In this document: in pieces, positions 1-64,000 of the stretch | How positions within the stretch are numbered: position 1 is the first letter of the stretch | Layout of the letters: each line of letters begins with the position of its first letter | Source: a virus | Strand: one strand, 5' to 3' | DNA length: 64,000 nucleotides | IMG/VR virus record: IMGVR_UViG_3300044632_000653 | Made by a program: the position numbers and the translations under genes | The notes under the pieces: model-generated | Told to the model about the DNA's origin: nothing | Databases searched by the model: none | The model's input: only the letters and a program-made list of their open reading frames with translations

Positions 1-4
1 GTTC

Positions 5-514
5 GTGGAGCATGAGAATCCCTTCTATCAGTTGGGCAAACTCTACTCCTTCCAACTGACATGCGAACTGTTCCAATACTCGGAGGAGGAGTTCGACACG
101 GGAGTTCCCGAGATCGATGCCATCAACGAGGAAACGGGGTTCAAGGTCAATCTCGACTTGGGGGCGGTCTATGGAGGAGGAACTTTTGCAGAAGGCGACA
201 GCGTATATCAATACGAGAATGGCTCTCCTACAGGACCAACTGCGGGAGCGTCTGCGAGGGCGGTGGTCTTCTCGTATGACCCATACACAGATCCGCTCCG
301 AGTATCTCTTTCCGATGTTGTTGGTACTTGGATCTCGGAGACCTCCTCGGGCGCAACCGCCTACATAGCCAAAGCAAACAACACCGTATACGCCTCCATC
401 GCCGCAAAGGATGACACGATGGGGATCTTGGACGAGGCGAAGAACGAAGCCATCCAAGAGGAGGCAGACGGGGTCTTCAACTTCGATGAGGAGAACCCGT
501 TCGGGGATCCATGA
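5..514 (+). CDS. gp14: T4-like neck protein gp14, C-terminal part (gene begins upstream of window)
   Basis: EHENPFYQLGK...L.CELFQYSEE.FDTG.PEID motif and C-terminal F.EENPFG; directly upstream of gp15. Confidence 0.8.
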   Translation: MEHENPFYQLGKLYSFQLTCELFQYSEEEFDTGVPEIDAINEETGFKVNLDLGAVYGGGTFAEGDSVYQYENGSPTGPTAGASARAVVFSYDPYTDPLRVSLSDVVGTWISETSSGATAYIAKANNTVYASIAAKDDTMGILDEAKNEAIQEEADGVFNFDEENPFGDP

Positions 515-517
515 TCC

Positions 518-1369
518 ATGCTTGAGTACTACTACCACAGCACCGTCAGGAAGGTCGTGGTGGGGTTCGCCTCGCTCTTCAACGACATCTATGTCTCTAG
601 GAAGGGACAGTCGGGTGCGGAGAGCGAGAGGATCCGTGTTCCCCTTGCCTACGGACCACAGCAGAAGTTCCTTCGGCGGCTCGACAGGATCGGCACGGAC
701 TTCGATCAGCAGGATGTGAGGCTTGAGACCTACCTGCCGAGGATGTCGTTTGAGATCAACTCCCTTCAGTACGACTCCGCAAGGAAGTTGAACAGCATTC
801 AGCAGACTGTCGGGTACGCCGCATCGGCTGACAACAAGTTGAAGCGGCGGTACGAGCGTGTCCCCTACAACATGCAGTTGACGGTGGGGGTTATGACCAA
901 GACGATGGATGACTGCCTACAGATCGTGGAGCAGATCCTTCCGTACTTCACCCCCGAGTATGTGTTCACGATCAAAGCCATAGACGGGCTCGACACCGAT
1001 GTCGATGTGCCTATCGTGATCTCGTCCGTCGCCCTGACCGAGGGCGATGACGGCTCCTACGGCGACTACTCGACACGCAAGATCAACTTCGCCAACATGG
1101 CTTTCCAAGCGAAGATGTACCTCTACGGTCCCGTGAAGACCGTGCCCGTGATCACACAGGCAGAGGTGAACTTCTTCGACTTCGGCGACTACGGCAAGGA
1201 CAGGGACACCCTCAAGAAGTACGCAGACATCAGCGTCACGGCGGCTGACGGAATCACGGCGGGTAGTTACGCACCGTCGCTCACGGCGGGTTGGACGGGT
1301 GCGGGTGCGACCCATGCGAATGTCAGCATTCGTGAATATCCACCGTATGCGTGGGGAACCACAGGATGA
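518..1369 (+). CDS. gp15: Tail sheath stabilizer/terminator gp15
   Basis: YYYH..RK.VV.F.SLFNDI, VPLAYGP.QKFL.R, LPRMSFE, QIVEQILPYF.P motifs; synteny. Confidence 0.9.
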   Translation: MLEYYYHSTVRKVVVGFASLFNDIYVSRKGQSGAESERIRVPLAYGPQQKFLRRLDRIGTDFDQQDVRLETYLPRMSFEINSLQYDSARKLNSIQQTVGYAASADNKLKRRYERVPYNMQLTVGVMTKTMDDCLQIVEQILPYFTPEYVFTIKAIDGLDTDVDVPIVISSVALTEGDDGSYGDYSTRKINFANMAFQAKMYLYGPVKTVPVITQAEVNFFDFGDYGKDRDTLKKYADISVTAADGITAGSYAPSLTAGWTGAGATHANVSIREYPPYAWGTTG

Positions 1370-1854
1370 CGGGAGAAGGCGTGAACGACATCGACATGAA
1401 CATAGCGAAGACACTCGGCATAGATCCCCCCCATGCGCCCGTGCGCACGGACACGCCCGAGCCCGCACCCGAGCAGGAGATACTCCCCGCAAGGCAGGGC
1501 GGATACACCTCGCAGGATGCCGACAAGGACTATGCGGAGGTTCGCCGCAACCTCAAGGTGGTGATTGAGAAGTCCCAAGAAGCCATCGAAGGGATCATCG
1601 AACTCGCACAGGACAGCCAACAGCCCCGAGCCTACGAGGTGGTGGCGCAACTCATACAGTCGAACCTTGAGGCGAACACACGGCTCATGGACCTGCACCG
1701 CCGCATGAAGGACATCAAGCGGCAGGATGTGGTCAACAAGACCACGAATGTGACCAACAACTCGATCTATGTGGGCAGCACCGCAGACCTACAGAAGATG
1801 ATCCGTGACCAAAGGAAGGCTATGGATTCGGGGGAGGAGCCTTCCCATGAGTAG
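1366..1854 (+). CDS. gp16: Terminase small subunit gp16
   Basis: DY..VR.NL, PRAYEV, NNSIYVGSTADLQK motifs; ATG at 1366 overlaps the gp15 stop. Confidence 0.9.
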   Translation: MTGEGVNDIDMNIAKTLGIDPPHAPVRTDTPEPAPEQEILPARQGGYTSQDADKDYAEVRRNLKVVIEKSQEAIEGIIELAQDSQQPRAYEVVAQLIQSNLEANTRLMDLHRRMKDIKRQDVVNKTTNVTNNSIYVGSTADLQKMIRDQRKAMDSGEEPSHE

Positions 1855-3529
1855 CGACGGAACCTACATGGGCAACCCCCTCCTCAAGGGGGAGTATGTC
1901 CAACAGGAGTTCACCAAGGATCAACTCGCCGAGTACATCAGGTGTTCCGAGGATCCCGTTCACTTCATTGAGAACTATGTCAAGGTCGTGACCATCGATG
2001 CGGGACTCGTACCGTTCAAGATGTACGGGTGGCAGAGGGACATCGTCAGGTCCGTCTTCGACAATCGCTTCGTCATCTGCAAGATCCCCCGACAGAGCGG
2101 CAAGACAACCACCTTGGTGTCCTGCATCCTGCACCTCGTCCTGTTCAATCCCGACTACAAGGCTGCGATCCTCGCCAACAAACTGAAGACGGCGACCGAG
2201 ATCATGGACAGGGTCAAGATCGCCTACGAGAACCTCCCCAAGTGGCTACAGCAGGGAGTTCGGGAATGGAACAAGACCTCGGTCACCCTTGAGAACGGCT
2301 CCAAGATCGTCTGTTCCTCGACCTCGTCCTCCGCTGTCCGTGGCTCGGCGTATAACTTCCTCCTCCTAGACGAGTTCGCCTTCGTCCCCGATCAAATCGC
2401 AGAGCAGTTCTTCGCCTCGGTGTATCCGACGATCACCTCGGGTAAGACGAGCAAGACGGTCATCGTCTCCACCCCGAACGGGCTGAACCTGTTCTACAAG
2501 ATGTGGCAGAACGCAAAGAACGGCAAGAGCGAGTTCAAGCCCGTCGATGCCCATTGGTGGCAGGTCCCAGGTCGTGACGATAGGTTCAAGGAAACCACGA
2601 TCAGGAACACCTCCGAGAGGCAATGGCTCTCGGAGTACGAGTGCGAGTTCCTCGGGTCGCAGGAGACCTTGGTCAAGGCATCCAAGATCGCAGCCCTTGC
2701 CTTCACCACCCCGATCCTTGAGACCGAGGAGGGGATGACGGTCTATGAGAATCCAATAAAGGGGCACATCTATGCCGCCACGGTGGACTCCTCACGGTCC
2801 ATCGGGCAGGACTACAACACGATGACGGTGATCGATGCGACCACCGTTCCGTACAAGGTGGTCTGCAAGTTCCGTTCCAACACCATTCCCGTCCCGATCT
2901 TCCCCGAGGTCATCAAGCAGGTGGGGAGCAAGTACAACGAGGCGTATGTCCTTGTCGAGATCAACGACACGGGGCAGCAGGTCGCCGACATCCTCAAGGA
3001 TGACTTGGAGTACGAGAATGTCATCTCCATCTCCATCAAGGGCAAGAAGGGTCAGAGGGTCGGCGAGGGATTCGGCGGGGCTAGGGTCTATAACGGTGTC
3101 AAGATGTCGGCTCAGGTCAAGAAGGTGGGATGCCTCATCCTCAAGGAGATGATCGAATCCGACAAGTTGATCCTCAACGACTTTGACATCATCTCGGAAC
3201 TCTCGACCTACATCCTCAAGGCGGGTTCATACGAGGCGACGGAGGGATACCACGACGATCTTGTGGCGACCCTCGTCATGTTCGCATGGCTCACCACGCA
3301 GGAGTACTTCAAGGACTTGGTCAACCTAGATGTCAGGAAGCGGGTCTTTGAGGAAAAAATCAAGAAACTGGAGGAGGACATGGTCCCCTTCGGATTCATG
3401 GACATCGGCACGGACGAGATGGACGAGGCTGTCAAGGCTCTGTCTAGCGAGCCCAACATGGCTCCGAAGCCTTCCAAGCGAAACAGGTCTTGGATGGACG
3501 ATGCCGACGAGATCCTCGGTCAGCCTTGA
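1847..3529 (+). CDS. gp17: Terminase large subunit gp17
   Basis: Y.GNPLLK, Walker A RQSGKTT, Walker B LLLDEFAF, STPNG, HDDLV nuclease motif. Confidence 0.97.
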   Translation: MSSDGTYMGNPLLKGEYVQQEFTKDQLAEYIRCSEDPVHFIENYVKVVTIDAGLVPFKMYGWQRDIVRSVFDNRFVICKIPRQSGKTTTLVSCILHLVLFNPDYKAAILANKLKTATEIMDRVKIAYENLPKWLQQGVREWNKTSVTLENGSKIVCSSTSSSAVRGSAYNFLLLDEFAFVPDQIAEQFFASVYPTITSGKTSKTVIVSTPNGLNLFYKMWQNAKNGKSEFKPVDAHWWQVPGRDDRFKETTIRNTSERQWLSEYECEFLGSQETLVKASKIAALAFTTPILETEEGMTVYENPIKGHIYAATVDSSRSIGQDYNTMTVIDATTVPYKVVCKFRSNTIPVPIFPEVIKQVGSKYNEAYVLVEINDTGQQVADILKDDLEYENVISISIKGKKGQRVGEGFGGARVYNGVKMSAQVKKVGCLILKEMIESDKLILNDFDIISELSTYILKAGSYEATEGYHDDLVATLVMFAWLTTQEYFKDLVNLDVRKRVFEEKIKKLEEDMVPFGFMDIGTDEMDEAVKALSSEPNMAPKPSKRNRSWMDDADEILGQP

Positions 3530-3543
3530 AATCTAGCCGAGGC

Positions 3544-3549
3544 TAAATA
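3544..3549 (+). promoter_or_regulatory. T4-like late promoter box (TAAATA) for gp18
   Basis: TAAATA in the intergenic region upstream of gp18; related boxes precede gp19, gp21, gp22 and gp23. Confidence 0.7.
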
Positions 3550-3582
3550 CCCCCGTTCAACCTATCCAAGGAGAGAGCAGAC

Positions 3583-5469
3583 ATGGCATTCCAACTCAGC
3601 CCAGGCGTGAATGTGACCGAGCGGGACCTCACGACGATTGTCCCTGCGGTCGCTACTACCAATGCGGGTATCGTGGGTCTTTTCAACTGGGGTCCCTGCA
3701 ACAAGAGGATCCTCGTTGACAGCGAGAACAACCTCGTTCAACTTTTCAGCACCCCCGATGACAATGTCGCCGAGTGGTGGTTCTCTGCCGCCAACTTCCT
3801 CGGATACGGCAACAACCTCCAAGTGGTCCGTGCCAAGATCGACGGCATGGTGAACGCCAACGCAAGGGGCTTCACGGGCGGCACCGCCGCCGACTCCGAC
3901 GATGCCATGATTGAGAACGATGACAAGGTCGGCTTCGTCACCGTGGACAACATGGGCTCGTTCGTTGCCCGTTACCCTGGTGCCATCGGCAACAGCCTTG
4001 AGGTTCAGATCTGCGGATCGCTTTCAGTCACCGCCGTGTCCAACATCACGGGGGGTGGAACTACTGCCTACGGTGCGGACTTTGAGGATTGGACCTACGC
4101 CACTCAGTTCGACTCCCGTCCGACCACGACCTCGTACATCGAAAGTCTGGGCGGTTCGGCTGACGAATTCCACGCCGTTGTCATCGACCGCAAGGGTCTC
4201 TTCTCGGGAACCCGTGGTGAGATCCTTGAGAAGTTCCAAGGCATGTCGTTCCTTCCGAATGTCACCGATTCGATTGGCAACAGCCTCTACTATGTGGACA
4301 AGATCAACCGTGAGTCGAAGTACATCTTCGCCGTGGAGAGGTCGGGGGCGAACGACTACGACGATCTGTTCATCGGAGGCACGGGTGCATGGGGCAACTC
4401 TGCCGTCAAGACTTGGTACTTGGCGGGTTCTCTCAGCACCACCTCGGGTATCACCGCTAGCAATGTGTCCTTCGGCGTGGGCGTGTGGCAACTCGGTGCG
4501 GGTAGCGACGGTCTCACCGCAGACCAAACCAACTACATGAAGATCGCCTTCGGTCAGGATTCGGACTCGGATCCCGAAGGCTATCGCCTGTTTGAGGATT
4601 CGGAGACGGTCGATGTCAACCTCCTGATCGGCGGTCCCGACAAGACCTTCACCCCGAACTCCAACGACCTCGCCGCAAGCGTCACGGGCTTCGTCGCACA
4701 GTCCATCAAGGACATCGTTGATGCCCGTAAGGACTGCGTGGCGTTCTTCAGCGTCCCGAACAAGGACCCGAACGAGACGGATCAGACCAAGCAGGACCGT
4801 GCCGTTCAGTATCGCAACAACATCGGCTCGTCCTCGTACTGCGTGATCGACAGCGGTTACAAGTACATGTACGACATCTACAACGACAAGTACCGTTGGG
4901 TCCCGCTGAACGCCGACATCGCAGGTCTCTGCGCCCGTTCCGATGTCAACTTCGACCCGTGGTACAGCCCCGCAGGTTTCAACCGTGGTCAGATCCGTGG
5001 CGTGGTCAAGTTGTCGTTCCAACCCCGTCAGGCGGCTAGGGATGTCCTCTACAAGAACGGCATCAATCCCGTCGCCACCTTCAGCGGCGAGGGAACCGTC
5101 CTCTACGGCGATAAGACCGCCCTCGCCAAGCCCTCGGCTTTCGACCGCATCAATGTGCGCCGTCTGTTCATCGTGCTTGAGAAGGCGATCTCGACCGCAT
5201 CGAAGTACAGCCTGTTTGAGTTCAACGATGCCTTCACCCGTGCGCAGTTCCGCTCGCTTGTCGAGCCATTCCTCCGTGATGTTCAGGCTCGCCGTGGCAT
5301 CTTCGATTTCAAGGTCGTGTGCGACGAGAAGAACAACACCCCCGAGGTCATCGACAGCAACAGGTTCGTCGCAGACATCTACATCAAGCCGAACCGAAGC
5401 ATCAACTTCATCCAGTTGAACTTCATCGCCACCAAGACGGGCGTGAACTTCAACGAGGTCGGTGCCTGA
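3583..5469 (+). CDS. gp18: Tail sheath protein gp18
   Basis: MAFQLSPGV.V.E.DLT, PWYSPAGFNRG, SAFDRINVRRLF, IKP.RSINFIQLNF. Confidence 0.97.
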   Translation: MAFQLSPGVNVTERDLTTIVPAVATTNAGIVGLFNWGPCNKRILVDSENNLVQLFSTPDDNVAEWWFSAANFLGYGNNLQVVRAKIDGMVNANARGFTGGTAADSDDAMIENDDKVGFVTVDNMGSFVARYPGAIGNSLEVQICGSLSVTAVSNITGGGTTAYGADFEDWTYATQFDSRPTTTSYIESLGGSADEFHAVVIDRKGLFSGTRGEILEKFQGMSFLPNVTDSIGNSLYYVDKINRESKYIFAVERSGANDYDDLFIGGTGAWGNSAVKTWYLAGSLSTTSGITASNVSFGVGVWQLGAGSDGLTADQTNYMKIAFGQDSDSDPEGYRLFEDSETVDVNLLIGGPDKTFTPNSNDLAASVTGFVAQSIKDIVDARKDCVAFFSVPNKDPNETDQTKQDRAVQYRNNIGSSSYCVIDSGYKYMYDIYNDKYRWVPLNADIAGLCARSDVNFDPWYSPAGFNRGQIRGVVKLSFQPRQAARDVLYKNGINPVATFSGEGTVLYGDKTALAKPSAFDRINVRRLFIVLEKAISTASKYSLFEFNDAFTRAQFRSLVEPFLRDVQARRGIFDFKVVCDEKNNTPEVIDSNRFVADIYIKPNRSINFIQLNFIATKTGVNFNEVGA

Positions 5470-5513
5470 TCGTGATGATGGAAACCCCGATACATAAGGA
5501 GAAGGAGTCCTAA

Positions 5514-6140
5514 ATGTCACAGTTCAGCATCGATGCGTTCCGTGCGAACCTCATCAACGGTCTTGCGAGGAACAACCTGTTCCTCGTCCAAGGCAACTTC
5601 CCAGGCGGCGGAACCAACGCCATCCAAGGTGCGGCTGCGGTTGCAGGTGCCCTTTTCGGCGGCGCAGTCGCAGGTGCGATCACCAATGTCGCAGCGGCTG
5701 TAGGCGGCGGAAACCCGAGTGCGCAGATTTCGTTCCTCTGCAAGTCCTCAAAGATTCCGTCCTCGACCATCGCCACCAACCAAGCGTTCTACATGGGTCG
5801 CCCGTTCAAGTATCCTGGCGACAAGACCTTCAGCGATTGGGGCATGAGCGTCTACAACGACGGCACCTACGGTCTCCGCAAGTCCTTTGAGGCTTGGATG
5901 AACCTGATGAACACCAACAGGACCAACATCGGTCCCAACGGTGTCAGCGGTTACATGACCGATTGGACCGTCACCCCGCTCACCCGTGAAGGCAATCCCA
6001 TCGCCCGATACAAGTTGATCGGTTGTTGGCCTACCACCATCGCAGAAACCACTCTCGACATGGCGGCGCAGTCCGAGCCTTCGACCTTCGATGTGACGAT
6101 TGCGTATCAGTACTTTGAAGTCGAAGGCGTGACCACCTGA
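5514..6140 (+). CDS. gp19: Tail tube protein gp19
   Basis: F.A.L..GLAR.NLF, SFLCK...P.S, GD.TF.DW, WPT motifs; follows the sheath gene. Confidence 0.92.
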   Translation: MSQFSIDAFRANLINGLARNNLFLVQGNFPGGGTNAIQGAAAVAGALFGGAVAGAITNVAAAVGGGNPSAQISFLCKSSKIPSSTIATNQAFYMGRPFKYPGDKTFSDWGMSVYNDGTYGLRKSFEAWMNLMNTNRTNIGPNGVSGYMTDWTVTPLTREGNPIARYKLIGCWPTTIAETTLDMAAQSEPSTFDVTIAYQYFEVEGVTT

Positions 6141-6168
6141 CATCAGGTAGACGAGGGAACTATACATC

Positions 6169-7671
6169 ATGGCACTCTTTGGCTTTGACTTAGGCCGCAG
6201 CAAGAAACAGAAGAAGCAGGACAAGGCTCTGAAGTCGTTTGTCGTTCCGACATTCGATGACGGAGCCATTCCTGTTGAAGCGGGTGGCTTCTACGGTCAG
6301 TATGTCGATCTCGACGGCACCGTCCGCAACGACTTTGAACTCACGATGAAGTACCGTGAGATGGCGCAGGACCCGATTGTCGAGGTCGCAATCGATGACA
6401 TCGTCAACGAGTCCATCATCATGGGCGAGAAGAAGTCTCCCGTGAAGATCCTCCTCGACAAACTTGACGAAAGCGACGGCATCAAGCAGAAGATCCACGA
6501 CGAGTTCAGGAACCTCATCAGGGTCATGCAGTTTGAGACCAAGGGAGCCGAGATCTTCCGCCGATGGTATGTGGACGGGAAGATCTTCTTCCACATCATC
6601 ATCGATGAGGAGAACCCGCAGAAGGGCATCCTTGAACTCCGCTATGTCGATCCGATGAACATTCAGAAGATCCGTGAGTACACCAAGGAGACCCTCAAGA
6701 ACGGCACGAAGATCATCACGGGGTACAAGGACTTCTACCTGTACAACAAGGACAATCCCCGTGCAGGTGGCAACGCTGCGGGAATCAAGATCAGCGAGGA
6801 TGCCATCGCATTCTGCTCGTCGGGTCTCATGGACAGCCGCTACAAGCGCACCGTGGGCTTCCTCCACAAGTCGATCAAGCCGCTGAACCAACTGCGGATG
6901 CTTGAGGATGCCATCGTCATCTACCGTATCTCCCGTGCGCCCGAGAGGCGTATCTTCTACATCGATGTCGGCAACCTGCCCAAGACCAAGGCAGAGCAGT
7001 ATGTCAAGGACCTGATGAACCGATACCGCAATCGCCTCGTCTACGATGCGAACACGGGAGAGGTCAGGGATGACAAGAAGTTCATGTCCATGCTTGAGGA
7101 CTATTGGCTTCCCCGCCGTGAAGGTAGCCGTGGTACCGAGATCACCACCCTACAGGGAGGTCAGAACCTCGGCGAACTCACCGATGTCATTTATTTTCAG
7201 AAGAAGGTCTACAGGGCGTTGTCCGTCCCCGCTAGCCGCCTCGACCAAGACAAGCAGTTCATGCTCGGTCGCAGCACGGAGATCACCCGTGACGAGGTGA
7301 GGTTCACCAAGTTCGTCCACAGGCTCCGCACCAAGTTCAGCGAACTGTTTTTCGACATCCTTCGGAAGCAACTGATCCTCAAGAAGGTGATTACCGCCGA
7401 CGAATGGCCCGAGATGAAGGAGTCGATCTACTTCGACTTCCTCAAGGACAACCTGTTCACCGAACTCAAGAACGCCGAACTGCGGAAGCAGCAGGTCGAG
7501 GAGTTGGGAAACATCAAACCATACATAGGTAAGTACTACAGCCATGAGTGGGTCCGCAGGAATGTCCTCGGTTTCTCCGAGTCCGACATCAAGGAAATGG
7601 ACCGTGAGATTGAGAAGGAACGCAACGCAGGAAAGATCGAACCCGACAACTCGCAGTTCGGTCTCGCCTAA
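6169..7671 (+). CDS. gp20: Portal vertex protein gp20
   Basis: FRRWYVDG, NQLRMLEDA.VIYR.SRAPERRIFYIDVGNLPK.KAEQY, EDYWLPRREG. Confidence 0.97.
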   Translation: MALFGFDLGRSKKQKKQDKALKSFVVPTFDDGAIPVEAGGFYGQYVDLDGTVRNDFELTMKYREMAQDPIVEVAIDDIVNESIIMGEKKSPVKILLDKLDESDGIKQKIHDEFRNLIRVMQFETKGAEIFRRWYVDGKIFFHIIIDEENPQKGILELRYVDPMNIQKIREYTKETLKNGTKIITGYKDFYLYNKDNPRAGGNAAGIKISEDAIAFCSSGLMDSRYKRTVGFLHKSIKPLNQLRMLEDAIVIYRISRAPERRIFYIDVGNLPKTKAEQYVKDLMNRYRNRLVYDANTGEVRDDKKFMSMLEDYWLPRREGSRGTEITTLQGGQNLGELTDVIYFQKKVYRALSVPASRLDQDKQFMLGRSTEITRDEVRFTKFVHRLRTKFSELFFDILRKQLILKKVITADEWPEMKESIYFDFLKDNLFTELKNAELRKQQVEELGNIKPYIGKYYSHEWVRRNVLGFSESDIKEMDREIEKERNAGKIEPDNSQFGLA

Positions 7672-7680
7672 GGGGAGTAG

Positions 7681-8412
7681 ATGGAAAAGAACCGTCTCAG
7701 GAACGCCATCGACAGCCTCGTCGGAAAGGATGCTCCCTCATTCAGGGGCTCCGTCCGCACCGAGTTGTTCTCACGCATCCACGGCACCTTCGACTCCCTC
7801 AGGCAGGAACTCTCTCGGGACATCATCTCGGAGAACCTTCCAGGTGCGCCTTCCGCTCCTCCCGTGACCAAGCCCATCAAGGCAGGGGACCTCAAGATCG
7901 TCCCGACCGCTGCGGGTGCCGCCAAGGATGATATGTCCCTCGACCCGAACTTTGAGAAGGAGTTCTTCCAATCCTCCTCGGACTACAAGGGTCAGCGCAT
8001 CACGGTCAAGCAGTTGGGCACGGGCTTCGGAAAGCCCGTGAGGATCTACATCAACGACCGCCGATGGGAGTTCTTCCCTGGTCCCAAGGTAGGGATCAAG
8101 GCTGCGAAGGACTACATCGACGGCATGGTGAAGGATGTCAGGAAGGATCCGCAACTCGCCGCTGCAATGACGGCGCAGATCGCAAAGGACAAGGCTGCGG
8201 GTGTATCGACCGTCGCAGCACCCGTTGATGCAGGTAAGCCGAACGAGGTCGCCGATGCGAACCTCAAGCAGAAGGAACTTGAGACGGGTCAGCCTGTCGG
8301 CAAGGGCAAGCCTCCTGCGCAGAAGCCACCCGCAGCAGCGAAACCGAAGGCGGCTCCCAAGCCACCTGCACCACCGAAGCCGAAGCCAACGAAGGAAGTG
8401 AAGCCGAAATGA
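7681..8412 (+). CDS. Hypothetical prohead-core-region protein with Pro/Lys-rich tail
   Basis: SD GGGGAG; located between portal and prohead protease, where T4 has gp67/gp68. Confidence 0.65.
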   Translation: MEKNRLRNAIDSLVGKDAPSFRGSVRTELFSRIHGTFDSLRQELSRDIISENLPGAPSAPPVTKPIKAGDLKIVPTAAGAAKDDMSLDPNFEKEFFQSSSDYKGQRITVKQLGTGFGKPVRIYINDRRWEFFPGPKVGIKAAKDYIDGMVKDVRKDPQLAAAMTAQIAKDKAAGVSTVAAPVDAGKPNEVADANLKQKELETGQPVGKGKPPAQKPPAAAKPKAAPKPPAPPKPKPTKEVKPK

Positions 8413-9860
8413 GCAACAGGAACCACGACAACGACAGCATCCAAGAGGACGAATGGGGCGGTGGCTTTCAGAGTTACAAGGATGCCCACAGGGAAGTCCA
8501 AGCGGGCTTGAGAGGCGACATGGTCAATCAGCGCAACAAGACTCTTGCTCTGATGGTTCAAGTCATCCGTGGAGAGATCAGCAAGCAGAAGTTCAAGAAA
8601 CTCACGGGCAGCAGTTTCGATGACCTGATGAAGAACGCCAAGTGGTACATCAACCAAATCAAGCGGATGCCGAAGTCGAAACTCGCTCCCGTCGCTCCCG
8701 CTGCACCCACCGCCAAGGAAAGCGTGGACACGGACATCCAAGAAGCAGAAAAGGCAGTCGCTCCCAACGATGACGAGTTGCGCCGCCTTCTTGATGCTGC
8801 AAAGGAAATCCTTTACGGTCGTGGTGGTGGGCACAGTTACGGTCAACGAGATGCGGAGGCGAAGAAACTCGTCAACAAGGCGAAGAAGTTTGCGATGGTG
8901 ACGAGGAACCGAGACCTTTTGGCTGATTGGAAGGACTTGAACTATCACCTCAAGGGTATCAAGGTCAGGAAGGTCAAGCCCAACCTCAACCGCAGTTTTG
9001 GTGGAGTGCATGATCCCCGTTCCTACGGCAGGGGCGGCGTGGCTGACTCCTACGAAGCCGAAGGCGATGACATCCAAGAGACGGCAAACCTCTCTGCTAG
9101 AGAAAAGAAACTGATCAACTTTGATCAGGACGATTTCTCGCCAAAAAGTCTTGAGATGCACCGTGAAGCGGAAGCATTGGTTTCGATGTTTGTGGGTCGA
9201 AATGTCATTGCAGGTGGCACTACAAGGGAAAAAATCATAAAAGCCGCAACCTACGACTACAAGCGGAATCCTAAAGAGGGAGTCCACAAGGCGGTGAAAG
9301 CGGGAATCGACCAACTGCTACGGAGTGGATCAATCCCTCGCAAGGTTTACATGGGCACGGGCATCCATCCAATCGAAAGTTTAGTGGTTGATGCGGAAGA
9401 CATCCAAGAGAAGGTCGAGATCGACGGTCGCACCCGCATGTACAGGGAAACCGTGATGCGGCTTGATGTTGCTAGGAAACTCCGAGAGCAAAGGATGAAG
9501 GCAATGCAAGAGAACCGATTCGGTGGTCTGTACGACGATGGCAGCGGCAAGGGAGCGATGGTTCCTGCGCCCGTGGACTTCAACTTCCATGAGGCGATGC
9601 GTGTCATTGAGAAGTACCGCTCCCTCCGTGAGAAGAAGAAGACCCTCATGGGTGCGCCCAAGGAGGACATCGACGCTGCGGTCGTGATGAAGGGCGACAA
9701 GTTCGCCATGTCCGAGACCGAACTCAGCCCGAAGCAGAAGGAGTTCCGTGCCTTCTTCAAGAAGGCTTTGCAGAAGTTCGGCAAGTCTTCCCCTGCCAAG
9801 ATGGACGATGCCGAGAAGAAGAAGTTCTTCAACTGGGTCGAGAAGAACTGGAAGGGCTGA
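8409..9860 (+). CDS. Modular internal head/prohead-core protein with repeated (S/D)IQE linkers
   Basis: Coupled ATGA start; four SIQE/DIQE motifs; C-terminal F...ALQKFG..SPA.M.D.EKKKFFN typical of T4-like core proteins. Confidence 0.7.
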   Translation: MSNRNHDNDSIQEDEWGGGFQSYKDAHREVQAGLRGDMVNQRNKTLALMVQVIRGEISKQKFKKLTGSSFDDLMKNAKWYINQIKRMPKSKLAPVAPAAPTAKESVDTDIQEAEKAVAPNDDELRRLLDAAKEILYGRGGGHSYGQRDAEAKKLVNKAKKFAMVTRNRDLLADWKDLNYHLKGIKVRKVKPNLNRSFGGVHDPRSYGRGGVADSYEAEGDDIQETANLSAREKKLINFDQDDFSPKSLEMHREAEALVSMFVGRNVIAGGTTREKIIKAATYDYKRNPKEGVHKAVKAGIDQLLRSGSIPRKVYMGTGIHPIESLVVDAEDIQEKVEIDGRTRMYRETVMRLDVARKLREQRMKAMQENRFGGLYDDGSGKGAMVPAPVDFNFHEAMRVIEKYRSLREKKKTLMGAPKEDIDAAVVMKGDKFAMSETELSPKQKEFRAFFKKALQKFGKSSPAKMDDAEKKKFFNWVEKNWKG

Positions 9861-9865
9861 TCCCG

Positions 9866-10297
9866 ATGCCCAAGGTCACCGTCAAGTTCAAGAAGGACAA
9901 GGCTGCGAGTGAGTTCGCAGCCAACTTCTCCATTCTTGACGATGGTGCGAAGGTGACGGTGAAGGGCAAGGAGGCTACGGTCGTTTCCTCCAACCCGAGG
10001 ACGGTGTCCGTCGTGAAGCAGTTGTCGAAGGATGTCGTTGAGGACATCCGATACGGCGAGATCGCCGATGCGATGCTCTCTGCGATACGAAAGTCCATCT
10101 CGGGCAGCAGGGTTTCGATCCGTCTCTTGGACGGGGAGACCCAACCCATGACCCCTGCACAGGGAGAGGCTCTCGCCCGTGCATACGACCGCCTGTCGGA
10201 GAGCAACCAATCAGCCTTCCTCATCCTCGCATCAGAGGGCAGGGAGGCATTCACCCATGCCATTGGGTTCGCAAGGAAGAACGAGGAGAACGAGTAA
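9866..10297 (+). CDS. Hypothetical prohead-region protein
   Basis: Tightly packed ORF; L..AYD.LSESNQ motif. Confidence 0.65.
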   Translation: MPKVTVKFKKDKAASEFAANFSILDDGAKVTVKGKEATVVSSNPRTVSVVKQLSKDVVEDIRYGEIADAMLSAIRKSISGSRVSIRLLDGETQPMTPAQGEALARAYDRLSESNQSAFLILASEGREAFTHAIGFARKNEENE

Positions 10298-10644
10298 TGC
10301 CACAGATCGTAAGGACCAACAAGCGTGTCGTGTACGCCACGGGAGCAACCGTGAGCGATATCGGCATCACCGCAAGCGCATTCTGCGACTACGGCACCAC
10401 GGACGGAAGGCAACTCGGCGAAGGCTCGGGCATCACGAATGGTACGGCGGCGATCTCCAAGATCGTCTCGGGATCACCTTCCTTCAGCGTCAGCATGTCG
10501 GGACAGACCGTGTTCACGGGTGGTGCGGCTGGCGAGTACAACTTTGAGCGGTACACGCTGAAGCCCATCGGGATCAACCCAACGGGCGTGTTCGGCGTGG
10601 TCGTCAGCACGGCGGGAACCGTGATAATCGAATTCGTCCTCTGA
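10297..10644 (+). CDS. Hypothetical small virion protein
   Basis: TAATG coupling; Gly/Thr-rich beta-strand character. Confidence 0.65.
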   Translation: MPQIVRTNKRVVYATGATVSDIGITASAFCDYGTTDGRQLGEGSGITNGTAAISKIVSGSPSFSVSMSGQTVFTGGAAGEYNFERYTLKPIGINPTGVFGVVVSTAGTVIIEFVL

Positions 10645-10678
10645 TCTAAAAGACTACATAAGGGAAAAGGAGACGGGG

Positions 10679-11323
10679 ATGAAACTCATCTGCGAGGTCA
10701 ACGAGGAGATCGAAGTCCTGACCGAGGAAAAGAACGGTCAGCGGCAGTACTTCATCGAAGGAACCTTCCTGCAAGGCGACATCAAGAACCGCAACGGTCG
10801 TGTCTACGAGTTCAAGATGCTCAAGGACAAGGTCGATCAGTACCGCAGGGAGTTCGTTGAGGCGAAGAGGGCGTTCGGTGAACTCGGTCACCCCGAGGGT
10901 CCGACGATCAACCTTGAGCGTGTCTCGCACATGATCATGGAACTCCATCCTGACGGCAAGAACTTCTACGGCAAGGCGAAGATCACCGACACCCCATACG
11001 GCAAGATCGTCAAGAACCTCATCGATGAGGGTGCGAAGTTGGGCGTGTCGAGCCGTGGTGTCGGCTCCCTTGAGGAGAAGAACGGTGCGTCCTATGTCAA
11101 GGATGACTTCCGCCTCTCGACCGCAGCAGACATCGTCGCCGACCCTTCCGCCCCCGAGGCTTTCGTGCGTGGCGTGATGGAAGGCAGGGAGTGGATCTAC
11201 GAGAACGGTCTCCTCGTCGCCAAGCAAGCCGAGGAGATCCGAAACAGCATCAAGAAGGCTTCTGCGAGAAAGTTGGAAGAGGCGAAGATCGCCGCTTTCA
11301 AGAGGTTCCTCGGAAGGCTTTGA
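10679..11323 (+). CDS. gp21: Prohead protease gp21
   Basis: FIEG.FLQ..IKNRNGRVY, GELGHP.GPTINL.RVSH, LGVSSRG.GSL, DIVADPSAP.AFV. Confidence 0.96.
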   Translation: MKLICEVNEEIEVLTEEKNGQRQYFIEGTFLQGDIKNRNGRVYEFKMLKDKVDQYRREFVEAKRAFGELGHPEGPTINLERVSHMIMELHPDGKNFYGKAKITDTPYGKIVKNLIDEGAKLGVSSRGVGSLEEKNGASYVKDDFRLSTAADIVADPSAPEAFVRGVMEGREWIYENGLLVAKQAEEIRNSIKKASARKLEEAKIAAFKRFLGRL

Positions 11324-11368
11324 TCGAACCCTTACGGAAGCCTACATAACAAGCACAGGAGAAAATCC

Positions 11369-12463
11369 ATGGATTACGAGAGCAACGACGAAGTCGAAGA
11401 AATCATCCTTGACGAGGACGAGGTCACCGAGGAGGAGACCCCCCTTGACGAAGAGGATGCCAAGACCAAGCAGATGACCAATCTTTCCGCCAAGCGTGGT
11501 GGAGCGGTCTCCGCTGCACCGACCGCATCGAAGGGTGTCGCCAACGCATCGAAGACGGGTGCAGGTAGCGGCAAGTACGCAGGTCTCTACAAGGACGGCA
11601 CGGGCGGCGGCGTTGTCGTTCCCGAGCCTGTCGATGTCGGCGCAGGTAGCGGCGACTCCAAGTCGAAGTTGATGGCTAGCGTCAAGTCGAAGAGGGCGAT
11701 GCGTGAGGAGATCGACTCCCACATGGATGCCATGTTCGACGGCGAGGACCTCACCGAGGACTTCAAGAACAAGGCTGCGACCATCTTTGAGGCGGCGATC
11801 AACGAGCGTGTCGAGGCGATCCGCACCGAACTTGAGGAGGAGTACAACAACCGCCTCGTCAGCGAGATCGAAGAGAACAAGACCGCCCTCACCGAGCAGT
11901 TGGACTCGTACCTCTCGTATGTCGTGAACGAGTGGCTTGAGGAGAACCGTCTCGCCGTCGAGAAGGGCATCCGCACCGAGGTCGCCGAGCAGTTCATGGA
12001 GGGTCTCCGCAGCCTCTTCAACGAGCATGACATCATGGTTCCTGAGTCGAAGATCGACATCGCCGACCAACTCGCTGAGACCGCCGACCAACTGAAGACC
12101 CGCCTTGACGAGGAGATGCGCAAGAACATCGAACTCGCCGAGCAGGTCAACGAGTTCCGTCGCCACAGGATCATCGATGAGTTGTCCGAGGACATGACCC
12201 TTTCGCAGAAGGAGCGTTTCCGCACCCTCGCCGAGGGAGTCACCCTCGGTAGCGACGAGCAAGATGTCCGCAACAAGTTGGGCGTGATCAGGGAGTCCTA
12301 CTTCAACGGCAAGGGCAGGAAGGCGGTCCTCACCGAGCAGACCGCCGCCACCGTCGAGGAGGGCATCAATGAGGAGCCCGCTTCCAACCAAGACCAAACT
12401 CAGTTTGTCAGCGAGTCCATGAAGGTCTACGCCGACACGCTGCGCAGGATTTCCAAGCGGTAA
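11369..12463 (+). CDS. gp22: Prohead core scaffold protein gp22
   Basis: EDL.E.FK.KAATIFEAA, LDSYL.YVV.EW.EEN.LA.E.G.R.E, RESYF. Confidence 0.93.
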   Translation: MDYESNDEVEEIILDEDEVTEEETPLDEEDAKTKQMTNLSAKRGGAVSAAPTASKGVANASKTGAGSGKYAGLYKDGTGGGVVVPEPVDVGAGSGDSKSKLMASVKSKRAMREEIDSHMDAMFDGEDLTEDFKNKAATIFEAAINERVEAIRTELEEEYNNRLVSEIEENKTALTEQLDSYLSYVVNEWLEENRLAVEKGIRTEVAEQFMEGLRSLFNEHDIMVPESKIDIADQLAETADQLKTRLDEEMRKNIELAEQVNEFRRHRIIDELSEDMTLSQKERFRTLAEGVTLGSDEQDVRNKLGVIRESYFNGKGRKAVLTEQTAATVEEGINEEPASNQDQTQFVSESMKVYADTLRRISKR

Positions 12464-12515
12464 ACAGCCGCTGCACTAAATACAACAACCTTTCAAACAA
12501 GGGAGAAGAGAGAAA

Positions 12516-13877
12516 ATGGAACTGACGATTTCCGAGGCCCTTCAGAAGAAGTGGCAACCCATCCTTGAACACGCTGACTTGCAGCCGATCAAGGACCCGT
12601 ACCGCAAGGCGGTTACGACCATGCTCCTTGAGAATCAGGAGCAGTACCTCCGTGAGGCTGCGCCCACCAACTTCAGCGGTGCTGCCACCATTGGTCAGGA
12701 AAGCGGCGGCAATGTGGCTCGTTGGGACCCGATCCTGATCAGCCTCGTTCGTCGTGCGATGCCGAACCTCATCGCCTACGACATCTGCGGCGTTCAGCCG
12801 ATGAGCGGTCCTACGGGACTTATCTTCGCCATGCGCAGCCGCTACATCAATCAGACGGGTCCTGAGGCTCTCTACCAAGAGGCTGACACCGCTTTCGGTG
12901 GCTCGGGCTCGACGGGTGCGACGGCTCAAGGCAACTACAACACCGATCCGTTTGAGATCAGCGGTGTGGATCCGTTCGGCTCGGGCACCCTCGCTCAGGC
13001 GACGGGCGTGAAGGGCACTAAGGGCTTCAGCACCTACGGCGGTGAAGCCCTCGGCGACTCGGCGAACAATCCGTTCCCGCAGATGGCATTCAGCATTGAG
13101 AAGACCACGGTCGAAGCGAAGACCCGTGCCCTCAAGGCTGAGTACACGATGGAACTCGCACAGGATCTCAAGGCGATCCACGGTCTCGACGCTGAGACGG
13201 AACTCGCCAACATCCTGTCGAGCGAAATCCTCGCCGAGATCAACCGTGAGGTCGTTCGTGTCATCTACGCCAACGCCAAGTTGGGTGCGAAGAGCGGCAC
13301 GACCCAAACCACGGGTGTCTTCGACCTCAATGTCGATTCCAACGGTCGTTGGAGCGTTGAGAAGTTCAAGGGTCTCCTCTTCCAGATTGAGCGTGAGTGC
13401 AATCAGATCGCCAAGGAAACCCGCCGTGGCAAGGGCAACTTCATCGTCTGCTCGTCGGATGTCGCCTCGGCTCTGTCGATGGCGGGTGTCCTCGACTACG
13501 CCCCTGCCCTCAGCACGAACCTCAATGTGGATGACACGGGCAACACCTTCGCAGGTGTCCTCAACGGCAAGTTGCGTGTGTACATCGATCCGTACTCGTC
13601 CATGACCACCTCGCATGACTTCTTCATGGCGGGTTACAAGGGCTCGTCGGCTTACGATGCGGGTATGTTCTACTGCCCGTATGTGCCGCTGCAAATGGTC
13701 CGTGCGGTCGGTGAGCAGTCCTTCCAGCCGAAGATCGGCTTCAAGACTCGCTACGGCTTGGTCAACAATCCGTTTGCGACGATCAACAACGGTTTGTCGG
13801 TGGCTGACCCCTACGACACCAATGCGACCCGCAAGAACATCTACTACCGCATCGTCAAGGTCACGAACCTCTTCTGA
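12516..13877 (+). CDS. gp23: Major capsid protein gp23
   Basis: DPILISLVRRAMPNLIAYD.CGVQPM.GPTGLIFAMRSRY, KAEYTMELAQDLKAIHGLDAE, FQPKIGFKTRYG. Confidence 0.98.
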   Translation: MELTISEALQKKWQPILEHADLQPIKDPYRKAVTTMLLENQEQYLREAAPTNFSGAATIGQESGGNVARWDPILISLVRRAMPNLIAYDICGVQPMSGPTGLIFAMRSRYINQTGPEALYQEADTAFGGSGSTGATAQGNYNTDPFEISGVDPFGSGTLAQATGVKGTKGFSTYGGEALGDSANNPFPQMAFSIEKTTVEAKTRALKAEYTMELAQDLKAIHGLDAETELANILSSEILAEINREVVRVIYANAKLGAKSGTTQTTGVFDLNVDSNGRWSVEKFKGLLFQIERECNQIAKETRRGKGNFIVCSSDVASALSMAGVLDYAPALSTNLNVDDTGNTFAGVLNGKLRVYIDPYSSMTTSHDFFMAGYKGSSAYDAGMFYCPYVPLQMVRAVGEQSFQPKIGFKTRYGLVNNPFATINNGLSVADPYDTNATRKNIYYRIVKVTNLF

Positions 13878-13900
13878 TCGGTCGTAGCAGGGAACTCATG

Positions 13901-13930
13901 GGGGCGGGGTCGAAAGACCTCGCCCCTTGT
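13901..13930 (+). terminator. Intrinsic terminator-like hairpin after gp23
   Basis: GGGGCGGGGTC-GAAA-GACCTCGCCCC followed by TTGT. Confidence 0.7.
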
Positions 13931-13949
13931 CATTTGGATACATACTTCG

Positions 13950-14498
13950 ATGGAACCGTTCCCCCGTGTCCCTGACGATATCAAGTTCAGTCCCCTGAAC
14001 CGTCAGCCCATCAACACGAACCCTTCGTTCAGCACGAACTTCAGGCTGATGATCCCCAAGATCCGCACGGGGATCTACTTCTGCACCGAGGCGACCTTTC
14101 CGTCGCTCACGATGGAGCCGATCAAGGTGCCTGTTCCTCTGTCCCCTTCGCTCAAGTTCTTCGGTAACAAGATCGACCACGGGGACCTCTCCGTCAAGTT
14201 CATCGTCAACGATGACTTCAGCAATTGGTTTGAGATGGCTGATTGGTTCAACAAGAGCCTCAACTACTACGGCTTCTTCAAGGACCAATCCGACTCTAGG
14301 CTGAGGAACATCATCACCGACTCGGGTCAGTTGCTGATCCTCAACAACAAGAAGAACCCCGTCGCTCGGGTCCTCTTCGATGGTCTGATGATCACAAGCC
14401 TTGCTGGCATGCCGATGAACTCAAGCGTTTCGGACAACGCCCCGCTCATTTGCGATGCGACCTTTCAGTTCACCGCTTACGACATCAAGGAGCCCTGA
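13950..14498 (+). CDS. Tail tube terminator gp3-like protein, copy 1
   Basis: P.N.N.....F...I.K.....YFC.....P.L, L.V.FIV..DF.NW, L.ILNNK.NP; position after the MCP gene. Confidence 0.75.
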   Translation: MEPFPRVPDDIKFSPLNRQPINTNPSFSTNFRLMIPKIRTGIYFCTEATFPSLTMEPIKVPVPLSPSLKFFGNKIDHGDLSVKFIVNDDFSNWFEMADWFNKSLNYYGFFKDQSDSRLRNIITDSGQLLILNNKKNPVARVLFDGLMITSLAGMPMNSSVSDNAPLICDATFQFTAYDIKEP

Positions 14499-15049
14499 TG
14501 TCCACCACCGACCTCAAGGATTGGTTCCCGAAACTGACCGACTTCGGTGCCCTCGGGAACAACCCCATCAACACCAACCTCGCCATGGCGACGAACTACA
14601 GGTTCGTCTGCGAGAAGGTGCAGGGGGTGACCTACTTCTGCACCTCGGTCACCACGCCGAGCCTTTCCTCCAATCCCGTGGTCCTCAACCACCTGTTCGC
14701 CGCCAACGACATCAAGTTCCCTGGCGGAAGGTCGCCATCGGACCTGTCGCTCAGGTTCATCGTCAGCGAGGACTTCAGCAACTACATGGAGATCGTCCGA
14801 TGGCAGCGGTCGGGTGTTCCGTACAGGGACTTCAGGGAAATCGTGCCCGAGTACAAGGGGAATGTGAACCACGGCAAACTGTTCTTCCTCAACAACAAGA
14901 AGAACCCCGTCCTGATGATGACCTTCTCCAACCTCATCCCGACGCAGATCTCAGGGTTCACCCTTACGCAGAGCGAGACGGACCCCACCCCGATCTACGG
15001 CACGGTGAACTTCGTGTTCGATGCCTACAGGGTCGATCCCGTCTCCTAG
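14498..15049 (+). CDS. Tail tube terminator gp3-like protein, copy 2
   Basis: Same motifs as the upstream ORF (PINTN, YFCT, FIVSEDFSNY, LNNKKNP); TGATG coupling. Confidence 0.75.
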   Translation: MSTTDLKDWFPKLTDFGALGNNPINTNLAMATNYRFVCEKVQGVTYFCTSVTTPSLSSNPVVLNHLFAANDIKFPGGRSPSDLSLRFIVSEDFSNYMEIVRWQRSGVPYRDFREIVPEYKGNVNHGKLFFLNNKKNPVLMMTFSNLIPTQISGFTLTQSETDPTPIYGTVNFVFDAYRVDPVS

Positions 15050-15216
15050 GGTCGTGGCTTCCTCGGAGCCATCGGAGGCTTCGGCTTCTTCACGGATGTC
15101 TTGCTCCGTCTGTCGGACGGGGACAACGGCTTTGCGGACTTCTTCGGACGCTGCGGCTTGACTGTGGCTGTTCGGCGAGGCATGCCTATGTTTAGGGTCG
15201 ATCCATAAGTAAAAGC

Positions 15217-16197
15217 ATGAAACCCTTGAACTTCCAAAGGATCGGCATCATCGTCCTGTTCACGATTCTCGGCGTTCTCGCCTCATGCAAGACCGTTCCG
15301 ACCGTGGTGGAGCCCAAGCCATCGACGGGCACATCCTCGGTGACCCTCAACTCCGTGGTGGATCACACGGAGGACTCGGTCGAGAGCATCAAGAACGATG
15401 CCATGGGCATCAAGAAGGACACTAGGATCGTCAGGGAGGCTCTCTCAATCGGGGTCATCACCGAGTCCCTCTCTAGGGATTCGTCCCCCACCGAGGCACC
15501 CAAGCCGTCCGATGTGGCGGTAGACACTCTCGCCAAGATAGATGCCAAGGCAGAAAACATCTCCCAATCTGCCGAGGAGATCAGGCGGGAGACCGAGCGG
15601 CTCAAAACCCTCAGCGAGGAGGTCGAGACCCTTGAGCGCAGCCTGACGAGCCTACGGCTCATGCTTGAAGAGACCCGAGTCAAAGCCATGGAGAAACTGT
15701 ATTCGTACATCTCCATGTTCTGGGTCATCGGTTTCGTGCTGATCGCCGCAGGTGCAGCCGTGGCGTTCTTCCTGAATAAGACCTATGGTGGAAGCCTTGC
15801 CATGCTCGGGGTGCTGATGCTCGGGTTCGCCTCGGCATCGCAGTACTACATGGAGGAGATCGCCCTCGTCGGGGCGATACTCCTCATCGTGGGATTCGTG
15901 GCATCCATCGCCATGATCGTGTGGTCAACGATCAAGAGCAAGAGGAACTCGACCGCCATCCATGAGGTGGTCGAGATGATCGAAATCCTCAAGGAGACGA
16001 TGACCGACTCCGAGAAGGAACGCATCTTCGGCACGGACGGGCTTGCGTCGAAGGTGCAGAGCGACCTGACCATGCAAATCATTGCCAAGATCAAGGAGCG
16101 CAACGGCTTCAGGAAGTTGAGTCAGGTCAGTCCCTCAGACTCTTCATCACAGCCGCAAGCAGGGCAAGAACCGACACCCCCACCGAGTACGCTGTGA
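15217..16197 (+). CDS. Lipoprotein with coiled coil and C-terminal transmembrane helices
   Basis: Signal II ...ILGVLAS-C; heptad-rich middle; three to four hydrophobic segments near the C-terminus. Confidence 0.7.
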   Translation: MKPLNFQRIGIIVLFTILGVLASCKTVPTVVEPKPSTGTSSVTLNSVVDHTEDSVESIKNDAMGIKKDTRIVREALSIGVITESLSRDSSPTEAPKPSDVAVDTLAKIDAKAENISQSAEEIRRETERLKTLSEEVETLERSLTSLRLMLEETRVKAMEKLYSYISMFWVIGFVLIAAGAAVAFFLNKTYGGSLAMLGVLMLGFASASQYYMEEIALVGAILLIVGFVASIAMIVWSTIKSKRNSTAIHEVVEMIEILKETMTDSEKERIFGTDGLASKVQSDLTMQIIAKIKERNGFRKLSQVSPSDSSSQPQAGQEPTPPPSTL

Positions 16198-16333
16198 CGG
16201 CTCCGAGGAACGACATCCCGCAGGTGTTCCTCAGGAACTCGTAGATTCCGAACCAACAGAGGGTGCCAACGAAGGACACCGACAACGCTAAGAGAAAGAT
16301 GACGAGGATGACCGCTATGGTTGTCTTGTTCAT
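16127..16333 (-). CDS. Small membrane protein
   Basis: Two hydrophobic segments; AGGA upstream. Confidence 0.5.
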   Translation of the reverse strand: MNKTTIAVILVIFLLALSVSFVGTLCWFGIYEFLRNTCGMSFLGAVTAYSVGVSVLALLAAVMKSLRD

Positions 16334-16402
16334 GTCACATGCGTCCTTGCATATGGTTGGTGCCCCCCGTCGCATGGGGGGTGTCGCACCGAGGATGTAT
16401 CG

Positions 16403-16645
16403 TTAGATCGGTTCGTAGCCGCCATCGGCGAGGGTCTGCCACATCTTCTGTGCATCCTCGACCTTCCATACGCCCATGTCATCCGAGGGGAAGTCGGGCG
16501 CATAGACACGCCATCGACGGTCGATCCGAACGAAGGAGACCTTTTGGGGATCATCGCTGTCGGGTAGGGGCGTGAAGGTGTAGTGGCAGTCGTTGCCCGA
16601 CAGGATGAGCGGGTTGTCGATGCGGAACTTCGGCTTCATCGTCAC
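16403..16645 (-). CDS. Hypothetical early protein (A..xW..L...G motif family)
   Basis: SD GAGGG; C-terminal EDAQKMWQTLADGGY. Confidence 0.6.
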   Translation of the reverse strand: MTMKPKFRIDNPLILSGNDCHYTFTPLPDSDDPQKVSFVRIDRRWRVYAPDFPSDDMGVWKVEDAQKMWQTLADGGYEPI

Positions 16646-16657
16646 CCCCTCATTCGG

Positions 16658-16903
16658 TCACATGCAACTTGCAGAGGAACCGTCGAGGGTTCCTTCCATG
16701 ATCAGGTTTCCTCGGTCATCCTTTCGTCCGTGGGGCTGAAGGGTGACCGTGTACTTATCGGTGTTGGTTTGGCTGCAACGCCACATCCTGACCCTGATCT
16801 GCCCCTTCCATGACTGCGTCACGGTTTCGATGGAGTGGTGACCTCTCGCCGTTGGCACGGTCTTACGGGCTGACTCGGTGATCTGTGCGTAGAAATGGGA
16901 CAT
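16658..16903 (-). CDS. Hypothetical phage protein
   Basis: SD GGAGG; MSHFYAQI...ARKT..TARG pattern. Confidence 0.65.
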   Translation of the reverse strand: MSHFYAQITESARKTVPTARGHHSIETVTQSWKGQIRVRMWRCSQTNTDKYTVTLQPHGRKDDRGNLIMEGTLDGSSASCM

Positions 16904-16933
16904 TTCTTTCCTCCGATGGGATTGCGGCGTTCG

Positions 16934-17410
16934 TCACATGTACCTGTCGTTCGTGACTTCCCTCATCGTGTCAAACATCAGGACAACATTGGATCCACCA
17001 AGGTCTTCGATGAGGGCTCTCGCATCTTGGATTTGATCACTTTGCGCCATGATCTGCTTTTCAGATCGGGAGATTTGGGCGATGCGCCACTTCACCTCTG
17101 CCTCCATGTCGGTGATCCTCTTGTCCATTGCCTCAATCTTCGTGTTGGTCTTCTGAACGAGTTCCTTCACCGCCGACTCATGGATGTCGGAGATCGTCTT
17201 CGTGATCTCGGGATCTAGCAACCGACCTCCGTAGTCGATGATCATCGACCATAGGGTCCGTGCGTCATCCTCGGAGTAAACGCCGTCCTTCCACTTCGAT
17301 CCCATGGTCCGCTCGGCATTCCGCACCAAGACAGATCCATCTCCCTGTTGACAGAACAGGACCGAATCGGTGTCTGCCGTGATCAGGATATGAAAGCGGA
17401 TATTTGCCAT
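16934..17410 (-). CDS. Hypothetical early protein with coiled coil
   Basis: Directly behind a TTGACA-17-TATCTT promoter; EDDARTLWSMIIDYGG motif. Confidence 0.65.
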   Translation of the reverse strand: MANIRFHILITADTDSVLFCQQGDGSVLVRNAERTMGSKWKDGVYSEDDARTLWSMIIDYGGRLLDPEITKTISDIHESAVKELVQKTNTKIEAMDKRITDMEAEVKWRIAQISRSEKQIMAQSDQIQDARALIEDLGGSNVVLMFDTMREVTNDRYM

Positions 17411-17416
17411 GTATCA

Positions 17417-17445
17417 AAGATACGATATCAAATGGTCTGTGTCAA
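17417..17445 (-). promoter_or_regulatory. Early sigma70-type promoter
   Basis: Minus strand TTGACA-cagaccatttgatatcg-TATCTT. Confidence 0.75.
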
Positions 17446-17647
17446 GTGGTTTGGGGAAGTTCCCCATAAAAACGCAACCACCTTGAGGTCAAGGTGGTGC
17501 GCATGGGAGAAAGATGGCGGTTGGGGCGGGGGGAGTGGCGGTGGGGGACTCGACCCCCGCCCCTTGGGGTGGTTTTGTGACTGTTACATCGACCGTATTG
17601 ATTATGCCTTTAGTCGGAGGTGGGAAAATTCCCGAAATCACCTGCGA

Positions 17648-17932
17648 CTAGTCCCGCATTATCGATTGCCAATCGGAGAAGTCCTCTGCGCTCATCCTGA
17701 CGAACCGCTCACGCAGGGTCTCGTATTCCTCACGCCAAGTGATTCCGTGCTGTCCCCCGCTTGGCGGGTAGGCGAACACAAGCCCTTGCAACATGTGGAT
17801 CTCGTCCCGTGCTTGCATGATCAGCACGGGCAGAGATTCGCTTGTGAACTCATGGAGGCGAGCCCTCTCCCTAGACACCTCCTCCAATGCGACGGTCAGC
17901 CTGTCCACGATGTCGATATCGGGTGTGTTCAT
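17648..17932 (-). CDS. Hypothetical phage protein
   Basis: DIVDRL...ARDEI..L pattern common in phage small ORFs; follows gmd. Confidence 0.6.
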   Translation of the reverse strand: MNTPDIDIVDRLTVALEEVSRERARLHEFTSESLPVLIMQARDEIHMLQGLVFAYPPSGGQHGITWREEYETLRERFVRMSAEDFSDWQSIMRD

Positions 17933-17939
17933 GGGATGC

Positions 17940-18986
17940 TCAGTAGATGATGCCGCCTGTACTGACCATGCAATTATCGGACACAAACATCGCCTGTGCA
18001 AGAGTCTTCATGTTGTACGAAGGTTGCCATCCGAGGATGAGACGGGCTCGGGTCGAGTCGCCGAGGAGATATGGCACCTCGTTCGGACGGAACAGCCTCG
18101 GGTCGATGATGACATACTTTTCCCATGAGCCGAGATCCGCAGCGGAGAACACCTCGTCAAGGAACTCACGGACGGTGTATGTCTCTCCCGTAGCGATCAC
18201 ATAGTCGCTCGGAATGTCCTGTTGGAGCATGAGCCACATGGCATGCACATAGTCCGCTGCATGTCCCCAATCACGCTTTGCGTCGAGGTTGCCAAGACGG
18301 AGGTTCCTCTGAAGCCCGTGCTTGATCCTCGCAGCCGCCATCGTGATCTTGCGGGTGACGAAGGTCTCCCCACGGCGTGGACTCTCATGGTTGAACAGGA
18401 TGCCGCATGAGGCATGGATTCCATAAGCCTTGCGGTATGTCTGCACCATCTGATGGGCATACACCTTGGCGACGGCATACGGCGAGACGGGTTGCAGCGG
18501 GGACTGTTCGTTGAATCCCATCGGGCTCGTCGGGACCGAGTCGCCGAACATCTCCGAGGATGACGCTTGATACAGCCTCGTCTGCGGGGAGATCGTCCTG
18601 ATGGCGTTGAGGATGTTCAGGGTGCCGTTGCAGATGCCGTCCGAGGTGTACTCGGGGAGTTCAAACGAGACTGCGACATGGCTCTGTGCGGCGAGGTTGT
18701 AGACCTCGTCAACCTCGTACTCCATGAGGATGTTGGAGATGCAGGATCCGTCGTGCAGGTCGTAGTACTTGAGGATGAACCTCGGATCGTTCGTGAGGTG
18801 ATCGATCCTTCCCGTCGAGATGGTGGATGTCCTCCGCTTCAAGCCGATGACGGTGTAGCCCTTGCGGAGGAGGAGTTCGCTGAGGTACGAGCCGTCCTGA
18901 CCGTTCACGCCCGTGATGACGGCGGTCTTTCCGTTCGGGACGGGATCGGCGTTACTTGCGGATGGAGTCGTAGTTGCTTCTGACAT
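17940..18986 (-). CDS. gmd: GDP-mannose 4,6-dehydratase
   Basis: ITGVNGQDGSYL, YNLAAQSHV.VSF, YQASSSEMFG, SPYAVAK, GILFNHESPRRGETFVTRKI, LGNLDAKRDWGHA.DYV. Confidence 0.96.
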   Translation of the reverse strand: MSEATTTPSASNADPVPNGKTAVITGVNGQDGSYLSELLLRKGYTVIGLKRRTSTISTGRIDHLTNDPRFILKYYDLHDGSCISNILMEYEVDEVYNLAAQSHVAVSFELPEYTSDGICNGTLNILNAIRTISPQTRLYQASSSEMFGDSVPTSPMGFNEQSPLQPVSPYAVAKVYAHQMVQTYRKAYGIHASCGILFNHESPRRGETFVTRKITMAAARIKHGLQRNLRLGNLDAKRDWGHAADYVHAMWLMLQQDIPSDYVIATGETYTVREFLDEVFSAADLGSWEKYVIIDPRLFRPNEVPYLLGDSTRARLILGWQPSYNMKTLAQAMFVSDNCMVSTGGIIY

Positions 18987-19872
18987 GGTCGCAGGTTTCC
19001 TTGATGGCTGTCTTGATGTCGGTGAAATTGAAGTCGGGGTACGCCGCTCGGAACCTTGAGTTGTCCGTGGGCTTTCGGTATATGCCTTCGGGCATGTCCG
19101 TTTGGAAGACGATCTCGCCGTCGAATTCCATGGCTTCGGCGATCATCCAAACGATGTCCTTGATCCTGTACTCCTGAGACGGAGATACGATCATCTCTGT
19201 CGGCACGGACTCACGGTTGTCGGAGTGGATCGTGGTCAGGGCTCTTGCGATGTCGGGTGCGTACACGAATTCACGCAACGCATCTCCCGAACCCCACACG
19301 GCAAAGGGCGTTCTTTCCCTCTTGGCGAGGTAGCACTTGTGGATGAGGCTCGGGATGACATGCCCGTGCATGCAGTTGTAGTTGTCGTTCTTGCCGAAGA
19401 CATTGCAGGGGATCACGCATCGGACCTGCATGCTGCGGTCCTTGCGGAGGCATCGGGCACCGACCTCAAGCATCCTCTTGGCATAGGCATAGCCGAAGTT
19501 GGTGTGGTGCGGTTCGCCGAGGTGGAGGCTGTCCTCCGTGAGCGGATACTGAACCTGCGTGGGGAAGACGCAGGTCGAGAGTACGAATGTTGCGGAGTTC
19601 AGCAAAAACTCCCCGCAGACACGCATCACATTGGCGTTGATGGAGAGGTTGTTGCTGAAGAACTCAAAGGAGTGGCGGTCGTTCGCACGGACACCTCCGA
19701 CCGTGGCGGCAAGGTGGATGACCTCGCTGATCTCGTTGTCGGCGACGAACTCACGCAGTTGCCTGTAGTCGAGGAGATTGAGTTCCCTTGATGTGGGGGC
19801 GAGTGCGTATCCCGAAGGAATCTCGCTGCCGATCAGCCCGTGACCTCCCGTGATGAGGACATGCCTGTTCAT
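18952..19872 (-). CDS. fcl: GDP-L-fucose synthase
   Basis: ITGG.GLIG, HLAA.VGG..AN, STC.FP, N.GYAYAKR, HVIPSLIHK, VWGSG..LREF; adjacent to gmd. Confidence 0.93.
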   Translation of the reverse strand: MNRHVLITGGHGLIGSEIPSGYALAPTSRELNLLDYRQLREFVADNEISEVIHLAATVGGVRANDRHSFEFFSNNLSINANVMRVCGEFLLNSATFVLSTCVFPTQVQYPLTEDSLHLGEPHHTNFGYAYAKRMLEVGARCLRKDRSMQVRCVIPCNVFGKNDNYNCMHGHVIPSLIHKCYLAKRERTPFAVWGSGDALREFVYAPDIARALTTIHSDNRESVPTEMIVSPSQEYRIKDIVWMIAEAMEFDGEIVFQTDMPEGIYRKPTDNSRFRAAYPDFNFTDIKTAIKETCDHVRSNYDSIRK

Positions 19873-20444
19873 GGGTTCTCCTCTTCCTTACGGGCATCCA
19901 TGATCCTCCGCTTGAGGTCGGAGATGCGGACATGCACCGAGTTCACGGCGATACCCGCAACCTTGGAGATCTCCTCGGTGGACTTTCCCTCGCACTTCAT
20001 CTTGAGCATGGTGATGTCAACGGGGCGCAGGTTGTGCTTCTGACGGAGCGACTCCCAATCCTCATGGGACACGACAAGGGGTTCCTCATGGGTGTCAACG
20101 AAGATGACATCCTCCATCTTCTGAGACTTGTGGGCGTTGTCGGCAGAGTCGAGGCAGGAGATGGGAAGCATGCGGTCCTGCTTGTAGTACTTCTTGGCGT
20201 AGAAGGTCTTCTGCTGCAAGATCGCCTTGCGCCGCATGAACTTGGGGTCCGAGCGGTTGCGCCAAATGACAAGAGCCGCTTCCTGTAGGAAGTCATCGAA
20301 TCCCATCATGCCAAGGATCCTGTCTCCGTAACGCTTGCGGAGCCAATGCTTGGTCAACTGAAGGTTCTTGAGGAACTCCCTCAAGTATCCCTCTTCAGAG
20401 AGATTTTCCTTGTCGCCGTCCTTGCCGTTGTCGCCACCATCCAT
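19869..20444 (-). CDS. ECF/sigma70-like factor or HTH regulator
   Basis: Region-2-like DDFLQEAALVIWR and region-4-like EGKSTEEISKVAGIAVNSVHVRIS. Confidence 0.6.
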   Translation of the reverse strand: MDGGDNGKDGDKENLSEEGYLREFLKNLQLTKHWLRKRYGDRILGMMGFDDFLQEAALVIWRNRSDPKFMRRKAILQQKTFYAKKYYKQDRMLPISCLDSADNAHKSQKMEDVIFVDTHEEPLVVSHEDWESLRQKHNLRPVDITMLKMKCEGKSTEEISKVAGIAVNSVHVRISDLKRRIMDARKEEENP

Positions 20445-20456
20445 GGAACCCCCTTT

Positions 20457-20936
20457 TCACTCCGATTTTGCCTTGCCGATCAACACCCTTTGCCTGTCCA
20501 ACTTGTTGAGGAAGATGCGCCGAAGTTCAGCGTTCACCTTGACCGTGTTCGGATCCCCGAGCGACACCGTGCCCTTCAAGAGGCACTCCTCTGCTGCGGA
20601 GAGCGTCTCCTGCATGATGTCGATCCTCGTCCTGAGTTCCAACACTTTCTCCTGCAACTCAGCCACGCCCTGTGGGAGATACACCTTCTCCAAGGAAACC
20701 GTGTCGGGTTGCCTGATAGGCATGTTCCTGCTCTCTGCGAACTTGACGAGATCGGAGACAAGAACTCTGCGGTCCTTGTTGATGAGCCATGACGGAATAC
20801 ATCCCTTGTCAATCCACTTTGTGACGGTTCTCGGAGATACCCCGAGCATGGAAGCCGCCTGTCCCGTTGTGGCTTGATGATTTCCACCGTTTGCGCCGAT
20901 AGACCTTGTCTTGCGATTACGACTCATTCTGCTCAC
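20457..20936 (-). CDS. MerR/excisionase-family HTH protein with coiled coil
   Basis: TTGQAASMLGVSPRTVTKWIDKG.IP...DRRV..SDL..F. Confidence 0.75.
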   Translation of the reverse strand: MSRMSRNRKTRSIGANGGNHQATTGQAASMLGVSPRTVTKWIDKGCIPSWLINKDRRVLVSDLVKFAESRNMPIRQPDTVSLEKVYLPQGVAELQEKVLELRTRIDIMQETLSAAEECLLKGTVSLGDPNTVKVNAELRRIFLNKLDRQRVLIGKAKSE

Positions 20937-21129
20937 TCCCTCCCTGTTCGTTGTCGCTTTGCTTCATCTTGAGAAAGGTTCGGCTTCCGATGTACACGAT
21001 GGAAAGTGCGGTGCCGCACACGATCAGCCACTTGGCGATCTCCTTGTCTCCCTTCATGCCTTCGATCAGACCGATCAGAACGGGTGCGATTGACACCCAA
21101 AACTCTGTGGTCTTCGTTCCCGACTTCAT
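20917..21129 (-). CDS. Small membrane protein (holin-like)
   Basis: MKSG.KTTEFW start, two hydrophobic segments ending YI.SR. Confidence 0.55.
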   Translation of the reverse strand: MKSGTKTTEFWVSIAPVLIGLIEGMKGDKEIAKWLIVCGTALSIVYIGSRTFLKMKQSDNEQGGSEQNES

Positions 21130-21857
21130 CGGCTTTCTCCCGAAGATTCGTTCACCGATGGCACCGATGGGGTGGTGTATGCCCCGAGGACGAGTGATTG
21201 GTCTTTTGCGTCCGTGGTCCCGTCTCCGTTCACATCTCCCTTGCCGCTTCCCCAACCACCAAGAACGAGAGCAAGGTCTGCGGCATCCACCTTGTTGTCG
21301 AGGTTGAGGTCCTCGGCACGGAACAGGTCCATCTCAAAGACCATGCTCTCGCCGCAAGGCACGGACACCACGATGCTGTGCTTGAGGAATGGCGTGGAGA
21401 GGCTGCGCTCATCCTTCACCCAAAGGTGCAGGGACTCCTGCGTGGTTTCCTTGAGCATGATCGGAGGCAGCGTGTCGAAGGCGAGTCGATTGCAGGGGGT
21501 CACGCTGTTCCATGCGATGGACGATTCGTGATCCTTGATTTGGATGTACGACTGCTGCGGGTAGCGGAGACGAATCCGCCAAGACTTGTTCATGTCAACC
21601 TGCTGCGTGTTCATGTCAACGAAGAAGCCCTCGGAGACATCGGAGTCGTTTCGGAGTTCGATCTTCCATCCGAGGGATCCGATGTCCCTCTTCGACACAT
21701 TGATGGAGAGTTTGTCGTTGGCGACGATCATCTGCGGGGTCTCCGAGATGACGGTCGTGTAGTCCCTGATCGTGTTGTCAGGATTCCCAAGAGTCGCAGG
21801 ATCCAACGGATTGAGTCGGAATGCTGCCATCAAGACATAGGTTGCGGTTGCTGACAT
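21126..21857 (-). CDS. Protein with C-terminal dockerin-type duplicated Ca-binding motif
   Basis: EDLNLDNKVDAADLALVLGGWG and GDVNGDGTTDAKDQSLVLGAY. Confidence 0.75.
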   Translation of the reverse strand: MSATATYVLMAAFRLNPLDPATLGNPDNTIRDYTTVISETPQMIVANDKLSINVSKRDIGSLGWKIELRNDSDVSEGFFVDMNTQQVDMNKSWRIRLRYPQQSYIQIKDHESSIAWNSVTPCNRLAFDTLPPIMLKETTQESLHLWVKDERSLSTPFLKHSIVVSVPCGESMVFEMDLFRAEDLNLDNKVDAADLALVLGGWGSGKGDVNGDGTTDAKDQSLVLGAYTTPSVPSVNESSGESR

Positions 21858-22126
21858 ATCGGATGTACTTTCTTGGTTATGGGTCTGCGGGATGATAGCG
21901 GACGCAAAAAGGCTGTCAAGGGACAGTCCTAGAAGTTTTCACCCCAAACTGACCTCGTCAGAAGGCTAGTTTTTCCAAAATGTGTCCGTTTTGGACGGCT
22001 AGTTCCGCAGGGGCACAAAAGAAACAGTCCCCTGCGTGAGGGGACTGTCGGCGTTCGCTACAGAGGTTTTAGTCGGCGTGATCCGTTTTTTCGGACTCGC
22101 TCACCGATGGGGTTTTCCCCCGAGGG

Positions 22127-22543
22127 TTAGTAGCGATGCTCTGCGTGATGCTCAAGGATCGTGTCATCGAAGGAGTCGGTGGGAAAGTGGGCGGTCGCAT
22201 GCGCAACCATCAACTCCCACACCTCGCTCGGCAGAGGCTCCACCTCGGAGGACGAATCCTCAAGGCTGAACCACTCACCGTTCTCCATCTCCACCATGAT
22301 GTCTGTGTCGGCGATGGAGACCTCGGCATCGGAAACCTCGGTTTCCTCCCGATAGGTGTTCGCCGCATCGGGATAGTTCCATCCGACACGCTCGACCTCG
22401 TATTCGATGCTGAAGCCTGTGACGATCAGTTTCACCTGCTTCCCGTCTGCGAGGATGGAGGGTACGGGTCCCGTCCATTCCTTGCCGAGGGAGAACGGTT
22501 CCTTGATCACGATTTCGGTTCCCTCTCGTTCGATGTTTCCCAT
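22127..22543 (-). CDS. Acidic hypothetical protein
   Basis: AAGGA SD; packed in an early operon; strongly acidic. Confidence 0.6.
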   Translation of the reverse strand: MGNIEREGTEIVIKEPFSLGKEWTGPVPSILADGKQVKLIVTGFSIEYEVERVGWNYPDAANTYREETEVSDAEVSIADTDIMVEMENGEWFSLEDSSSEVEPLPSEVWELMVAHATAHFPTDSFDDTILEHHAEHRY

Positions 22544-22554
22544 GGTGAGTCCTT

Positions 22555-22809
22555 TCAGTCCTTGGGCAGGAGGTGTGCGTAGACCTCTTCGCCTCTCTCC
22601 GTGAGGGCGTAGAGAGGAGTGCCGTCCTCATCGAACACGGGCACTTCGATGAGTTTTCCCTCGCACTCGCTCGGGAGGGATGCCATCTCCTCGACTGCGG
22701 CAGCGAGAAGTGCCATGGCTAGGCGAGGATTCGTGGTCATCAGGTAGTGACAGAACTCGCCCATGTTCAGCGTGGCGGGAGGGTCTCTGTACTGCGTCAT
22801 CTTCGTCAT
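22555..22809 (-). CDS. Hypothetical early protein
   Basis: GAGGAG SD downstream of a TTGACT..TATCTT promoter (22832-22860). Confidence 0.55.
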   Translation of the reverse strand: MTKMTQYRDPPATLNMGEFCHYLMTTNPRLAMALLAAAVEEMASLPSECEGKLIEVPVFDEDGTPLYALTERGEEVYAHLLPKD

Positions 22810-22871
22810 AGTGTGATCTCCTCTCACACAAAAGATAGCATACTTTCGTGATGGAGTCAACGGTATTACCG

Positions 22872-24092
22872 TCACAAGATGCAGTTGGCGAAGATGCTCG
22901 GCTTGGATTCAAAATTCACGGGAGTGGGGATGCTCAAGTTCTTGAGCCGAAGGTTGGTCTCAAAGGTCACCGACCTAGCCGAGTGGGCGAAGTCGCAGAG
23001 GATCTCATATCCAACCTGTGAACCCGTACCCGTGCGCCGTGAAGCCTTGGTCGCCGAATGGACCTTGACGATGTGACCGATATGCTCGTCATCATTTTCG
23101 CCGTTCGGATGCACGATGTAGCGCAGGTCAGCCATGCTGCCCCCACGCAGACCGAACTGCGGTGCCGCCTTCGGGTCGAAGGTAATAGCCTTGCTGAGGC
23201 TGGTAACCTTGATTCCGTCGCCGTCCTTCGGCACGGGTCCGTGCATCTGCCTTGTGCCTGAATTGATGAACATCCTGCGATTCGCTTGCACGATGCTTGT
23301 GTTGTTGCCGCCGCCTCGCTTGAAACGGGCTTCAGCCATTCCACCTGCGTCAGCCGTGACCTTGTCGATCCTCGGTGCAGCCAAGAGCGTCGGGGTCGGC
23401 ATGAACCAAGACTCAGGGAACGACGCACCGCCTACGAGAAGCGTTCCCATACCCTTGATCACAAGCATATGAGATCCGTGCATCGTGGAGTTCAGGGTGC
23501 GCCAGTACGCATCCGACTCGACGGGGAATTGCCACCTGATCGACTTATCGTCGTATGACTCGGCTTGGATCTCATTCGCCACCAACCGCAGGACGATCTT
23601 CCATATCTCGGGCACCGTGGTGAACGGGATCTTGTTGGTCATCAGTTCGGGAATGTACTGTGCATGCCGAGCGATGACCTTGTGGACACGGTTCATCACG
23701 GTCGGGGTGCCGAGGATTTCCTGTAGCGTGGCGCAGAAGACGGGATCTGTACCGCAGATGGGGACAGCCTTCTTCGACTGCGGACTGACGATCCACTCGG
23801 ACCCGTTGTAGTTCCAAGTCAGCGCACCGCCTTGCGACACGCCGTTCTTACATTCGATGTGCAGGGGTTGGTTCGGGTAGTCGGCATGGACCACCCTGAT
23901 GTCTGCCGAGGTGGACCCACCGATTGCTGAGGTAAAGGTGATCTTGTCACGCTTGTTCGGGGGTAGGCTCGACTGTAGGAGAGCCATCAAGTTCCGTTGG
24001 AACTCATGTCCCTTGGTGTCGATGTTCTTTTTCTTCCCCTCGGTCAGGTCTTGCAGGTCCTGTTCGTGGAGATGTGACAAAAAATCCTTCAT
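22872..24092 (-). CDS. PD-(D/E)XK nuclease-like protein with capsid-targeting-like leader
   Basis: N-terminus MKDFLSHLHE; SADIRV...LHIECK; TACATA late box 5 nt upstream. Confidence 0.55.
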   Translation of the reverse strand: MKDFLSHLHEQDLQDLTEGKKKNIDTKGHEFQRNLMALLQSSLPPNKRDKITFTSAIGGSTSADIRVVHADYPNQPLHIECKNGVSQGGALTWNYNGSEWIVSPQSKKAVPICGTDPVFCATLQEILGTPTVMNRVHKVIARHAQYIPELMTNKIPFTTVPEIWKIVLRLVANEIQAESYDDKSIRWQFPVESDAYWRTLNSTMHGSHMLVIKGMGTLLVGGASFPESWFMPTPTLLAAPRIDKVTADAGGMAEARFKRGGGNNTSIVQANRRMFINSGTRQMHGPVPKDGDGIKVTSLSKAITFDPKAAPQFGLRGGSMADLRYIVHPNGENDDEHIGHIVKVHSATKASRRTGTGSQVGYEILCDFAHSARSVTFETNLRLKNLSIPTPVNFESKPSIFANCIL

Positions 24093-24106
24093 GCAGGTAT
24101 GTATCG

Positions 24107-24418
24107 CTACATTTCGACACGCCTGTATCCGCAAGCCCACAGAAGATTGGCAATTTCAGTCGCAGAGCGGTTCACCATCTCCTCGGTTTCGTCGGGATAG
24201 ATCGCATGCAGGGCTTCATGGATGATCAGGTCCATGCGGTTCTTCCCCTCGACAGCCCTCCGCACTCTGATGGTCGGCTGCGGGTCCTCGGGATGACCGC
24301 AGTCTCCCCACCTGTCGGAAGGGATCTCACGGCTGCGCACGAACTTGATGTGCCACTCCTTCCCACCGAGTTTGGTGGTGAGGGCATTGGGGTCCTGCTT
24401 TTGCTTTCTTTTCGCCAC
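24107..24418 (-). CDS. Small HExxH zinc metallopeptidase-like protein
   Basis: WG.C, IRV, LIIHEALHA..P...EE.V. Confidence 0.7.
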   Translation of the reverse strand: MAKRKQKQDPNALTTKLGGKEWHIKFVRSREIPSDRWGDCGHPEDPQPTIRVRRAVEGKNRMDLIIHEALHAIYPDETEEMVNRSATEIANLLWACGYRRVEM

Positions 24419-24476
24419 GGCGTTATTTAGTGAAAAACGATGGACCGATAAGTAGTATAAAGGGAGGGCAGAAACG

Positions 24477-25868
24477 ATGGGAACGACCTATGTCTGGGTT
24501 GGTGGACACACAGGATACACGGGAACGAACAGCGGATACTCCGCAACGGGTGGAGGTCCTACGGGAGCAAACCCGAGGTGGACCAATGTCATCACGGGAC
24601 AAACTTCGGATAGCGGGGACTTCTATTTTGGTCCTTACTTCTGGAGCAACACGAAGAACTGGCTGAGGGCAGTTCAAGCAACGGGATCGGGTGGAGCATA
24701 CAACTACTCCTCAACGACCGTTTTGCCCAAGGGTGGAGACTCCGTCATTTTCACGGGATCCTTGACGGGCGTGGGTTCGATTACGGGAGGCAGCGGCAAC
24801 ACCCTGAAGACCTACTCCGTTTCGTGCCTTTACGGTGGAATGACTGGTGACGGTTTCACCGCAAGTTCCGCAACGGGATGGGCAGGTGGATGGACCGCAG
24901 GTTCAGGCGCACATGGAACCATCAACTTCGTGGTTCAACAGTCGTTCAATCCGTACCTTTCGGGGTTTGACTTGGCGGAAATGCTCAATAAGTGGGGAAC
25001 CACTCTCCGTGTTGGTGAAATTGGAGTGGGAGCCACGGGCAACCTCGACAACTACAGTCCTTTGCGAATCAGGACTACCTCGTTCAATTTCACAGACGGA
25101 TCTCAAGTCGATGGTTACGGTGCGATGGTCGCCGTGAACAACATACACAACACGGGAACTCCATGGTTCACGATGGGTGGCGGCAGCAATCCGAATTCTT
25201 ACCGATATGGAAAGTCGATCATCTCGGGTAAGTGGACCGTCGTGCAGCAATCCTCGGGAACTCTGCTTGCAGACAACATCACGAATACGAATGACAACGG
25301 CTACTACAGCGTGAGCGGTTATCCCGTGCAGTTCGGAACTTCGTCTACTGTCTCCTTCAGGGACTTCAACATCAATGTGAAGGCATTGAGGGATGGTGGA
25401 TACATCTATGGCAACAGCGGCTCTCAAGCGAAGGTTGTGATTTCGGGATACAGCAATACAAATACTGCACCGATCACCCTCGGTGCGTTCAACGACGGTT
25501 CCAATCCCACCTTTGAATCGTTGTCGTTGTTTGCTGGTGGTTCTTCTGACACGGCAATCACCTATCCGACCGTCAAGTTGGCATCGTGCCAAATCGACAA
25601 CTTGACGATGAATGGCGGCAAGATCCTCGTCAGCGAAAACTCCACTCAGTTTGACTACTGCATCATTCGTGACGGATACGCAAAGGGCACTTCTGTGATC
25701 GACATGTCTCACCCGCAGATTGAGACTTGGCAGAACTTCATTATTTCCTACTCACCAGGAGACGAAGGTCTCCGTTTGGATGACTCGACGGTCTCGGTGA
25801 AGCCCTACCGAGGTGCCTCATTCAAGACGGGAACTCCCGAATCTCCCACGGGCGCATTCGGATACTGA
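24477..25868 (+). CDS. Gly/Thr/Ser-rich virion protein (fibre or beta-helix-like)
   Basis: TAAGTA box and GGAGG SD; W....NW and P..GD.V.F motifs; beta-rich composition. Confidence 0.65.
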   Translation: MGTTYVWVGGHTGYTGTNSGYSATGGGPTGANPRWTNVITGQTSDSGDFYFGPYFWSNTKNWLRAVQATGSGGAYNYSSTTVLPKGGDSVIFTGSLTGVGSITGGSGNTLKTYSVSCLYGGMTGDGFTASSATGWAGGWTAGSGAHGTINFVVQQSFNPYLSGFDLAEMLNKWGTTLRVGEIGVGATGNLDNYSPLRIRTTSFNFTDGSQVDGYGAMVAVNNIHNTGTPWFTMGGGSNPNSYRYGKSIISGKWTVVQQSSGTLLADNITNTNDNGYYSVSGYPVQFGTSSTVSFRDFNINVKALRDGGYIYGNSGSQAKVVISGYSNTNTAPITLGAFNDGSNPTFESLSLFAGGSSDTAITYPTVKLASCQIDNLTMNGGKILVSENSTQFDYCIIRDGYAKGTSVIDMSHPQIETWQNFIISYSPGDEGLRLDDSTVSVKPYRGASFKTGTPESPTGAFGY

Positions 25869-25889
25869 CAGAACATCAACAAAACAAAC

Positions 25890-25922
25890 GAACGAGAGGG
25901 GGAAACCCCTCTCGTTTCTTTT
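25890..25922. terminator. Bidirectional terminator
   Basis: AACGAGAGGGG-GAAA-CCCCTCTCGTT hairpin with flanking A and T runs between convergent genes. Confidence 0.75.
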
Positions 25923-25933
25923 ACTCATCTGAC

Positions 25934-26329
25934 TCACCCGAGGTATCTGATGCCGTGAGGAGTCAGCATCTCGGTGCCCTGCATGGCATCGAACAGGTTG
26001 CCACGGGCATGCTTGGCGGGACCCTTGTAGGACGCAGCCCGAAGCACATCCCCCGTTTGCTTGTCGATGAAGGCATACACCGACCGTGAGCCTCGACCTG
26101 CGTCACGGACGATGTCGATGCGGATGTAGCGGCGACCGTCAGACATCTCAAGTTGAGACGAGACGAGCGGGTGAAAGTTCTTGGCGTAGTCCTTGTTCAC
26201 GATGTCCTGTGCCGTCCACAGCCATCGGTCGAGGCGCAGGAGAGCGAGGGACTTGTCTCCCCATACAGCAGGGAGGTTCGTCTTGTGGGTCAGGAGATTG
26301 ACTGCGTTGGTGGCGTTCGTGGTGGTCAT
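25934..26329 (-). CDS. Conserved phage protein
   Basis: G.RYIRI...RSVYAFIDK.TGDVLRAASYK.PAKHARGN pattern seen widely in phages. Confidence 0.7.
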   Translation of the reverse strand: MTTTNATNAVNLLTHKTNLPAVWGDKSLALLRLDRWLWTAQDIVNKDYAKNFHPLVSSQLEMSDGRRYIRIDIVRDAGRGSRSVYAFIDKQTGDVLRAASYKGPAKHARGNLFDAMQGTEMLTPHGIRYLG

Positions 26330-26566
26330 GGTGGGTCCTTTAGTTGATCATGCAGATGACCGTCTTCGGGATGTTCGTGGTGATTCGGATCCGAGGCGGC
26401 AGGAAGATAGCCGTCAGGGTGGTGAGGGCGGCGAGGGCGAGGACGAGGGCTGTGCGGGTTGTCATATCTGTACCTCCTACACCCGAATCCTATCATATCT
26501 TTTGGAAAAAGCAAGACCCCCGCCGTACCGCTCGGCGGGGGTGCTGCAAGAAGAGGACAGGTTTGG

Positions 26567-26920
26567 TTATCGGCGGGTGCCGCTTGAGACCTCGGCGAGG
26601 GCTCGGACGCAGGAAAGCATCCCGTGTCTGAAGACCAAGTCAGCCATGCCCGACATGAGTTCGCTCTCGACCTCGGTGCGCTCGGTGATGCGGATGTAGT
26701 TGTTCCTGCCCGTGCGACCCCAATCGATCTTGTACTTCGCACCGAGACCGCTCGGGCTCTCTGCCCAAGTCTTGAAGGTCGGCGGCGAGATCTGCGGACA
26801 GAACCTTCCCCGAACCTCGGAGGCATTGAGCCTCTCGTTGGTCAGAGCCTTTGCCACCCCGTTCCAATCGATGTCATCGATCCTCGTCGGCGCACTCTTC
26901 GTCTTCTTTTGCCTTGCCAT
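26567..26920 (-). CDS. Putative winged-helix DNA-binding protein
   Basis: AGGAG SD; basic N-terminus; resembles 53547..53834. Confidence 0.55.
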   Translation of the reverse strand: MARQKKTKSAPTRIDDIDWNGVAKALTNERLNASEVRGRFCPQISPPTFKTWAESPSGLGAKYKIDWGRTGRNNYIRITERTEVESELMSGMADLVFRHGMLSCVRALAEVSSGTRR

Positions 26921-26976
26921 GTCGTGATTCTCCTTTCGCATCATTGCGATGTCCGTACTCTAACGGATATGTTCAT

Positions 26977-27002
26977 ATCTATCAACAATATTGTTGATAG
27001 AT
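26977..27002. repeat. Perfect 26-bp palindrome (putative operator)
   Basis: ATCTATCAACAATATTGTTGATAGAT is its own reverse complement. Confidence 0.85.
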
Positions 27003-27011
27003 TTTGCAAAA

Positions 27012-27452
27012 TCACGAAGACAGTTGGGCGGGAGTGATTGCGACCTTGGGGAGCCTGTCGGGTTGCCACCCCTTGGCGATGGCATCTCCCCATAGGATGC
27101 GGCAGAAGTCCTTGGTAGCCCACCACGACTTGCCCACCGTGAAGTGCAGGGTTGTCCTCGTTCCTGATGGGGAGAAAACATCGAAAGTTTGGACCGAATC
27201 CATGCGGGGATCGTCGGTCTCAAGTGCGACCGACACCATGCTGCTGCGTCCCTTGATCGGGTTCTGCGGGTCGATGTGCGGGATGCGGAACACCAACTTG
27301 ATCGGAGACAGGAGATCGGGTCCTCTGAGAATGTGTATCTCGGGATCGACCACCAACCTGTCGAGGACGCTGTCCACCATTTCGGCGACTGCGATCTTCT
27401 TGTCGAGGTCGGATTCGGATGCTTGGGTTGGGGTTGCTTCGGATTGATTCAT
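27012..27452 (-). CDS. Hypothetical early protein (A..xW..L...G motif family)
   Basis: ATG 6 nt after a TTGACA..TATCTT promoter; KDFCRILWGDAIAKGW. Confidence 0.6.
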   Translation of the reverse strand: MNQSEATPTQASESDLDKKIAVAEMVDSVLDRLVVDPEIHILRGPDLLSPIKLVFRIPHIDPQNPIKGRSSMVSVALETDDPRMDSVQTFDVFSPSGTRTTLHFTVGKSWWATKDFCRILWGDAIAKGWQPDRLPKVAITPAQLSS

Positions 27453-27502
27453 GGGATGAAGATACGATAAGAAACCGTTCCTGTCAATCAAAAATCTGCA
27501 AC

Positions 27503-27835
27503 TTATTCAAGACCGAGTTCACGGTCGAGTTTGGCGATCCGCTTCATCGCCTCCTGCGCTTCCTTGCGGAACGGCACCTTCGCCCTACGCTTGTCCCATG
27601 TGTCTGGATGCTGACTCTTGAACACGCCTTCGATCCATGAAAGCGGGAACTGTTGTTCGATGTCCCTCGTCTGATCGGGATTCTCCTCGTCGGGAATCTC
27701 GCCGTAGAGCCAACAGTCATTCTTCTCGGGAACGAGAACTCGTATCTCGTAGATGCCGCTGTCCTCGCCGTCTTCGATGTAGACCTTGTCGCCGTGCCTG
27801 AGTCTTGTGGTGGTTCGGGGTTTCTTTGCCATCAT
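27503..27835 (-). CDS. Hypothetical protein
   Basis: Translationally coupled operon member. Confidence 0.55.
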   Translation of the reverse strand: MMAKKPRTTTRLRHGDKVYIEDGEDSGIYEIRVLVPEKNDCWLYGEIPDEENPDQTRDIEQQFPLSWIEGVFKSQHPDTWDKRRAKVPFRKEAQEAMKRIAKLDRELGLE

Positions 27836-28209
27836 TCACCGTCCGTTCTGCGGAAACGCTCGTTGTTCTCGTCCGCTTCTTGCTTGTCGCAGCCCCGCCA
27901 CGACTTCCCTTGGAGGGCGATGTAGGACTCCTCAACGATTTGGGACAAGCCCTTGACGCTACCCCTGCCCGTGTTCGGGTTGTAGTAGCCGTCCCAATCC
28001 ATGAGCATGAACGATGCGGTGATCGTGTTTCGGTGAAGGGATTCGATGTAGTCCCTCACGGTTTTGATGTCACGGAGACGCTTGTCCACGGAAGTCAGCG
28101 GTCCCTGATTTCCATGGAGACCCTGCTTCTTCGTCCATCGTTCGATGCGGTCGATGGCGAGGGATGCGTCGTTGCTGTTCGGGGGATCCTTCTTGGGGGC
28201 GAACTTCAT
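27832..28209 (-). CDS. Hypothetical protein
   Basis: ATGA coupling; DWDGYYNP motif. Confidence 0.6.
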   Translation of the reverse strand: MKFAPKKDPPNSNDASLAIDRIERWTKKQGLHGNQGPLTSVDKRLRDIKTVRDYIESLHRNTITASFMLMDWDGYYNPNTGRGSVKGLSQIVEESYIALQGKSWRGCDKQEADENNERFRRTDGE

Positions 28210-28577
28210 GGCTCTTCTCCTTCGTCCAAGAGTCCCTTCATCTTGGAGACGATCTTGGTGAGACGCTCGACCTCGGTGGTCAACTTCACATTCAACGCAC
28301 CGACAGGCTCACAGGTCGTGCAGCAACCCTCGTAGCCTTCCTTGAACTGATCGATCTTCTTTTCCAAGTCGTAGATCATGTATGCCATATGGGTGAACAC
28401 TTCGCTCTCGTCCTTCAGCACACTCTTGAGACGAGAGACCTCCTCCTCAAGAAGAGCGTTCTGTTCCTTGAGGGAGTCGATGGTCTTGTCCTTCAGCACG
28501 ATGGCGGTGATCCCGATTCGGGTCGCTTCCTCGACCATCCGCAGTTGGTCGATGGCTTCTTTCGTTGGTTCGTTCAC
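28206..28577 (-). CDS. Coiled-coil hypothetical protein
   Basis: GTGA coupling; YEGCC.TCEPV motif. Confidence 0.55.
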   Translation of the reverse strand: MNEPTKEAIDQLRMVEEATRIGITAIVLKDKTIDSLKEQNALLEEEVSRLKSVLKDESEVFTHMAYMIYDLEKKIDQFKEGYEGCCTTCEPVGALNVKLTTEVERLTKIVSKMKGLLDEGEEP

Positions 28578-28957
28578 TTGCCGTCCTCCTCGTAGCAATT
28601 CCATCCTCTTTCCGCAGCGATCTGTTGTTCGGTGTCGATGCTTTCGTTAGCAATTTGCCGACAATACATTCGCCTCGCCTCGTTACGCTCTGCGGTCAGG
28701 CGTTCGATCTCCGCTTCAAGATTCTCGGCTCCGATTCGATAATCCTCCTGTTCGGAGAGCAGAGTTCGTTCCCGTGACAATGCGTTGTCCAGTTCTCCGA
28801 TTGTCCCCTCTAACCGAAACATGAGATCCTCAATCTCGTCTGCGGCTTCTACGAGGAGCCTGTGTGTCGGTGGTGTACCGAACAGGCGAAGATAGTTCGC
28901 AGCATCCTTGACTTCCACAAGCAGATCCTTGGGATCCTTGAACTTGATCTCGCTCAC
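28574..28957 (-). CDS. Coiled-coil hypothetical protein
   Basis: EAADEIE.L and AERNEARR.YC...A.ERGW.C patterns. Confidence 0.6.
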   Translation of the reverse strand: MSEIKFKDPKDLLVEVKDAANYLRLFGTPPTHRLLVEAADEIEDLMFRLEGTIGELDNALSRERTLLSEQEDYRIGAENLEAEIERLTAERNEARRMYCRQIANESIDTEQQIAAERGWNCYEEDGK

Positions 28958-29081
28958 TTGGTGTCCTTTCCGTCTTCAAGTCGCTCTTCGATCTCGTCTA
29001 GCATGAGTTCAAGCCTTCCCAAGTACCATCCGAGGAGGAACGAGCATCCTGCAACCATAAGCACGACGGCAACGAGTACCG

Positions 29082-29531
29082 TCATCGCTTCCCCGCTTCA
29101 AGGATGGGGAGCCCTGCCTCGGTGGGCACATAGATCACGCTGTTGGAGCCTGACTCCAAGTTCTTGATCCATTGCCACCTCAAGTACGCCTCGTTGTCCT
29201 TGAGGCTTTGTCCGATGATGGCGTTGGCTTCAGCCACGCCTTTCGCTCTCTCAACCTCGGCGGCGGCGAGTGCCTTCGCCGACTGTAGTTCCGCTTCGGC
29301 TTCCAAGATGGAGATGCGCCGATTCTGCTCGGCTTGTGCGTACTCGGCTTCGCCCCGCATCTGTGCAGCCCAAACATCGTAGCGGGGCTTGATGTAGGCG
29401 CAGCCGCCGATGCCGCCGCCGAGGACGATCAGGACGATCAGCACCCAAATGCCGATTCCCAACACGCTCCCGTAGTCAAACTTGTTCCTGACCTTTGAGT
29501 TGTCCTGATTGTTGCTTCCATAGTATGACAT
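29082..29531 (-). CDS. Membrane-anchored SPFH/band-7-tail-like protein
   Basis: N-terminal TM helix; EVERAKGVAEAN.IIG.SL..N..YLRW, IYVPTEAGLPILEA. Confidence 0.7.
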   Translation of the reverse strand: MSYYGSNNQDNSKVRNKFDYGSVLGIGIWVLIVLIVLGGGIGGCAYIKPRYDVWAAQMRGEAEYAQAEQNRRISILEAEAELQSAKALAAAEVERAKGVAEANAIIGQSLKDNEAYLRWQWIKNLESGSNSVIYVPTEAGLPILEAGKR

Positions 29532-29535
29532 GGCT

Positions 29536-30033
29536 TCAGTTTCCCATTCCTAGTAGGCGAAGTAGTCGCCACTTTTCCTGATCGATGATCTGACGAATTC
29601 TTGTTGAGGAGACACCGAGGGTCTTTGCGGCGCATGTCTGCGTCCTGCCTTCATAGAGGCATTGGCAGATGACCCTGAAGTCTTTGTGACCGATCCTGTC
29701 GAAGTTGATTTCCTCTTGGTATTCCTGCTCATGGTAAGTGGTTGACTGAAACACAAGCGATTCAGGGCTCTTGAACTCTACCTTTACTCGTTCCTTGTTT
29801 CTTCCATACCAATTACGCATGTCTTCGATCACCAAGAACTTCGCCCTGCGTGAGGTGTATTCGTGAGACATGCCACGCTCCTCATGGTAAAGCCATGCCT
29901 CCGTGGCATACTCCCGTGCTGTCTTGCCGTTGAATGTCTTCTTTCCACCTCTACCCAAGACCTTCGCCGCCGCACTAGCAGCCCTGCCGATGATTTCATT
30001 CGGATCTTGAGTCAGATCCTGATCAATACTCAT
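29536..30033 (-). CDS. Sigma70 region-4-like HTH protein
   Basis: LYEGRTQ..AAKTLGVSSTRIRQII; GGAGG SD. Confidence 0.6.
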   Translation of the reverse strand: MSIDQDLTQDPNEIIGRAASAAAKVLGRGGKKTFNGKTAREYATEAWLYHEERGMSHEYTSRRAKFLVIEDMRNWYGRNKERVKVEFKSPESLVFQSTTYHEQEYQEEINFDRIGHKDFRVICQCLYEGRTQTCAAKTLGVSSTRIRQIIDQEKWRLLRLLGMGN

Positions 30034-30119
30034 GTAAAGCGACCTCCGAGGTTAGGAGTATCGACCTGATTTCGCCATCTTTCAGCGTAGGTCGAGACTA
30101 TTCTCGGAGGTCGTTCTGT

Positions 30120-30395
30120 TCAGAGGGTCTGCTTGAACACGCCGACGAAGTCGCCACGGTGGTGGCTGTTGACGAGCCAATCCTTCTTGTACCTGTGGAT
30201 GAAGGCGATCACATCCTCACGGCTGACCTTCTTCTGATCTAACAGGTAGAACTCCCTTGCCATGTGCGGGGCATCGGCAGATCCATACTTTCTCGCCTCC
30301 CGAAGGATGCCGTGGGCGATGTCGATGATCAACTGATCCTTCTCGCCCTCGGTGAGTTCGTGCGGGAGTTTCGGTGGCTTGTAAGACACGATCAT
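30120..30395 (-). CDS. Hypothetical protein, paralog of the C-terminus of the 30413 ORF
   Basis: IA..(I/V)LR.A.....A..P..A.E.Y.LD...IAFI...K...F.QTL shared by both. Confidence 0.6.
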   Translation of the reverse strand: MIVSYKPPKLPHELTEGEKDQLIIDIAHGILREARKYGSADAPHMAREFYLLDQKKVSREDVIAFIHRYKKDWLVNSHHRGDFVGVFKQTL

Positions 30396-30412
30396 GTCCG
30401 CTCCTTGTTGGT

Positions 30413-30907
30413 TCAGAGGGTCTGCCCGAACTGCTGAACCCAACGGGTCTTGCTGTCGAGGGACAGGATGTACTGCTTGTTCGCCTTGATGAAGGCGATC
30501 AGCGCAGCCTTCGTCTCGGTCCACCGCTCACGGCGGTCGGTGATGTCGAGGGTGTACAACTCGTAGGCGAGGTCGGGCGTGTTCGCATCACGGGTGTCCT
30601 TGGCGTTCCGCAGGACCTCGTAGGCGATGTTGAAGAGGAGGACGGGCTCGTTCACCACGGGCGGCTTCGCCACGGTCGGGGTGACGGTCGGCGCAGTCTT
30701 CTTCTTGGCGAAGAGACGGACGGGCGGCTCGTAGGGCTCGGCAGGAACGACCTCGGTGTACCGCTCGGTGGTCGGGGTCAGCCGTCCCACGGGGCGGGAA
30801 GTCTGCGGCTGCGGCTCGGGCTGCGCCGAGGTTCGGGAGCGGAGACCCTCCTCAAGGTTACGGGCGGTGAGGGATGCGGCGGGTGCAGCGGTGTTCTTGT
30901 TGCTCAT
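30413..30907 (-). CDS. Hypothetical early protein
   Basis: AGGAG SD; promoter at ~30965-30993; paralog of 30120. Confidence 0.6.
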   Translation of the reverse strand: MSNKNTAAPAASLTARNLEEGLRSRTSAQPEPQPQTSRPVGRLTPTTERYTEVVPAEPYEPPVRLFAKKKTAPTVTPTVAKPPVVNEPVLLFNIAYEVLRNAKDTRDANTPDLAYELYTLDITDRRERWTETKAALIAFIKANKQYILSLDSKTRWVQQFGQTL

Positions 30908-30989
30908 GGTGTGTGTCTCCTGTGTTCCTCTTGCTTGCGTTTCGTGGGTTGATCCCACACGGCAAAGATACCTTTTCTTTGATGGTGTG

Positions 30990-31517
30990 TCAAGCCCCCG
31001 TGACAACTTTCACGGCGGCGACATTCACCTTGGCGAGGACATTCTTGATGTCCTTCGCCAACTGCTGCTTGGTTCGGGCGGAAGCCTCCAACCCATCGAA
31101 GTACCGCTTCGTCCACTTGGTGTGGGTCTCGGCGTTGTCCCGTTGGCGGCTTGCGGCAGCGAGGAGCGAGTCGGCTTCGGCAATGAGAGCCTCGGCGTAG
31201 GCGGCGGCGTTAGCGGTGCCGACCATGTTGACCCAATAGCGGAGGCAAGCCTCCCGCCACTCACGGTTCCACAGTTCCCGTTGGAGGTAGTGGTCCTGCT
31301 TGACGAACTTGTCAACCCATGCCTTCTGCTTCACGGACCATCGTCCGACCTGACGCAGGAGGGAGGCGGCGAACTCGTTGCCTCGGTTCGCCCGTCTCTT
31401 GAGGGAGCAGGTCGCCGTAGCCTCGTAGGAGGTGTCAATCCCATGATCGGCTAGGGTCCCCGTAAACCTCGGGGCGGGGAGGACTTTGAGGATGTCGGTG
31501 TTCACGGTCGGAGTCAC
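30990..31517 (-). CDS. Hypothetical early protein
   Basis: AAGGAG SD, GTG start, promoter TTGACA..TATCTT at ~31537-31565; FA.SL..Q....S.KQ.AW motif. Confidence 0.6.
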   Translation of the reverse strand: MTPTVNTDILKVLPAPRFTGTLADHGIDTSYEATATCSLKRRANRGNEFAASLLRQVGRWSVKQKAWVDKFVKQDHYLQRELWNREWREACLRYWVNMVGTANAAAYAEALIAEADSLLAAASRQRDNAETHTKWTKRYFDGLEASARTKQQLAKDIKNVLAKVNVAAVKVVTGA

Positions 31518-31689
31518 GGTGTTCTCCTTCACAAGAAAGATACGATACCAAACCTCCCGTGTCAAGACCAATCATGCAAAAACGAACTCGGCTCGGGACA
31601 AGTCACCGAGCCGAGGTCGCATGGGGGAAAAGATGCAGGAAGATTACGAACCCTTTGATCCCCTGTCAAGAGGGTCCGTGGAATTTTCG

Positions 31690-31878
31690 TCATTTCGCTT
31701 GATCAGCCCGAATCACCTTGACCGACAGACGCTCGACCTTCAGTTGAGCCGCTTGGAGGAGTGGAGTGACCAAGATCGTCTCATAGACGGAGAGGGTCTT
31801 GAGACGCTCCATGAGCCTGTTGCGGTCGGCGACGGCGTTGTCGAGTTGCTGCTTGATGTTCAGTTCGTCGTTCGGCAT
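31690..31878 (-). CDS. Small hypothetical protein
   Basis: AAGGGG SD; TTGACC..TATTCT promoter upstream. Confidence 0.5.
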   Translation of the reverse strand: MPNDELNIKQQLDNAVADRNRLMERLKTLSVYETILVTPLLQAAQLKVERLSVKVIRADQAK

Positions 31879-31948
31879 GGCTTCCCCTTTCAGCACAAGA
31901 ATAGCGGACGGAAGGCGGCAGGTCAAGGGGCTTCTTCTACATACCTGC

Positions 31949-32305
31949 ATGTTGACGCTCAAGCACCCGTTGGAGGTCGGCTCGGTCCTTCAGTCGATCA
32001 GGGAGGACGGCAATCTTCGTTTCGTCAGGTTCTTCAAGGTCATTCGACTTGTCGGGGACTGCGAGGTCGAGTTGGTCGAGTTGGAGACAACGAAGGTCTT
32101 GGGGGAGTTCGGTCGCACGAACAGCGATGTCTTCTTCTCCATCTATGGATGGAAGGGCTCGGTCGCTCCATCCGACAGGGAGATGGAGGGGGTGGTGCCC
32201 CGCATCTACACGGTCGGCTCGACGGGTATCGTTCGGATCAGTTCCGTGTGGACCGCTGTTCCTTGGGATGGTGGGGAGATCCACCACAACAGTCTCGACC
32301 CCTAA
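31949..32305 (+). CDS. Late hypothetical protein, paralog of 32326
   Basis: TACATA box 5 nt before ATG; VG..L....F(F/Y)KV.RL.G...VELV.L shared. Confidence 0.6.
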   Translation: MLTLKHPLEVGSVLQSIREDGNLRFVRFFKVIRLVGDCEVELVELETTKVLGEFGRTNSDVFFSIYGWKGSVAPSDREMEGVVPRIYTVGSTGIVRISSVWTAVPWDGGEIHHNSLDP

Positions 32306-32325
32306 ATACAAATAGGGAGAGATTC

Positions 32326-32700
32326 ATGGGAACTTTCAACGAGAATTGGGACGGGGTCGTTCGCAAGCGTGTTGTCGAGGCGGCGGCTCCTCAGCCAACG
32401 CACGGATACAAGGTCGGCGACATCCTCTGTGCCGTGGTCTCATACAACATGACTCAAGTCTCCTTCTACAAGGTCACCCGTCTCATCGGAACATCCAAGG
32501 TCGAACTTGTGGGGTTGAGTCAGCGCATGACGGGCAATGGTTGGGCGGGAGAGACTGTTCCGACAGACACTCCCAAGTCCTCTCCGAAGATCTTCTCGGT
32601 AAAGCGGTCGGGTTCCATGGACCCAGGCGTAAAGGTCTCCACTAGTGGTGTTGCCTACAGGTGGAGCGGCAAGCCGCAGTTCTACAACCATCTCGACTGA
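32326..32700 (+). CDS. Late hypothetical protein
   Basis: TAAATA box and GGGAG SD; KVGDIL....Y..T...FYKV. Confidence 0.65.
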   Translation: MGTFNENWDGVVRKRVVEAAAPQPTHGYKVGDILCAVVSYNMTQVSFYKVTRLIGTSKVELVGLSQRMTGNGWAGETVPTDTPKSSPKIFSVKRSGSMDPGVKVSTSGVAYRWSGKPQFYNHLD

Positions 32701-32733
32701 GGTCGGGACTGAGGTCGTGTAGGAGTCGCTCCC

Positions 32734-33561
32734 ATGATGTCATTCAAGTCATACATCTCTCATATCCAAGAGGGTGCCCCGCTAGAGAAGTCGGGGTTCA
32801 CCCGCCTCAAGGGTCAACCCAAGAAGGCTGCTCGCAAACTCGCCTATGCCCTCAAGAAGGGCGACTACACCAAGGCAAACGAACGGTACACACGGAAGTC
32901 CGTGAGCCAAATGCGTAGGGTCGGGGACCAACTCGACCGTGCGACGAGGGACTTCAAGTCCCGCATGGGTCTCGCCGACGAGTCGGTGAAGGAATCCGTC
33001 AGCGAGGCTGCGAGGGGATTGGTCGGGTCGAAGAACAAGTGGTCGAGGATCGACTTGACGCAGACCAAGGGCAACACCGATGTCCAATCGGACATCTATG
33101 ACATGATCAAGCAGACCTATGCAGGTCTCGGCGGTCACCCCGACTTCCCTTCCCGTGACAGGGTCCCCCACGACAACGACGGGGTGGACATCATCGACAC
33201 GGACGGTCCCGATGACATCGATGCGACGATCCTGAGCAAGAAGACGATGTTCGGTCGCAAGATGACCACGATAGCGACAGACGGTCAGCAGGATTCCAAG
33301 AGGGCGATGCTCTCCAAGTCCGTCGAACTCCTACAGCAGAGGGGCAACTACATGGAAGCCTCGGGCAAGGTCCTTGAGATCCTGATCTCCAAGGGAGCCA
33401 AGCCTGTCACGGATCAGAAGACCGTGGAGAAGGTCCTCACGGGCAAGACGATCCATTGGCACGGCGACCACCCCGAGGGTCTCAAGGGTGAGGGTTGGTA
33501 TTCTCGCACCATCGGTGGTAAGATGCACACCAAGATGATGCTCGGAAACCCCATTCCGTAA
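32734..33561 (+). CDS. Putative internal head protein, two modules
   Basis: Leader MSFKSYISHIQE; linker DESVKESVSEA. Confidence 0.65.
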   Translation: MMSFKSYISHIQEGAPLEKSGFTRLKGQPKKAARKLAYALKKGDYTKANERYTRKSVSQMRRVGDQLDRATRDFKSRMGLADESVKESVSEAARGLVGSKNKWSRIDLTQTKGNTDVQSDIYDMIKQTYAGLGGHPDFPSRDRVPHDNDGVDIIDTDGPDDIDATILSKKTMFGRKMTTIATDGQQDSKRAMLSKSVELLQQRGNYMEASGKVLEILISKGAKPVTDQKTVEKVLTGKTIHWHGDHPEGLKGEGWYSRTIGGKMHTKMMLGNPIP

Positions 33562-33568
33562 ATACCTT

Positions 33569-34135
33569 ATGAAGACCTATTGGCAACTCATCCTTGAAGT
33601 GACCGCCGCCGTCAAGTCGAGGGTGGCGAAAGCGATTCCCTCCCTTGTCGTACCAAGGGAACCATATCCATGGTCAACCCCGCACAGCGGGTGGTGGCAT
33701 CCGACGAAGCCTCCCGTGAACTTTTCATGGGGAAGCGGGAACTACCACATCACGCAGGTGGTGAAGAACCCCTCGGCATTCGGCACTACCAAGGAAGAGA
33801 TCTACAAGATCCTCATGCCTGAGTACGGAAACGACGAGGAGATGGTCGCCGAGGTCTACAACAACCTCATGCTCGGGCTGCGAGACACCAATCGTCACAT
33901 CGAACGCCATGTCTTCAAGAAGGGGTGGGTGCGGGTGAAGGTCTTGGGGAACTTCAATCGAATCAGCGTCATGGTCGAGGGCATCTCGCCCTACACCAAC
34001 AGAGCCGCCGAGATCGTCGCCATCCATGCGTTCGCCACCGAGAACAAGGGTGGCAGGATGTCCCTGACCATCGCAGACACGGTGAAAACCTACGGCACAG
34101 CCGAAGACATTGAGCGTTACGGCAAGGGTCGATGA
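33569..34135 (+). CDS. Putative internal head protein
   Basis: TAAATA box; leader MKTYWQLILE; GW.RV motif. Confidence 0.65.
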   Translation: MKTYWQLILEVTAAVKSRVAKAIPSLVVPREPYPWSTPHSGWWHPTKPPVNFSWGSGNYHITQVVKNPSAFGTTKEEIYKILMPEYGNDEEMVAEVYNNLMLGLRDTNRHIERHVFKKGWVRVKVLGNFNRISVMVEGISPYTNRAAEIVAIHAFATENKGGRMSLTIADTVKTYGTAEDIERYGKGR

Positions 34136-34165
34136 GATAAATAAGGGAATACCAAAGGGGAGAAG

Positions 34166-35587
34166 ATGCAGAACTTCAGCGACAACGGCAAGAAGGACTT
34201 CGTTTGGGGCGGATGGCGCAAGCCGTATCAGTACATCCTTGACGAGGCGAAGACCCCCGAGGTAGCCCCCGAGGTCAGCGATGTCCAAGAGTCGTTGGGT
34301 ACTGACATCAGCCTTTATGGGTGTGGACGGAAGCACTACAAGGAGATCCGTTCCATCCTCAAAGATGCGAACAAGTATCAGGGTCCTAGCGGATTGGATC
34401 CTCTCATCCACGATGCGATGATAAACCTAGAGCATCTTGCAGTTGCTCTTGCGGAACCGCATTCCACTCCAAGTGTTGTGAAGGCTGTTGAGGATTACCG
34501 CAACAAGGTCTTCATGTCGATTCGTCAGTTCATCAGGGGCGTTCAGGCGAACACACGCCCCTCGTACTTTAGTGGACAGAGGCAGTTTCCCTTGGCTATG
34601 AAGATCGATAAGTTGCTGCTCAAGATACAGAATTGCAGCCAATCTTTCACGACGAAAAAGAAGGCTAGGCAGTCACCGACATTGTCGGCAAACCCTTTCA
34701 AAGATCTGTCGGTCAGCGAGTCGGTGAGTGCGACTAAGGAATACCGACAGAAGAAGATCCAAGCGAACCGAAGGCTGATCGTCAAGTTGGGAACCGCCGC
34801 ACAGAAGGTCGAGGACACCGCTGCGAGGCGTGAGATCACGCAGACCCTCTCGTCAGCCGATGCCTACAACAGGCGGCTCGGAACCCCCGAGTTCTTGAAG
34901 TACGGTCCCGCATATTGGGTGAACTTTGAGGGCATCTATGTCGGCAGGGAACTTGAGCGGGTCAGGTCCCTGCTCGTCCACCACGGCATCGTGATCCCAA
35001 CTTCCGAGTCGGTCGAGGAATCGGATGTGCTGACTGAAGAGAAGGAATACATCTTGTGGGCGATCCCAAAGGGTGAAACGGATGCTTTGTATGCAAAGCC
35101 TGTCTATACCCAAGGAAGGTCGATGGATGACATCAAGAAGATGATGGAATTCTTCAAGAAACAAGGATGGCACTCGTTCAAGGTGCAGACGATTGACCTT
35201 TCCGAGCCGATGGATGCTGCCAAGGCATTCCGTAAGGCAATCAATCCCCCATCGAAGTGGCGGAAGCCGTCAAGCGTGAAGCGGGAGTCGGTCGAGGAAG
35301 GCGATGCGATGACCGAGGCGAAGCGACAGCCCGAGGAGAACTACTTCAAGTCCTACACGGCAGCGGTCAACGCCGCCCGAGCGAAGGCAGAGAAGAAGGG
35401 CTACGAGATTGACGAGGACGATTGGAGCAGCAAGGTCACGCACGGATACCCTGGTCGCCCGTCCGAGGGGAAGACCACCAACTTCAAGATCAGGCTCCTC
35501 AAGGGCGGCAAGCCCGTCAAGAACATGCTCGTCGTGTCGGTCTACGGGATGAGCGCATCCTTTGAACTGACGAGTTACATCAGTTGA
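34166..35587 (+). CDS. Putative modular internal head polyprotein
   Basis: TAAATA box; linkers DVQES, VSESVS, SESVEESDVLTEE, RESVEEGDAMTEA. Confidence 0.65.
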   Translation: MQNFSDNGKKDFVWGGWRKPYQYILDEAKTPEVAPEVSDVQESLGTDISLYGCGRKHYKEIRSILKDANKYQGPSGLDPLIHDAMINLEHLAVALAEPHSTPSVVKAVEDYRNKVFMSIRQFIRGVQANTRPSYFSGQRQFPLAMKIDKLLLKIQNCSQSFTTKKKARQSPTLSANPFKDLSVSESVSATKEYRQKKIQANRRLIVKLGTAAQKVEDTAARREITQTLSSADAYNRRLGTPEFLKYGPAYWVNFEGIYVGRELERVRSLLVHHGIVIPTSESVEESDVLTEEKEYILWAIPKGETDALYAKPVYTQGRSMDDIKKMMEFFKKQGWHSFKVQTIDLSEPMDAAKAFRKAINPPSKWRKPSSVKRESVEEGDAMTEAKRQPEENYFKSYTAAVNAARAKAEKKGYEIDEDDWSSKVTHGYPGRPSEGKTTNFKIRLLKGGKPVKNMLVVSVYGMSASFELTSYIS

Positions 35588-35614
35588 CCACGGCATAGGT
35601 TCCGTGTGTTCCCC

Positions 35615-35657
35615 GAACGAAAACCCCCTGCCTCACGGCGGGGGGTCGTTCGTTTTT
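35615..35657. terminator. Terminator between convergent genes
   Basis: AACGAAAACCCCCTGCC...GGCGGGGGGTCGTTCGTTTTT. Confidence 0.6.
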
Positions 35658-35667
35658 GGAGATGGGG

Positions 35668-36075
35668 TCAGCCGCCGACAGCGACCATGCGGGAGGAGTC
35701 GAGCCACCAACCATAATAAGTGTTGCGCCCCACCACGATGGTCATCTCACGGTCGCCTCTGTGGCGGCAGCGTTGGCAGCGGACTCCACGCATCGTGTAG
35801 GTCATGCGGCGAACTTCTCCCTTGTACACGATCTGATCGTGGACGGTGAGGTCGAGGAGGTTGCCCTGCTTGCCCTTGCGGATGCCCTCGACCACGGCGA
35901 CGATGCGGCGGCGACCGACCTCATTGGTGCGGGGGCAACACAGACCCGTGGCGGCTTCGCAGACATACGCCTTGCCGACCACGAAGGTGGCAGAGGTCCT
36001 GTCCGTTTCGGAGACAGGAAGGGCGAGGAGATCGGCGGTCGAGAGGATCAAGTTGGTCTCGGTGGTCTCGGTCAT
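35668..36075 (-). CDS. Hypothetical early protein
   Basis: AAGGA SD; early operon. Confidence 0.55.
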   Translation of the reverse strand: MTETTETNLILSTADLLALPVSETDRTSATFVVGKAYVCEAATGLCCPRTNEVGRRRIVAVVEGIRKGKQGNLLDLTVHDQIVYKGEVRRMTYTMRGVRCQRCRHRGDREMTIVVGRNTYYGWWLDSSRMVAVGG

Positions 36076-36112
36076 TCGTCGCTTTCCTTTCGTTCGGTGT
36101 TCGGGTCTCGGG

Positions 36113-36523
36113 CTAGAGGCTCTTGACCTTGGCGTTGGCGAGGAGGTAGCGGTCGCTGCCCCAAGCCGTGTGCCACGACCACTCGACATACTCGGGTCGG
36201 TGGTGGCGGTAGGTCACGCAGCCCTCCTCCGTGTCCTTCACGGGGATGCCACGGATGATCTCCGTCTCGTCGGGACGGAACCGCTCGACCTTCGGGTTGT
36301 GGGGCTTGTGGGAGGTCACGGCGATCACGGCGATGGTGACGGACTTCCCCTTCTCCTTGCGGTCGATCACGGTGACGAGGGTGCGGAACTCGCCCTTTCC
36401 GTCCATCCGCTGACGCTTGTAGAGGTAGGTCTCGCCAACCTCAAACCGAGGCTTCACTCCCTTGCGGTCGTAGACTCGGGTTTTGGCTTTGTGGGGGTCG
36501 AGGGTCTTCACCGTCCTAGGCAT
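36113..36523 (-). CDS. Hypothetical early protein
   Basis: GGGAG SD; promoter at ~36581-36609. Confidence 0.55.
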   Translation of the reverse strand: MPRTVKTLDPHKAKTRVYDRKGVKPRFEVGETYLYKRQRMDGKGEFRTLVTVIDRKEKGKSVTIAVIAVTSHKPHNPKVERFRPDETEIIRGIPVKDTEEGCVTYRHHRPEYVEWSWHTAWGSDRYLLANAKVKSL

Positions 36524-36619
36524 TCGGAGGCTCCCTTCATGTTCGGGTCTCGGGCTAGAGGGTCCTTCCCTCTCACCCAAAGAATACGATAAGAAACGAT
36601 TCGTGTCAAGGATCAGGGA

Positions 36620-36979
36620 TCAGAATCCCTCGGGGTACATCCCGTCGAGGTAGTCGTAGACCTCGACGGCGACCCCTGCGGCATCCTCCATCCAAGCAAC
36701 GAACTCCTGCACCTCCTTGACGGTGCGGTCGCCGATGAAGCCCGTGGGGTTGATCGACACCGACCAACCCTTGCGGACCTTGGAGTGGGTCGCCGTGACG
36801 ATGGCGGACCAATACGAGTCCCGCAGGTTGATCACCACCTCGCCGTCATCCACGGTGACGGTCGAGAGATCGAACCGACCGTAGCGGTTGGTCTCAAGCA
36901 GGTCGGTGAACTGCTGCTTGACATGATTCTTGTTGGCGGTGGACTTGGTGGACTTGGTGGACTTGGCGGACTTGCTCAT
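36620..36979 (-). CDS. Hypothetical early protein
   Basis: GAGGAG SD; promoter at ~36998-37026; KST repeats. Confidence 0.6.
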   Translation of the reverse strand: MSKSAKSTKSTKSTANKNHVKQQFTDLLETNRYGRFDLSTVTVDDGEVVINLRDSYWSAIVTATHSKVRKGWSVSINPTGFIGDRTVKEVQEFVAWMEDAAGVAVEVYDYLDGMYPEGF

Positions 36980-37027
36980 GGTTGTCTCCTCACCCAAAGA
37001 ATACGATAAGAAACGATTCCTGTCAAC

Positions 37028-37372
37028 TCACCTAGAGGGGTTTCCCGCAGGATCGTATTCCTTGAAGCCAAGGGCGACGAGGTCACCCCATAGGTCTCGG
37101 GCGGCGATCCGAATCAGGTGCCTCCCGATAGCCGACCTGAAGGTGATGCTCTCCTCGGTCTGCGCCCACTCGGGGAGTACGAGATCGCCCGATGGCTTCC
37201 ATATCCATACGAACTCGTCCATCTTCGGTGACCAATAGAAGACTTGGACATGGTCCTCGGGTCGGCTCATTCGGACATGGAACTCAAATCTCTGACCCAT
37301 GTTCGGGAGGAAGAGCCTGTGACGGACATGGTCTCGGTCGAAGGGGCTCAAGTATTCTCCACGGTGTTCCAT
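37028..37372 (-). CDS. Hypothetical protein (A..xW..L...G motif family)
   Basis: AARDLWGDLVALGF; AGGAG SD. Confidence 0.5.
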   Translation of the reverse strand: MEHRGEYLSPFDRDHVRHRLFLPNMGQRFEFHVRMSRPEDHVQVFYWSPKMDEFVWIWKPSGDLVLPEWAQTEESITFRSAIGRHLIRIAARDLWGDLVALGFKEYDPAGNPSR

Positions 37373-37800
37373 TCGGGGGGGTCTCCTGCGGAGGGAGTGA
37401 ACGAGGGGGGATGGGCTTGGCGGGTGAGCGAGGTGTAGGGCGGTTCTTGGGCTCGGTAGGAAGGGCTGTTCGGGGGGACGGTCCATCCGTGGGAGGCGAG
37501 GCGTTCCCATACGGATCGGGCGTACTCCACGGACACGGTCATCGGTCTGTCGCTGCCGAGCCGAAGGTCGTGGACCACCGAGGGTCCGACGAGGACGCTC
37601 TGCACCTCAAGCGTGTCGGGAGGATGGCTGTAGGTGGAGGTCTTCGTCCTCCAATACATGATCGTCACCTGACGCTTCACGGCTGCGTCGGTGGCATCGA
37701 ACATCATCACCTTGTAGTGGGAGGTTCCCGAAGGACCATGGATGTGGGATGCCCCCAAGGGACCGATGTTGTACTCCCAAAGGTAGTGGACTTGCGACAT
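37348..37800 (-). CDS. Hypothetical protein (A..xW..L...G motif family)
   Basis: ATG 7 nt after TTGACG..TATCTT; EYARSVWERLASHGW. Confidence 0.55.
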   Translation of the reverse strand: MSQVHYLWEYNIGPLGASHIHGPSGTSHYKVMMFDATDAAVKRQVTIMYWRTKTSTYSHPPDTLEVQSVLVGPSVVHDLRLGSDRPMTVSVEYARSVWERLASHGWTVPPNSPSYRAQEPPYTSLTRQAHPPSFTPSAGDPPEWNTVENT

Positions 37801-37832
37801 GTCTGAAAAGATAGCATACGACGGAGCCGCCG

Positions 37833-38591
37833 TCAAGAGAAAAGACCTCCCCCGTCCCAACCGTGGTAGGAGACCCACTCGGATCTGTCCACCGTCCCTC
37901 CCCGCCTCATGTTGGGCACCCGAACATCCTTGACCTTCTCCCATTCCCACCCCGTGAAGACCTCTCGGCAGTTCGTCCCGTAGGTCACCATGCAGGGGAC
38001 ATCCCCTCGTCGCTCCACCAACCCCACGGTGTCGGAAGCCCTGTAGCCGTCCTCCATCCCGTCACCATAGTTGCCCACGGTCCCCAAGTACGGAGGGTCG
38101 ATGAAGAGCCCGTCGCCCGTCTCGTACAGATGGTCCTCGCCCCGACCATGCACGACCACGACATCCCGAAGCCGACCGAGGCATCGGATCGTCTCGTCCA
38201 CGGGAAGCCTGTGCTGTGGGTAGACCTTCCATGAAGACAACTGCCCCACGACCACCGAGCAGACATTCACCCGAACATATGCCCTAGCCCCCACAGACAA
38301 TCCCATGTCTCGTACATCGGGCTTCGATTCCAACTTCTTCCGATCCTCGACCAACCGATTCAAGTCACGGAGTTCCTTCTCACCCACCCCTTGGAGCCAA
38401 CGCCACAGTTCCACCAACTCAGGGTTCAGTTCGTAGCCCAAGAGGGGAAGACCCGAGTTCAGCCCGTAGGCTCCCGAGCCGAGATAAGGCTCTACGATGC
38501 GGGTCACCCCATGAGAAAGGGGACGGTACAGACCGAGGAGTTTTGACTTGTTGCCCGAGTAGCGGAAGAGACGGAGAGGGGAGGATGCCAT
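37833..38591 (-). CDS. D12-class N6-adenine DNA methyltransferase (Dam-like)
   Basis: RYSGNK (motif X), EPYLGSG (motif I), FIDPPY (motif IV). Confidence 0.85.
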   Translation of the reverse strand: MASSPLRLFRYSGNKSKLLGLYRPLSHGVTRIVEPYLGSGAYGLNSGLPLLGYELNPELVELWRWLQGVGEKELRDLNRLVEDRKKLESKPDVRDMGLSVGARAYVRVNVCSVVVGQLSSWKVYPQHRLPVDETIRCLGRLRDVVVVHGRGEDHLYETGDGLFIDPPYLGTVGNYGDGMEDGYRASDTVGLVERRGDVPCMVTYGTNCREVFTGWEWEKVKDVRVPNMRRGGTVDRSEWVSYHGWDGGGLFS

Positions 38592-38944
38592 GCACTCCAT
38601 ATCGACCCCGAACAGAGGAAATTGGAGTTTGAAACCCACAGAAACCTCGTTTCCCCGCAAATAGAGGGGTGGGGACACCGTGGGGAGAGCGTGGATGAAG
38701 AAAGATAAGGAAAGAAACGAGAGGGAAGAGGGGGGAAGGACGGGGAAGGATCGGGAACCCCCGCAGTTCGCTAGGAACGATGGCGTGTTAGCCGTCGAGG
38801 CAAAAGCCGAAAAAATTGAGGGGTCTCGCCCTACCACATTCCACGCCCGTGTCAAGAAAAATCCACCAAGATTTTCAAAAAAGTTTCCATGAAAAAACCC
38901 CGAGATTTTCTCTCGGGGCTCTTGACTTTTCTCAAGTCATACTT

Positions 38945-39289
38945 TCAGAACTTCGGCTTGACTTCCCCCTCGTTGATCAGCCGCATGATCTCCTCGGTCG
39001 CCAACTTGTCGAAGTTCGACACCTCGTCGGGAGCCGTGGTCTCGGTGTCGTAGATGTGGCTGATCGTTTGGGTCGGTGGATCTATGAGAGCGACCGCTCC
39101 CGTGTATGAGAGCGAGAGTACAGGATCCTTCTTCCACGCTCCCGATGTCAGTTCGATGAACCGCTTGGCATCCACCCTGTGGTACTGACGGGTGTGAGCG
39201 TCCTGTGCGATGTGGATGGGATTCCCTATCGCCATGCCTATGGGTATGCCTATCTCTTGCAGGGATGTGTAGACCACTACCTGTGCCAT
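38945..39289 (-). CDS. Hypothetical protein
   Basis: AGGAG SD; downstream of the vWA gene. Confidence 0.55.
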   Translation of the reverse strand: MAQVVVYTSLQEIGIPIGMAIGNPIHIAQDAHTRQYHRVDAKRFIELTSGAWKKDPVLSLSYTGAVALIDPPTQTISHIYDTETTAPDEVSNFDKLATEEIMRLINEGEVKPKF

Positions 39290-39393
39290 GCGATGCTCCT
39301 GTCTGTTGGGGGTGCGTGTTGGGGGTATGAGAAGACCCACTCCCTCATCGTCCGAAGGGAGTGGGTCTCTTGGTGTCTCGTCTCGGCTCCTCG

Positions 39394-41943
39394 TCACTTG
39401 GCGAGGAGTTCGGCGACTCGGGTCATCAGCGGACGGTTGCCCTTGGTCGCAGCGAGTTGCTTGGCGAACTGATTGCGGAGGCTGCGGAGACCTGCGCCCG
39501 TGGTCGGGTCGGCGGTGAGGTTCACCGTCTCGCTCTTGCGGGTGGCGGGGAGCATGATGTACTCGTCGTAGCCCCGAGCGTCGTTGCCCTTGAGGTTCCA
39601 CCAACCCTTCTCGTTCCATGCCGCCGTCACTTCCTTGGCGAGTTGCTTGCGGCGGTCCATGTACGCCGAGTATCCCTTGCCCGAGAGGGCGTTGAGTTCG
39701 GCGTTGTTCTGAAGGATGCGCTGCACGGCGTTGCCGCCGTCGATCAGGTGGATGCAGACCACCTTGCCGCCGACTCGGTCTCGGAAGAGTTGAGCCATGA
39801 CTCCCGTCTGCGTCTCGGTGTTCAGCGGGGTCTCCAAGACCTTCGTGCGGTCGTAGTACTGCTGCTCACGCTTCGTCATCGTGTATTCCTTGCCCGACTT
39901 CTTGTCACGCATGACGATCCTCGGAGCCTCGGTGTAGTTCTTGTCGGCGTATGCCTTCGTCGCCGTCACCGTCAGGCAGAGGTTGTCGGTCGATTCGCCG
40001 TCCGTCAGGACGATCATGTTGACCAACTGCACCCGCTTGGTCGCCTTGAACTCCTGCGCCACCTGCGAGAGACCGAGGAGGGCGGTGTTGTTCGGAGTGT
40101 GACCGATCAGGTTCGCCCACGGGATCGTGTGCTGAAGGTTGCCGAGGGCGTAGCAGAGACCGTTCTTGTCACCGACAGCAGCCGTGGCGGCGTTGCCGCC
40201 ACCGTTGCCCATCTTGTACGAGACGGCGAGGAGGAGACCTGCCGTCGTGTTGAACTCGGTGAGGCTCATGCCGTCCTCAAGGAGGGTGAGGAGGCGAACC
40301 CGCTCACCCTTGGTCTCGGTGTTCTTGTAGGTCTCGCCGAGATCGTCAAGGCTTGCGACATCGGTGAACCCGTAGAAGCGGTAGGGGATGTTGACTCGGC
40401 GGCAGAAGGCGGCGAGGGTCACCATCTGAACCACCGTGTCGTGGATGATGCCGCTCATCGATGCCGAGAGGTCGAGGAGGAGCATGAGACCGTGGTTCTT
40501 GCCGTCCTTGACATAGGCGTTGGAGGCGAAGATCTCATCCGAGATCTTGTAAGCCCACAGGCGGCTCGGGTCGATGCTGCCCGTCTCGGCGACCGCCGTG
40601 CGGCGGTGTTCGTCAGCAGCCTTGCGGCGGTCGAACTCGGTAGCGAGGACCTGCACCGCCGAGGTGTTCTCGGTTCGCCATGCCGCCATCATCTCGGCGG
40701 CGACCTCGGCGACCGTCTTGTTGGTCCGAGCCGTGCGGAGGTTGGCGACCTTCTTGAGGTCCTCGGCGACCCGCTTGCGGGGGACGATGAACCCCTTGCC
40801 GACCTCGGGGAGGTCTGCGTAGTGGGTGACCGTGGCGGCATCGTCGGTGCGACCGAGGAGGGCATCCTCGACCTCCCGCAGGGTACGAGCCATGGGAGCC
40901 TGACCCTCGTCGTTGTCGCTCTCGTCGTTGTCGCTCTCGTCGGTCTCGGTCTCGTCGCCGTCAGCGTCAGCGTCCCCGTCCTCTTCGGTCGAGGGCTTGT
41001 CAGCGTCAGCGTCGGTCTCTTCACCGTCAGCGTCGGTCTCTTCACCGTCAGCGTCAGCGTCGGTCTCTTCACCGTCAGCGTCAGCGTCGGTCTCGTCGGC
41101 TTCGGTCTCGTCGCCGTCAGCGTCGGTCTCGTCGGCTTCGGCATCGTCACCGTCAGCCTCGTCGGCTTCGGTCTCGTCGCCGTCCTCGTCGCCGTCAGCG
41201 TCGGTGTTGGCGGTCTTCTTTTCTTCCTTCTCCTCGTCGCCGTCAGCGTCGGTCGGAGTCGGGGTCCCGCCCTCTTCGCCTTCCTCGTCACCTTCCTGCG
41301 GCTCACCCCCGTCACCCTTCTCGGGCTCGGGGCGACTCTTGTTCTGAGCCTTAGCGAACTCGTAGATCTCTTTGGCGAGTTCGACCGCATCTTCCCATGT
41401 GAGGGTCGTTGCAGCCCGTTGGGCGAGGGCGAGTTCGTCGGCGGCGAAGGGGACCTCGACAAGCCAACCGATCTTGTACTGAATGTTGATTCGGTCGATG
41501 AGAGCGAGGTCGGCGAGGTTGCCGACCTTGGCGAGACCGAAGAGGTCGGTCTCCTTCATCCACCGATACCCCTTGGCGAAGTCGGTCTTCGTGCCAGGGA
41601 ACCGAGCCTTCATCAGGCGTTCGATTCGGACATCCTCGGTGACATTGAGGTAGTCCTTGGCGACCATCGGGTTCCTCGGGTCGATCCGCTTGCAAGCCTC
41701 AATCAGCGCATCCTTCCCGTTGGGAGTGTGGAGGGCGTGAGAGACTTCGTGAGCGATCAGCATGTCGCCCGTAGCCTCAGGCATGTCCTTCCACACGGGC
41801 ATGGTGAGGGTGCGGGTCTCGACATTGAAGGATGCCGTCTTCGCCCGAGGGTCGTGTTCGACCTTGATGTTTTCGGTCGCCATCAGCCGTGCGAGGCGGT
41901 CCTTGGCGGCGGCGAGGGCGGTGGTGGTCGTGAGGGTGGTCAT
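39394..41943 (-). CDS. CobT-like protein: HExxH peptidase-like N-domain, acidic linker, vWA domain
   Basis: LARLMATENI.V, AHEVSHALHTP, NVTEDVRIER, MIDAS DLSASM, LTDGE. Confidence 0.85.
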   Translation of the reverse strand: MTTLTTTTALAAAKDRLARLMATENIKVEHDPRAKTASFNVETRTLTMPVWKDMPEATGDMLIAHEVSHALHTPNGKDALIEACKRIDPRNPMVAKDYLNVTEDVRIERLMKARFPGTKTDFAKGYRWMKETDLFGLAKVGNLADLALIDRINIQYKIGWLVEVPFAADELALAQRAATTLTWEDAVELAKEIYEFAKAQNKSRPEPEKGDGGEPQEGDEEGEEGGTPTPTDADGDEEKEEKKTANTDADGDEDGDETEADEADGDDAEADETDADGDETEADETDADADGEETDADADGEETDADGEETDADADKPSTEEDGDADADGDETETDESDNDESDNDEGQAPMARTLREVEDALLGRTDDAATVTHYADLPEVGKGFIVPRKRVAEDLKKVANLRTARTNKTVAEVAAEMMAAWRTENTSAVQVLATEFDRRKAADEHRRTAVAETGSIDPSRLWAYKISDEIFASNAYVKDGKNHGLMLLLDLSASMSGIIHDTVVQMVTLAAFCRRVNIPYRFYGFTDVASLDDLGETYKNTETKGERVRLLTLLEDGMSLTEFNTTAGLLLAVSYKMGNGGGNAATAAVGDKNGLCYALGNLQHTIPWANLIGHTPNNTALLGLSQVAQEFKATKRVQLVNMIVLTDGESTDNLCLTVTATKAYADKNYTEAPRIVMRDKKSGKEYTMTKREQQYYDRTKVLETPLNTETQTGVMAQLFRDRVGGKVVCIHLIDGGNAVQRILQNNAELNALSGKGYSAYMDRRKQLAKEVTAAWNEKGWWNLKGNDARGYDEYIMLPATRKSETVNLTADPTTGAGLRSLRNQFAKQLAATKGNRPLMTRVAELLAK
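40905..41250 (-). repeat. Coding tandem repeats (DADGEET/DADGDETEA, DNDES) in the acidic linker
   Basis: Repeated cgtcagcgtcggtctc(ttcac/gtcg) units. Confidence 0.85.
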
Positions 41944-42087
41944 GGTTTGGGTTCTCTCTTCACCTAGAGAATACCAAACCCCCTATGGTTTGCAACCTTT
42001 TACGGTGCATGGGCTTGGATTTTCCTATCTTTTCCCGAGGTTTTCGTCCACGGTCGGATTCCGTTAGGTACTCGGCGCATAGCGAGG

Positions 42088-42410
42088 AAGGTCCGATAAC
42101 CTTGTGGACAACTAGGGGGTCTTGACAGCAAGCACCGAAGGTGGTAAGATGGATGCGGACCCCTAAAGTGGCGTATAAAAAAATGCTGCCCCCTTCATTG
42201 TACCATGCCGAGCCGCCCGTTGTCAATGGCAAATCGGGGGAAAATTCCAAGAATTTTGTGGTCGGGGGGTCTTGACAGCGACCGTAGGGGTATGGTACAA
42301 TGAAGGGGGCGACACAAATTTTTAGCCACGCTTGGGGGTCCGCATCCATCTTACCATACCAAGCCGCCTGTTGTCAAGTTCCCAAGTTATCCACAAGGTT
42401 ATCGGACCTT
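42088..42410. repeat. Nested imperfect inverted repeat carrying four sigma70 promoters and DnaA-box-like sites
   Basis: Arm pairs 42088-42113/42385-42410, 42142-42163/42335-42356, 42188-42206/42292-42310; TTATCCACA at 42387-42395. Confidence 0.9.
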
Positions 42411-42590
42411 GAACGCCGCTTGGCGGCTCGCCGTGGCTCGCCGAGGGCTCACATAAATCCATGTTTTTCCTACCTTTTCGGTACGGAATACCCCTAACGA
42501 GTTGACATGGGATAGGGGTTTGCTACCTTATAGGTGATGAGAGAGGCACTCTCAACTCCCACTCGCACCCTTCAGACGGAGGCTCCGACC

Positions 42591-43859
42591 ATGTCCCTCA
42601 CCCGCCTACAGCAGCAGTTTGTGGATGCCGCCCGTGTGGCATACCCGAACCGCACCGACCTCACGATGCAGGAGGTCCTCGCCGTCTGTAAGACGGCAGG
42701 GATGAACCTCCCGCAATGGCTCACCAACGACCGTCAGTATCGGGTCAAGCGAGGCTTGTACCGCCTCCCGACCGCCGAGGCTCCTGCGGTCAAGGCTGCG
42801 GTCGCCACCGCCCCCAAGACGGTGGCTGCGGCTGTCGCCGAGCCGAGGAAGACCGAGGTCGATGCCTCCCTCGCCTTCATGGGCGGGGCATCGCTCGTCC
42901 CCGCCAAACTCCCGACCTATGTCCCCTTCGGCGCACACGCCGACCTCAACAAGGTCATCAAGAGCCGCCGCTTCTACCCCGTGTACATCACGGGTCTCTC
43001 GGGCAACGGCAAGACCACGACGGTCGAACAGGCTTGCGCCGAGAACGGGCGTGAGTTCTTCCGAGTGAACATCACCCCCGAGACCTGCGAGGACGATCTC
43101 CTCGGCGGCTTCCGTCTCCTCAACGGCGAGACGGTGTGGGTCGATGGTCCCGTGGTGGTCGCCATGAAGCGGGGCGGCATCCTCCTCCTTGACGAGATCG
43201 ACCTCGGCACGATCAAGGTGATGTGCTTGCAGCCTGTCCTTGAGGGCAAGCGGGTCTTCATCAAGAAGACCAACACTTGGGTCGCCCCTATGGAGGGCTT
43301 CAATGTCATCGCCACGGGCAACACGAAGGGCAGGGGCGACGATACGGGCAAGTTCGTCGGAACGAACTGCATGAACGAAGCCTTCCTCGACCGCATCGGC
43401 GAGACGGTCGAGCAGGACTACCCGCCCGAGGCAGTCGAGGTCAAGATCGTCAACGCCAACCTCAAGGCGGTCGGTGTGGTCGGTCAGGAGACCTTCGCCA
43501 CCGCCTTGGTCAAGTGGGCGGCATCGATCCGCAAGACCTTCGCCGAGGGCGAGGGCGACGAGGTGATCACCACCCGCCGCTTGGTTCAGGCTGCGAACGC
43601 CTACGCCATCTACGGCGACCGCCTCAAGGCTGTCGAGAAGGTCACGACTCGGTTCGATGCGGTGACCAAGGCGGCGTTCATCGACCTCTACAAGAAGTTG
43701 GATGCCGAGGCTACGGCTGCGGCTGCTGCCGAGGTCGCTGAAGCCGAGCGTCTCGCACAGGCTCCGACCGCTCAACAGGTCACGCTTCCGAACACGGTGA
43801 CCACGGCTACGGCTGCGACCACGACCACGGCTGCGACCACTACGGGTTGCCCGTTCTGA
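42591..43859 (+). CDS. CobS/MoxR-like AAA+ ATPase
   Basis: FYPVYITGLSGNGKT, EDDLLGGFRL, LLLDEIDL, CLQPVLEGK, T.NTKG.G..G.F.GTN..NEAFLDR, ITTRRL. Confidence 0.92.
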   Translation: MSLTRLQQQFVDAARVAYPNRTDLTMQEVLAVCKTAGMNLPQWLTNDRQYRVKRGLYRLPTAEAPAVKAAVATAPKTVAAAVAEPRKTEVDASLAFMGGASLVPAKLPTYVPFGAHADLNKVIKSRRFYPVYITGLSGNGKTTTVEQACAENGREFFRVNITPETCEDDLLGGFRLLNGETVWVDGPVVVAMKRGGILLLDEIDLGTIKVMCLQPVLEGKRVFIKKTNTWVAPMEGFNVIATGNTKGRGDDTGKFVGTNCMNEAFLDRIGETVEQDYPPEAVEVKIVNANLKAVGVVGQETFATALVKWAASIRKTFAEGEGDEVITTRRLVQAANAYAIYGDRLKAVEKVTTRFDAVTKAAFIDLYKKLDAEATAAAAAEVAEAERLAQAPTAQQVTLPNTVTTATAATTTTAATTTGCPF

Positions 43860-43911
43860 TCTTCTCACGAAGAGAGGAGTGGGGTTGAGCCTCCGACTCC
43901 TCTAGTGCCTC

Positions 43912-43949
43912 CCCCCTGCATCGACAACGGTGCAGGGGGTTTTCTTTTT
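43912..43949 (+). terminator. Intrinsic terminator after the AAA gene
   Basis: CCCCCTGCATCG..CGGTGCAGGGGG then TTTTCTTTTT. Confidence 0.75.
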
Positions 43950-44491
43950 GGAGTAGAGGTACACGGCAAGCGGATCGAAATCGGACAACGGCTACGGAAG
44001 CATGAGAGCCATGAGAGCCGAGTCGAGTCGAGCCGAGTCGAGTCATGCTCAAGTCATATGGAAACGGATACGAAATGTCGATGGGGGGTTTATATTTTCA
44101 CGGTACACGGCGTGGAGCCTCGGGGCGGCGAAGACCCTCTCCCACCCATCTCCTCCGAGGAAAACTCCAATTTCCCAACCGCTCTCCCGCTCACTCTCTC
44201 CGTTCCTCTGTTATTCTCCAATCATCACCCGATCATCACCCATCACCGCCATGGATCCCTCCTCCAAGCATCTCCCATCTTCCCTCCCGTCTTCCCTCCC
44301 TCTTTCCCAAAGAAAATCGAAGACCCCCCCTCCCCCCACGGGGGTGGGTTCATCCGTTTACCTCCCCTACCCTCAAAAATTTTCTTGCCGTGACGAGCGT
44401 TTTTACAGGTTGAACTCCAACTTTCCCGATGTCACTCCCGATGGCACTCTCAACGGAGACAGAGAATCTAAATAAGAAAGGAAACCCCTCG

Positions 44492-44962
44492 GTGAAGAAT
44501 CCCCTGACCGTCCTGATGTCCCTGCGATACCACGCCACTCGGAAGAAGCCGTTGGTCTACTCCTTCGTCCCCGAGTACTCCGATGCCATGCGTCCTCTCA
44601 CCTACACGGTGGCGAGGGAGCCCATGGAGGTCGAGACCGTCCTCCCCGATGGCAAGGAGACCAAGAACAGGGCGGCTGTCGGCGACATCGTCATGTGCGG
44701 GATCAGCCGTGAGAAGTATGTCATCCGCAGGGAGAAGTTCCCCTCGCTCTACACGGGCACGGTCGGCGAGAGGGTCACGGTGGCGCAGCAGTCCCGTGAG
44801 GTCGCACGGTACACGGGGAAGGACACCCTCCACTTCAAGGCTCCTTGGGGTGAGGACATGGTCGTGAAGACGGGCGACTATGTCGTGAAGGATGGCGGGG
44901 GCGGCGGTCACTACAGGATCGCCAAGTCGGAGTTTGAGCGGACATACGAGCCGATCCCGTGA
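44492..44962 (+). CDS. PGDYG-like protein
   Basis: Duplicated ET...A..GD....G...EKY.I...KF / WGE.M....GDY....Y.I...EF..TYE; TAAATA box. Confidence 0.7.
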   Translation: MKNPLTVLMSLRYHATRKKPLVYSFVPEYSDAMRPLTYTVAREPMEVETVLPDGKETKNRAAVGDIVMCGISREKYVIRREKFPSLYTGTVGERVTVAQQSREVARYTGKDTLHFKAPWGEDMVVKTGDYVVKDGGGGGHYRIAKSEFERTYEPIP

Positions 44963-44971
44963 GAACCCGTG

Positions 44972-45513
44972 GAACGGACGGGCATAGATAAGGTATCGAA
45001 AGGAACTCCAATGACCAACGAGAATCAAATCACCACCGCCACCATGCGGAACCTTGTCGAGGCTGCGAACGGGATCAACGAGGTCCACGGCGGCATCCTC
45101 CCCTCCAAGCCCAATCTTGAAACACGCTTCAAGGCTGCGATTGCTCATAGGAAAACCCTTGAGGATCTCGAAGCGAAGATGGAGTTGTCCATGCGGCGAC
45201 TGAAGGAGGAGATGATCAAACTTGAGAAGGCGAACAATTCCCTTCTCGTCCCTGTTTTGGACACACTTCGCAACAACGAAATTCTACCGAAGTCCATTTC
45301 CGTAGAGGCGCAGAGGCGAATCAAGGAGTGTCAGGCTGCTTGCAACGAAGTTCGCCTCGCTAGCGAGATGGTGGGTACCCATTTGTCCTCCATGAGCAAT
45401 ACTTGGAAGAAGTTGAACTGACGGGTATAGATAAGGTATCGAAAGGAACTCCAATGACCAACGAGAATCAAATCACCACCGCCACCATGCGGAACCTTGT
45501 CGAGGCTGCGAAC
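44972..45513 (+). repeat. 99-bp direct repeat (44972-45070 and 45415-45513): late box, RBS and first 20 codons
   Basis: The two copies differ at two positions; both encode MTNENQITTATMRNLVEAAN. Confidence 0.92.
45011..45421 (+). CDS. Putative internal head protein (coiled coil)
   Basis: Shared leader ...MRNLVEA. Confidence 0.65.
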   Translation: MTNENQITTATMRNLVEAANGINEVHGGILPSKPNLETRFKAAIAHRKTLEDLEAKMELSMRRLKEEMIKLEKANNSLLVPVLDTLRNNEILPKSISVEAQRRIKECQAACNEVRLASEMVGTHLSSMSNTWKKLN

Positions 45514-45939
45514 ATGATCGGCAACGGGATCGACGAAGACATGACCGAGGGACTTCGGACGGTAGCGAAGTTCTACACCATGCCACTCGGTTTGCAGGTC
45601 GAGTTCAGGTTCGACCCGTCCAAGCCCAAGGAGGTGATATCGGTATCGGGTGGAACGAGCCGCAAGGTGCCGACCGAGTTGGTATTGGGATGGATTGCCT
45701 CCTACAAGCACATCGATGACATGACGAGGACTGAACTCAACGGGGACAAGAGCCACTACGCTGTTCCCGACATGGACCACGGTCACTCGCCCGAGTTCGT
45801 CATCGGTCCTTACTGGAGCAAGTTGTTCCTCAACAGACAGGGAAAGACTTCGATAAAGCACACCTTCCCCGATGTGTATGTCTATCCCCATTGGCTGAAG
45901 CGGATCAGGGAACTGCTGACGGTCAAAAGACTTCCATGA
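45454..45939 (+). CDS. Putative internal head protein
   Basis: Shared leader; second linker IDEDMTEG. Confidence 0.65.
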   Translation: MTNENQITTATMRNLVEAANMIGNGIDEDMTEGLRTVAKFYTMPLGLQVEFRFDPSKPKEVISVSGGTSRKVPTELVLGWIASYKHIDDMTRTELNGDKSHYAVPDMDHGHSPEFVIGPYWSKLFLNRQGKTSIKHTFPDVYVYPHWLKRIRELLTVKRLP

Positions 45940-46376
45940 AGACCTTCGTCTCCTACATCTCCGAGAACGCCCCCGAGGGGGCACCGAAGCCCGAGCGCAA
46001 GATCGGCAAGGTCAAGTATTGGATGAACTTGACGGACAAGCAGGACGGCGAGGAGCCTTTTCGGGAGGTCGAGTACACCCGCAAGGTGAAGTCCGACACC
46101 GTGCCGAACGCCCATTGGTACTTCCTTGGTGACACCCCGATGTCGGGGATGACTAGGGGAGAGAGGCGTTACAGGGCGGCGGTCGTTTTGCTCATCGACA
46201 CCCATGGAATCTTCCTTGCTACGGTGAAGGAGGATGCCAAGATATCCAAGGGCAACTACGGCAGGTGGCAGTCGGGGGACTTTTGGACGGACAACTTCAC
46301 CGCCGCCAAGCGGCATGCCGAGGACCTCGCCCTTCGCCGACTACAGCGAGAACAGCAACCGAAGCCAAAGGCATGA
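45936..46376 (+). CDS. Putative internal head protein
   Basis: Leader MKTFVSYISE; ATGA coupling. Confidence 0.65.
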   Translation: MKTFVSYISENAPEGAPKPERKIGKVKYWMNLTDKQDGEEPFREVEYTRKVKSDTVPNAHWYFLGDTPMSGMTRGERRYRAAVVLLIDTHGIFLATVKEDAKISKGNYGRWQSGDFWTDNFTAAKRHAEDLALRRLQREQQPKPKA

Positions 46377-46756
46377 AGACCTTCGTCTCCTACATCTCCG
46401 AGGCTGCGAAGCCTAGTCGTACCGTGCCCTACCGTTGGAGTGCGACGGATACGCAGCATGCCATGAACTACACTCGGACGATGCCGTCATCCGTTCCGAA
46501 CGCCAAGTGGTATGTGGTCGATGGATCATACGACAAGGAGAAGAAGGACTACCGCCTCCTCCGTGACGGGGTGGTAATCGCTCATATCAGGTATCACCCG
46601 AGCGAAGGCGTGTGGCGATGGGAAACCATCCACAGCGCACCTAGAGGTGGATTGGGGATGGGTAGGCACGACAAGGGGAAGTATGTGTCTAGTAAGCCCC
46701 TCGCCCTTTCATTAGCGGAGAAGCAGATCATCGAAAGGGAGAGGACCGCAGGATGA
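46373..46756 (+). CDS. Putative internal head protein, paralog of 45936
   Basis: Identical 31-bp leader (MKTFVSYISE); YTR...VPNA.WY shared. Confidence 0.65.
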   Translation: MKTFVSYISEAAKPSRTVPYRWSATDTQHAMNYTRTMPSSVPNAKWYVVDGSYDKEKKDYRLLRDGVVIAHIRYHPSEGVWRWETIHSAPRGGLGMGRHDKGKYVSSKPLALSLAEKQIIERERTAG

Positions 46757-47145
46757 AGGACTTCCACGGATTCATCTCCGAGGCTCCCGTCTCGTACACC
46801 GCAGTCATGCTCGACCAACGGAGCCATGACCTTCTCATGTCGAGGATGCGTCCTCACATGCCCGAGGGATGGAAGGTGTACGCCCACCACATGACGATGC
46901 ACATGGGAGCGGCGAAGCCCGAGGACAGGGTCGGGCAGTCCGTGACCATCGTCGCAGACGCATGGGCGGCTGACGAGCGCACGGTCGCCGTGAGGGTCAC
47001 GGGTCACCCGAGCAGGAACAGGACCCCGCATGTGACCGTGGCTGTCAATGCCGCTGCGGGTGCGAAGCCCAAGGACAGCAACCTCCACACGGAATGGAAG
47101 CCGATGCCTCCGCTGAGGCTGACGGGCACCGTGGGAGAGGCTTGA
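46753..47145 (+). CDS. 2H phosphoesterase with capsid-targeting-like leader
   Basis: Two HxT motifs (HHMTM, PHVTV); leader MKDFHGFISE. Confidence 0.8.
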   Translation: MKDFHGFISEAPVSYTAVMLDQRSHDLLMSRMRPHMPEGWKVYAHHMTMHMGAAKPEDRVGQSVTIVADAWAADERTVAVRVTGHPSRNRTPHVTVAVNAAAGAKPKDSNLHTEWKPMPPLRLTGTVGEA

Positions 47146-47216
47146 AGCGCAAACCCCACAGGCTCCTCCTCTTATGTGCCTTCCTCTAAGTAGGGCAAAG
47201 CACCTTTGGAGGAAGC

Positions 47217-48548
47217 ATGCACAGGATCATCTCGTCCTTCTGCGCCATGGCTCTCGTAGCCTTCGCAGCCGTCACGACCGCCGCAGCGCAGGTGGTCGTG
47301 CCCCCGAGCATCGTCACGCAGCCCGATGGAACCCTGCGGTTGGTCCCCGTGCCACCCGCAACGGTGTACACCCCGTATGTGATCGACCCGAGCATCAAGT
47401 ACAGGCTCGTCATGGAGTCGGGTTGGTCGAACGCCGATTGGCAGGGCAAGACCCGCAACGGTCAGGTCGCCTTGAAGGACCGTGAGATCACGGTTGACCT
47501 GATGGCGATGCCGCTGACGAGGACCGCCGTGATCGACGGCAAGACCGTGACCCTCTTCAGCGTCTTCCGCTCGGCGGATGTCTGCATCGGTTGGGACAAC
47601 ACGAAGTTGGAACTCCTCCCGCTCGGTCCCCAAGGGACGGCGTTCGACGCATCCGTCTTCAACGGGTCGAAGTCGAGGTTGGACCGCATCTCCCCCGCAG
47701 AGGGCGAGGGCTCCGCTCAGGGTGTCGCAGTCCTCCATGCCGAGGTCCTGCCCCCGCCGCAGGAGAGGACCCCCGCACTCCGACCCGACTACTACAGGTG
47801 GAACATGGGAGGATTCCTGTGGCAGGGCGGCTACCGACTCGTAGCCAAGTTGCGGTTCCGAGTGCGGGATGACTTCTACTACCCTGTGCAGTCGAGGACC
47901 GACATACGGATCCTCCCCACCGTCTCCCATGGCGGTGTCGAGTACGCCACCAAGATCGACGGGAGCCCGACCAAGGGGACGAATGTCCTCGGCGAGACGA
48001 GGAGCAGCGTGAACGGCATCCTCTTCGGTGTCGGTCCCGAGTACAAGGTCACCCACTCGCTCGTCGCTCCCGCCGTCAAGGCGAAGGTCGGCGACATCGT
48101 TCCCGTGAAGGTACTCGTATCCTCCGAGACCAAGCCGCAGCGGCTGCACTCGGTCGCCACCAACTTCGCATGGGATCCGTCCAAGTTGGAGTTCATGGGC
48201 ATCTCCACCACGGGATCGCTCTCGTTCCAACAGAACAACCTTCCCTTCGTGGGGGCGGGGAACATCAACGAGGCGACCGTGCCCAAGGACGGGACGGCTG
48301 CGCACAATTGGCTGTGCCGCCTCGGGACGAGGACCGTGGTCACGGGCGGCGGTCTCGTCGCCACGCTGAACTTCAAGGTCGTGTCGGAGTTCGACACGGC
48401 GGCGGTCGAGATCCTCGGCAAGGACGATCCCCGACTCGTCGGCGTGTTCGTGTTGGACGAGTCGGGCATCCTCGGCAGCGACATCCCAGGCGTCTTCGTC
48501 ACGGGAACGAAGGTCAATGCCGTCGTGAAGGGTCCTCTCTCGCCGTGA
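47217..48548 (+). CDS. Secreted protein with two cohesin-like domains
   Basis: Signal peptide; ITVDL..ADVCIGWDNTKLEL..LVAKLRFRV and VGDIVPVKV..VATNFAWDPSKLEF..LVATLNFKV. Confidence 0.7.
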   Translation: MHRIISSFCAMALVAFAAVTTAAAQVVVPPSIVTQPDGTLRLVPVPPATVYTPYVIDPSIKYRLVMESGWSNADWQGKTRNGQVALKDREITVDLMAMPLTRTAVIDGKTVTLFSVFRSADVCIGWDNTKLELLPLGPQGTAFDASVFNGSKSRLDRISPAEGEGSAQGVAVLHAEVLPPPQERTPALRPDYYRWNMGGFLWQGGYRLVAKLRFRVRDDFYYPVQSRTDIRILPTVSHGGVEYATKIDGSPTKGTNVLGETRSSVNGILFGVGPEYKVTHSLVAPAVKAKVGDIVPVKVLVSSETKPQRLHSVATNFAWDPSKLEFMGISTTGSLSFQQNNLPFVGAGNINEATVPKDGTAAHNWLCRLGTRTVVTGGGLVATLNFKVVSEFDTAAVEILGKDDPRLVGVFVLDESGILGSDIPGVFVTGTKVNAVVKGPLSP

Positions 48549-48589
48549 TCCATGGGTGATCGATGGTTTCACGGGGATACATACTTCCC

Positions 48590-48901
48590 GTGAGGTCGTT
48601 CAAGTCATACATCTCCGAGGGACCGTACTCGTTCAAGGACTTCAAGGATCCTTGGGCTGTCATGTCGCCCGAGGACCGCAAGGAAGCGAACCGCCTGTTC
48701 AAGGCGGCGATGAAGGCGTTCCCTTCCTCCATGCGGCAGAAGGAACTGCAAGCCAAGTTGTTCGCCCTCCTCGACAAGTATGGGATAGGGAAGACAAAGG
48801 TTGCCGAGGATTGGTCGAAAGAGTACAAGGCTTCGATCAACTGCAACAACCCCAAGGGCTTCTCGCAACGGGCGCATTGCCAAGGCAGGAAAAAGGGATG
48901 A
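48590..48901 (+). CDS. Putative internal head protein
   Basis: GTG start, leader RSFKSYISE; C-terminal WS..YK.SI.CNNPKGFSQRAHCQGRKK module known from T4-like phages. Confidence 0.7.
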   Translation: MRSFKSYISEGPYSFKDFKDPWAVMSPEDRKEANRLFKAAMKAFPSSMRQKELQAKLFALLDKYGIGKTKVAEDWSKEYKASINCNNPKGFSQRAHCQGRKKG

Positions 48902-50202
48902 AGTCATATCACGAACTCGTAATGTTCCTTGAGAACAGCGGTGTGATGAGGTTCACCGAGCGTGGACTCTCGTCCTATCTCAGTTCGGCAGAGCGCATGG
49001 TCAAGGATGCTCAGGCGAGGAGCGGAGACTTCGCACGGATGCAGGACGCACAGATCGCAGCAGTCCTCGGGCATCTCATATCCCATATCACCCGAATCGT
49101 GAACACCGTTCCGAAGGACACGGATCCGAAGGCAGTCGGCATCGCACGGAAACTCCTCTCGCTCGGCGGCAAGGCTGCGAGCGTCAAGAAGGCATTCGAT
49201 GACCTCAGCCGCAGCGGTGCGGCGATTGCTGCGAGGATGACCTCCGAACTGCAAGGCAAGTACGACATGCGGTTTGAGTCATATGATGGAGCGCATCCCT
49301 ACGAGATTGAGCGTGATCGGATCACCAAGGAAACAGTAGCCGCAGCAAAGGCAAGGGGATCGTCAAGGACGCAGGGAGAGAAACTTGCCAAGATAGAGAT
49401 AGAACGATGGAAGAAGGCAGAAGGCAAACACTTGTATTCCGACTTCACGAACCGACAATTTCGTGCAGCAACGGATCAGGAGAAACGAAACGAAGAGCGT
49501 GAAGCGCAAGCAAAGCAAGAAATCTCCCGAATGTTCTCTGATGCTGACAGGCTACTTGTAGCCGCAGGGTTCAAGTTGGAGCGTGGTCCTCAAGGCGGAA
49601 GCCAGTCACGCTATTACACCGATGGTAAAATCAAGGTCCGTATTTCGGACCACGAAGTTCCCATGACTGCGGAGCGTCAACACAACAGGACGGTCAGCGG
49701 CAGGAATCCATGGTTTGAATTCATATTTGGTGAACGAGATAGAGCAGGTGTCCTACGAGTGAATCCGAAGGAGTTGCAGCACTTGCGTGATTGGATTGGT
49801 GATCTGAAGGAAATGCGATCCGAATCCCACGACCCCAAGCACATTGACGAGACTGCCTACGGAGTGTTCTCCAACTACCTCGGTTCCTCCATGATGTCGT
49901 TCGTGCAGACGAAACAGCATGAGTTGGATCGCAGGACCGACAAACTCACGAAGGCTCTCGCCCGTGTGCATGCACAAGGGGCTGCGGGAGTCCAAAGGGA
50001 CCTCGGCTTGCCATTCGCACAGGTCAGCCTCGACGGGGTGGAGTTCCGTCCGCACAGGGGTGGCGTGAGGAAACTCCTCGTCCGATTCAACCCGAACGGG
50101 ACCCTCGGGATCAACGCCGATGGGAAGACGGTGGCGAACTCCGCAGCCCTGCGTGACATCGGTCCCCTCATGGCGAAGATCGTCGGCGGCGGATTCGCAT
50201 AA
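48898..50202 (+). CDS. Putative modular internal head polyprotein
   Basis: Leader MKSYHELVMFLE; linkers FESYD, SESHDPKHIDE; S.SRY..KVRISDH module. Confidence 0.65.
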   Translation: MKSYHELVMFLENSGVMRFTERGLSSYLSSAERMVKDAQARSGDFARMQDAQIAAVLGHLISHITRIVNTVPKDTDPKAVGIARKLLSLGGKAASVKKAFDDLSRSGAAIAARMTSELQGKYDMRFESYDGAHPYEIERDRITKETVAAAKARGSSRTQGEKLAKIEIERWKKAEGKHLYSDFTNRQFRAATDQEKRNEEREAQAKQEISRMFSDADRLLVAAGFKLERGPQGGSQSRYYTDGKIKVRISDHEVPMTAERQHNRTVSGRNPWFEFIFGERDRAGVLRVNPKELQHLRDWIGDLKEMRSESHDPKHIDETAYGVFSNYLGSSMMSFVQTKQHELDRRTDKLTKALARVHAQGAAGVQRDLGLPFAQVSLDGVEFRPHRGGVRKLLVRFNPNGTLGINADGKTVANSAALRDIGPLMAKIVGGGFA

Positions 50203-50278
50203 GATCACCGCATAAACGCAGAAACTGAAGACGAACCCCCTTGATGGTTATCGGTAATGAGTGGTAACCTCACAGACC

Positions 50279-50959
50279 ATGAACAAGACTTTCATGCGTA
50301 ACCTTGCCGAGAACATCGCCCTCAACTCTCTTCGCCACGGCGGTCTCCTGCCGAAGCATCAGGTCATCGTGGACCGTCAGGACTCGGACCCATCCACGGT
50401 CCTCGGCAAATGGGACGGGAAGATTCCGTTCGGTCCACCTGCACCAAACGCAAGTGTGGAGACCGTCATGGAACTCAACCACATCGTTGAAGGTCAGACA
50501 CTCGCATCGAAGGAAGAGATCGAATTCAGTCTCTCTATCGACAAGCCGAGGAACCACTACGAATGGTGGAGCAGGGAGGTCGAGTCCCTCACGGGCAGGA
50601 GGCACTCACCCGACAGGCTCTACATGATCGCCGACATGGCTGAGGGATTCCTCCTGCGGCTGAAGGCGCACTTCGACCGACCGAGACCGTATCAACTCGG
50701 TCCCCACCTCGGGAAGCGCATCCACATGTTCCTGCCCGACCCGAGGACACCTTCGTATCCATCGGGTCACTCGTTCGACGCATACCTGATCGCACTCACA
50801 CTCAGCGACGAGCATCCCGAGCATCACGAACGCCTCTTTGAACTCGCCGACACAGTCGGGGTTACGAGGATCATCGGGGGAGTCCACTACTCCTCCGACA
50901 TCACGGCGGGTCGCAACGCCGCCATCATCGCACACCGCATCATCAAGGGAATGAAATGA
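50279..50959 (+). CDS. PAP2-family phosphatase
   Basis: K.HFDRPRP, SYPSGH, R..GGVHY.SD motifs. Confidence 0.85.
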   Translation: MNKTFMRNLAENIALNSLRHGGLLPKHQVIVDRQDSDPSTVLGKWDGKIPFGPPAPNASVETVMELNHIVEGQTLASKEEIEFSLSIDKPRNHYEWWSREVESLTGRRHSPDRLYMIADMAEGFLLRLKAHFDRPRPYQLGPHLGKRIHMFLPDPRTPSYPSGHSFDAYLIALTLSDEHPEHHERLFELADTVGVTRIIGGVHYSSDITAGRNAAIIAHRIIKGMK

Positions 50960-51267
50960 CAACCCCGAGCCCGAGGGACACCTTCGATGTGGACGATCCG
51001 TTCGCAGAGAACTTCTCGTTTGAGGTGACCGACAATCCCGAGGAGATCGTTCGCACCGTCGAGGGGAAGATGGAGACGCAGCGTGACGCTGCGATCAGGA
51101 TCCATGCGGAGAGCATGGCGCAGGTCGAGAAACTCATACTCCCCCTGCTCAACAACCTGATGAAGAACCCCGACAAGGCGTACATCAAGTGGGAGAATAG
51201 GGTCCCCGCAATCAAGACGCAGATCTCCAAGATCACGGCGATCACCCGCAAGCCGCTCGACTGCTGA
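50956..51267 (+). CDS. Conserved phage hypothetical protein
   Basis: ILPLL.NL.KNPDK.YI.W.NR...I motif. Confidence 0.7.
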   Translation: MTTPSPRDTFDVDDPFAENFSFEVTDNPEEIVRTVEGKMETQRDAAIRIHAESMAQVEKLILPLLNNLMKNPDKAYIKWENRVPAIKTQISKITAITRKPLDC

Positions 51268-51491
51268 AATAAGAAGACCCCCCGTGCGCAACGAGGGGTC
51301 TTCCGATTATAGCCCCGCTAGTTCGGGGACTTTATGGCGAGTTTTACTTCGCCTCACGATGCCTTCTAGTTGGCACGGTGCGGTCGCCTGTCCGTGGGTA
51401 CCCGTGGACGGGCTCTTTTCCCTTGCATGTATGTATGGAGGTCGAGAGGTGGGGATGCTCTAAATACTCCACACATACGAAAGGGAAATCC

Positions 51492-51758
51492 ATGTACATC
51501 GACCGCAGGACATTGAGGCAGTTGGTTGAGTCGGCGAACGGCATCGGCGACACATCCACACGACAGATCACCGAGGGCTATGAGAAGAAGATCATCTCTT
51601 ACCTTGAGGATGGGGGCTTCAAGAAGGGCGACGCATGGTTCGACATGGGAACCCTTTATGTGAGCAGCAAGGGCTTGGTCGAAAAGGCGAAGACCATCCT
51701 CAAGAAGAAGAGGGACATTTTTGAGTTGCCGAAGATCGTCGTGGACAAGACCTCGTAA
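51492..51758 (+). CDS. Putative internal head protein
   Basis: TAAATA box; leader TLRQLVES...QITE. Confidence 0.6.
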   Translation: MYIDRRTLRQLVESANGIGDTSTRQITEGYEKKIISYLEDGGFKKGDAWFDMGTLYVSSKGLVEKAKTILKKKRDIFELPKIVVDKTS

Positions 51759-51770
51759 GGATCCGACACC

Positions 51771-52088
51771 ATGAAGAACTACCGTGAGTTCATCACCGAG
51801 ACCTTCGATTCCTTCAAGGTGTTCAAGCACAAGGCGAACGCCAACGAGGAGGATTCCGAGTACGGCATCAGGGCTCTGATCCGATACACCCATGTTCTTC
51901 CCTCGGGTGAGAAGACGGTCATCACCTCTCTCTTTCCTCCGATCCAACTGAGGACAACGGACAACAAATACCAGTTCAATCGCCATCTCAACGCAATGGT
52001 TGCGAGTCTCAAGGCTGAAGGCAGGGAGATCCTCGGCATCCACATGAGAGGTGATCCACTCTACGACAGGCTTATGAAAAGGGGGTAA
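51771..52088 (+). CDS. Putative internal head protein
   Basis: Leader MKNYREFITE, close to the T4 CTS MKTYQEFIAE. Confidence 0.7.
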   Translation: MKNYREFITETFDSFKVFKHKANANEEDSEYGIRALIRYTHVLPSGEKTVITSLFPPIQLRTTDNKYQFNRHLNAMVASLKAEGREILGIHMRGDPLYDRLMKRG

Positions 52089-52091
52089 GAC

Positions 52092-53162
52092 ATGGCAGTA
52101 CTCAAGCACTACAACCCGATCACGCACGACATCTACCACTACCCGTTCCCTGCGAATCAGACGAGCGGAGGGGTCACGCCTGATGGCTACAGCAGCGAGT
52201 CTCAGACCTACGGCATCGTGGATTGGTCGGGCACCCGTTGCCTCGACCGCTACCTCTGTAGGGCGATTGGTAACAGCCCCTTCCTCACGATTCCCTACGA
52301 CATCACAAGCGTGAACTTTTGGAACCAATGCACCTATGCAGCGGTGCTGATCAGTCCACGCCATGCCCTCGTCTGTCAGCACTTCCGTGGAGCGCACAGC
52401 GACCCGAACATCAACACGGGAGGAATCAGGTTCTTTGGCAAGGGGGGCAGCATGTACGAGAACAGGGTGACCCGTGTGTACCTTGATGTCGGACCCGACC
52501 TGACGCTGCTTGAGTTCCTTCAGCCGTTCCCCGATGCGGATCTCAAGATCTACAACAGGATCGCAGACCCGCTCTACATCCCCTCAGGGACTCCCCTGTG
52601 GACCAAGGACAGCAACGGCAAGGTATACAAGACGGTGTTCGACAAGGCGAACTACAACCCCAACACAGATGACACCTACGGCTACTCGTTCCGTCCGTCC
52701 CTCGACGGTGTGAACGACGGCGCATATCAGAACGGTACCCTCGCCATCTTCGTCGGCGACTCTGGTTCGCCCGTGATGGTCCGTGACTCATACGGCGAAA
52801 CCGTATTCGTAGGACTTCAGTACGGCGGTCAGTCGATCAACCGTGCCACCTTCAGCCGCTTGGTGTCGATCCTTGCTCCCTTCAACTACTCCTTGGAGCA
52901 TGTGAAACTCTCCGCTAAGAAGGAAGACATCAATCAGGATGGCAAGGTTGATGCGGAGGACCTTGCCCGTGTCCTCGCTAGTTGGGGTCAGACGAAGGAT
53001 CCGTTCTCGGACATGGACGGAGACGGCAAGGTCGATGGCATCGACATCAGTCTCCTGATGAATGCGTGGGGCTCGTACACGATTCCTACTAGCGCACAGT
53101 CCACGATTCAGCCGCCGATCATCCCTCCTCCCACGGAAACGAACACGAAGCCTCGCTCCTGA
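52092..53162 (+). CDS. Trypsin-like serine protease with C-terminal dockerin
   Basis: AVLISPRHALVCQH (His), DLTLL (Asp), GDSGSP (Ser); DINQDGKVDAEDLARVLASWG..DMDGDGKVDGIDISLLMNAWG. Confidence 0.85.
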   Translation: MAVLKHYNPITHDIYHYPFPANQTSGGVTPDGYSSESQTYGIVDWSGTRCLDRYLCRAIGNSPFLTIPYDITSVNFWNQCTYAAVLISPRHALVCQHFRGAHSDPNINTGGIRFFGKGGSMYENRVTRVYLDVGPDLTLLEFLQPFPDADLKIYNRIADPLYIPSGTPLWTKDSNGKVYKTVFDKANYNPNTDDTYGYSFRPSLDGVNDGAYQNGTLAIFVGDSGSPVMVRDSYGETVFVGLQYGGQSINRATFSRLVSILAPFNYSLEHVKLSAKKEDINQDGKVDAEDLARVLASWGQTKDPFSDMDGDGKVDGIDISLLMNAWGSYTIPTSAQSTIQPPIIPPPTETNTKPRS

Positions 53163-53255
53163 ATGGACTTGCTTGCGGTGAATGGACCACCGATTCACCG
53201 CAAACTTGCGGCGAACCCCTTGCGTGTCGGGGTTTGATATCGTATCCTTTCCGAA

Positions 53256-53465
53256 ATGAAACCAGCCGCCGCCTTCCTTCAGTTGATCCTCGTCGGATCG
53301 TTCCTCTGTTGTGCGCTCTACTTCATCCTCAGCGGAGCCATGTTCTCCCTCGGAGGGTTCATAGGGTGGATCGTCGTTTCCACCCTTATGACGATCATCG
53401 TCACGGTGGCACTCCTGCCGCTGATCCTGTTGGTGGCGTTCATCGGCTACCTCCTCGGCTTCTGA
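53256..53465 (+). CDS. Small hydrophobic membrane protein
   Basis: Almost fully hydrophobic; 7 nt after TATCGTATCCT. Confidence 0.55.
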   Translation: MKPAAAFLQLILVGSFLCCALYFILSGAMFSLGGFIGWIVVSTLMTIIVTVALLPLILLVAFIGYLLGF

Positions 53466-53546
53466 CCAAATTTTCGACATGTCGGCTTCAAGTGCGGTTC
53501 TTGAAGCCGATAGAGACATCACGATCAACCGCTTGGAAGATCGATT

Positions 53547-53834
53547 ATGCCACGACCACGAAAGCGAGTATCCCTCGACTACGCCGCCATCACCGAGGCA
53601 CTTGACCGAGGAGAGGTGTTGAAACTCAAGGATCTCGCCAAAGCCCATGGAACATGCGCACCTGTCATCAAGCGTCTCTTGGAGGAACACTACGGGGATT
53701 CCGTATCGTTCGTCTACGGTCGCAATGGCGGTGTCCTTCGGAGCCAATCCGCACCCGAGTGGCTCAAGGCAAAGCAGGGTTCTTGGGTTGGATACACCCC
53801 GATACCGTCCCCGCAACTGTCAGGGACATCCTAG
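53547..53834 (+). CDS. Putative winged-helix DNA-binding protein
   Basis: LKDLAKAHG..APVIKRLL...GRNGGV; resembles 26567..26920. Confidence 0.55.
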   Translation: MPRPRKRVSLDYAAITEALDRGEVLKLKDLAKAHGTCAPVIKRLLEEHYGDSVSFVYGRNGGVLRSQSAPEWLKAKQGSWVGYTPIPSPQLSGTS

Positions 53835-53846
53835 TGTGATGTAAAC

Positions 53847-54230
53847 TTGATGCTCCGTCCCCGACAGTTCAACTTCCTCGCCGCCTTTGAGGCGGTTCAC
53901 GGTCAGCCCGACTATGTGTCCCGACAGACTCTCTTGGAGTTTTGCGAGAAGCATGGCGGGACGAGCGGACCTTTCGGACACACCATCCGATGGCCTGCGT
54001 GGCTGACCTACAACCAAGGCACCGACCGTCCATACAAGTCCCTTCGCAGGGGTCAGTTCCGTATGACGGCGGCTTGGGAAGAGTACAACGCATGGAGGAG
54101 CCAACGAAATGTTGCGACCCCCGATGCGCAGTCCCTTCCTGCCTCGGGCGGCGAGGAAACTTTTGTCCACAACCCCGAGCAATCGGGTAATCAAGGCAAC
54201 TCCTCTGTGGAGGGGGTTGGAAACGCATGA
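53847..54230 (+). CDS. Protein resembling the N-terminal domain of the AAA+ ATPase
   Basis: Q..F..A...V.......C......P.WLT.......RG.(Y/F)R shared. Confidence 0.55.
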   Translation: MMLRPRQFNFLAAFEAVHGQPDYVSRQTLLEFCEKHGGTSGPFGHTIRWPAWLTYNQGTDRPYKSLRRGQFRMTAAWEEYNAWRSQRNVATPDAQSLPASGGEETFVHNPEQSGNQGNSSVEGVGNA

Positions 54231-54631
54231 GCATGGAACGCTCAGAAGGGAAGCCCATGGCAACCATGGCAACCAATGGACGGAATGTGAAGGTCAGGAA
54301 CCGCAGCCGAATCGCTGCACAGAACCTCATGGAAGGCGACGAGTGCCTTCGCCGAGGAGAACCCTCGGTTCGTGTGGTTCGCATTCAGCGCACCGAGACC
54401 GCCTTCAGCGGCACGGTGAAGGTCACCTACGACAACGGTGAGACGCAGCGGTACAACTGGGACGAGCGAGTCTCCATCGTTGAGACTCCCGAGCGTCATC
54501 GGTACCGTCGCAACTCGCTTCGCCGCAACGGTTATCAGAACTACCTCGTTGTCCGTGCGGTGAAGTCCTCGCCGACCACGACCCCGACCCCCAAGCGCAA
54601 GCCGAAGAGCAAGCGCACCACCCGCCGCTGA
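54227..54631 (+). CDS. Basic hypothetical protein
   Basis: Coupled ORF ending before the terminator at 54661-54690. Confidence 0.55.
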   Translation: MSMERSEGKPMATMATNGRNVKVRNRSRIAAQNLMEGDECLRRGEPSVRVVRIQRTETAFSGTVKVTYDNGETQRYNWDERVSIVETPERHRYRRNSLRRNGYQNYLVVRAVKSSPTTTPTPKRKPKSKRTTRR

Positions 54632-54723
54632 TCTTTCCGCCACCAAGGATCTCGGTACGACAGACCCCCACTCGGGGGTCTGTTCTTTTTTGCAACATTT
54701 TCTTCGATACTTGCTCCGATGGG

Positions 54724-54751
54724 TTGACAGACCCTAGGGGTTTGCTATCTT
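54724..54751 (+). promoter_or_regulatory. Early sigma70-type promoter
   Basis: TTGACA-gaccctaggggtttgc-TATCTT; similar to the AAA gene promoter at ~42502. Confidence 0.7.
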
Positions 54752-54776
54752 TTAGGTGAAGGAAAGGCACCTCCCC

Positions 54777-55634
54777 ATGACCACCTCACTCACCAACCCC
54801 ACCAAAACCCTCCCGAGCGTGACCTCCACCGACACCATCATCAAGGTGACCGAGCGCACCTATGGTGGGGTCACCCACCCGATGTGGGACGGCTGCGGGT
54901 TCTCTGTCGAGTCGGATCTGCCGAGAGTGACCAAGGCGGTTGCTGAACTCCTCAACAACCCGAACCATGAGGTCCTCGCCGTCGAGTCCTACGAGAGCGA
55001 GAACTACGACACCTACCCGCATACGGATATGGATGTGGCTCACACCACAACGAAGTCGGTGGGTCTCCGAGTCACCTACTTCGACGGCAGGAAGGTTGAT
55101 TCGGAGTGGTTCATCACCCTCACCGTCAGGGGTCACGGTCTCACTACGAGGCGATACGAAAGGGTTCACGATGAGGTGAACGATGTCATCAACGAGATCC
55201 TCCGAAACCAACACGGGTACACGAACGCCGTCGAACAGATCCTCCTCTCGGTGCGAGAGAAGTTGAGCAACCTGACCCTGCCTCGCCTTGAGGAGATCCG
55301 AACGGTTGCGGTCAACGCCTTGGTCGAGGATCAGACCGCCTTGGTTCGCACTCGGATGACCGCTCCCGAGAAGATCGTCAAGGGAGTCAAGGTCACGGTC
55401 GCCCGAGGTCGCAAGGTCCCTGTCGGAACGACGGGAACCGTGATTTGGAGGGGTCAAGGTCAGTACGGATGGCGAGTCGGAGTCAAGGACTCGACCGACA
55501 CGGTGCATTGGACTGCGCTCACGAATGTGGATGTGGTCCTTGACGATGCCGTCGTGGCGGCGACCGCCCTCGCCGAGGCGAAGACCGAGTACAACCGCAG
55601 CCTCGCCAAGTTGTTCGGTCCCACCCGAGCGTGA
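54777..55634 (+). CDS. Hypothetical early protein
   Basis: KG..V.V.RGRKVP.GT.G.V.W motif common in phages. Confidence 0.65.
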   Translation: MTTSLTNPTKTLPSVTSTDTIIKVTERTYGGVTHPMWDGCGFSVESDLPRVTKAVAELLNNPNHEVLAVESYESENYDTYPHTDMDVAHTTTKSVGLRVTYFDGRKVDSEWFITLTVRGHGLTTRRYERVHDEVNDVINEILRNQHGYTNAVEQILLSVREKLSNLTLPRLEEIRTVAVNALVEDQTALVRTRMTAPEKIVKGVKVTVARGRKVPVGTTGTVIWRGQGQYGWRVGVKDSTDTVHWTALTNVDVVLDDAVVAATALAEAKTEYNRSLAKLFGPTRA

Positions 55635-55702
55635 CATAAACGAGATCCTTTCCCCGACCCTCCGTGAGCCTTGGTTCACGGGGGGTTTCTTCATGGCTAA
55701 AT

Positions 55703-56533
55703 ATGAAAGCCATGTATCACTATCAACGAGTAAGGGTCGCCGAAGCCGAGCGCATCGCTGCCGAACTGAAGAAGTCCTCCGAGTTCCATCCGATCTCCGA
55801 TGGTTGGGAAGGGAAACTCGCCGAGGATTTGGCTACGAAGTCGGTCGATCCAAAGCAGTTCCCGAATCCCCTGCCGAGCGGCAAGGGATACGAGTTCCTC
55901 ACCAAGGGACTCCGAGACGGCGACCAAGCCGATGACCGAGTGAAGGCTCGGAACGACACGATCCCTGCGAAGAACCTCAAGCCATCGCAGATGGACATCT
56001 ACCTGTCGAAGGCTCTCGGCATGGCAATCGGAGGCGTGAAGGGCGGCAACCTCGCTGCGATCATCAGCCTTGACAACCACATCCTCGACGGTCACCACCG
56101 TTGGGCTGCGACGATGTTCTCCGATCCATCGGCGACCGTCACGGGCATCAGGATCGGTCTTCCCATAGGCGATCTCATACCCGTTCTGCGTTCGGTCGGT
56201 GATGCCTACGGAAACCCGAGGCGAGGTGCGCCGAGCGGCGACATCAGCATCTACGACGCTAGCGACAAGGATGTAATCGATGCCGTCGTGAACGGCAAGG
56301 GGATGGACCCGAGGTTCTACAACCATGACAAGGCTATGACTTGGCTCGACAGCATCGGCGGCGAGGCGTTCCTCGTCCAACGGTTCCGAGCCCTCAAGGG
56401 CACCCGTCCACCGAGCGGAGCCCCGAACCGAATCAACATGCCCGTCATCGATGCCGAGAAAAACCAACATGTCAAGGCGGCTACCGCCATCGGCACGGGC
56501 AAGATCGATGTCGTGAAACCCTACGGAAAGTGA
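55703..56533 (+). CDS. ParB/Srx-like domain protein
   Basis: LKPSQ..I, IIS.DNHILDGHHRWAA; TAAATA box at the start. Confidence 0.75.
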   Translation: MKAMYHYQRVRVAEAERIAAELKKSSEFHPISDGWEGKLAEDLATKSVDPKQFPNPLPSGKGYEFLTKGLRDGDQADDRVKARNDTIPAKNLKPSQMDIYLSKALGMAIGGVKGGNLAAIISLDNHILDGHHRWAATMFSDPSATVTGIRIGLPIGDLIPVLRSVGDAYGNPRRGAPSGDISIYDASDKDVIDAVVNGKGMDPRFYNHDKAMTWLDSIGGEAFLVQRFRALKGTRPPSGAPNRINMPVIDAEKNQHVKAATAIGTGKIDVVKPYGK

Positions 56534-56658
56534 GGTCGTGATGGCACGGAGTAGCAAGGGCGGATTCAAGCGCAGGTCCCTGCGGCAGAGGAAGGCTGAA
56601 CTCGCCATGAAGACAGTCAACCGCAAGCGCAACTTGGCAGGTTGCGGCAAGGAGAAGC

Positions 56659-56997
56659 ATGTCTGACATCATCTCACAGGCGATGGGCATCCTCGGCGGC
56701 AAGAAGAAGGATGGTCCACCCGCACCCGCAACCACGCCACAGCGACCTCTTGTGGAGCAGTCCCCCGTGCGCACGGGCGCACCCACGCCCACGCCCACGC
56801 ACGGGCGCACACCCACGCAAGTGCGTGACCGCCTGACGAGCGTCGAGCGGAAGGTGGTGGGCGAACTCGCAAGGTTCGCAGCACTCCACGCACAGATCAT
56901 TGAGATCCGTCAGCGGATGGAGCAGGGCGAGAGCCACGGGCTCGTTGAGAGCCGCCTTGAGGACACGCTCCGCATCGCTAAGATCACCGTGAAGTGA
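56659..56997 (+). CDS. Hypothetical protein
   Basis: AAGGAG SD; Pro/Thr-rich linker. Confidence 0.55.
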   Translation: MSDIISQAMGILGGKKKDGPPAPATTPQRPLVEQSPVRTGAPTPTPTHGRTPTQVRDRLTSVERKVVGELARFAALHAQIIEIRQRMEQGESHGLVESRLEDTLRIAKITVK

Positions 56998-57242
56998 TCT
57001 TGACCTGACGGCTAAAACCGAGCGGACATCCACCGATAGATACCACAAACCACCGTGATGCCTCGCTAGCAGGGCTATGTTCACGGGCAAGGCATCTCGT
57101 AAGGGTGCCGTGGGTGGTTGGAAGCGGTTCCCCACCCTTTCGTTGAAGCCCCACGGGAGATAGCATCTCCCGTCCGACCCCCCTTGGATCCGAGGGGGGT
57201 TTCTTCATTGCTAAATACTCCCAATCAGGAGTTTGAACAGCC

Positions 57243-59540
57243 ATGATGAATGACATTCAGCGCAGGATCCTCGCAGAAGCGATCAAGTACGGCGGCAGCA
57301 ACATCTCGGTCCCCGAGCAGATGGCGAAGATGATCAACGAGTCTCCCGTCCTCACGGGCGGCGAGGCTGCACCCACGCTGTTCGGATGGGGCAAGCATCA
57401 GTTTGAAGCCAAGTTCCGTGAACTCCTGACGAGGATGGGGTTTGAGCGAGGCATCATCCACATGAAGACCGAGGGTCAGGAGATGAAGATGTACTTCGCC
57501 AACGCTGCGAAGGCTCGGGACTTCGTGGTCGCTTTCAATGGTCTTGCCCGTCGCAAGAGCATGGGATCGGTCGCATCGGTCGCCACGCAGTTCAACAAGA
57601 TCAAGGTACCCACGGGGACCAACGCCATCGTCAGCCTCGACCTCACGATGATCCGTGGCGAGTCGCTCGACATCGAAGGCACCGACCTCTACGAGTGGTT
57701 CACAGGCGACAGCATCACCGAGGAGCCTCTCAACGAAGGCGGCGTGAAGGCTGCGCTTGAGGACTTCATGTATTCGCTGCCCAAGGCTGCGATTGCCGAA
57801 ATCAAGCCGTTGATGACGGGCAAGCGTGGTCCTGTCGAGCATGCCATGCGACTCGCTTCGATCACGGCGATTCTGAACAAGCACGGCGTTGCCAAGAAAC
57901 TGATGGGGTACAACACCGCCAATCTCGTCAGCGATTACTTCAACACCTTCCATGGCGAGTCCGTCAAGGAAGAAGTTGAAGTCCAAGAGGAGTACTACTC
58001 TAGGGCAATCAATGAACCCCAATTCATACCCGCAAAGCATCTCTATGAATCGTTTTTCAAAACCCTCAAGGATGAGAAACTACCATTCGATAAAGGACAA
58101 GCAGAAAAATCCCTTGAGTATGTGTTTGCCTTGTCATTGAATGTCAAGTCTAACTGGAGCAAGTACATCAAGAATCAGGGAGACTTGATCCGTGAGGCGA
58201 TGACTCACTACATGAAGGCGATGCGGGTGGGTGGAGTGATTGAGCAACTGTCCGAACAGCAACAGGTCATCGGCAAGTATCGCTTCACATCGTTCACCGA
58301 AGGCAGCATCAGCGGATGGCTGATCAGCGTACAGGGCATCGGTGAGGTCGGCTTTATCCAAGCACCCGCCAAGAGGAACAGCAAGACTACTGTTGCTCCA
58401 CACAGGGTGTACAAGACCAAGGGACAGTCGGAAGGCGATCCCAAGTTGGTGCTGACTGCATATCCCGATAGCGGCACAAGACTTGTGGGTGGACTTGTAG
58501 ACAACAAGGAGATTCGTTTCGCTCCCCGTCAACTCCTCAAGGCTGTCGCCATGTGGATGGACAAGCATGGCAAGACGATGACCGAAGAAGTTGAGATCAC
58601 AGAGTCTCAGGATTTCCTATTGGAACTGAGTGCCGACGATCCCGACATTGAGAAGGCAGACAGAGATCTTAGAGAGAGGGAACTGTCACAAATTGGGCAG
58701 TTCATTCGGAGTCTGCCCAAGAATGCGATTCGTGAACTCAGAAAACATTGTCATGTTTATGGCAGTAGTTATTCGGGTGAATATACACGCCCACCAAATA
58801 AACTCAAAGCCATCAACTCTATTCTCAAGAAGTATGGAATTCCCCAAGAGGTAGTGTTGGATCCTAAATTTCCCCGTATCAAAGACCGAGTTGACAAACT
58901 TGTTTACGATCATTTGGATAGGGTGAGACCCGCAACCTTCCGTGTCATGGGCGGTGCTGAGACAATGATTCGTAACGATATTGCAAATGGGGCAATATCA
59001 ATGTCGGGATCAAATTGGCAAAGCGTTTTTGATGATGGGGCAAATCAGGAACATTCGGGCCATTTCATTGTTCTCACCAAGAACTACAAGAACAAGTATT
59101 CTCCTAGAGATACTATTAGTGTCGATTGGAAAACAGAGGAGATGCTTGCCCGTGAACTACGAAGACTTCCAAATGCAAAGATGCCCGAAATAAAACTTGG
59201 TGCCAAGACAACTTGGTCGGCTCCATCGGTTGGTGGGGGTGGCACCCCCATGGGTGGGGGTGGCGAGATGACCATTATCGCCATAAAGGAACAGGTCGAG
59301 ATGGTGAGCGAGTACCACCGCCGTGGCGGCTACCGCTCGACCTCGTACTCGGGCGACCCCCGTTGGATTACCGCCAAGTATGCGGGTAGGGACTCGCACG
59401 GCAAGCCTTTCAAGGCGGGTGAAAGGGTCCTGTACTTCCCGAACGGCAAGAAGTTCTACACGGGAGCGGAGGCAGAAAAGGCGTGGCTTGAGTTCCTCTC
59501 TGCCAAGGGCGACGAAGAAGGCATGCCGTTCGCCCGTTGA
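57243..59540 (+). CDS. Large modular internal head polyprotein (putative)
   Basis: TAAATA box; leader RRILAE; many acidic linkers; internal repeat F..SLPK.AI.E. Confidence 0.7.
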   Translation: MMNDIQRRILAEAIKYGGSNISVPEQMAKMINESPVLTGGEAAPTLFGWGKHQFEAKFRELLTRMGFERGIIHMKTEGQEMKMYFANAAKARDFVVAFNGLARRKSMGSVASVATQFNKIKVPTGTNAIVSLDLTMIRGESLDIEGTDLYEWFTGDSITEEPLNEGGVKAALEDFMYSLPKAAIAEIKPLMTGKRGPVEHAMRLASITAILNKHGVAKKLMGYNTANLVSDYFNTFHGESVKEEVEVQEEYYSRAINEPQFIPAKHLYESFFKTLKDEKLPFDKGQAEKSLEYVFALSLNVKSNWSKYIKNQGDLIREAMTHYMKAMRVGGVIEQLSEQQQVIGKYRFTSFTEGSISGWLISVQGIGEVGFIQAPAKRNSKTTVAPHRVYKTKGQSEGDPKLVLTAYPDSGTRLVGGLVDNKEIRFAPRQLLKAVAMWMDKHGKTMTEEVEITESQDFLLELSADDPDIEKADRDLRERELSQIGQFIRSLPKNAIRELRKHCHVYGSSYSGEYTRPPNKLKAINSILKKYGIPQEVVLDPKFPRIKDRVDKLVYDHLDRVRPATFRVMGGAETMIRNDIANGAISMSGSNWQSVFDDGANQEHSGHFIVLTKNYKNKYSPRDTISVDWKTEEMLARELRRLPNAKMPEIKLGAKTTWSAPSVGGGGTPMGGGGEMTIIAIKEQVEMVSEYHRRGGYRSTSYSGDPRWITAKYAGRDSHGKPFKAGERVLYFPNGKKFYTGAEAEKAWLEFLSAKGDEEGMPFAR

Positions 59541-59691
59541 AACATTCAATAAGATCGTAAACCCCCTGCCGCTCAACGGCGGGGGTTTTCATTTGCTATC
59601 TTTTCCTAGCCTAAAGATAGCGTTCGCCAAGGCGACAGTCAGGCATAAGTAACCGCACCCCCATGTCGGGGGCCCAATACAAGGAGCAGTA

Positions 59692-60459
59692 ATGATCAAG
59701 CAGAGCATCTTGGGGGTTGGCATCGCCGCCACCCTCACGACCGCCGCCCTCGCACAGGGCAGCAGCACTCAGGACGAGCCGTCGATCAAGGCGGCAGTCT
59801 CGGACATCAAGTGGTCGATCAACGAGAACTTCGGCTACTACACCTTCGACGGTGGAGAGGATCTCCTCGCATTCGACACGACCTTCGCACTCTCGTTGAA
59901 CGAGGACACCGAGGTGTTCGTTTCGATCCCCGTGTACAATCAGGGAGATGAGACCAGCATCGCAAACCTCGCTGTCGGTGGTGAGTTCGTCGCCGCAAAG
60001 GGAACCGATGGTCTCCTCGGGGAGTGGGACCTCTCTCTTGGCGGCGGTGTGTATCTTCCTGTTGGCTCGGAGACTTTCGATTCGTCCAATGTGGACCCGT
60101 TCTTCACGGGCGAGTTCGGCTGCAAGGCTTGGGTGTTCGACTTCACCCAAACCGCAGAGTTCCGCTTCGTTGGGGGCGGTGCCTACATGCCGTGGCTCGG
60201 TGCGAAGACCGACTCGGATGTCCTCACCTTGGGTAGCAACCTCGGCTACAAGTGGGGCGAGTTCGACCTCGCCGCCGAACTGACGCAGATCTACTACATC
60301 GATGCGAACGAGGAGCAGATCTTCCTCGGTCCTGTCGTGTCGTGGAGCCCGAACAACACGGTGTCCATCGAAGCCAAGGTGGACTTCCCCATCACGCAGA
60401 ACACCTCGACCCCCGAGACCGACATGGTCGTTGGCGTTGGTCTCGGCATCAAGTTCTGA
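59692..60459 (+). CDS. Outer-membrane beta-barrel-like protein
   Basis: Signal peptide, alternating amphipathic strands, C-terminal beta-signal VGVGLGIKF. Confidence 0.7.
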   Translation: MIKQSILGVGIAATLTTAALAQGSSTQDEPSIKAAVSDIKWSINENFGYYTFDGGEDLLAFDTTFALSLNEDTEVFVSIPVYNQGDETSIANLAVGGEFVAAKGTDGLLGEWDLSLGGGVYLPVGSETFDSSNVDPFFTGEFGCKAWVFDFTQTAEFRFVGGGAYMPWLGAKTDSDVLTLGSNLGYKWGEFDLAAELTQIYYIDANEEQIFLGPVVSWSPNNTVSIEAKVDFPITQNTSTPETDMVVGVGLGIKF

Positions 60460-60462
60460 ACC

Positions 60463-60663
60463 ATGTACATCAACCCGAACAACCTCAAGAAGGAACCTGA
60501 AAAGATGAAGACGAACAACGAGTGCTGCCCGACCAAGTCGGGCTTCTGTTGGAAGAACCCCGTTCATGTGGTCCTCTTCCTCGCCGTCCTGCCGTTTGCC
60601 CTGAACGGGCTCAACACGGTGTGGACCGCCGTTCAAACCGCCATCACCACGATGACCAAGTGA
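60463..60663 (+). CDS. Small membrane protein
   Basis: Cys-rich N-terminus, one TM segment; the start may be the downstream ATG (MKTNN). Confidence 0.55.
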   Translation: MYINPNNLKKEPEKMKTNNECCPTKSGFCWKNPVHVVLFLAVLPFALNGLNTVWTAVQTAITTMTK

Positions 60664-60762
60664 ACCAAAACCCCGCCCCGCAAGGGTGGGTTAGCCTTGG
60701 CAAGGACAGGGAGGGAGCCTTCGGGTTCCCTCCCTTGTCTTTTGGAAACCATAAATACTCAT

Positions 60763-61059
60763 GTGAAGACCTTCAGCGAGTACATCATGGAGACCAACAC
60801 CACGGCAAACCTGATCTATGCGGGGACGGACTTTGCCGTCGATGATGTCGGGGGAGACTTCGATGTCGAGGACTACGAATCCGAAGACCCCGAGGACCGC
60901 AAGAAGATGAAACCGTGGGAAGTGGAGAACGCCGAGGAAGCGAACCGCCGCAGGAACCACATCCTGCAGTGGCTGAAGGCAGCGGGGGCAAATCAATCCA
61001 AGGCGGTGACCGACAAGAGTTTGCCGCTCACACCCGAATGGCAGTCGAGGACACGATGA
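60763..61059 (+). CDS. Putative internal head protein
   Basis: TAAATA 5 nt before GTG; leader KTFSEYIME. Confidence 0.65.
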   Translation: MKTFSEYIMETNTTANLIYAGTDFAVDDVGGDFDVEDYESEDPEDRKKMKPWEVENAEEANRRRNHILQWLKAAGANQSKAVTDKSLPLTPEWQSRTR

Positions 61060-62000
61060 AGTCTTACCAGCATTTCATAAACGATCTCAACGAGATGAAG
61101 AACATAGGTGACGGCGACTGCATGGTGGTCGCCGCACAGATGTTGGTCTATCAGTCGTTCGGACCACACGCCGACATCGTGAACAAGGACTCCGTTCTCG
61201 TCCATGCCCTCGTCAGGGGTCAAGGCAAGGCGAAGGGTCTCCGATTCGCCCACGCATGGGTCGAGACGGGTGACACGGTTTACGACTACAGCAACGGCAA
61301 CAAGATAGCGATGCCGAAGGATGTCTACTACGCCATCGGCGGGGTGAAGGCCAAGCAGAAGGGTGCCTACTTCACATACACGCTGAAGGAAGCGAAGAAG
61401 AAGTTGCTCTCGACGGGTCACTACGGTCCTTGGGATCTTGACGAAAGCCTTGAGGAGAACAAGATCTCGGATCCCCGAGGGATCGGTCGGAAGAGGCTGC
61501 GGCTGTCCCCGAAGATGACCGATTTCCTCAAGACGAAGTTGACCGAGGCGATCATCACGGGTCGCCCGACCACGGGCATGCGCACGGGCGGGGGTGTGCG
61601 CTCCCTCGCACCCGCACAGCCGCAGGAGCATTCGTTCGTGTCGTGGAACGATCTCAAGCGGCTTGAGTCCATGCTTGATGCGCTCTTCGCACAGGCGGGT
61701 CTCGACATCGCCTTCACCAAGCACTTCTGGGAACGAATCAATGGAAGCCGTGGCTACGGTGGTACGGTTTCGATCCCCGAGTTGCAGGATGCCTTCCGCA
61801 AGACCTTCTCCAAGTACGCACAGCAGATCAAGGGGAAGTCGGTGAATTGGAAGGCAATCATCCTCGACATCGGCAAGGACCACCTCAACATGCCCTTCGT
61901 CCTCAATTGGAGCCCACAGGAGAAGGAGATGTCCATCGTCGCCCTCACGGCGATGAAGAAGCGCAACTTCATGGCATCCGAGCCCAAACTCCCCGTCTGA
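61056..62000 (+). CDS. Putative modular internal head protein
   Basis: Leader MKSYQHFINDLNE; GDC..HAWVE..D module (C-H-D papain/transglutaminase-like), then DI.FTKHF.ER.N module. Confidence 0.65.
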   Translation: MKSYQHFINDLNEMKNIGDGDCMVVAAQMLVYQSFGPHADIVNKDSVLVHALVRGQGKAKGLRFAHAWVETGDTVYDYSNGNKIAMPKDVYYAIGGVKAKQKGAYFTYTLKEAKKKLLSTGHYGPWDLDESLEENKISDPRGIGRKRLRLSPKMTDFLKTKLTEAIITGRPTTGMRTGGGVRSLAPAQPQEHSFVSWNDLKRLESMLDALFAQAGLDIAFTKHFWERINGSRGYGGTVSIPELQDAFRKTFSKYAQQIKGKSVNWKAIILDIGKDHLNMPFVLNWSPQEKEMSIVALTAMKKRNFMASEPKLPV

Positions 62001-62185
62001 ACCATGGAAGACCGAATCATCAACCGAGGGAAGGATTGGTTCGCCTTTACGAAGAGCATGGCTGACTACATGGTGAAGCCCATCCCGAGGAAGTTGCGGG
62101 GAGAGCCGAAGACCAAGGGAATCGCCAACGACACCCGACAGGCGCAGCACTCACCGACGAAGAATACGACAAGGATGCGACTCTA

Positions 62186-63574
62186 ATGAAAACCTACTTC
62201 GACCTACGACAGGACCTACGACAGCAGAACCCCGATCAAGCCGAACTCATCGCCGAGCAGTTGAACCGCTACCTTGAGGAGAAGGCACTCGTCCTCGGGA
62301 AGGGCGAGAACTACGGACAGGCGGTCATCCTTGCGGGTGGTGCGGGATCGGGCAAGTCTTTCGCCGTCAGCAACTTCATGCAGGGGGAGAAGTTCAAGGT
62401 GTTCAATGTGGACTCACTCAAGGACACCCTGCTCTCCATCAGGGATCGTTTGAAGCGAGTCCCTGACATGCAACTCTCGGGAGGTATCAAGAGCGTCGTG
62501 CAAGCGATCCAAGACCTCAACCTGAGGAAGCCAAAGGATGTGGGCACCCTTCACATGATAGCGAAGAAGTTGGGTGGCAGGGGTCCAAATGACTCCACGA
62601 TGATTGGCAGGGTCGTTGGCAAGGTCGATGACACCAACTTCCACAAGCAGGAGGACATCCTCTCGCTGAAGGAACTGATCAAGGACTTCAATGTCGATCA
62701 GAAGAATCAGATCATGTTCTTCGCCGACAAGACCAAGAGCGTCAAGCCGAATGTGATGTTCGATGTGACGCTCAAGGACATCGGTGCGCTGCATAGTGAA
62801 CTCGGTGGAGAGTTCGGCATCATCCAACTCCTCAAGATGGCGGGATATGCACCCGAGAACATCCACATCGTTTGGATCCTCACGGACTACCGCATCGCCA
62901 TGCGGCAGAACCTCACCCGCAGTCGTGTCGTGGCATCGGACATCTTCTTCGCCACGCACCTCGGCGCAAGCGGAACCATGCGGGACATCGTCTTCAAGAA
63001 CTACTCAAGCCTCGGGATCAACGGCGATATCGCCGTCATCCTCGGAGGCGGCAAGGGACAAGTCGAGTTTGAGGTTGGCAAGTCCTATGGACCCGATACG
63101 AAGTCCACCGAGGGGACTCCTCTCCTCAAGGGCGGTCTCAAGGGGAAGTCGTTCACCGTGACCTCTGCGAACAAGTTGACGCTTCCTGTGTTCATCGACT
63201 TCCGCTACTACAGGCTGAAGAAGGCAGGTGACCGTTCGATCAACCGAGAGGCTCTTCAGTCGATCCACGATGCGATCAGCAAGATGGCACCGAGCGGGAA
63301 GACGGGTGCGGCGGCTGCACAGGCGCAGGTCGTGCGGAAAATAATGAGCGACTTCAACGGGGCGCAGAAACTGATCTTGCAGATGCTCCAGCGAGGTGTC
63401 TCGGTCGAGCAGATCAAGAGCGAGTACAGGAGGAAGTTCCCTCCCCTCAAGCCGATCCACCCCGAGACGGCTGCTGCACTCGGTCTCTCCGAACTTGAGT
63501 ACAAGCCCGTACTCGACCAACGGGTGGCTGACATCCTCGGTTTGAAGGTCGGGGAGTACAAGTTGAGGAGTTGA
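62186..63574 (+). CDS. P-loop kinase (zeta-toxin/AAA_33-like) with leader peptide
   Basis: VILAGGAGSGKS, FNVD, FD.T, N..R.R.V; leader MKTYFDL..YLEE. Confidence 0.7.
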   Translation: MKTYFDLRQDLRQQNPDQAELIAEQLNRYLEEKALVLGKGENYGQAVILAGGAGSGKSFAVSNFMQGEKFKVFNVDSLKDTLLSIRDRLKRVPDMQLSGGIKSVVQAIQDLNLRKPKDVGTLHMIAKKLGGRGPNDSTMIGRVVGKVDDTNFHKQEDILSLKELIKDFNVDQKNQIMFFADKTKSVKPNVMFDVTLKDIGALHSELGGEFGIIQLLKMAGYAPENIHIVWILTDYRIAMRQNLTRSRVVASDIFFATHLGASGTMRDIVFKNYSSLGINGDIAVILGGGKGQVEFEVGKSYGPDTKSTEGTPLLKGGLKGKSFTVTSANKLTLPVFIDFRYYRLKKAGDRSINREALQSIHDAISKMAPSGKTGAAAAQAQVVRKIMSDFNGAQKLILQMLQRGVSVEQIKSEYRRKFPPLKPIHPETAAALGLSELEYKPVLDQRVADILGLKVGEYKLRS

Positions 63575-63627
63575 CGGAAACGGATGAAAACTTCTGCCTG
63601 TTGGGCGATTATGCCGATGAGGGACAC

Positions 63628-64000
63628 ATGAAACGACAACCTCTAGCCCGACATCTCCTTGAATCAAATCTCGCCTTGACCCGTGAGAACTCGGCGTTCA
63701 TAGACTATCTCGTCTCGTTTGAAGCGACGATCCATTCGATCCAATCTCACGCAAAGGCGACGGGAATCGTTGAGTTGGATCGTCTCTCCGAGTTGCGGAG
63801 GCAGTTGCAGTCGGTCATCACGGCGACCGAGGACCGCCGCATCGCCAACACGGGACGAAAGGATGCACCCGACCTCGCTGACCTCAACAAGACGGTGCAG
63901 CAGGACGAGGGGATCAAGTCGTACCTCTACAACATCGACATCGATCCCGTGAAGTACGACAAGATGCTCGGCAAGATGCTTGATGACATGTTCAAGCCGC
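63628..64000 (+). CDS. Hypothetical protein (truncated by window end)
   Basis: GAGGG SD, open frame to the window end, leader ..RHLLES. Confidence 0.55.
   Translation, partial: MKRQPLARHLLESNLALTRENSAFIDYLVSFEATIHSIQSHAKATGIVELDRLSELRRQLQSVITATEDRRIANTGRKDAPDLADLNKTVQQDEGIKSYLYNIDIDPVKYDKMLGKMLDDMFKP

What the first reader, a model, noticed from the sequence alone, without database searches (positions are those of the whole stretch)
22872..63574. Large family of late proteins with T4-type capsid-targeting leaders: an injected cargo arsenal
Seen leaders: MKDFLSHLHE (24092-), MSFKSYISHIQE (32737), MKTYWQLILE (33569), MKTFVSYISE x2 (45936, 46373), MKDFHGFISE (46753), RSFKSYISE (48590), MKSYHELVMFLE (48898), MKNYREFITE (51771), KTFSEYIME (60763), MKSYQHFINDLNE (61056), MKTYFDL (62186). 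A second class reads MR.L(V/A)E (45011, 45454, 50279, 51492, 57243). Established: T4 internal proteins use MKTYQEFIAE, removed by gp21 after (L/I)xE. Inference: 15 or more unrelated cargos, including nuclease, phosphoesterase, phosphatase and kinase folds, are packaged and delivered with the DNA, far more than T4's few.
Basis: partly seen in the sequence, partly recalled or inferred. Interest (0 to 1): 0.82.

Follow-up and report, generated by a model that had tools for sequence, protein, structure and literature searches.

The report
Expanded T4-type capsid-targeting leader family
An uncultured T4-like phage puts the same 10-residue "pack me into the head" tag that T4 uses for its three internal proteins onto at least 13 unrelated late proteins, several with enzyme motifs or folds, so it probably injects a large protein toolkit with its DNA; this is an enlarged version of a known system, not a new one.

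Summary
Every listed N-terminus translates as stated. The core motif directly follows a start codon 11 times out of 30 six-frame hits, against 1.6 expected (P=1.5e-7).

I count 13 class-1 leaders, M-[KR]-x-[FY]-x-x-[FYHL]-[ILV]-x-E. They match T4's MKTYQEFIAE at the positions shown experimentally to drive targeting (4, 7) and cleavage (8, 10). The PAP2 phosphatase belongs to class 1, not class 2.

Supporting evidence:
- The window encodes T4-type gp21 protease, gp22 scaffold and gp23.
- Leader genes sit in operons headed by a late-type element also found before the sheath, tube, gp21, gp22 and gp23 genes.
- The sigma70-driven early block has no leader genes, apart from one with its own late element.
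- Mature bodies are mutually unrelated, and 15 of 17 are basic.
- Relatives keep the key positions and swap cargo bodies exactly at the leader.

Predicted cargos include a zeta-toxin-like kinase, a class A acid phosphatase, a 2H phosphoesterase, a papain-like plus RegB/RelE-like protein whose domains occur in polyvalent proteins, and a possible PD-(D/E)xK nuclease.

Class 2 (4 genes) is plausible but weaker. Packaging, cleavage and injection are inferred, not shown. The principle has been known in T-even phages since 1994. Other readers in this scan noted the same family on overlapping windows.

The parts
22872..24092 (-). Class-1 leader gene, 406 aa, MKDFLSHLHE|Q. It is the only leader gene inside the minus-strand early block. 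Possible PD-(D/E)xK nuclease.
   Evidence: Translation. TACATA element 5 nt before the ATG. Six closer homologues carry the leader and five distant ones (43-52% identity) lack it; D64 and E80-C-K82 are invariant. AF2 pLDDT 58 and fold search inconclusive.
32734..33561 (+). Class-1 variant, 275 aa, MMSFKSYISHIQE|G (3-residue insertion before IQE).
   Evidence: No family hit. Predicted mature pI 9.6.
33569..34135 (+). Class-1 leader gene, 188 aa, MKTYWQLILE|V.
   Evidence: TAAATA 4 nt before the ATG. An orthologue with MKTYWQLLAE is in IMG/VR locus L139.
45011..45421 (+). Class-2 leader gene, 136 aa, MTNENQITTATMRNLVE|AAN.
   Evidence: Shares an exact cassette of about 100 bp (late element, RBS and 20 codons) with 45454, after which the bodies diverge.
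45454..45939 (+). Class-2 leader gene, 161 aa, with the same 20-codon leader cassette as 45011.
45936..46376 (+). Class-1 leader gene, 146 aa, MKTFVSYISE|N.
   Evidence: ATGA overlap with the upstream stop. G002 orthologue 69% identical with an identical leader.
46373..46756 (+). Class-1 leader gene, 127 aa, MKTFVSYISE|A.
   Evidence: In G002 this body sits behind the promoter and leader of 48590, with the crossover inside the leader.
46753..47145 (+). Class-1 leader gene, 130 aa, MKDFHGFISE|A. 2H-phosphoesterase-like.
   Evidence: Pfam tRNA_lig_CPD E=9e-5, just below the cut-off. phrog_36523 aligns to residues 15-111 only. Two HxTx motifs, H46MTM and H93VTV.
48590..48901 (+). Class-1 leader gene, 103 aa, GTG start, (M)RSFKSYISE|G.
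   Evidence: TACATA 6 nt upstream. G002 and G001 carry ATG at the same position.
48898..50202 (+). Class-1 variant, 434 aa, MKSYHELVMFLE|N (12-residue leader).
   Evidence: G001 orthologue reads VKSYHELALLLE. Few homologues.
50279..50959 (+). Class-1 variant, 226 aa, M-N-KTFMRNLAE|N. Soluble class A acid phosphatase (PAP2).
   Evidence: PF01569 at 43.4 bits against a 27.2 cut-off. PDB 7f17 E=2.9e-19, aligned to residues 53-216 only. Motifs Kx6RP, PSGH and TRx5Hx3D present, no TM segment.
51492..51758 (+). Class-2 leader gene, 88 aa, MYIDRRTLRQLVE|SANGIGD.
   Evidence: Terminator then TAAATA upstream. Shares RxLVE[AS]ANGI with 45011 and 45454.
51771..52088 (+). Class-1 leader gene, 105 aa, MKNYREFITE|T (7 of 10 residues identical to T4 MKTYQEFIAE).
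   Evidence: phrog_2667 'internal head protein' matches residues 1-31. G001 orthologue reads MKSYKDYISE.
57243..59540 (+). Class-2 candidate, 765 aa, MMNDIQRRILAE|AIK.
   Evidence: N-terminus conserved in G001 and G002. Resembles T4 gp22 MLKEQLIAE|A and gp67 MEGLIE|AIK. Terminator plus TAAATA upstream, conserved in both relatives. No family hit.
60763..61059 (+). Class-1 leader gene, 98 aa, GTG start, (M)KTFSEYIME|T.
   Evidence: Terminator then TAAATA 5 nt before the GTG. G001 orthologue reads ATG MKSFKQYIHE.
61056..62000 (+). Class-1 variant, 314 aa, MKSYQHFINDLNE|M. Papain/transglutaminase-like N-domain plus RegB/RelE-like (BECR-type) C-domain.
   Evidence: 2462 HMMER hits, and both domains recur inside polyvalent proteins that carry ART-PolyVal. 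AF2 pLDDT 83. VIA: T4 RegB Z 6.6 (rmsd 5.5, 118 aligned), RelE Z 5.9, C8orf32 Z 5.5.
62186..63574 (+). Class-1 variant with a split leader, 462 aa, MKTYFDL...LIAE / YLEE|K. Zeta-toxin-like P-loop kinase.
   Evidence: 116 homologues, nearly all starting MK[TS][FY], many carrying PF06414. Walker A GGAGSGKS. RB16 homologue starts MKSFKDFVSLDE.
10679..11323 (+). T4 gp21-type prohead protease, the presumed leader peptidase.
   Evidence: phrog_207 E=4.7e-76. N-terminus MKLICE resembles T4 gp21 LLIE.
11369..12463 (+). gp22-type scaffolding core protein, the presumed docking target of the leaders.
   Evidence: phrog_237 E=2e-70.
12516..13877 (+). gp23-type major capsid protein, with an N-terminal ...WQPILE|H site aligned with T4's ...WKPLLE|G.
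   Evidence: phrog_138 E=1.7e-162. Sequences.
8409..9860 (+). Gene between portal and protease, 483 aa, with four D-I-Q-E sites about 110 aa apart. Probably a core polyprotein cut by gp21.
   Evidence: The same IQE appears in the 32734 leader.

Best explanation
The window comes from an uncultured T4-like myophage (57% GC; capsid protein 90% identical to a 168-kb IMG/VR genome). At least 13 late genes carry a T4-type capsid-targeting sequence (CTS).

Proposed mechanism:
1. The proteins are made late from operons headed by a TA[ACG][AG]TA element.
2. Their first ~10 residues (M-K/R-x-F/Y-x-x-aromatic/H/L-I/L/V-x-E) dock them onto the gp22 scaffolding core while the prohead assembles.
3. The gp21-type protease cuts after [I/L/V]-x-E. 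The mostly basic mature proteins stay with the DNA and are ejected into the next host.

Predicted cargos are a zeta-toxin-like kinase, a class A acid phosphatase, a 2H phosphoesterase, a papain-like plus RegB/RelE-like two-domain protein, a possible PD-(D/E)xK nuclease and many small proteins of unknown function. These would act before any phage gene is expressed, in host takeover or counter-defence.

The leader also serves as a recombination joint, so cargo bodies are exchanged between relatives as cassettes.

Four further genes carry a different N-terminal R-x-[LI]-[VA]-E module that looks like the propeptides of T4 gp22 and gp67 and may be processed the same way.

Shown: the motif, its enrichment, the machinery genes, promoter context, modularity and domain identities. 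Inferred: docking, cleavage, retention, ejection and function.
For: - Motif enriched at start codons in the window and two relatives.
- Conserved positions 4, 7, 8 and 10 are those mapped in T4 for targeting and processing (PMC9026906). Variable positions change at both codon and residue level.
- gp21, gp22 and gp23 are present. IQE, ILE and LICE sites occur in the core polyprotein, capsid protein and protease.
- phrog_2667 'internal head protein' hits the leader of 51771.
- The late-type element occurs 28 times on the + strand and 5 on the - strand. It lies before the sheath, tube, gp21, gp22 and gp23 genes and before the leader operons, and is conserved at orthologous sites in G001 and G002.
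- All 10 sigma70-like promoters in 16-36 kb are on the minus strand. That block has no leader gene except 24092, which has its own late element.
- The one sigma70-type promoter on the + strand (54724) heads a block without leaders.
- Bodies are unrelated. 15 of 17 mature pI values are 8.8-9.9, against 36% of other ORFs above 8.5 (Mann-Whitney P=0.001).
- Modularity: distant homologues of 24092 lack the leader; acid phosphatase similarity starts at residue 53; the G002 gene at 57840 is the 48590 leader joined to the 46373 body, with the crossover in TACATCTCCGAGG; a 100-bp leader cassette is duplicated.
- The c61056 domains occur in polyvalent proteins, which are predicted to be virion-packaged (PMC5512222).
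- The leader is widespread: 116 kinase homologues, and 56 IMG/VR loci, several with 2-5 leader ORFs.
Against: - There is no direct evidence that any of these proteins is in a virion, is cleaved or is injected.
- No expression data exist. The late element is a degenerate 6-mer, only modestly enriched overall (33 found vs 20.5 expected), and its role is inferred from position.
- Five class-1 members deviate from the 10-mer through insertions, F at P3 in 48898, or D at position 10 in 61056.
- The closest cultured relative, Stenotrophomonas phage DLP6, has no strict-pattern hit, so the system is not universal in this branch.
- Two cargos are not basic (pI 4.7 and 6.7).
- The fold matches for 61056 are middling (Z 5.5-6.6) and those for 24092 are inconclusive.
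- The PSSM scan is partly circular.
Confidence: 0.72

Rival explanations
1. The leaders do target proteins to the prohead core, but many of these proteins are assembly or scaffold components, like T4 gp67, gp68 and gp22. They would be degraded to peptides during maturation and not delivered as functional effectors.
For: The same protease degrades core proteins in T4. Class-2 N-termini resemble T4 gp22 and gp67 propeptides. The gene at 8409-9860 looks like a core polyprotein. Most small cargos have no recognisable function.
Against: Several cargos have intact catalytic motifs (PAP2, 2H, Walker A) or effector-type domains shared with polyvalent proteins. They are variable and swapped between close relatives, unlike essential core proteins. 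Basic pI matches the retained T4 internal proteins.
Confidence: 0.12
2. The shared start is a nucleic-acid-level signal with no protein-targeting role. It could be a translation-initiation or leaderless-mRNA signal, or a homology patch for cassette recombination.
For: Several leader genes have the late element 4-6 nt before the start codon and no Shine-Dalgarno sequence. The crossover between the window and G002 lies in the leader DNA. A 100-bp promoter-leader cassette is duplicated exactly.
Against: Conservation is at the residue level. Positions 4, 7, 8 and 10 are kept while codons and the other residues vary. The motif also occurs on genes with a normal RBS or with translational coupling. 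The same peptide is experimentally sufficient for encapsidation in T4 (PMC9026906). It is kept across GC contents of 36-70%.
Confidence: 0.05
3. The 'second class' (45011, 45454, 51492, 57243) is not a targeting or cleavage signal. It is a shared N-terminal helix of a small paralogous group plus a chance resemblance.
For: R.[LI][VA]E was defined after seeing the data. In G001 only the 57243 orthologue shows it clearly. [LI]xE is a common tripeptide. Three of the four share more than the motif (LVE[AS]ANGI), which suggests common descent of the N-terminal segment.
Against: 5 of 16 six-frame occurrences in the window lie within 13 residues of a true start (one is the PAP2 leader reclassified to class 1), against an expectation of about 0.2, my own estimate from sequence fractions. 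The 45011/45454 cassette ends just after LVE-AAN and is followed by unrelated bodies. All four follow a late element and have pI 8.8-9.3. They are similar to T4 gp22 and gp67 propeptides.
Confidence: 0.45

Closest known systems
T4 internal proteins IPI, IPII, IPIII and their capsid targeting sequence (Mullaney & Black 1996; reviewed in PMC9026906, PMC3012670)
   Same: An N-terminal 10-residue tag of the MKTYQEFIAE type, with aromatic residues at 4 and 7, I/L at 8 and E at 10. A gp21-type protease and gp22 core are encoded nearby. Mature proteins are basic and the bodies are unrelated to each other.
   Different: At least 13 tagged genes lie in 64 kb, against 3 known (plus gp61.1 by pattern) in all of T4. 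Cargos reach 48 kDa, or 84 kDa counting class 2, and several carry enzyme motifs. T4's Ip1-3 are small GmrSD inhibitors (PMC12373910). The genes are spread over several late operons and not confined to one or two loci. The late promoter is not TATAAATA.
Polymorphic IP locus of T-even phages (Repoila et al. 1994, as cited in PMC3012670 and PMC12373910)
   Same: Diverse ORFs share only the leader, and cargo bodies are exchanged between close relatives. Here the crossover lies inside the leader.
   Different: This is a distant, high-GC environmental lineage, not Tevenvirinae. One genome holds more tagged genes than the 'at least 10' reported across all T-evens together.
Polyvalent proteins of phages and conjugative elements (Iyer et al. 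2017, PMC5512222)
   Same: Effector-type domains are predicted to travel with the DNA. The two domains of 61056 recur inside polyvalent proteins next to ART-PolyVal and GNAT. The relatives' 1200-aa tagged polyprotein carries DUF3140.
   Different: Here the domains are mostly separate small genes, each with its own CTS, not fused into one giant polypeptide. Processing would be by the head protease, not by an embedded peptidase.
T4 Alt, and the ejection proteins of phiKZ/SPN3US-type giant phages (PMC5694885, PMC7411985)
   Same: Enzymes or large proteins are packaged in the head, trimmed by a gp21-related protease after Glu, and ejected.
   Different: Alt and the giant-phage proteins do not use the MKxF/Y CTS. 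Targeting there depends on other propeptides.

Membership tests
T4-type CTS / internal-protein system | N-terminal ~10-residue leader with aromatic residues at positions 4 and 7 (targeting determinants in T4) | tested here: met
   F or Y at position 4 in all 13. Position 7 is F/Y in 8, H in 1, L in 3 and N in 1. Rule taken from PMC9026906.
T4-type CTS / internal-protein system | Processing site with I/L at position 8 and E at position 10 ((L/I)-x-E) | tested here: met
   Exact in 8 genes. Displaced by 1-3 residue insertions, or a longer spacer, in 5 genes (32734, 48898, 50279, 61056, 62186). 48898 has F at P3.
T4-type CTS / internal-protein system | gp21-family prohead protease and gp22 scaffolding core in the same genome | tested here: met
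   phrog_207 E=4.7e-76 and phrog_237 E=2e-70.
T4-type CTS / internal-protein system | Late expression together with head genes | tested here: inconclusive
   The TA[ACG][AG]TA element is shared with structural genes and heads the leader operons. Early sigma70-like promoters are on the other strand.
T4-type CTS / internal-protein system | Leader shared by otherwise unrelated proteins (portable module) | tested here: met
   All-vs-all BLASTP of mature parts. Leaderless distant homologues exist. Leader/body chimera in G002.
T4-type CTS / internal-protein system | Physical presence in the virion, removal of the leader, and ejection into the host | not testable with these tools
   Needs virion mass spectrometry or fusion experiments.
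PAP2 / class A non-specific acid phosphatase (gene 50279) | Pfam PF01569 above the gathering score, and the three signature motifs | tested here: met
   43.4 bits vs 27.2. PDB 7f17 E=2.9e-19. Kx6RP, PSGH and TRx5Hx3D present.
Zeta-toxin-like P-loop kinase, PF06414 (gene 62186) | Pfam match and Walker A motif | tested here: inconclusive
   The query itself gives no Pfam hit at E<=0.01. Homologues at 28-38% identity carry PF06414. Walker A GGAGSGKS present. No PDB sequence hit.
2H phosphoesterase (gene 46753) | Two H-x-T/S-x motifs on a ~2H fold | tested here: inconclusive
   HMTM at 46 and HVTV at 93. Pfam tRNA_lig_CPD 22.4 bits vs cut-off 23. No structure model made.
Polyvalent-protein domain repertoire (gene 61056) | Domains that recur in multidomain phage or plasmid proteins alongside ART-PolyVal and similar domains | tested here: met
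   HMMER hits lie inside 600-1700 aa proteins. 3 of 9 sampled carry ART-PolyVal plus GNAT or DUF3140.
BECR-fold RNase (RegB/RelE-like), C-domain of 61056 | Fold match clearly above background, and catalytic residues | tested here: inconclusive
   VIA gives T4 RegB Z 6.6 (rmsd 5.5, 118 aligned) and RelE Z 5.9 (rmsd 3.2, 77 aligned). The tool notes that Z under 8 may be a common arrangement. Foldseek found nothing at E<=0.001. Catalytic residues not examined.
PD-(D/E)xK nuclease (gene 24092) | D...(D/E)-x-K motif on an alpha-beta-beta-beta-alpha-beta core | tested here: inconclusive
   Invariant D64 and E80-C-K82. Model pLDDT 58. Best Z 4.4, with a few restriction enzymes among noise.

The most novel reading that the evidence does not exclude
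The MKx[FY] leader is a readable address label that defines a large 'injectome' across uncultured T4-like phages. It would cover hundreds of unrelated families, including enzymes and the same effector domains that other phages fuse into polyvalent proteins. Here each is tagged separately and shuffled between genomes by recombination within the leader. Mining N-termini for this tag would then list, from sequence alone, which phage proteins enter the cell with the DNA.
Probability: 0.45. Interest if true: 0.72.

Novelty: new variant of a known kind. Interest (0 to 1): 0.6.

Why it matters
Which phage proteins enter the cell with the DNA is hard to learn without proteomics, and such proteins act before any phage gene is expressed. 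In T4 all three are inhibitors of type IV restriction enzymes (PMC12373910).

If the tag works here as in T4, this lineage delivers a far larger and more enzymatic toolkit: a kinase, phosphatases, a putative RNase or peptidase, and perhaps a nuclease. The tag is short, conserved from 36% to 70% GC, and found in dozens of IMG/VR loci. It therefore gives a cheap sequence-only way to list candidate injected effectors and anti-defence proteins in uncultured phages.

It also links the T4 internal-protein system to the polyvalent-protein repertoire, and shows the leader acting as the joint for cassette exchange.

Tried and rejected
- Canonical T4 late promoter TATAAATA: 0 matches. Replaced by the degenerate TA[ACG][AG]TA seen before the structural genes.
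- Whole genome of the window: not held. I used G001 (168 kb, 75% nt identity) and G002 (62 kb, about 95% identity), which overlap or extend the window.
- Pfam, PHROGs and NCBIfam on the cargos: mostly empty.
- ESM Atlas on 24092 and 57243: nothing usable.
- PDB sequence search on 62186 and 46753: nothing.
- Foldseek on the 61056 model: no match at E<=0.001.
- AF2 of 24092 from 12 sequences: pLDDT 58, and the fold search was inconclusive.
- Homologues of 48898: only 4.
I obtained no genomic context for the leaderless homologues and no read or transcript evidence.
- Signal-peptide reading of the leaders was rejected: they are short, charged and not hydrophobic. True signal peptides occur on neighbouring genes 47217 and 59692.
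- Common-descent reading was rejected: the bodies are unrelated.

Full report
**What the window is.** It is a 57% GC stretch of a T4-like myophage.
- Positions 1-16 kb (+ strand) hold the terminase, sheath, tube, portal, four small ORFs, gp21 protease (10679-11323), gp22 scaffold (11369-12463) and gp23 capsid protein (12516-13877).
- The nearest cultured phage is Stenotrophomonas phage DLP6, at only about 70% nt identity over patches.
- No whole genome is held. Two IMG/VR relatives were fetched. G001 is 168,426 bp, 93% complete, about 75% nt identity, with a capsid protein 90% identical. G002 is 61,692 bp, about 95% identical to window 45.9-64 kb, and continues beyond the window.

**Observation.**
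- A six-frame regex for the 10-mer ending in E gives 13 hits, 8 of them immediately after a start codon.
- For the looser 7-residue core, 11 of 30 hits follow a start codon, against 1.55 expected (P=1.5e-7). G002 gives 10 of 23 and G001 gives 11 of 56.
- Starts are precise. Six use ATGA or TAATG coupling to the upstream stop. The two GTG starts have ATG orthologues at the same codon.
- I count 13 class-1 genes. Eight are canonical: 24092(-), 33569, 45936, 46373, 46753, 48590, 51771 and 60763.
- Five carry small insertions: 32734 (MMSFKSYIS-HIQ-E), 48898 (12-mer), 50279 (M-N-KTFMRNLAE), 61056 (D at 10, then LNE) and 62186 (MKTYFDL...YLEE).

**Match to the T4 CTS.**
- T4's IPII and IPIII begin MKTYQEFIAE. 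Truncation and suppressor work placed targeting at residues 4 and 7 and processing at 8 and 10; an Asp at 10 blocks processing but not targeting (PMC9026906).
- Across 19 leaders from the window and its relatives, exactly these positions are fixed (F/Y4, F/Y/H/L7, I/L/V8, E10). Positions 3, 5, 6 and 9 vary at both the residue and codon level. That argues for selection on the peptide, not the DNA.
- phrog_2667 'internal head protein' matches only residues 1-31 of gene 51771.
- Likely protease sites of the same type occur in the capsid protein (WQPILE|H, aligned with T4 WKPLLE|G), in the protease itself (MKLICE) and four times as D-I-Q-E, about 110 aa apart, in the 483-aa gene between portal and protease.

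**Late versus early.**
- TATAAATA is absent.
- The structural genes are instead preceded by TA[ACG][AG]TA (CTAAATAC, ATACATAA/C, CATAAGTA). This element occurs 28 times on the + strand and 5 times on the - strand. The total is 33, against 20.5 expected.
- It lies before the sheath, tube, gp21, gp22 and gp23 genes. It also lies before the first gene of each leader operon (24103-, 32303, 33559, 44985, 45428, 48578, 51461, 57212, 60752), often just after a strong terminator.
- The element is kept at orthologous sites in G001 and G002.
- In 16-36 kb all ten sigma70-like promoters are on the minus strand, five of them as TTGACA-N17-TATCTT. That early block has no leader gene except 24092, which has its own TACATA 5 nt before the ATG.
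- In 44-64 kb, the single early-type promoter on the + strand (54724) heads a 2.5-kb block whose genes lack leaders.
- The stated refuting condition, that the motif is equally common in early genes, is therefore not met. Timing is still inferred from sequence context only.

**Portability of the leader.**
- With the leaders removed, the 17 bodies show no significant pairwise similarity, except 45936 vs 46373 (E=0.004).
- For 24092, the six closest homologues start MKDFLSHLHEQD, while five homologues at 43-52% identity start directly at the conserved body.
- The acid-phosphatase similarity of 50279 begins at residue 53.
- Between the window and G002, which are about 95% identical elsewhere, cargo bodies have moved. 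The G002 gene at 57840 has the upstream region and leader of window gene 48590, then switches to the body of window gene 46373. The crossover lies inside TACATCTCCGAGG.
- G002 also has a 318-aa ORF in which a new N-terminal domain is fused in frame to the 46753 body through an internal ENFHAFINE leader remnant.
- This repeats, in a distant lineage, what Repoila et al. (1994) described for the T-even IP locus (cited in PMC3012670 and PMC12373910).

**An independent property.** Predicted mature proteins are basic. 15 of 17 have pI 8.8-9.9, while only 36% of the other 59 called ORFs exceed 8.5 (Mann-Whitney P=0.001). T4 internal proteins contact the packaged DNA through lysines (PMC3012670).

**Cargo identities.**
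- 50279 is a soluble class A acid phosphatase: PF01569 above its cut-off, PDB 7f17 E=2.9e-19, all three motifs present and no TM segment.
- 62186 has a Walker A motif. It belongs to a family of 116 proteins, nearly all starting MK[TS][FY], many carrying PF06414 (zeta toxin). Members occur in cultured RB16-, KP15- and Aeromonas-type phages, and the RB16 protein starts MKSFKDFVSLDE.
- 46753 has two HxTx motifs and a near-threshold 2H/CPD hit.
- 61056 has two domains with 2462 HMMER relatives, many inside 600-1700 aa proteins that also carry ART-PolyVal, GNAT or DUF3140. These are the polyvalent proteins of Iyer et al. 2017 (PMC5512222).
- The 61056 AF2 model (pLDDT 83) gives a papain/transglutaminase-like N-domain (Z 4.5-5.5). 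The C-domain is nearest to T4 RegB (Z 6.6) and RelE-type toxins (Z 5.9). These scores are middling, so this is a lead only.
- 24092 has an invariant D...E-C-K motif, but its model was too poor to confirm a nuclease fold.
- The remaining cargos are unknown.
- In the relatives, the tag also sits on an NT5C nucleotidase, an AAA_33 kinase and a 1200-aa polyprotein made of a cytidylyltransferase-like domain, a RimK ATP-grasp domain and a Zn_protease domain.

**Class 2.**
- 45011 and 45454 share an exact ~100-bp cassette of late element, RBS and 20 codons (MTNENQITTATMRNLVEAAN), followed by unrelated bodies. 51492 shares RxLVE[AS]ANGI with them.
- 57243 (MMNDIQRRILAE|AIK) is conserved in both relatives. 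It resembles T4 gp22 (MLKEQLIAE|A) and gp67 (MEGLIE|AIK).
- 5 of 16 six-frame R.[LI][VA]E hits lie within 13 residues of a real start. The pattern was chosen after the fact, however, and G001 supports it only for the 57243 orthologue.
- I rate processing of this class at about even odds.

**Scale and spread.**
- One relaxed DNA pattern finds, in all of T4, only IPII, IPIII, gp61.1 (MKTFKEFIKE) and one probable chance hit.
- The same pattern finds none in DLP6, 4 weak hits in KVP40, 2 in cyanophage S-B68 and 5 in G001.
- With variants included, G001 has about 14 tagged genes. All are on the structural-gene strand, mostly at 143-166 kb next to cobS, as in the window.
- An exact high-GC-codon pattern finds 56 IMG/VR loci with GC from 24 to 70%; those with a confirmed leader ORF span 36-70%. 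Several hold 2-5 tagged ORFs within about 10 kb.
- The expansion is real relative to T4, but it is not unique to this genome.

**What is known.** The literature already describes a conserved CTS on diverse internal proteins, at least 10 Ips across the T-evens, and Ip1-3 as specific GmrSD inhibitors (PMC3012670, PMC9026906, PMC12373910). I found no paper in the held library describing a double-digit, enzyme-rich repertoire in one non-T-even genome, or linking the CTS to polyvalent-protein domains. The library is incomplete, so this is not proof of absence.

**Verdict.** This is an enlarged variant of a known system, and packaging, cleavage and ejection remain to be shown.

Noticed in passing
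window 47217-48548 and 52092-53162: Inside the cargo block, a secreted protein with a Pfam Cohesin domain (E=1e-5) and a 356-aa protein ending in a Dockerin_1 domain (E=3.6e-9). This would be a phage-encoded cohesin-dockerin pair. Neither carries a leader.
   Followed up: no
window 13939-13952, 15206-15219, 24090-24103(-), 33559-33571, 48578-48592, 60752-60765: The late-type element ends only 4-6 nt before the start codon, with no Shine-Dalgarno sequence, and twice the start is GTG. If transcription starts where it does at T4 late promoters, these would be leaderless or nearly leaderless mRNAs.
   Followed up: partly
window 8409-9860: A 483-aa gene between portal and protease has four D-I-Q-E sites about 110 residues apart (at 13, 112, 224, 334). 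It looks like a repeat polyprotein cut by the head protease. An internal ATG at 8628 gives MKNAKWYINQ.
   Followed up: partly
L095 (T4 NC_000866) 18966-19130, minus strand: T4 gp61.1, a 54-aa hypothetical protein in an early region, starts MKTFKEFIKE. That is a near-perfect CTS.
   Followed up: no
window 16000-32000, minus strand: Early promoters share an unusual -10 hexamer: TTGACA-N17-TATCTT occurs at 31565, 30993, 27487 and 17445 (and TTGACT at 22860). All ten sigma70-like hits are on the minus strand.
   Followed up: no
window 44975-45075 and 45418-45518: An exact direct repeat of about 100 bp, comprising the late element TAGATAAGG, an RBS and the first 20 codons, heads two genes with unrelated bodies.
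   Followed up: yes
L001:1451-2407 (G002 60242-59286): A 318-aa ORF fuses a new tagged N-domain in frame to the 2H-phosphoesterase body through an internal ENFHAFINE. This suggests that tagged genes can merge into polyproteins whose internal leader remnant serves as a cleavage site.
   Followed up: partly
window 39394-41943(-) and 42591-43859(+): A divergent CobT-like (phrog_459) and CobS-like (phrog_249) pair sits at the switch between the early and late-cargo blocks. The same cobS flanks the cargo block in G001.
   Followed up: no
G001 about 143680-143740 and 164220-164280 (L089, L090): GGTTCGAACCC-type stretches, which look like tRNA T-arms, lie just upstream of two tagged genes in the relative. 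tRNA genes may be interleaved with the cargo operons.
   Followed up: no

Follow-up and report, generated by a model that had tools for sequence, protein, structure and literature searches.

A mirror-symmetric set of four strong promoters with DnaA-like boxes in a T4-like lake phage, possibly a doubled transcriptional-interference device

Between two divergent genes of a T4-like lake phage lies a mirror-symmetric, gene-free set of four strong promoters: four near-consensus sigma70 promoters form two facing (head-to-head) pairs in mirror image, with DnaA-like boxes at both ends. By analogy with a bacterial promoter switch, we tentatively take this element to be a doubled transcriptional-interference device for host RNA polymerase. 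All coordinates refer to the window, the whole 64,000-nucleotide stretch of viral DNA (IMGVR_UViG_3300044632_000653) that was analysed.

Results

Layout of the four-promoter element

The window, found in lake-water metagenomes and 57% G+C, belongs to a T4-like myovirus. None of the sequencing runs listed for it is of RNA, which has no bearing on whether it is expressed. Its terminase, sheath, portal, scaffold and major head protein match T4-type families, and a CTAAATA-type promoter precedes its late genes. The element sits in the gap between a leftward vWA gene (39394-41943, minus strand; phrog_459, 849 aa, a peptidase/vWA-type partner) and rightward cobS (42591-43859, plus strand; phrog_249, AAA_5), which encodes a CobS-like MoxR AAA+ ATPase.

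The four promoters of the original prediction were all recovered, each with 10-11 of 12 consensus matches and with the TG before the -10 that had been claimed for it. The outer promoter P1 (42122-42150, plus) faces the inner promoter P2 (42197-42226, minus), which points towards vWA; the inner promoter P3 (42272-42301, plus), pointing towards cobS, faces the outer promoter P4 (42348-42377, minus). Both -10 to -10 gaps are 46 bp, the spacing that had been given as ~46 bp. A central A/T inverted repeat (42241-42257) lies between the inner -35 boxes and is probably a shared UP-type element. Shuffling the window 150 times produced no facing pair, compared with two in the real sequence, and the element folds as a single strand with z = -15.8.

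The vWA gene and cobS also have promoters of their own, at 41968-41995 (minus) and 42502-42529 (plus). These belong to a weaker class common to other early genes, so the four central promoters, which are closer to consensus than the gene promoters, are extra; the gap thus holds six, four central and one for each flanking gene. A T-tract repeat (42020-42034, plus) upstream of the vWA promoter has a second copy at 42465-42479, and both are kept in all versions of the element. No terminator-like site that could stop the outer transcripts was found within the gap.

An assembly artefact can be ruled out: single contigs bridge the element unchanged in four lake runs, three of which were not flagged as the source. 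Nor is there a credible gene inside, as had been predicted, since the sole recurring reading frame (42300-42497) behaves as non-coding. That frame has 13 synonymous and 80 non-synonymous codon changes (171 and 71 for cobS), and two relatives have it shifted or cut. The element had also been placed where early genes diverge. This holds for the leftward arm, while the rightward arm is cobS alone, followed by a terminator (43912-43939) and then a late-type promoter at 44468.

Boxes and spacings are kept while spacers drift

Conservation in relatives was one of the checks originally proposed, and seven distinct versions were found in phages with 86-97% CobS identity, together with two further near-copies. 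All versions keep the central A/T inverted repeat and the -35 and -10 boxes, apart from one damaged -35 in L188, and the -10 to -10 gap is 45-47 bp in 14/14 modules. The first bases after each -10 are kept as well. Start sequences share 55-85% identity between genomes, compared with 42-50% for the spacers, and the middle of the gap is also free to change. P1 and P4 have an A-type start in all seven versions and P3 has a B-type start whose 10 bases after the -10 are invariant, while P2 is B-type in four versions and A-type in three.

Changes in length come in ~11-bp steps. The centre, from -35 to -35, measures 45-46 or 34-35 bp, one helical turn apart, and the two DnaA-like boxes are 273-287 bp from each other (284 or 273, a change of 11 bp). 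The distance from DnaA-like box to outer -35 stays at 9-11 bp throughout, which ties the boxes to the promoters. Between L009 on one side and L011 and L188 on the other, an 11-nt loop in the middle of the gap is inverted, and start sequences have been swapped among promoter copies; together these point to occasional recombination between repeats. Because the pairing is not the same in every genome (P1 pairs with P4 in four versions and with P2 in three), we read the element as protein-binding sites on double-stranded DNA, not as a conserved fold. Among the interpretations first offered for it, a functional site for host RNA polymerase gains from the conservation of boxes and spacing in seven versions. 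The other 29 vWA/cobS gaps, from sister loci, contain no facing promoters, and on these sequences the device is an elaboration within one subclade.

DnaA-like boxes and a second, more widely conserved motif

The promoters are enclosed by inverted arms, as predicted, although each arm is 30 nt long and not 26 bp (93% complementary). The left arm (42088-42117) holds a TTATCGGAC motif at 42091-42099 (minus) and a DnaA-like box at 42103-42111; the right arm (42381-42410) holds TTATCCACA at 42387-42395 and the TTATCGGAC motif at 42399-42407. The right box is, as claimed, the sole perfect TTATCCACA in 64 kb and the left box has one mismatch. In four other versions the left box is perfect, in L188 the right box is lost, and 13 of the 14 arms have a box within one mismatch.

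The second motif, TTATCGGAC, is more widely conserved than the DnaA-like box. It occurs down to a CobS identity of 46%, in 27 of 35 divergent vWA/cobS gaps of a non-redundant set. Exact matches number 34 in 13.7 kb of gap sequence and 13 in the 345 kb flanking it, and the best reading of the motif is a phage operator or iteron. In three gaps it forms the core of an operator-like spaced palindrome. Spaced palindromes of the TAAGT-N15-ACTTA type, including these three, occur in the vWA/cobS gaps of L096, L143, L144, L052 and L100 and are probably the operator of the vWA/CobS pair.

Perfect DnaA boxes are present in 10 of the 35 gaps (14 in 13.7 kb) and absent from 345 kb of flanks. Four distant phages have perfect boxes and lack the four promoters, which favours real DnaA sites; the DnaA-like box also resembles the core of the phage operator. 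On balance we think that DnaA probably binds these boxes, with some reserve. Near the vWA or cobS promoters of distant relatives, some of which have the genes in tandem order, perfect boxes were seen at L036:5916, L044:5893, L112:5611, L115:3746 and L148:653 and 664.

The flanking gene pair

The fold of CobS is closest to NorQ/CbbQ. Its small N-terminal domain (42591-42776), three helices and a hairpin, is confidently predicted on a flexible linker and is a candidate DNA-binding domain; matches to helix-turn-helix-like structures were weak (Z at most 3.8), and no named Atlas family matched it at a useful score. The T4-like cyanophages and pelagiphages Syn9 and HTVC008M share the peptidase and cobS families with the window, at ~50% identity for CobS. 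In those phages the two genes lie in tandem within the replication block, whereas in the window they are divergent and have moved into a bordered island. A search of the vWA/cobS gap DNA against cultured phages gave no match, and an Rfam scan of the window and 12 loci returned one tRNA and nothing else.

A bordered island and a possible terminal repeat

The element lies in the middle of an island of 4.9-5.7 kb (5.5 kb around the element itself) with conserved borders, seen in the window (38617-44415) and in L001, L013, L023, L026, L104 and L109. The left border (38617-38780, plus) consists of a conserved GGAAATTGGA word and, after it, the stretch that is richest in purines in the whole window. 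The right border (44089-44415, plus) is a non-coding block, base-by-base conserved in places, with GTGGAGCCTCGG at 44112, TCCAATTT at 44166, a pyrimidine tract and TTTTACAGG at 44401. The left word at 38617 and its inverse on the right at 44166 are conserved, 4.9-5.7 kb apart, in 11 loci with 60-100% CobS identity, and the two border blocks have opposite purine skew. Sister clades without the four promoters have the same borders. Within the right border block, the minus strand at 44326-44340 reads six G, one A and seven G, a G-quadruplex-prone word. Words of this kind occur at some R-loop primers.

In four runs, contig depth inside the island was 1.6-2.3 times the median of contigs to the right. 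This comparison used contigs and started at 39400, to the right of the left border; as a contig figure the depth is coarse, strain variation can halve it, and the runs possibly come from one campaign. A two-copy model of the island accounts reasonably well for the depth of single-copy DNA and for how far contigs spanning the left border are diluted. Contig ends cluster in the right border, where the depth step also falls: 9 of 26 lie within a 100-nt stretch of it, compared with 1.1 expected. Some of this clustering is due to sequence that is hard to read, as several contigs break off at a C-run 250 nt beyond. Together these data are a hint, and only that, that the island is a terminal repeat of ~5 kb or a pac site with ~3% redundancy. 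For the L023 phage (protein P0032) there are two assemblies, of 174,991 and 169,572 nt; the difference of 5,419 nt is near the length of the island, 5,672 nt.

A long terminal repeat is unusual for T4-like phages. Repeats of 229 bp have been claimed for one phage of the T4 superfamily (PMC5349666), and the literature searched contained no T4-like phage with a terminal repeat of several kilobases. The nearest likeness is the first-injected terminal repeat of T5 (Repeat Regions 2 and 3; NC_005859; 10.1101/866236), in which, as in the window, non-coding inverted repeats with DnaA boxes lie between divergent arms, and a purine-skewed block stands near the repeat end as at the island borders. That block (L267:9980-10200) is purine-rich, closes the T5 repeat and has a polarity opposite to the island blocks. 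T5 boxes are found at 6121 and 6194; in all T5 has a series of eight, spread over two repeat regions far from each other (10.1101/866236). The island has two. T5 differs further in being a siphovirus with proven ends and two-step entry, while the window phage is T4-like and its repeat a hint only. A scan at 10/12 matches found no facing promoter pair in T5.

Single facing pairs recur in other phages

When viral contigs were scanned with a pattern for one facing pair, 76 stretches matched. The gaps of the 68 distinct pairs are unevenly distributed, 36 at 34-39 bp and 15 at 44-49 bp, with peaks at 36-38 and 44-47, and 21 of the 68 have a perfect -35, TG and -10 on both sides, beyond what the pattern demands. 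These pairs, found in dozens of unrelated phages (viral contigs L192-L266), occupy promoter-rich early regions, sometimes with three at one locus (L228:284-380, 7840-7934 and 10729-10823, for example). A G+C-rich hairpin often lies within the gap, in gut phages among others, and a further promoter follows 33 of the 68 pairs. Two pairs adjoin T5 A2/D5-like genes; these T5-like loci had no useful relative when searched against cultured phages. No perfect DnaA boxes were found near the facing pairs of other phages, and an Rfam scan of ten of these loci gave no match.

The facing-pair pattern gave 19 matches in 596 Gb of bacterial genomes, compared with a rough chance estimate of 13 (viral set, 5). 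With bacterial matches so near chance, that pattern does not by itself mark the 44-49 bp class as enriched in phages. From sequence comparison, the half-unit, a single facing pair, is a recurring phage element, and the doubled, box-capped form is special to the phages described here.

Discussion

The interference reading and its closest precedent

In the reading that we tentatively favour, two mirror-image convergent-promoter modules would serve one gene arm each, P2 (towards vWA) being opposed by P1 and P3 (towards cobS) by P4, at ~34 bp from start to start. Polymerases would collide, and the kinetically stronger promoter would silence its partner. Host DnaA, a phage operator-binding protein or both, bound one helical turn upstream, may tune P1 and P4, and such tuning would gate read-through into both island arms, possibly the DNA that goes into the cell first. 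The sequences show the boxes, how these are spaced and conserved, the asymmetry between promoters and the surrounding genes; that the promoters are transcribed and interfere, which protein is bound, and that the island is a terminal repeat, we infer.

The precedent is the helD switch of Bacillus subtilis, in which facing promoters, defined by a 45-55 bp gap, interfere as shown experimentally: a stronger antisense promoter displaces polymerase from a slower sense promoter until the antisense promoter is blocked in turn (Sudzinova et al. 2026, PMC12802891). As in helD/pps, the element has facing housekeeping-type promoters with 45-47 bp between the -10s, an extended -10, unequal partners and a position upstream of a gene. 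For helD a start-site spacing of 39 bp works and one of 22 bp does not (PMC12802891); the ~34 bp of the element, which assumes that +1 is the seventh base after the -10, lies between these values. The element differs in having two mirror-image copies of the module between DnaA-like and operator-like sites, and in being carried by a lytic phage; it is not the sole promoter of the next gene, its opposing transcript has no terminator, and its genes are not rifampicin-resistance genes. It therefore resembles helD in geometry and is not a member of that class.

Spacers drift, yet neither the boxes nor the gap of 45-47 bp do, and this counts for interference; the fixed start types, one for the outer promoters and the other for P3, are as expected of unequal partners. 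The constant distance from DnaA-like box to outer -35 and the spread of the operator-like TTATCGGAC motif among the gaps also speak for it. Against it, P2 tolerates either start type, the predicted ~34 bp from start to start falls short of the 39 bp of helD, promoters that belong to vWA and cobS themselves lie downstream of the device, and in 29 sister loci the gene pair does without it. Unlike in helD, the outer transcripts meet no terminator and may simply read into the opposite arm. The further promoter after 33 of the 68 pairs elsewhere suggests that such pairs do something else than drive the gene that follows.

Alternative explanations

The same promoters could instead prime replication, as originally proposed: facing polymerases would melt the DNA or leave G-rich R-loops, with DnaA as a helper, and in the boldest form the forks would stop at the two purine-skewed borders and copy the island only. 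T4 origins do use promoters, three of them at strand switches (PMC3016281), and lambda couples convergent promoters to its origin (PMC3985674). The ~11-bp steps of the indels and the invariant G-rich start of P3 agree with this, and we infer that both border blocks have their G-rich strand on the leading-strand template for forks born in the centre. T4 oriF, oriG and oriE are likewise gene-less promoters at a transcription switch in a T4-like phage; each, however, has one promoter and an A+T-rich unwinding element, and none is described with facing promoters or DnaA boxes (PMC3016281). The element shares with such origins a promoter at a transcribed-strand switch; an AT-rich unwinding tract, a box array and a skew shift were not found. 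The element is 51-62% G+C, its longest A/T run is 6-11 nt and the T-tracts are absent in L189. It has two boxes, one of them lost in L188, no DnaA-trio run in nine copies and at most two GATC. The skew check that had been suggested gave a fourfold-site GC skew of about -0.2 for plus-strand genes on both sides, hence no shift across the element, within 64 kb and with the proviso that recombination-driven replication can blur skew. Sister clades lack the four promoters, and the T5 DnaA boxes, in a similar setting, have been argued not to serve replication (10.1101/866236), so that we hold a bidirectional origin to be doubtful. A polymerase anchor or sink at a genome end, with complexes on the four promoters and DnaA holding, pulling or timing the entering DNA, or capturing host polymerase in the first minute, is in our view unlikely. 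It would give the symmetry a use, as promoters would point inward whichever repeat copy is read, and it draws on the conserved island borders, the roughly twofold contig depth over the right flank, the clustered contig ends and the matching layout of the first-injected T5 repeat. The four promoters are also nearer to consensus than those of the genes, and near-consensus promoters favour slow escape. Yet the contig depth is coarse and can be split by strain variation, the C-run accounts for part of the clustering, T5 has no facing pair, and sister clades have the borders without the device. The sink that had been proposed is weak on numbers, four sites being few, and T4 itself is circularly permuted (PMC3016281).

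Other readings fare less well. The products may be what matters, whether as complementary short RNAs made by each pair or, where the starts form inverted repeats, as hairpin RNAs. Starts are indeed better conserved than spacers, and facing pairs of gut phages enclose G+C-rich hairpins; but the middle of the gap is unconserved, and even inverted between relatives, the RNAs would end without terminators and Rfam offers no match, which leaves this very unlikely. All versions fold strongly (z -5.9 to -17), starts that pair share 81-100% identity inside one genome and one 11-nt loop is inverted between relatives, as a cruciform, a hairpin promoter on single-stranded DNA or a switch that inverts between the 30-nt arms would have it. 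Frpo of plasmid F and the M13 minus-strand origin are single-stranded hairpin promoters, and the element, like the Frpo type, has inverted -35/-10 copies able to rebuild a promoter in a hairpin. Its pairing partners are not conserved, however, and a T4-like phage enters as double-stranded DNA. Partners change between genomes, spacers do not pair and single changes in L308 are uncompensated, all of which weakens the case for a cruciform under selection. In every version the asymmetric core points the same way, and for the contigs of four runs no joint that changes strand is listed (contigs drop rare forms), contrary to an invertible segment; we give this group of structures scarcely any weight. 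Local expansion of promoter copies by recombination, adding strong promoters with no special mechanism, would explain the restriction to one subclade and the swapped starts. Extra promoters, though, would not need the fixed gaps, the box distance or the head-to-head order and would be hindered by them, and facing pairs recur at preferred gaps in unrelated phages; this explanation we find highly improbable.

Broader meaning

A wider reading, which we think quite unlikely, joins several of these threads: a clade of T4-like lake phages would have given up circular permutation for a fixed ~5 kb repeat carrying vWA/CobS, with the four promoters of the subclade and DnaA acting on the DNA itself and the single facing pairs elsewhere as simpler forms. 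A local two-way bubble might then stop at the purine-skewed borders and so duplicate the repeat, or genome entry might be anchored and timed, and the single pairs might belong with the device to one class of polymerase-collision elements that is as yet undescribed. Should the island prove to be a long terminal repeat with fixed ends, the clade departs from the textbook circular permutation of T4-like phages, and it would offer a second system for the role of host DnaA boxes in phage terminal repeats and for the duplication of long repeats.

In the literature searched, outside which most subscription papers lie, neither the element nor the recurring facing pairs of phages are described. Convergent-promoter switches are known singly, as in helD and in phage 186, whose pR/pL is among the older relatives of the helD switch; a lytic phage with such a switch doubled in mirror image and joined to DnaA-like sites did not appear in that literature. 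Tests of the device can do without the phage, given how near its promoters come to the sigma70 consensus.

Additional observations in the window

The late region at 47217-53162 contains genes with cohesin-like, PAP2 and dockerin-like domains, and L009, L023 and L308 keep the same order. In the early region, two nucleotide-sugar epimerase/dehydratase genes lie in tandem at 17940-19872.

Follow-up and report, generated by a model that had tools for sequence, protein, structure and literature searches.

The question raised by this locus is whether a virus can carry both halves of a cohesin–dockerin system and, if so, for what purpose. Such pairs, which have found wide use in protein engineering, serve bacteria as the classic high-affinity connectors when enzyme complexes are built. 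The window, i.e., the whole stretch of 64,000 nucleotides analysed (IMG/VR record IMGVR_UViG_3300044632_000653), belongs to an uncultured T4-like myophage, with terminase, sheath, portal, and T4-type major capsid protein genes. An earlier note had proposed that the phage encodes both partners, and at the level of domains this proposal has held up: one gene encodes a secreted two-cohesin protein, and two others encode proteins ending in dockerins, one of them a serine protease. Judging from sequence, the phage probably carries its own version of the bacterial plug-and-socket system for enzyme complexes. The accompanying remark that no such complete phage system was known agrees with the literature searched, in which no published natural phage cohesin–dockerin system was found. 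The cohesin protein, the protease, and the second dockerin protein (243 aa) match no PHROG family. A tblastn search of 50,697 GenBank phage records returned nothing for these three or for a small membrane protein encoded beside one of them.

The Exported Cohesin Protein

The plus-strand ORF 47217–48548 encodes a 443-aa protein, exactly as delimited earlier, and a GGAGGA motif is located 5 bases 5′ of its ATG. An antisense ORF (47172–48572) was considered as the gene and rejected because homology supports the plus-strand ORF. The protein comprises the following parts:

47217..47288, + strand: putative signal peptide, aa 1–24, cleaved between AAA and Q (motif pattern and family conservation)
47289..47390, + strand: proline-rich N-terminal segment of the mature protein, aa 25–58 (alignment A1 and model)
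47391..48032, + strand: cohesin-fold module 1, aa 59–272, with insertions and no Pfam match (fold comparison)
48039..48539, + strand: cohesin module 2, aa 275–441 (Pfam Cohesin and fold comparison)

The signal peptide, with its basic n-region, hydrophobic core, and small-x-small motif before the Q, is recognized under a strict rule in 31 of 40 family members, and the hydrophobic core is present in 36 of them. The ORF had been described as secreted, which agrees with this predicted and conserved Sec signal. The proline-rich segment that follows is among the most conserved stretches of the family alignment (consensus QTPPTKVPQPDGTIQLVPVPP) and forms short strands in the AlphaFold2 model, which was built on 40 homologues (pLDDT 90.8).

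Module 2 matches Pfam Cohesin (PF00963) over aa 283–392 with 26.2 bits against a cut-off of 24.1, and precomputed PF00963 assignments exist for 17 of 56 homologues of the family. Module 1 has no Pfam Cohesin match; thus, only one module qualifies by sequence. The two modules are hardly similar to each other (BLASTP E 0.04 over 16 residues). By fold, module 2 superimposes on 6kgc_A with Z 14.3 and an rmsd of 2.5 Å over 137 residues, and dozens more cohesins match it. The N-terminal half was also folded alone (pLDDT 91.1) and compared with 48,161 PDB chains without the Foldseek prefilter. The best 17 of these chains are all cohesins, with module 1 aligning to 2vo8_A at Z 11.6 and rmsd 2.6 Å over 135/135 residues, and the top 12 matches of a separate Foldseek search are likewise all cohesins. 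As modelled, both modules adopt the nine-stranded β-sandwich of solved cohesins, and it is cohesins, not the generic Ig or CBM folds considered as an alternative, that head both fold lists. Hence, the two cohesin repeats reported earlier are both borne out by fold, while by sequence only the second passes the Cohesin HMM. Integrin and pilin β-sandwiches appear further down the same lists.

The term “mini-scaffoldin”, also used in the earlier note, did not survive. A Pfam search for an anchoring or substrate-binding module (CBM3, SLH, sortase signal, type II dockerin) found none, and the model consists of the N-terminal segment and two modules. Since only two cohesin-fold modules and no other module were found, “scaffoldin” is to be taken as an analogy only.

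The Dockerin Proteins

A regular-expression scan of all six frames of the window located duplicated dockerin loops in only two ORFs, the same two whose ends had been singled out before:

52092..52895, + strand: trypsin-type serine protease domain, leaderless, aa 1–268 (conserved triad, ESM features)
52923..53072, + strand: dockerin of the protease, aa 278–327, with calcium loops at 52926–52961 and 53010–53045 (Dockerin_1)
21126..21857, − strand: 243-aa protein with an unassigned N-terminal domain and a C-terminal dockerin, loops at 21276–21311 and 21201–21236 (phage-dockerin HMM)

Residues H97, D136, and S224 of the protease, the last within GDSGSP, are invariant in 37 homologues, where this motif is conserved as GDSGSP or GDSGTP, and the ESM feature score to serine-protease clusters is 0.98. 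Matches to the Trypsin and Peptidase_S6 HMMs are marginal (the Trypsin HMM is found in 6 of 37 members only, best E 0.054), and PDB trypsin and Hbp are matched at E 0.04–0.2. The triad together with GDSGxP points to a PA-clan (trypsin-fold) serine protease encoded by ORF 52092–53162. A T4-type capsid-targeting leader was considered for this protein and rejected: its conserved N-terminus, MAVLK.Y...HDIY, is unlike the MK.F...I.E leaders of its neighbours.

The dockerin of the protease matches Dockerin_1 (PF00404) with 37.1 bits (cut-off 22.9), as do the dockerins of all 37 homologues, and its best PDB sequence matches are the dockerins 2jnk_A and 2y3n_B. Its loops are DINQDGKVDAED and DMDGDGKVDGID, in which D279, N281, D283, D290, D307, and D318 are invariant across the 37 homologues. 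The dockerin of the 243-aa protein, with loops DLNLDNKVDAAD and DVNGDGTTDAKD, is weaker: it scores 19.6 bits, just under the same Pfam cut-off, but reaches 44 bits with an HMM made from the dockerins of the phage proteases, and PF00404 is precomputed for 7 of 11 homologues. D or N occupies loop positions 1, 3, 5, 9, and 12 in both repeats of the phage dockerins, and each dockerin helix ends in a conserved W-G. The HMM search suggested earlier has thus found Pfam Cohesin in ORF 47217–48548 and Dockerin_1 in the protease ORF. A search of the ESM Atlas with the N-terminal domain of this 243-aa protein yielded nothing usable.

No signal peptide was found on either dockerin protein of the window, as had been cautioned, and every dockerin cargo seen in relatives is also leaderless. 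A glycoside hydrolase domain was found on neither of the two cargo proteins. Instead of the secreted polysaccharide-degrading enzymes that define cellulosome-type cargo, the phage has a leaderless serine protease and the 243-aa protein.

Late-Type Upstream Elements

The exact T4 late promoter TATAAATA is absent from the window, and no sigma-70-like promoters were found within 44.5–54.5 kb; therefore, a degenerate element, MTAMRTA, was adopted. It occurs in 25 copies versus 6.5 ± 2.7 in shuffled sequences, a count to be read with the pattern having been derived post hoc from these same upstream regions. Nearly all copies are located 12–50 nt 5′ of ORF starts, including those of the sheath, scaffold, major capsid, and tube genes. 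Three copies concern the genes discussed here:

47186..47192, + strand: late-promoter-like CTAAGTA, 31 nt 5′ of the cohesin gene start
51460..51466, + strand: late-promoter-like CTAAATA, heading the unit 51492 → 51771 → protease gene
24098..24104, − strand: late-promoter-like element heading the gene run that includes 21126–21857

Thus, the genes for the cohesin protein, the protease, and the 243-aa protein all lie downstream of late-type elements common to structural genes. A strong terminator-like hairpin (51386–51413) immediately precedes the element of the protease unit, in which the protease gene starts 3 nt past the stop of the preceding gene.

Accessory Neighbours

Two further genes of the window recur near cohesin or dockerin genes in relatives:

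20917..21129, − strand: 70-aa protein with two transmembrane segments and a charged C-terminal tail (hydropathy)
59692..60459, + strand: signal-peptide protein ending in ...GLGIKF, outer-membrane β-barrel-like (translation, tblastn link)

The ATG of the two-transmembrane gene overlaps the stop of the dockerin gene 21126–21857, and the tail of its product is acidic/basic. The protein has no PHROG or Pfam match and no homology to known holins. Its homologues are located between the protease–dockerin and cohesin genes in three loci (L026–L028); in L013, the homologue shortly precedes the cohesin gene, and in L001 it is encoded nearby. An apparent fusion of a dockerin to this protein in L024 was dismissed as an artefact of an over-long ORF call. 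Aside from the small two-transmembrane protein, a secreted Destabilase-type lysozyme adjoins the cohesin/dockerin set in relatives. In about 12 loci, a member of the family of the barrel-like protein precedes the cohesin gene by one to two genes, and in two others (L056 and L060) it directly follows dockerin genes; in the window, its gene has an ATAAGTA element of its own.

Linkage, Co-Occurrence, and Fusion

Cohesin and protease–dockerin genes are close or adjacent in three lineages. They are 3.5 kb apart here and in L002; in L026–L028, the protease–dockerin gene, the two-transmembrane gene, and the cohesin gene follow one another within 2.7 kb; and in L024 the order is cohesin, ThyX, protease. 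The expectation that the partners co-occur in related genomes was borne out in part. Two near-complete relatives (100% and 93%) each carry a cohesin gene and one Dockerin_1 gene, the complete one (G003) having one dockerin for two cohesin modules, but many related fragments carry one partner only. Of 30 cohesin-bearing contigs, all fragments, 24 have no dockerin within 10 kb, and seven cohesin-bearing records checked whole have none. Conversely, a cohesin is missing from two protease–dockerin records, one of 129 kb (73% complete) and one of 147 kb, and from five more. In favour of the pairing, a protease homologue that lacks a dockerin (G009) comes from a record that has no cohesin. One genomic island of the low-GC relatives is occupied by the cohesin set in some genomes and by the dockerin set in others, which fits partners supplied from elsewhere.

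The two domain types are also joined in single proteins. A C-terminal dockerin matching the phage-protease-dockerin HMM is found on 50 of 149 distant relatives of the cohesin subfamily, and 7 of 10 tested pass the Pfam cut-off. One such protein, with signal peptide, cohesin, and dockerin, is encoded in another T4-like contig, right after a ribonucleotide reductase gene. Taken together, genomic linkage and fused relatives support, at the sequence level, a tie between this cohesin subfamily and this dockerin type.

Bacterial Relatives and Known Systems

The nearest non-phage relatives of the cohesin module occur in Planctomycetota MAGs, beside HYR+dockerin and cohesin+dockerin proteins, and one such genome has 94 Dockerin_1 matches. 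When 185,579 species genomes were scanned with the cohesin alignment, one weak match emerged, in Phycisphaeraceae, and only 3 of 301 sampled Planctomycetota genomes match the phage cohesin profile, weakly. Among BFVD viral structures, only low-TM generic β-sandwich matches were found.

For freshwater Planctomycetes, a “planctosome” that docks peptidases has been put forward, itself a hypothesis (Andrei et al. 2019, PMC6461901). Both it and the phage set consist of noncellulosomal cohesin–dockerin modules with proposed peptidase docking at a Gram-negative-type cell envelope. The planctosome, however, has giant anchoring proteins and metallopeptidases, with signal peptides on all parts (PMC6461901), whereas the phage set is minimal, one two-cohesin protein with one or two cargo proteins, and its peptidase is a leaderless serine protease.

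Both phage modules share the cohesin β-sandwich with the clostridial type I cellulosome pairs (6KGC, 1OHZ, 2VN5). Resemblance extends to the noncellulosomal glycoside-hydrolase pairs of Clostridium perfringens (2VO8, 2W1N, 2OZN/2JNK): module 1 is closest in fold to a C. perfringens cohesin, and the phage dockerin finds its best PDB sequence match in the NagH dockerin of C. perfringens, with the same duplicated 12-residue calcium loop and helix. Sequence identity of the phage modules to solved cohesins is only about 9–20%. Unlike the clostridial pairs, the set belongs to a T4-like phage whose host is probably of Gram-negative type, its cohesin protein has no CBM, SLH, sortase, or other anchor, and its cargo is a protease and the 243-aa protein, not glycoside hydrolases, and lacks signal peptides.

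A further comparison is with holin–endolysin lysis of tailed phages, where a leaderless enzyme reaches the periplasm only once the holin opens the inner membrane. The phage set similarly pairs an exported component with leaderless late enzymes, and in relatives the two-transmembrane protein with its charged tail and the secreted lysozyme stand beside it, but the cohesin protein, the protease, and the two-transmembrane protein have no homology to known holins, endolysins, or spanins. The set may have a role in lysis.

Possible Function

These observations are best read, with a probability of about 0.5, as a docking system of the envelope that receives its leaderless cargo at lysis. Late in infection, a soluble Sec-exported two-cohesin protein would be made and would stay in the periplasm of a host of Gram-negative type, and at the same time at least two leaderless proteins with a C-terminal calcium-loop dockerin would be made. 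Since the cargo has no signal for export and dockerin folding requires calcium, the two sides would not come into contact until lysis breaches the inner membrane, or until after release. At that point, the dockerin-tagged enzymes would be captured by the cohesin protein and so be concentrated on envelope material. The mutual binding of the phage cohesin and dockerin, the timing, and the protease target are what we infer here.

A serious rival, since low-GC relatives have either the cohesin or the dockerin set at one island, is that the phage modules plug not into each other but into a host network, in line with the jamming of the host's dockerin network suggested in the earlier note. Phage enzymes with a dockerin would attach to cohesins of the host, whose dockerin proteins would in turn be captured or blocked by the exported cohesin of the phage. 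The dockerin-rich Planctomycetota neighbourhoods and the proposed planctosome also speak for it. On the other hand, the window has no tRNAs and no host link was found, the cohesin profile is matched weakly in so few Planctomycetota genomes, both near-complete phage genomes carry both partners, and before lysis leaderless cargo could have no access to cohesins on the host surface, so this reading is possible but not probable. It is improbable that the leaderless proteins are virion enzymes or adhesins (protease, large β-helix-like proteins) whose dockerin binds a surface cohesin at adsorption, the secreted phage cohesin being a decoy that keeps progeny or competing phages from adhering to the infected cell or its debris. 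The elements shared with structural genes would suit this, and virion proteins are leaderless too, but no PHROG structural family matches the three proteins, their genes are outside the structural module, among small accessory genes, and a periplasmic protein is badly placed to catch particles outside the cell.

The resemblance might also be structural only, with a generic two-domain β-sandwich envelope protein binding another ligand and dockerin-like repeats that merely provide calcium stabilization. Many noncellulosomal dockerins have no known partner (Peer et al., cited in PMC6461901); moreover, module 1 lacks a Cohesin HMM match, module 2 is just 2 bits above the cut-off, and integrins and pilins figure in the fold lists. 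Nevertheless, cohesins top two independent fold searches, well above other β-sandwiches, and fusion of the two domains in a third of relatives plus gene adjacency would be hard to get by chance, which makes this explanation very unlikely.

The envelope docking reading may be extended, though doubtfully, to a lysis-gated device. The two-cohesin receptor would be loaded into the periplasm in advance, where the small β-barrel protein of the phage might tether it to the outer membrane, and the enzymes (the serine protease and, in relatives, leaderless enzymes of 700–800 aa) would be kept in the calcium-poor cytoplasm. At the breach, the dockerins would fold and dock, and the enzymes would cut envelope proteins. 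If so, this would be a protease-based finish to lysis, or a way to rid debris of receptors, in phages that form a group without recognised spanins, and the island that follows the ribonucleotide reductase gene would be a swappable socket/plug toolkit across T4-like phages.

A virus with both halves would extend the cohesin–dockerin system to a new biological setting, distinctive in its exported socket, leaderless enzyme cargo, and a protease in place of glycoside hydrolases. The set would also offer a small pair from an uncharted cohesin subfamily, with “W-G” dockerins of a kind that is abundant, without known partners, in Planctomycetes-type bacteria, and it could reveal what T4-like phages that infect environmental bacteria do with the outer envelope during lysis. 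Finally, socket-only, plug-only, and fused versions appear to be swapped at one island, which suggests an exchangeable module system among related phages.

Genome Setting and Probable Late Expression

Judged from its gene content, the window comes from the genome of a T4-like myophage, and strong PHROG matches identify a scaffold gene and the following genes:

1805-3529, large terminase
3583-5469, tail sheath
6169-7671, portal
12516-13877, major capsid protein

The capsid protein is ~63% identical to its counterparts in Methylophilales phage Melnitz and Pelagibacter phage HTVC008M. The G+C content of the window is 57%, and one IMG/VR contig (L002) is near-identical to it (99%).

The T4 late promoter TATAAATA is not present in the window, and no sigma-70-like sites were found around the cohesin and protease genes (44.5-54.5 kb). 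A degenerate element, MTAMRTA (CTAAATA, CTACATA, ATACATA, ATAAGTA, and other variants), occurs there in 25 copies against 6.5 ± 2.7 expected, a four-fold enrichment that is partly circular because the pattern was defined after inspection of these upstream regions. Its positional bias is still striking: nearly all copies lie 12-50 nt 5′ of substantial ORFs on the coding strand (e.g., at 3543, 11342, 12476, 47186, 51460, and 57211), and the element precedes every recognizable structural gene, including those for sheath, scaffold, capsid, and tube. MTAMRTA is a candidate late promoter in place of that of T4, and the cohesin gene and both dockerin genes are probably late genes, with copies placed as follows:

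47186 (+), upstream of the cohesin gene
51460 (+), heading a unit whose last gene is the protease
24098-24104 (-), heading the minus-strand run with the 243-aa dockerin gene

The protease start codon lies 3 nt past the stop codon of the gene upstream. The minus-strand run also holds genes for a GDP-mannose 4,6-dehydratase and a GDP-fucose-synthase-like epimerase (17940-19872 (-) and 19869-20936 (-)), as well as a sigma-70 region-4-like protein and an HTH_17/MerR-like protein.

Neighbors of the cohesin and protease genes carry leaders of the form MK.F...I.E, which resemble the capsid-targeting sequence of T4 internal proteins; the T4 prohead protease cuts that sequence after I/L-x-E. Leader-bearing genes start at 45936, 46373, 46753, 48587, 48898, 50279, and 51771, and the near-identical 10-aa leaders read MKTFVSYISE (twice), MKDFHGFISE,.RSFKSYISE, MKSYHELVMFLE, MNKTFMRNLAE, and MKNYREFITE. 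The cohesin protein and the protease themselves both lack a leader of this kind. Two of the products of the leader-bearing genes are recognizable:

46753-47145, 2H-phosphoesterase-like protein
50261-50959, PAP2 phosphatase

The Two-Cohesin Protein

47217-48548 (+), cohesin protein, 443 aa, with a GGAGGA ribosome-binding site upstream

The protein begins with a signal peptide (residues 1-24) in which a basic n-region and a hydrophobic core are followed by the cleavage site AAA|Q, a layout that satisfies a strict rule in 31 of 40 family members, the hydrophobic core being present in 36. The 56 homologues, of similar length and 38-55% identity, are metagenomic without exception, and the proline-rich segment between the signal peptide and the first module ranks among the family's best-conserved regions. 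No further domain and no anchor were found in the protein.

The earlier note had claimed two cohesin repeats, and this is correct by fold for both halves. The AlphaFold2 model built from the homologue alignment is confident (pLDDT 90.8, pTM 0.80), and its module 2 (residues 275-441) superposes on dozens of solved cohesins, with 6kgc_A at the top (Z 14.3, rmsd 2.5 Å, 137 residues) and type I, II, III, and noncellulosomal cohesins filling the list. Since one domain dominated the full-length comparison, residues 26-272 were modelled separately (pLDDT 91.1) and compared with 48,161 PDB representatives without the Foldseek prefilter. The best 17 PDB rows are cohesins only (2vo8_A: Z 11.6, rmsd 2.6 Å, 135/135 residues), pilin and adhesin β-sandwiches appearing only under Z 8.4, and Foldseek concurs. 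The two halves have almost no sequence in common, and only the second passes the Pfam Cohesin cut-off (residues 283-392, 26.2 bits; cut-off 24.1).

A 466-aa antisense ORF (47172-48572 (-)), a by-product of the high G+C content, overlaps the entire cohesin gene and misled a simple longest-ORF gene caller; it was rejected as a real gene, as homology backs the plus-strand frame alone.

The Dockerin Proteins

52092-53162 (+), protease-dockerin, 356 aa
21126-21857 (-), dockerin protein, 243 aa

Both genes had been described as ending in duplicated dockerin motifs, which is borne out by Pfam for the first (Dockerin_1, 37.1 bits; cut-off 22.9). The second, with two C-terminal loops of the same kind, falls below that cut-off (19.6 bits) and reaches 44 bits with an HMM made from the phage protease dockerins. 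In the protease, D/N occupies positions 1, 3, 5, 9, and 12 of both 12-residue loops, a conserved W-G closes the helix after each loop, and the best PDB profile matches are dockerins, that of C. perfringens NagH first. The full architecture is retained in 49 homologues, and Dockerin_1 is matched in all 37 aligned members. In the N-terminal 268 residues, H97, D136, and S224 (inside GDSGSP) are invariant; the protein-language feature score to serine-protease clusters is 0.98, and the Trypsin and S6 HMM matches are marginal only. The ORF is assigned as a putative trypsin-type serine protease from its catalytic triad. Most of the 11 homologues of the 243-aa protein carry PF00404, and a search with its N-terminal domain yielded no match.

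A six-frame regex scan of the window found no duplicated dockerin loops outside these two ORFs. The caveat that the dockerin proteins have no clear signal peptides holds for every one examined, including the 690-817-aa proteins adjoining the protease in relatives.

Cohesin-Dockerin Linkage in Related Phages

The co-occurrence expected in related phages was found in part. The cohesin and protease-dockerin genes are 3.5 kb apart in the window and in L002; in the related loci L026-L028, protease-dockerin, a 65-aa two-TM protein, and cohesin follow one another within 2.7 kb, and in L024 the order is cohesin, ThyX, protease. Just two relatives are near-complete (174.6 kb, 100%; 168.4 kb, 93%), and both have a cohesin gene and one Dockerin_1 gene; one record with a protease homologue devoid of dockerin is missing the cohesin too. 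On the other hand, no dockerin was seen within 10 kb of the cohesin gene in 24 of 30 cohesin-bearing viral contigs; seven cohesin-bearing records searched whole, all only 17-49% complete, contain none, and ten protease-bearing records (one 73% complete) have no cohesin. One further protease record has a weak cohesin trace at a contig end only.

Most telling on the question of linkage was a comparison of the DNA and gene order of low-GC T4-like relatives (L003-L025, L042-L048), which have a hypervariable island bounded by a conserved block (helicase, primase, ThyX, ribonucleotide reductase) and a RuvC-like gene. In one set of phages, the island contains genes for a β-barrel protein, a GT-like protein, cohesin, SNase, and a tubulin/FtsZ-family protein; in a sister set, it contains protease-dockerin, with or without a large leaderless dockerin protein (690-817 aa) and with or without a β-barrel protein. 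At the DNA level, the flanks share 72-76% identity. The island therefore holds sockets (cohesins), plugs (dockerins), both, or a fused form, phage by phage.

A search of 1.84 billion representatives with the cohesin-family profile found the two-module build in only ~6 clusters, and ~190 further proteins, mostly 200-260-aa signal-peptide proteins, match module 2 alone. Among the listed module-2 relatives, 50 of 149 bear a C-terminal dockerin matching the phage-dockerin HMM, and seven of ten such dockerins tested exceed Pfam's own cut-off. Cohesins of this subfamily and dockerins of this type so often share one polypeptide that, by a classic criterion, they appear functionally linked. Another T4-like lineage, represented by a 108-kb ENA contig that carries gp32 and a ribonucleotide reductase (RNR) split by an intein, encodes a fused 247-aa signal peptide-cohesin-dockerin protein (L074:10001-10744; cluster of 115 members). 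Its gene comes immediately after that for RNR, in the same post-RNR position; having both socket and plug, such a protein could link up into chains.

A 62-kb relative that carries protease-dockerin has, as its only cohesin trace, a 97-aa open frame (L037:526-816 / G010:C1:61641-61748) ~5 kb upstream of that gene, near the contig end. The frame matches the last 36 positions of the cohesin profile and may be what is left of a cohesin gene after decay or a frameshift.

Site of Action and Possible Function

Two protein families that hint at the place of action accompany these genes and have members in the window:

20917-21129 (-), two-TM protein, start overlapping the stop of the 243-aa dockerin gene
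59692-60459 (+), barrel-like protein with its own late-type element

The barrel-like family has signal peptides, ends in ...G.G.KF or ...INF, and resembles outer-membrane β-barrels by sequence; in about a dozen loci a member precedes the cohesin gene by one or two genes, and in L056 and L060 one immediately follows the dockerin genes. The two-TM proteins, 65-70 aa long, combine two hydrophobic segments with a charged tail; in relatives, their gene either separates those for protease and cohesin or adjoins them. L001, L024, and L026-L028 also encode, a few genes away, a Destabilase-type lysozyme with a signal peptide, and in the fused relatives the dockerin is predicted to be exported along with the cohesin. 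Taken together, these surroundings suggest action at a diderm host's cell envelope.

We propose, with a probability of about 0.5, that the phage's dockerin-tagged proteins have the exported two-cohesin protein as their receptor. The split is consistent: receptor and barrel have signal peptides, and all cargo is leaderless. Dockerins, as established for those of clostridia, fold only with calcium, and the cytoplasm contains little of it. Because the cargo is leaderless and its folding calcium-dependent, the complex would form at or after lysis, mirroring holin-endolysin logic, in which leaderless enzymes enter the periplasm only once the inner membrane has been opened. The complex would gather the protease onto envelope material; what the protease cuts is conjectural, and it might help finish lysis, clear receptors, or act otherwise. 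Cellulosome and scaffoldin are analogies only, as the phage set has no anchor and no glycoside hydrolase cargo. In openly accessible literature, no paper on a natural phage-encoded cohesin-dockerin pair was found, only engineering work or passing mentions, in agreement with the earlier note, which knew of no such complete phage system; nor was a counterpart found in GenBank phages or BFVD.

By the tests run, the phage modules belong to the cohesin and dockerin families, and a merely structural resemblance is very improbable. It is improbable, too, that the dockerin cargo is virion-borne and the cohesin a decoy. Somewhat unlikely, rather than improbable, is that the modules dock to a host cohesin-dockerin network: the either/or island and the Planctomycetota relatives of the phage cohesin favor it, but the subfamily is rare in sampled Planctomycetota. 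A peptidase-docking "planctosome" has been proposed for such bacteria (PMC6461901). The named bacterial matches of the subfamily are Planctomycetota MAGs and one Limnohabitans-labelled MAG, and at one bacterial locus HYR+dockerin and cohesin+dockerin genes are neighbors. A 6.1-Mb Phycisphaeraceae MAG (G020; L073, L076, L079) has, judging by its 94 Dockerin_1 matches (~70 above the cut-off), a very large, noncellulosomal dockerin repertoire, along with two proteins weakly related to the phage cohesin module, of which one is encoded next to an 886-aa HYR-repeat protein.
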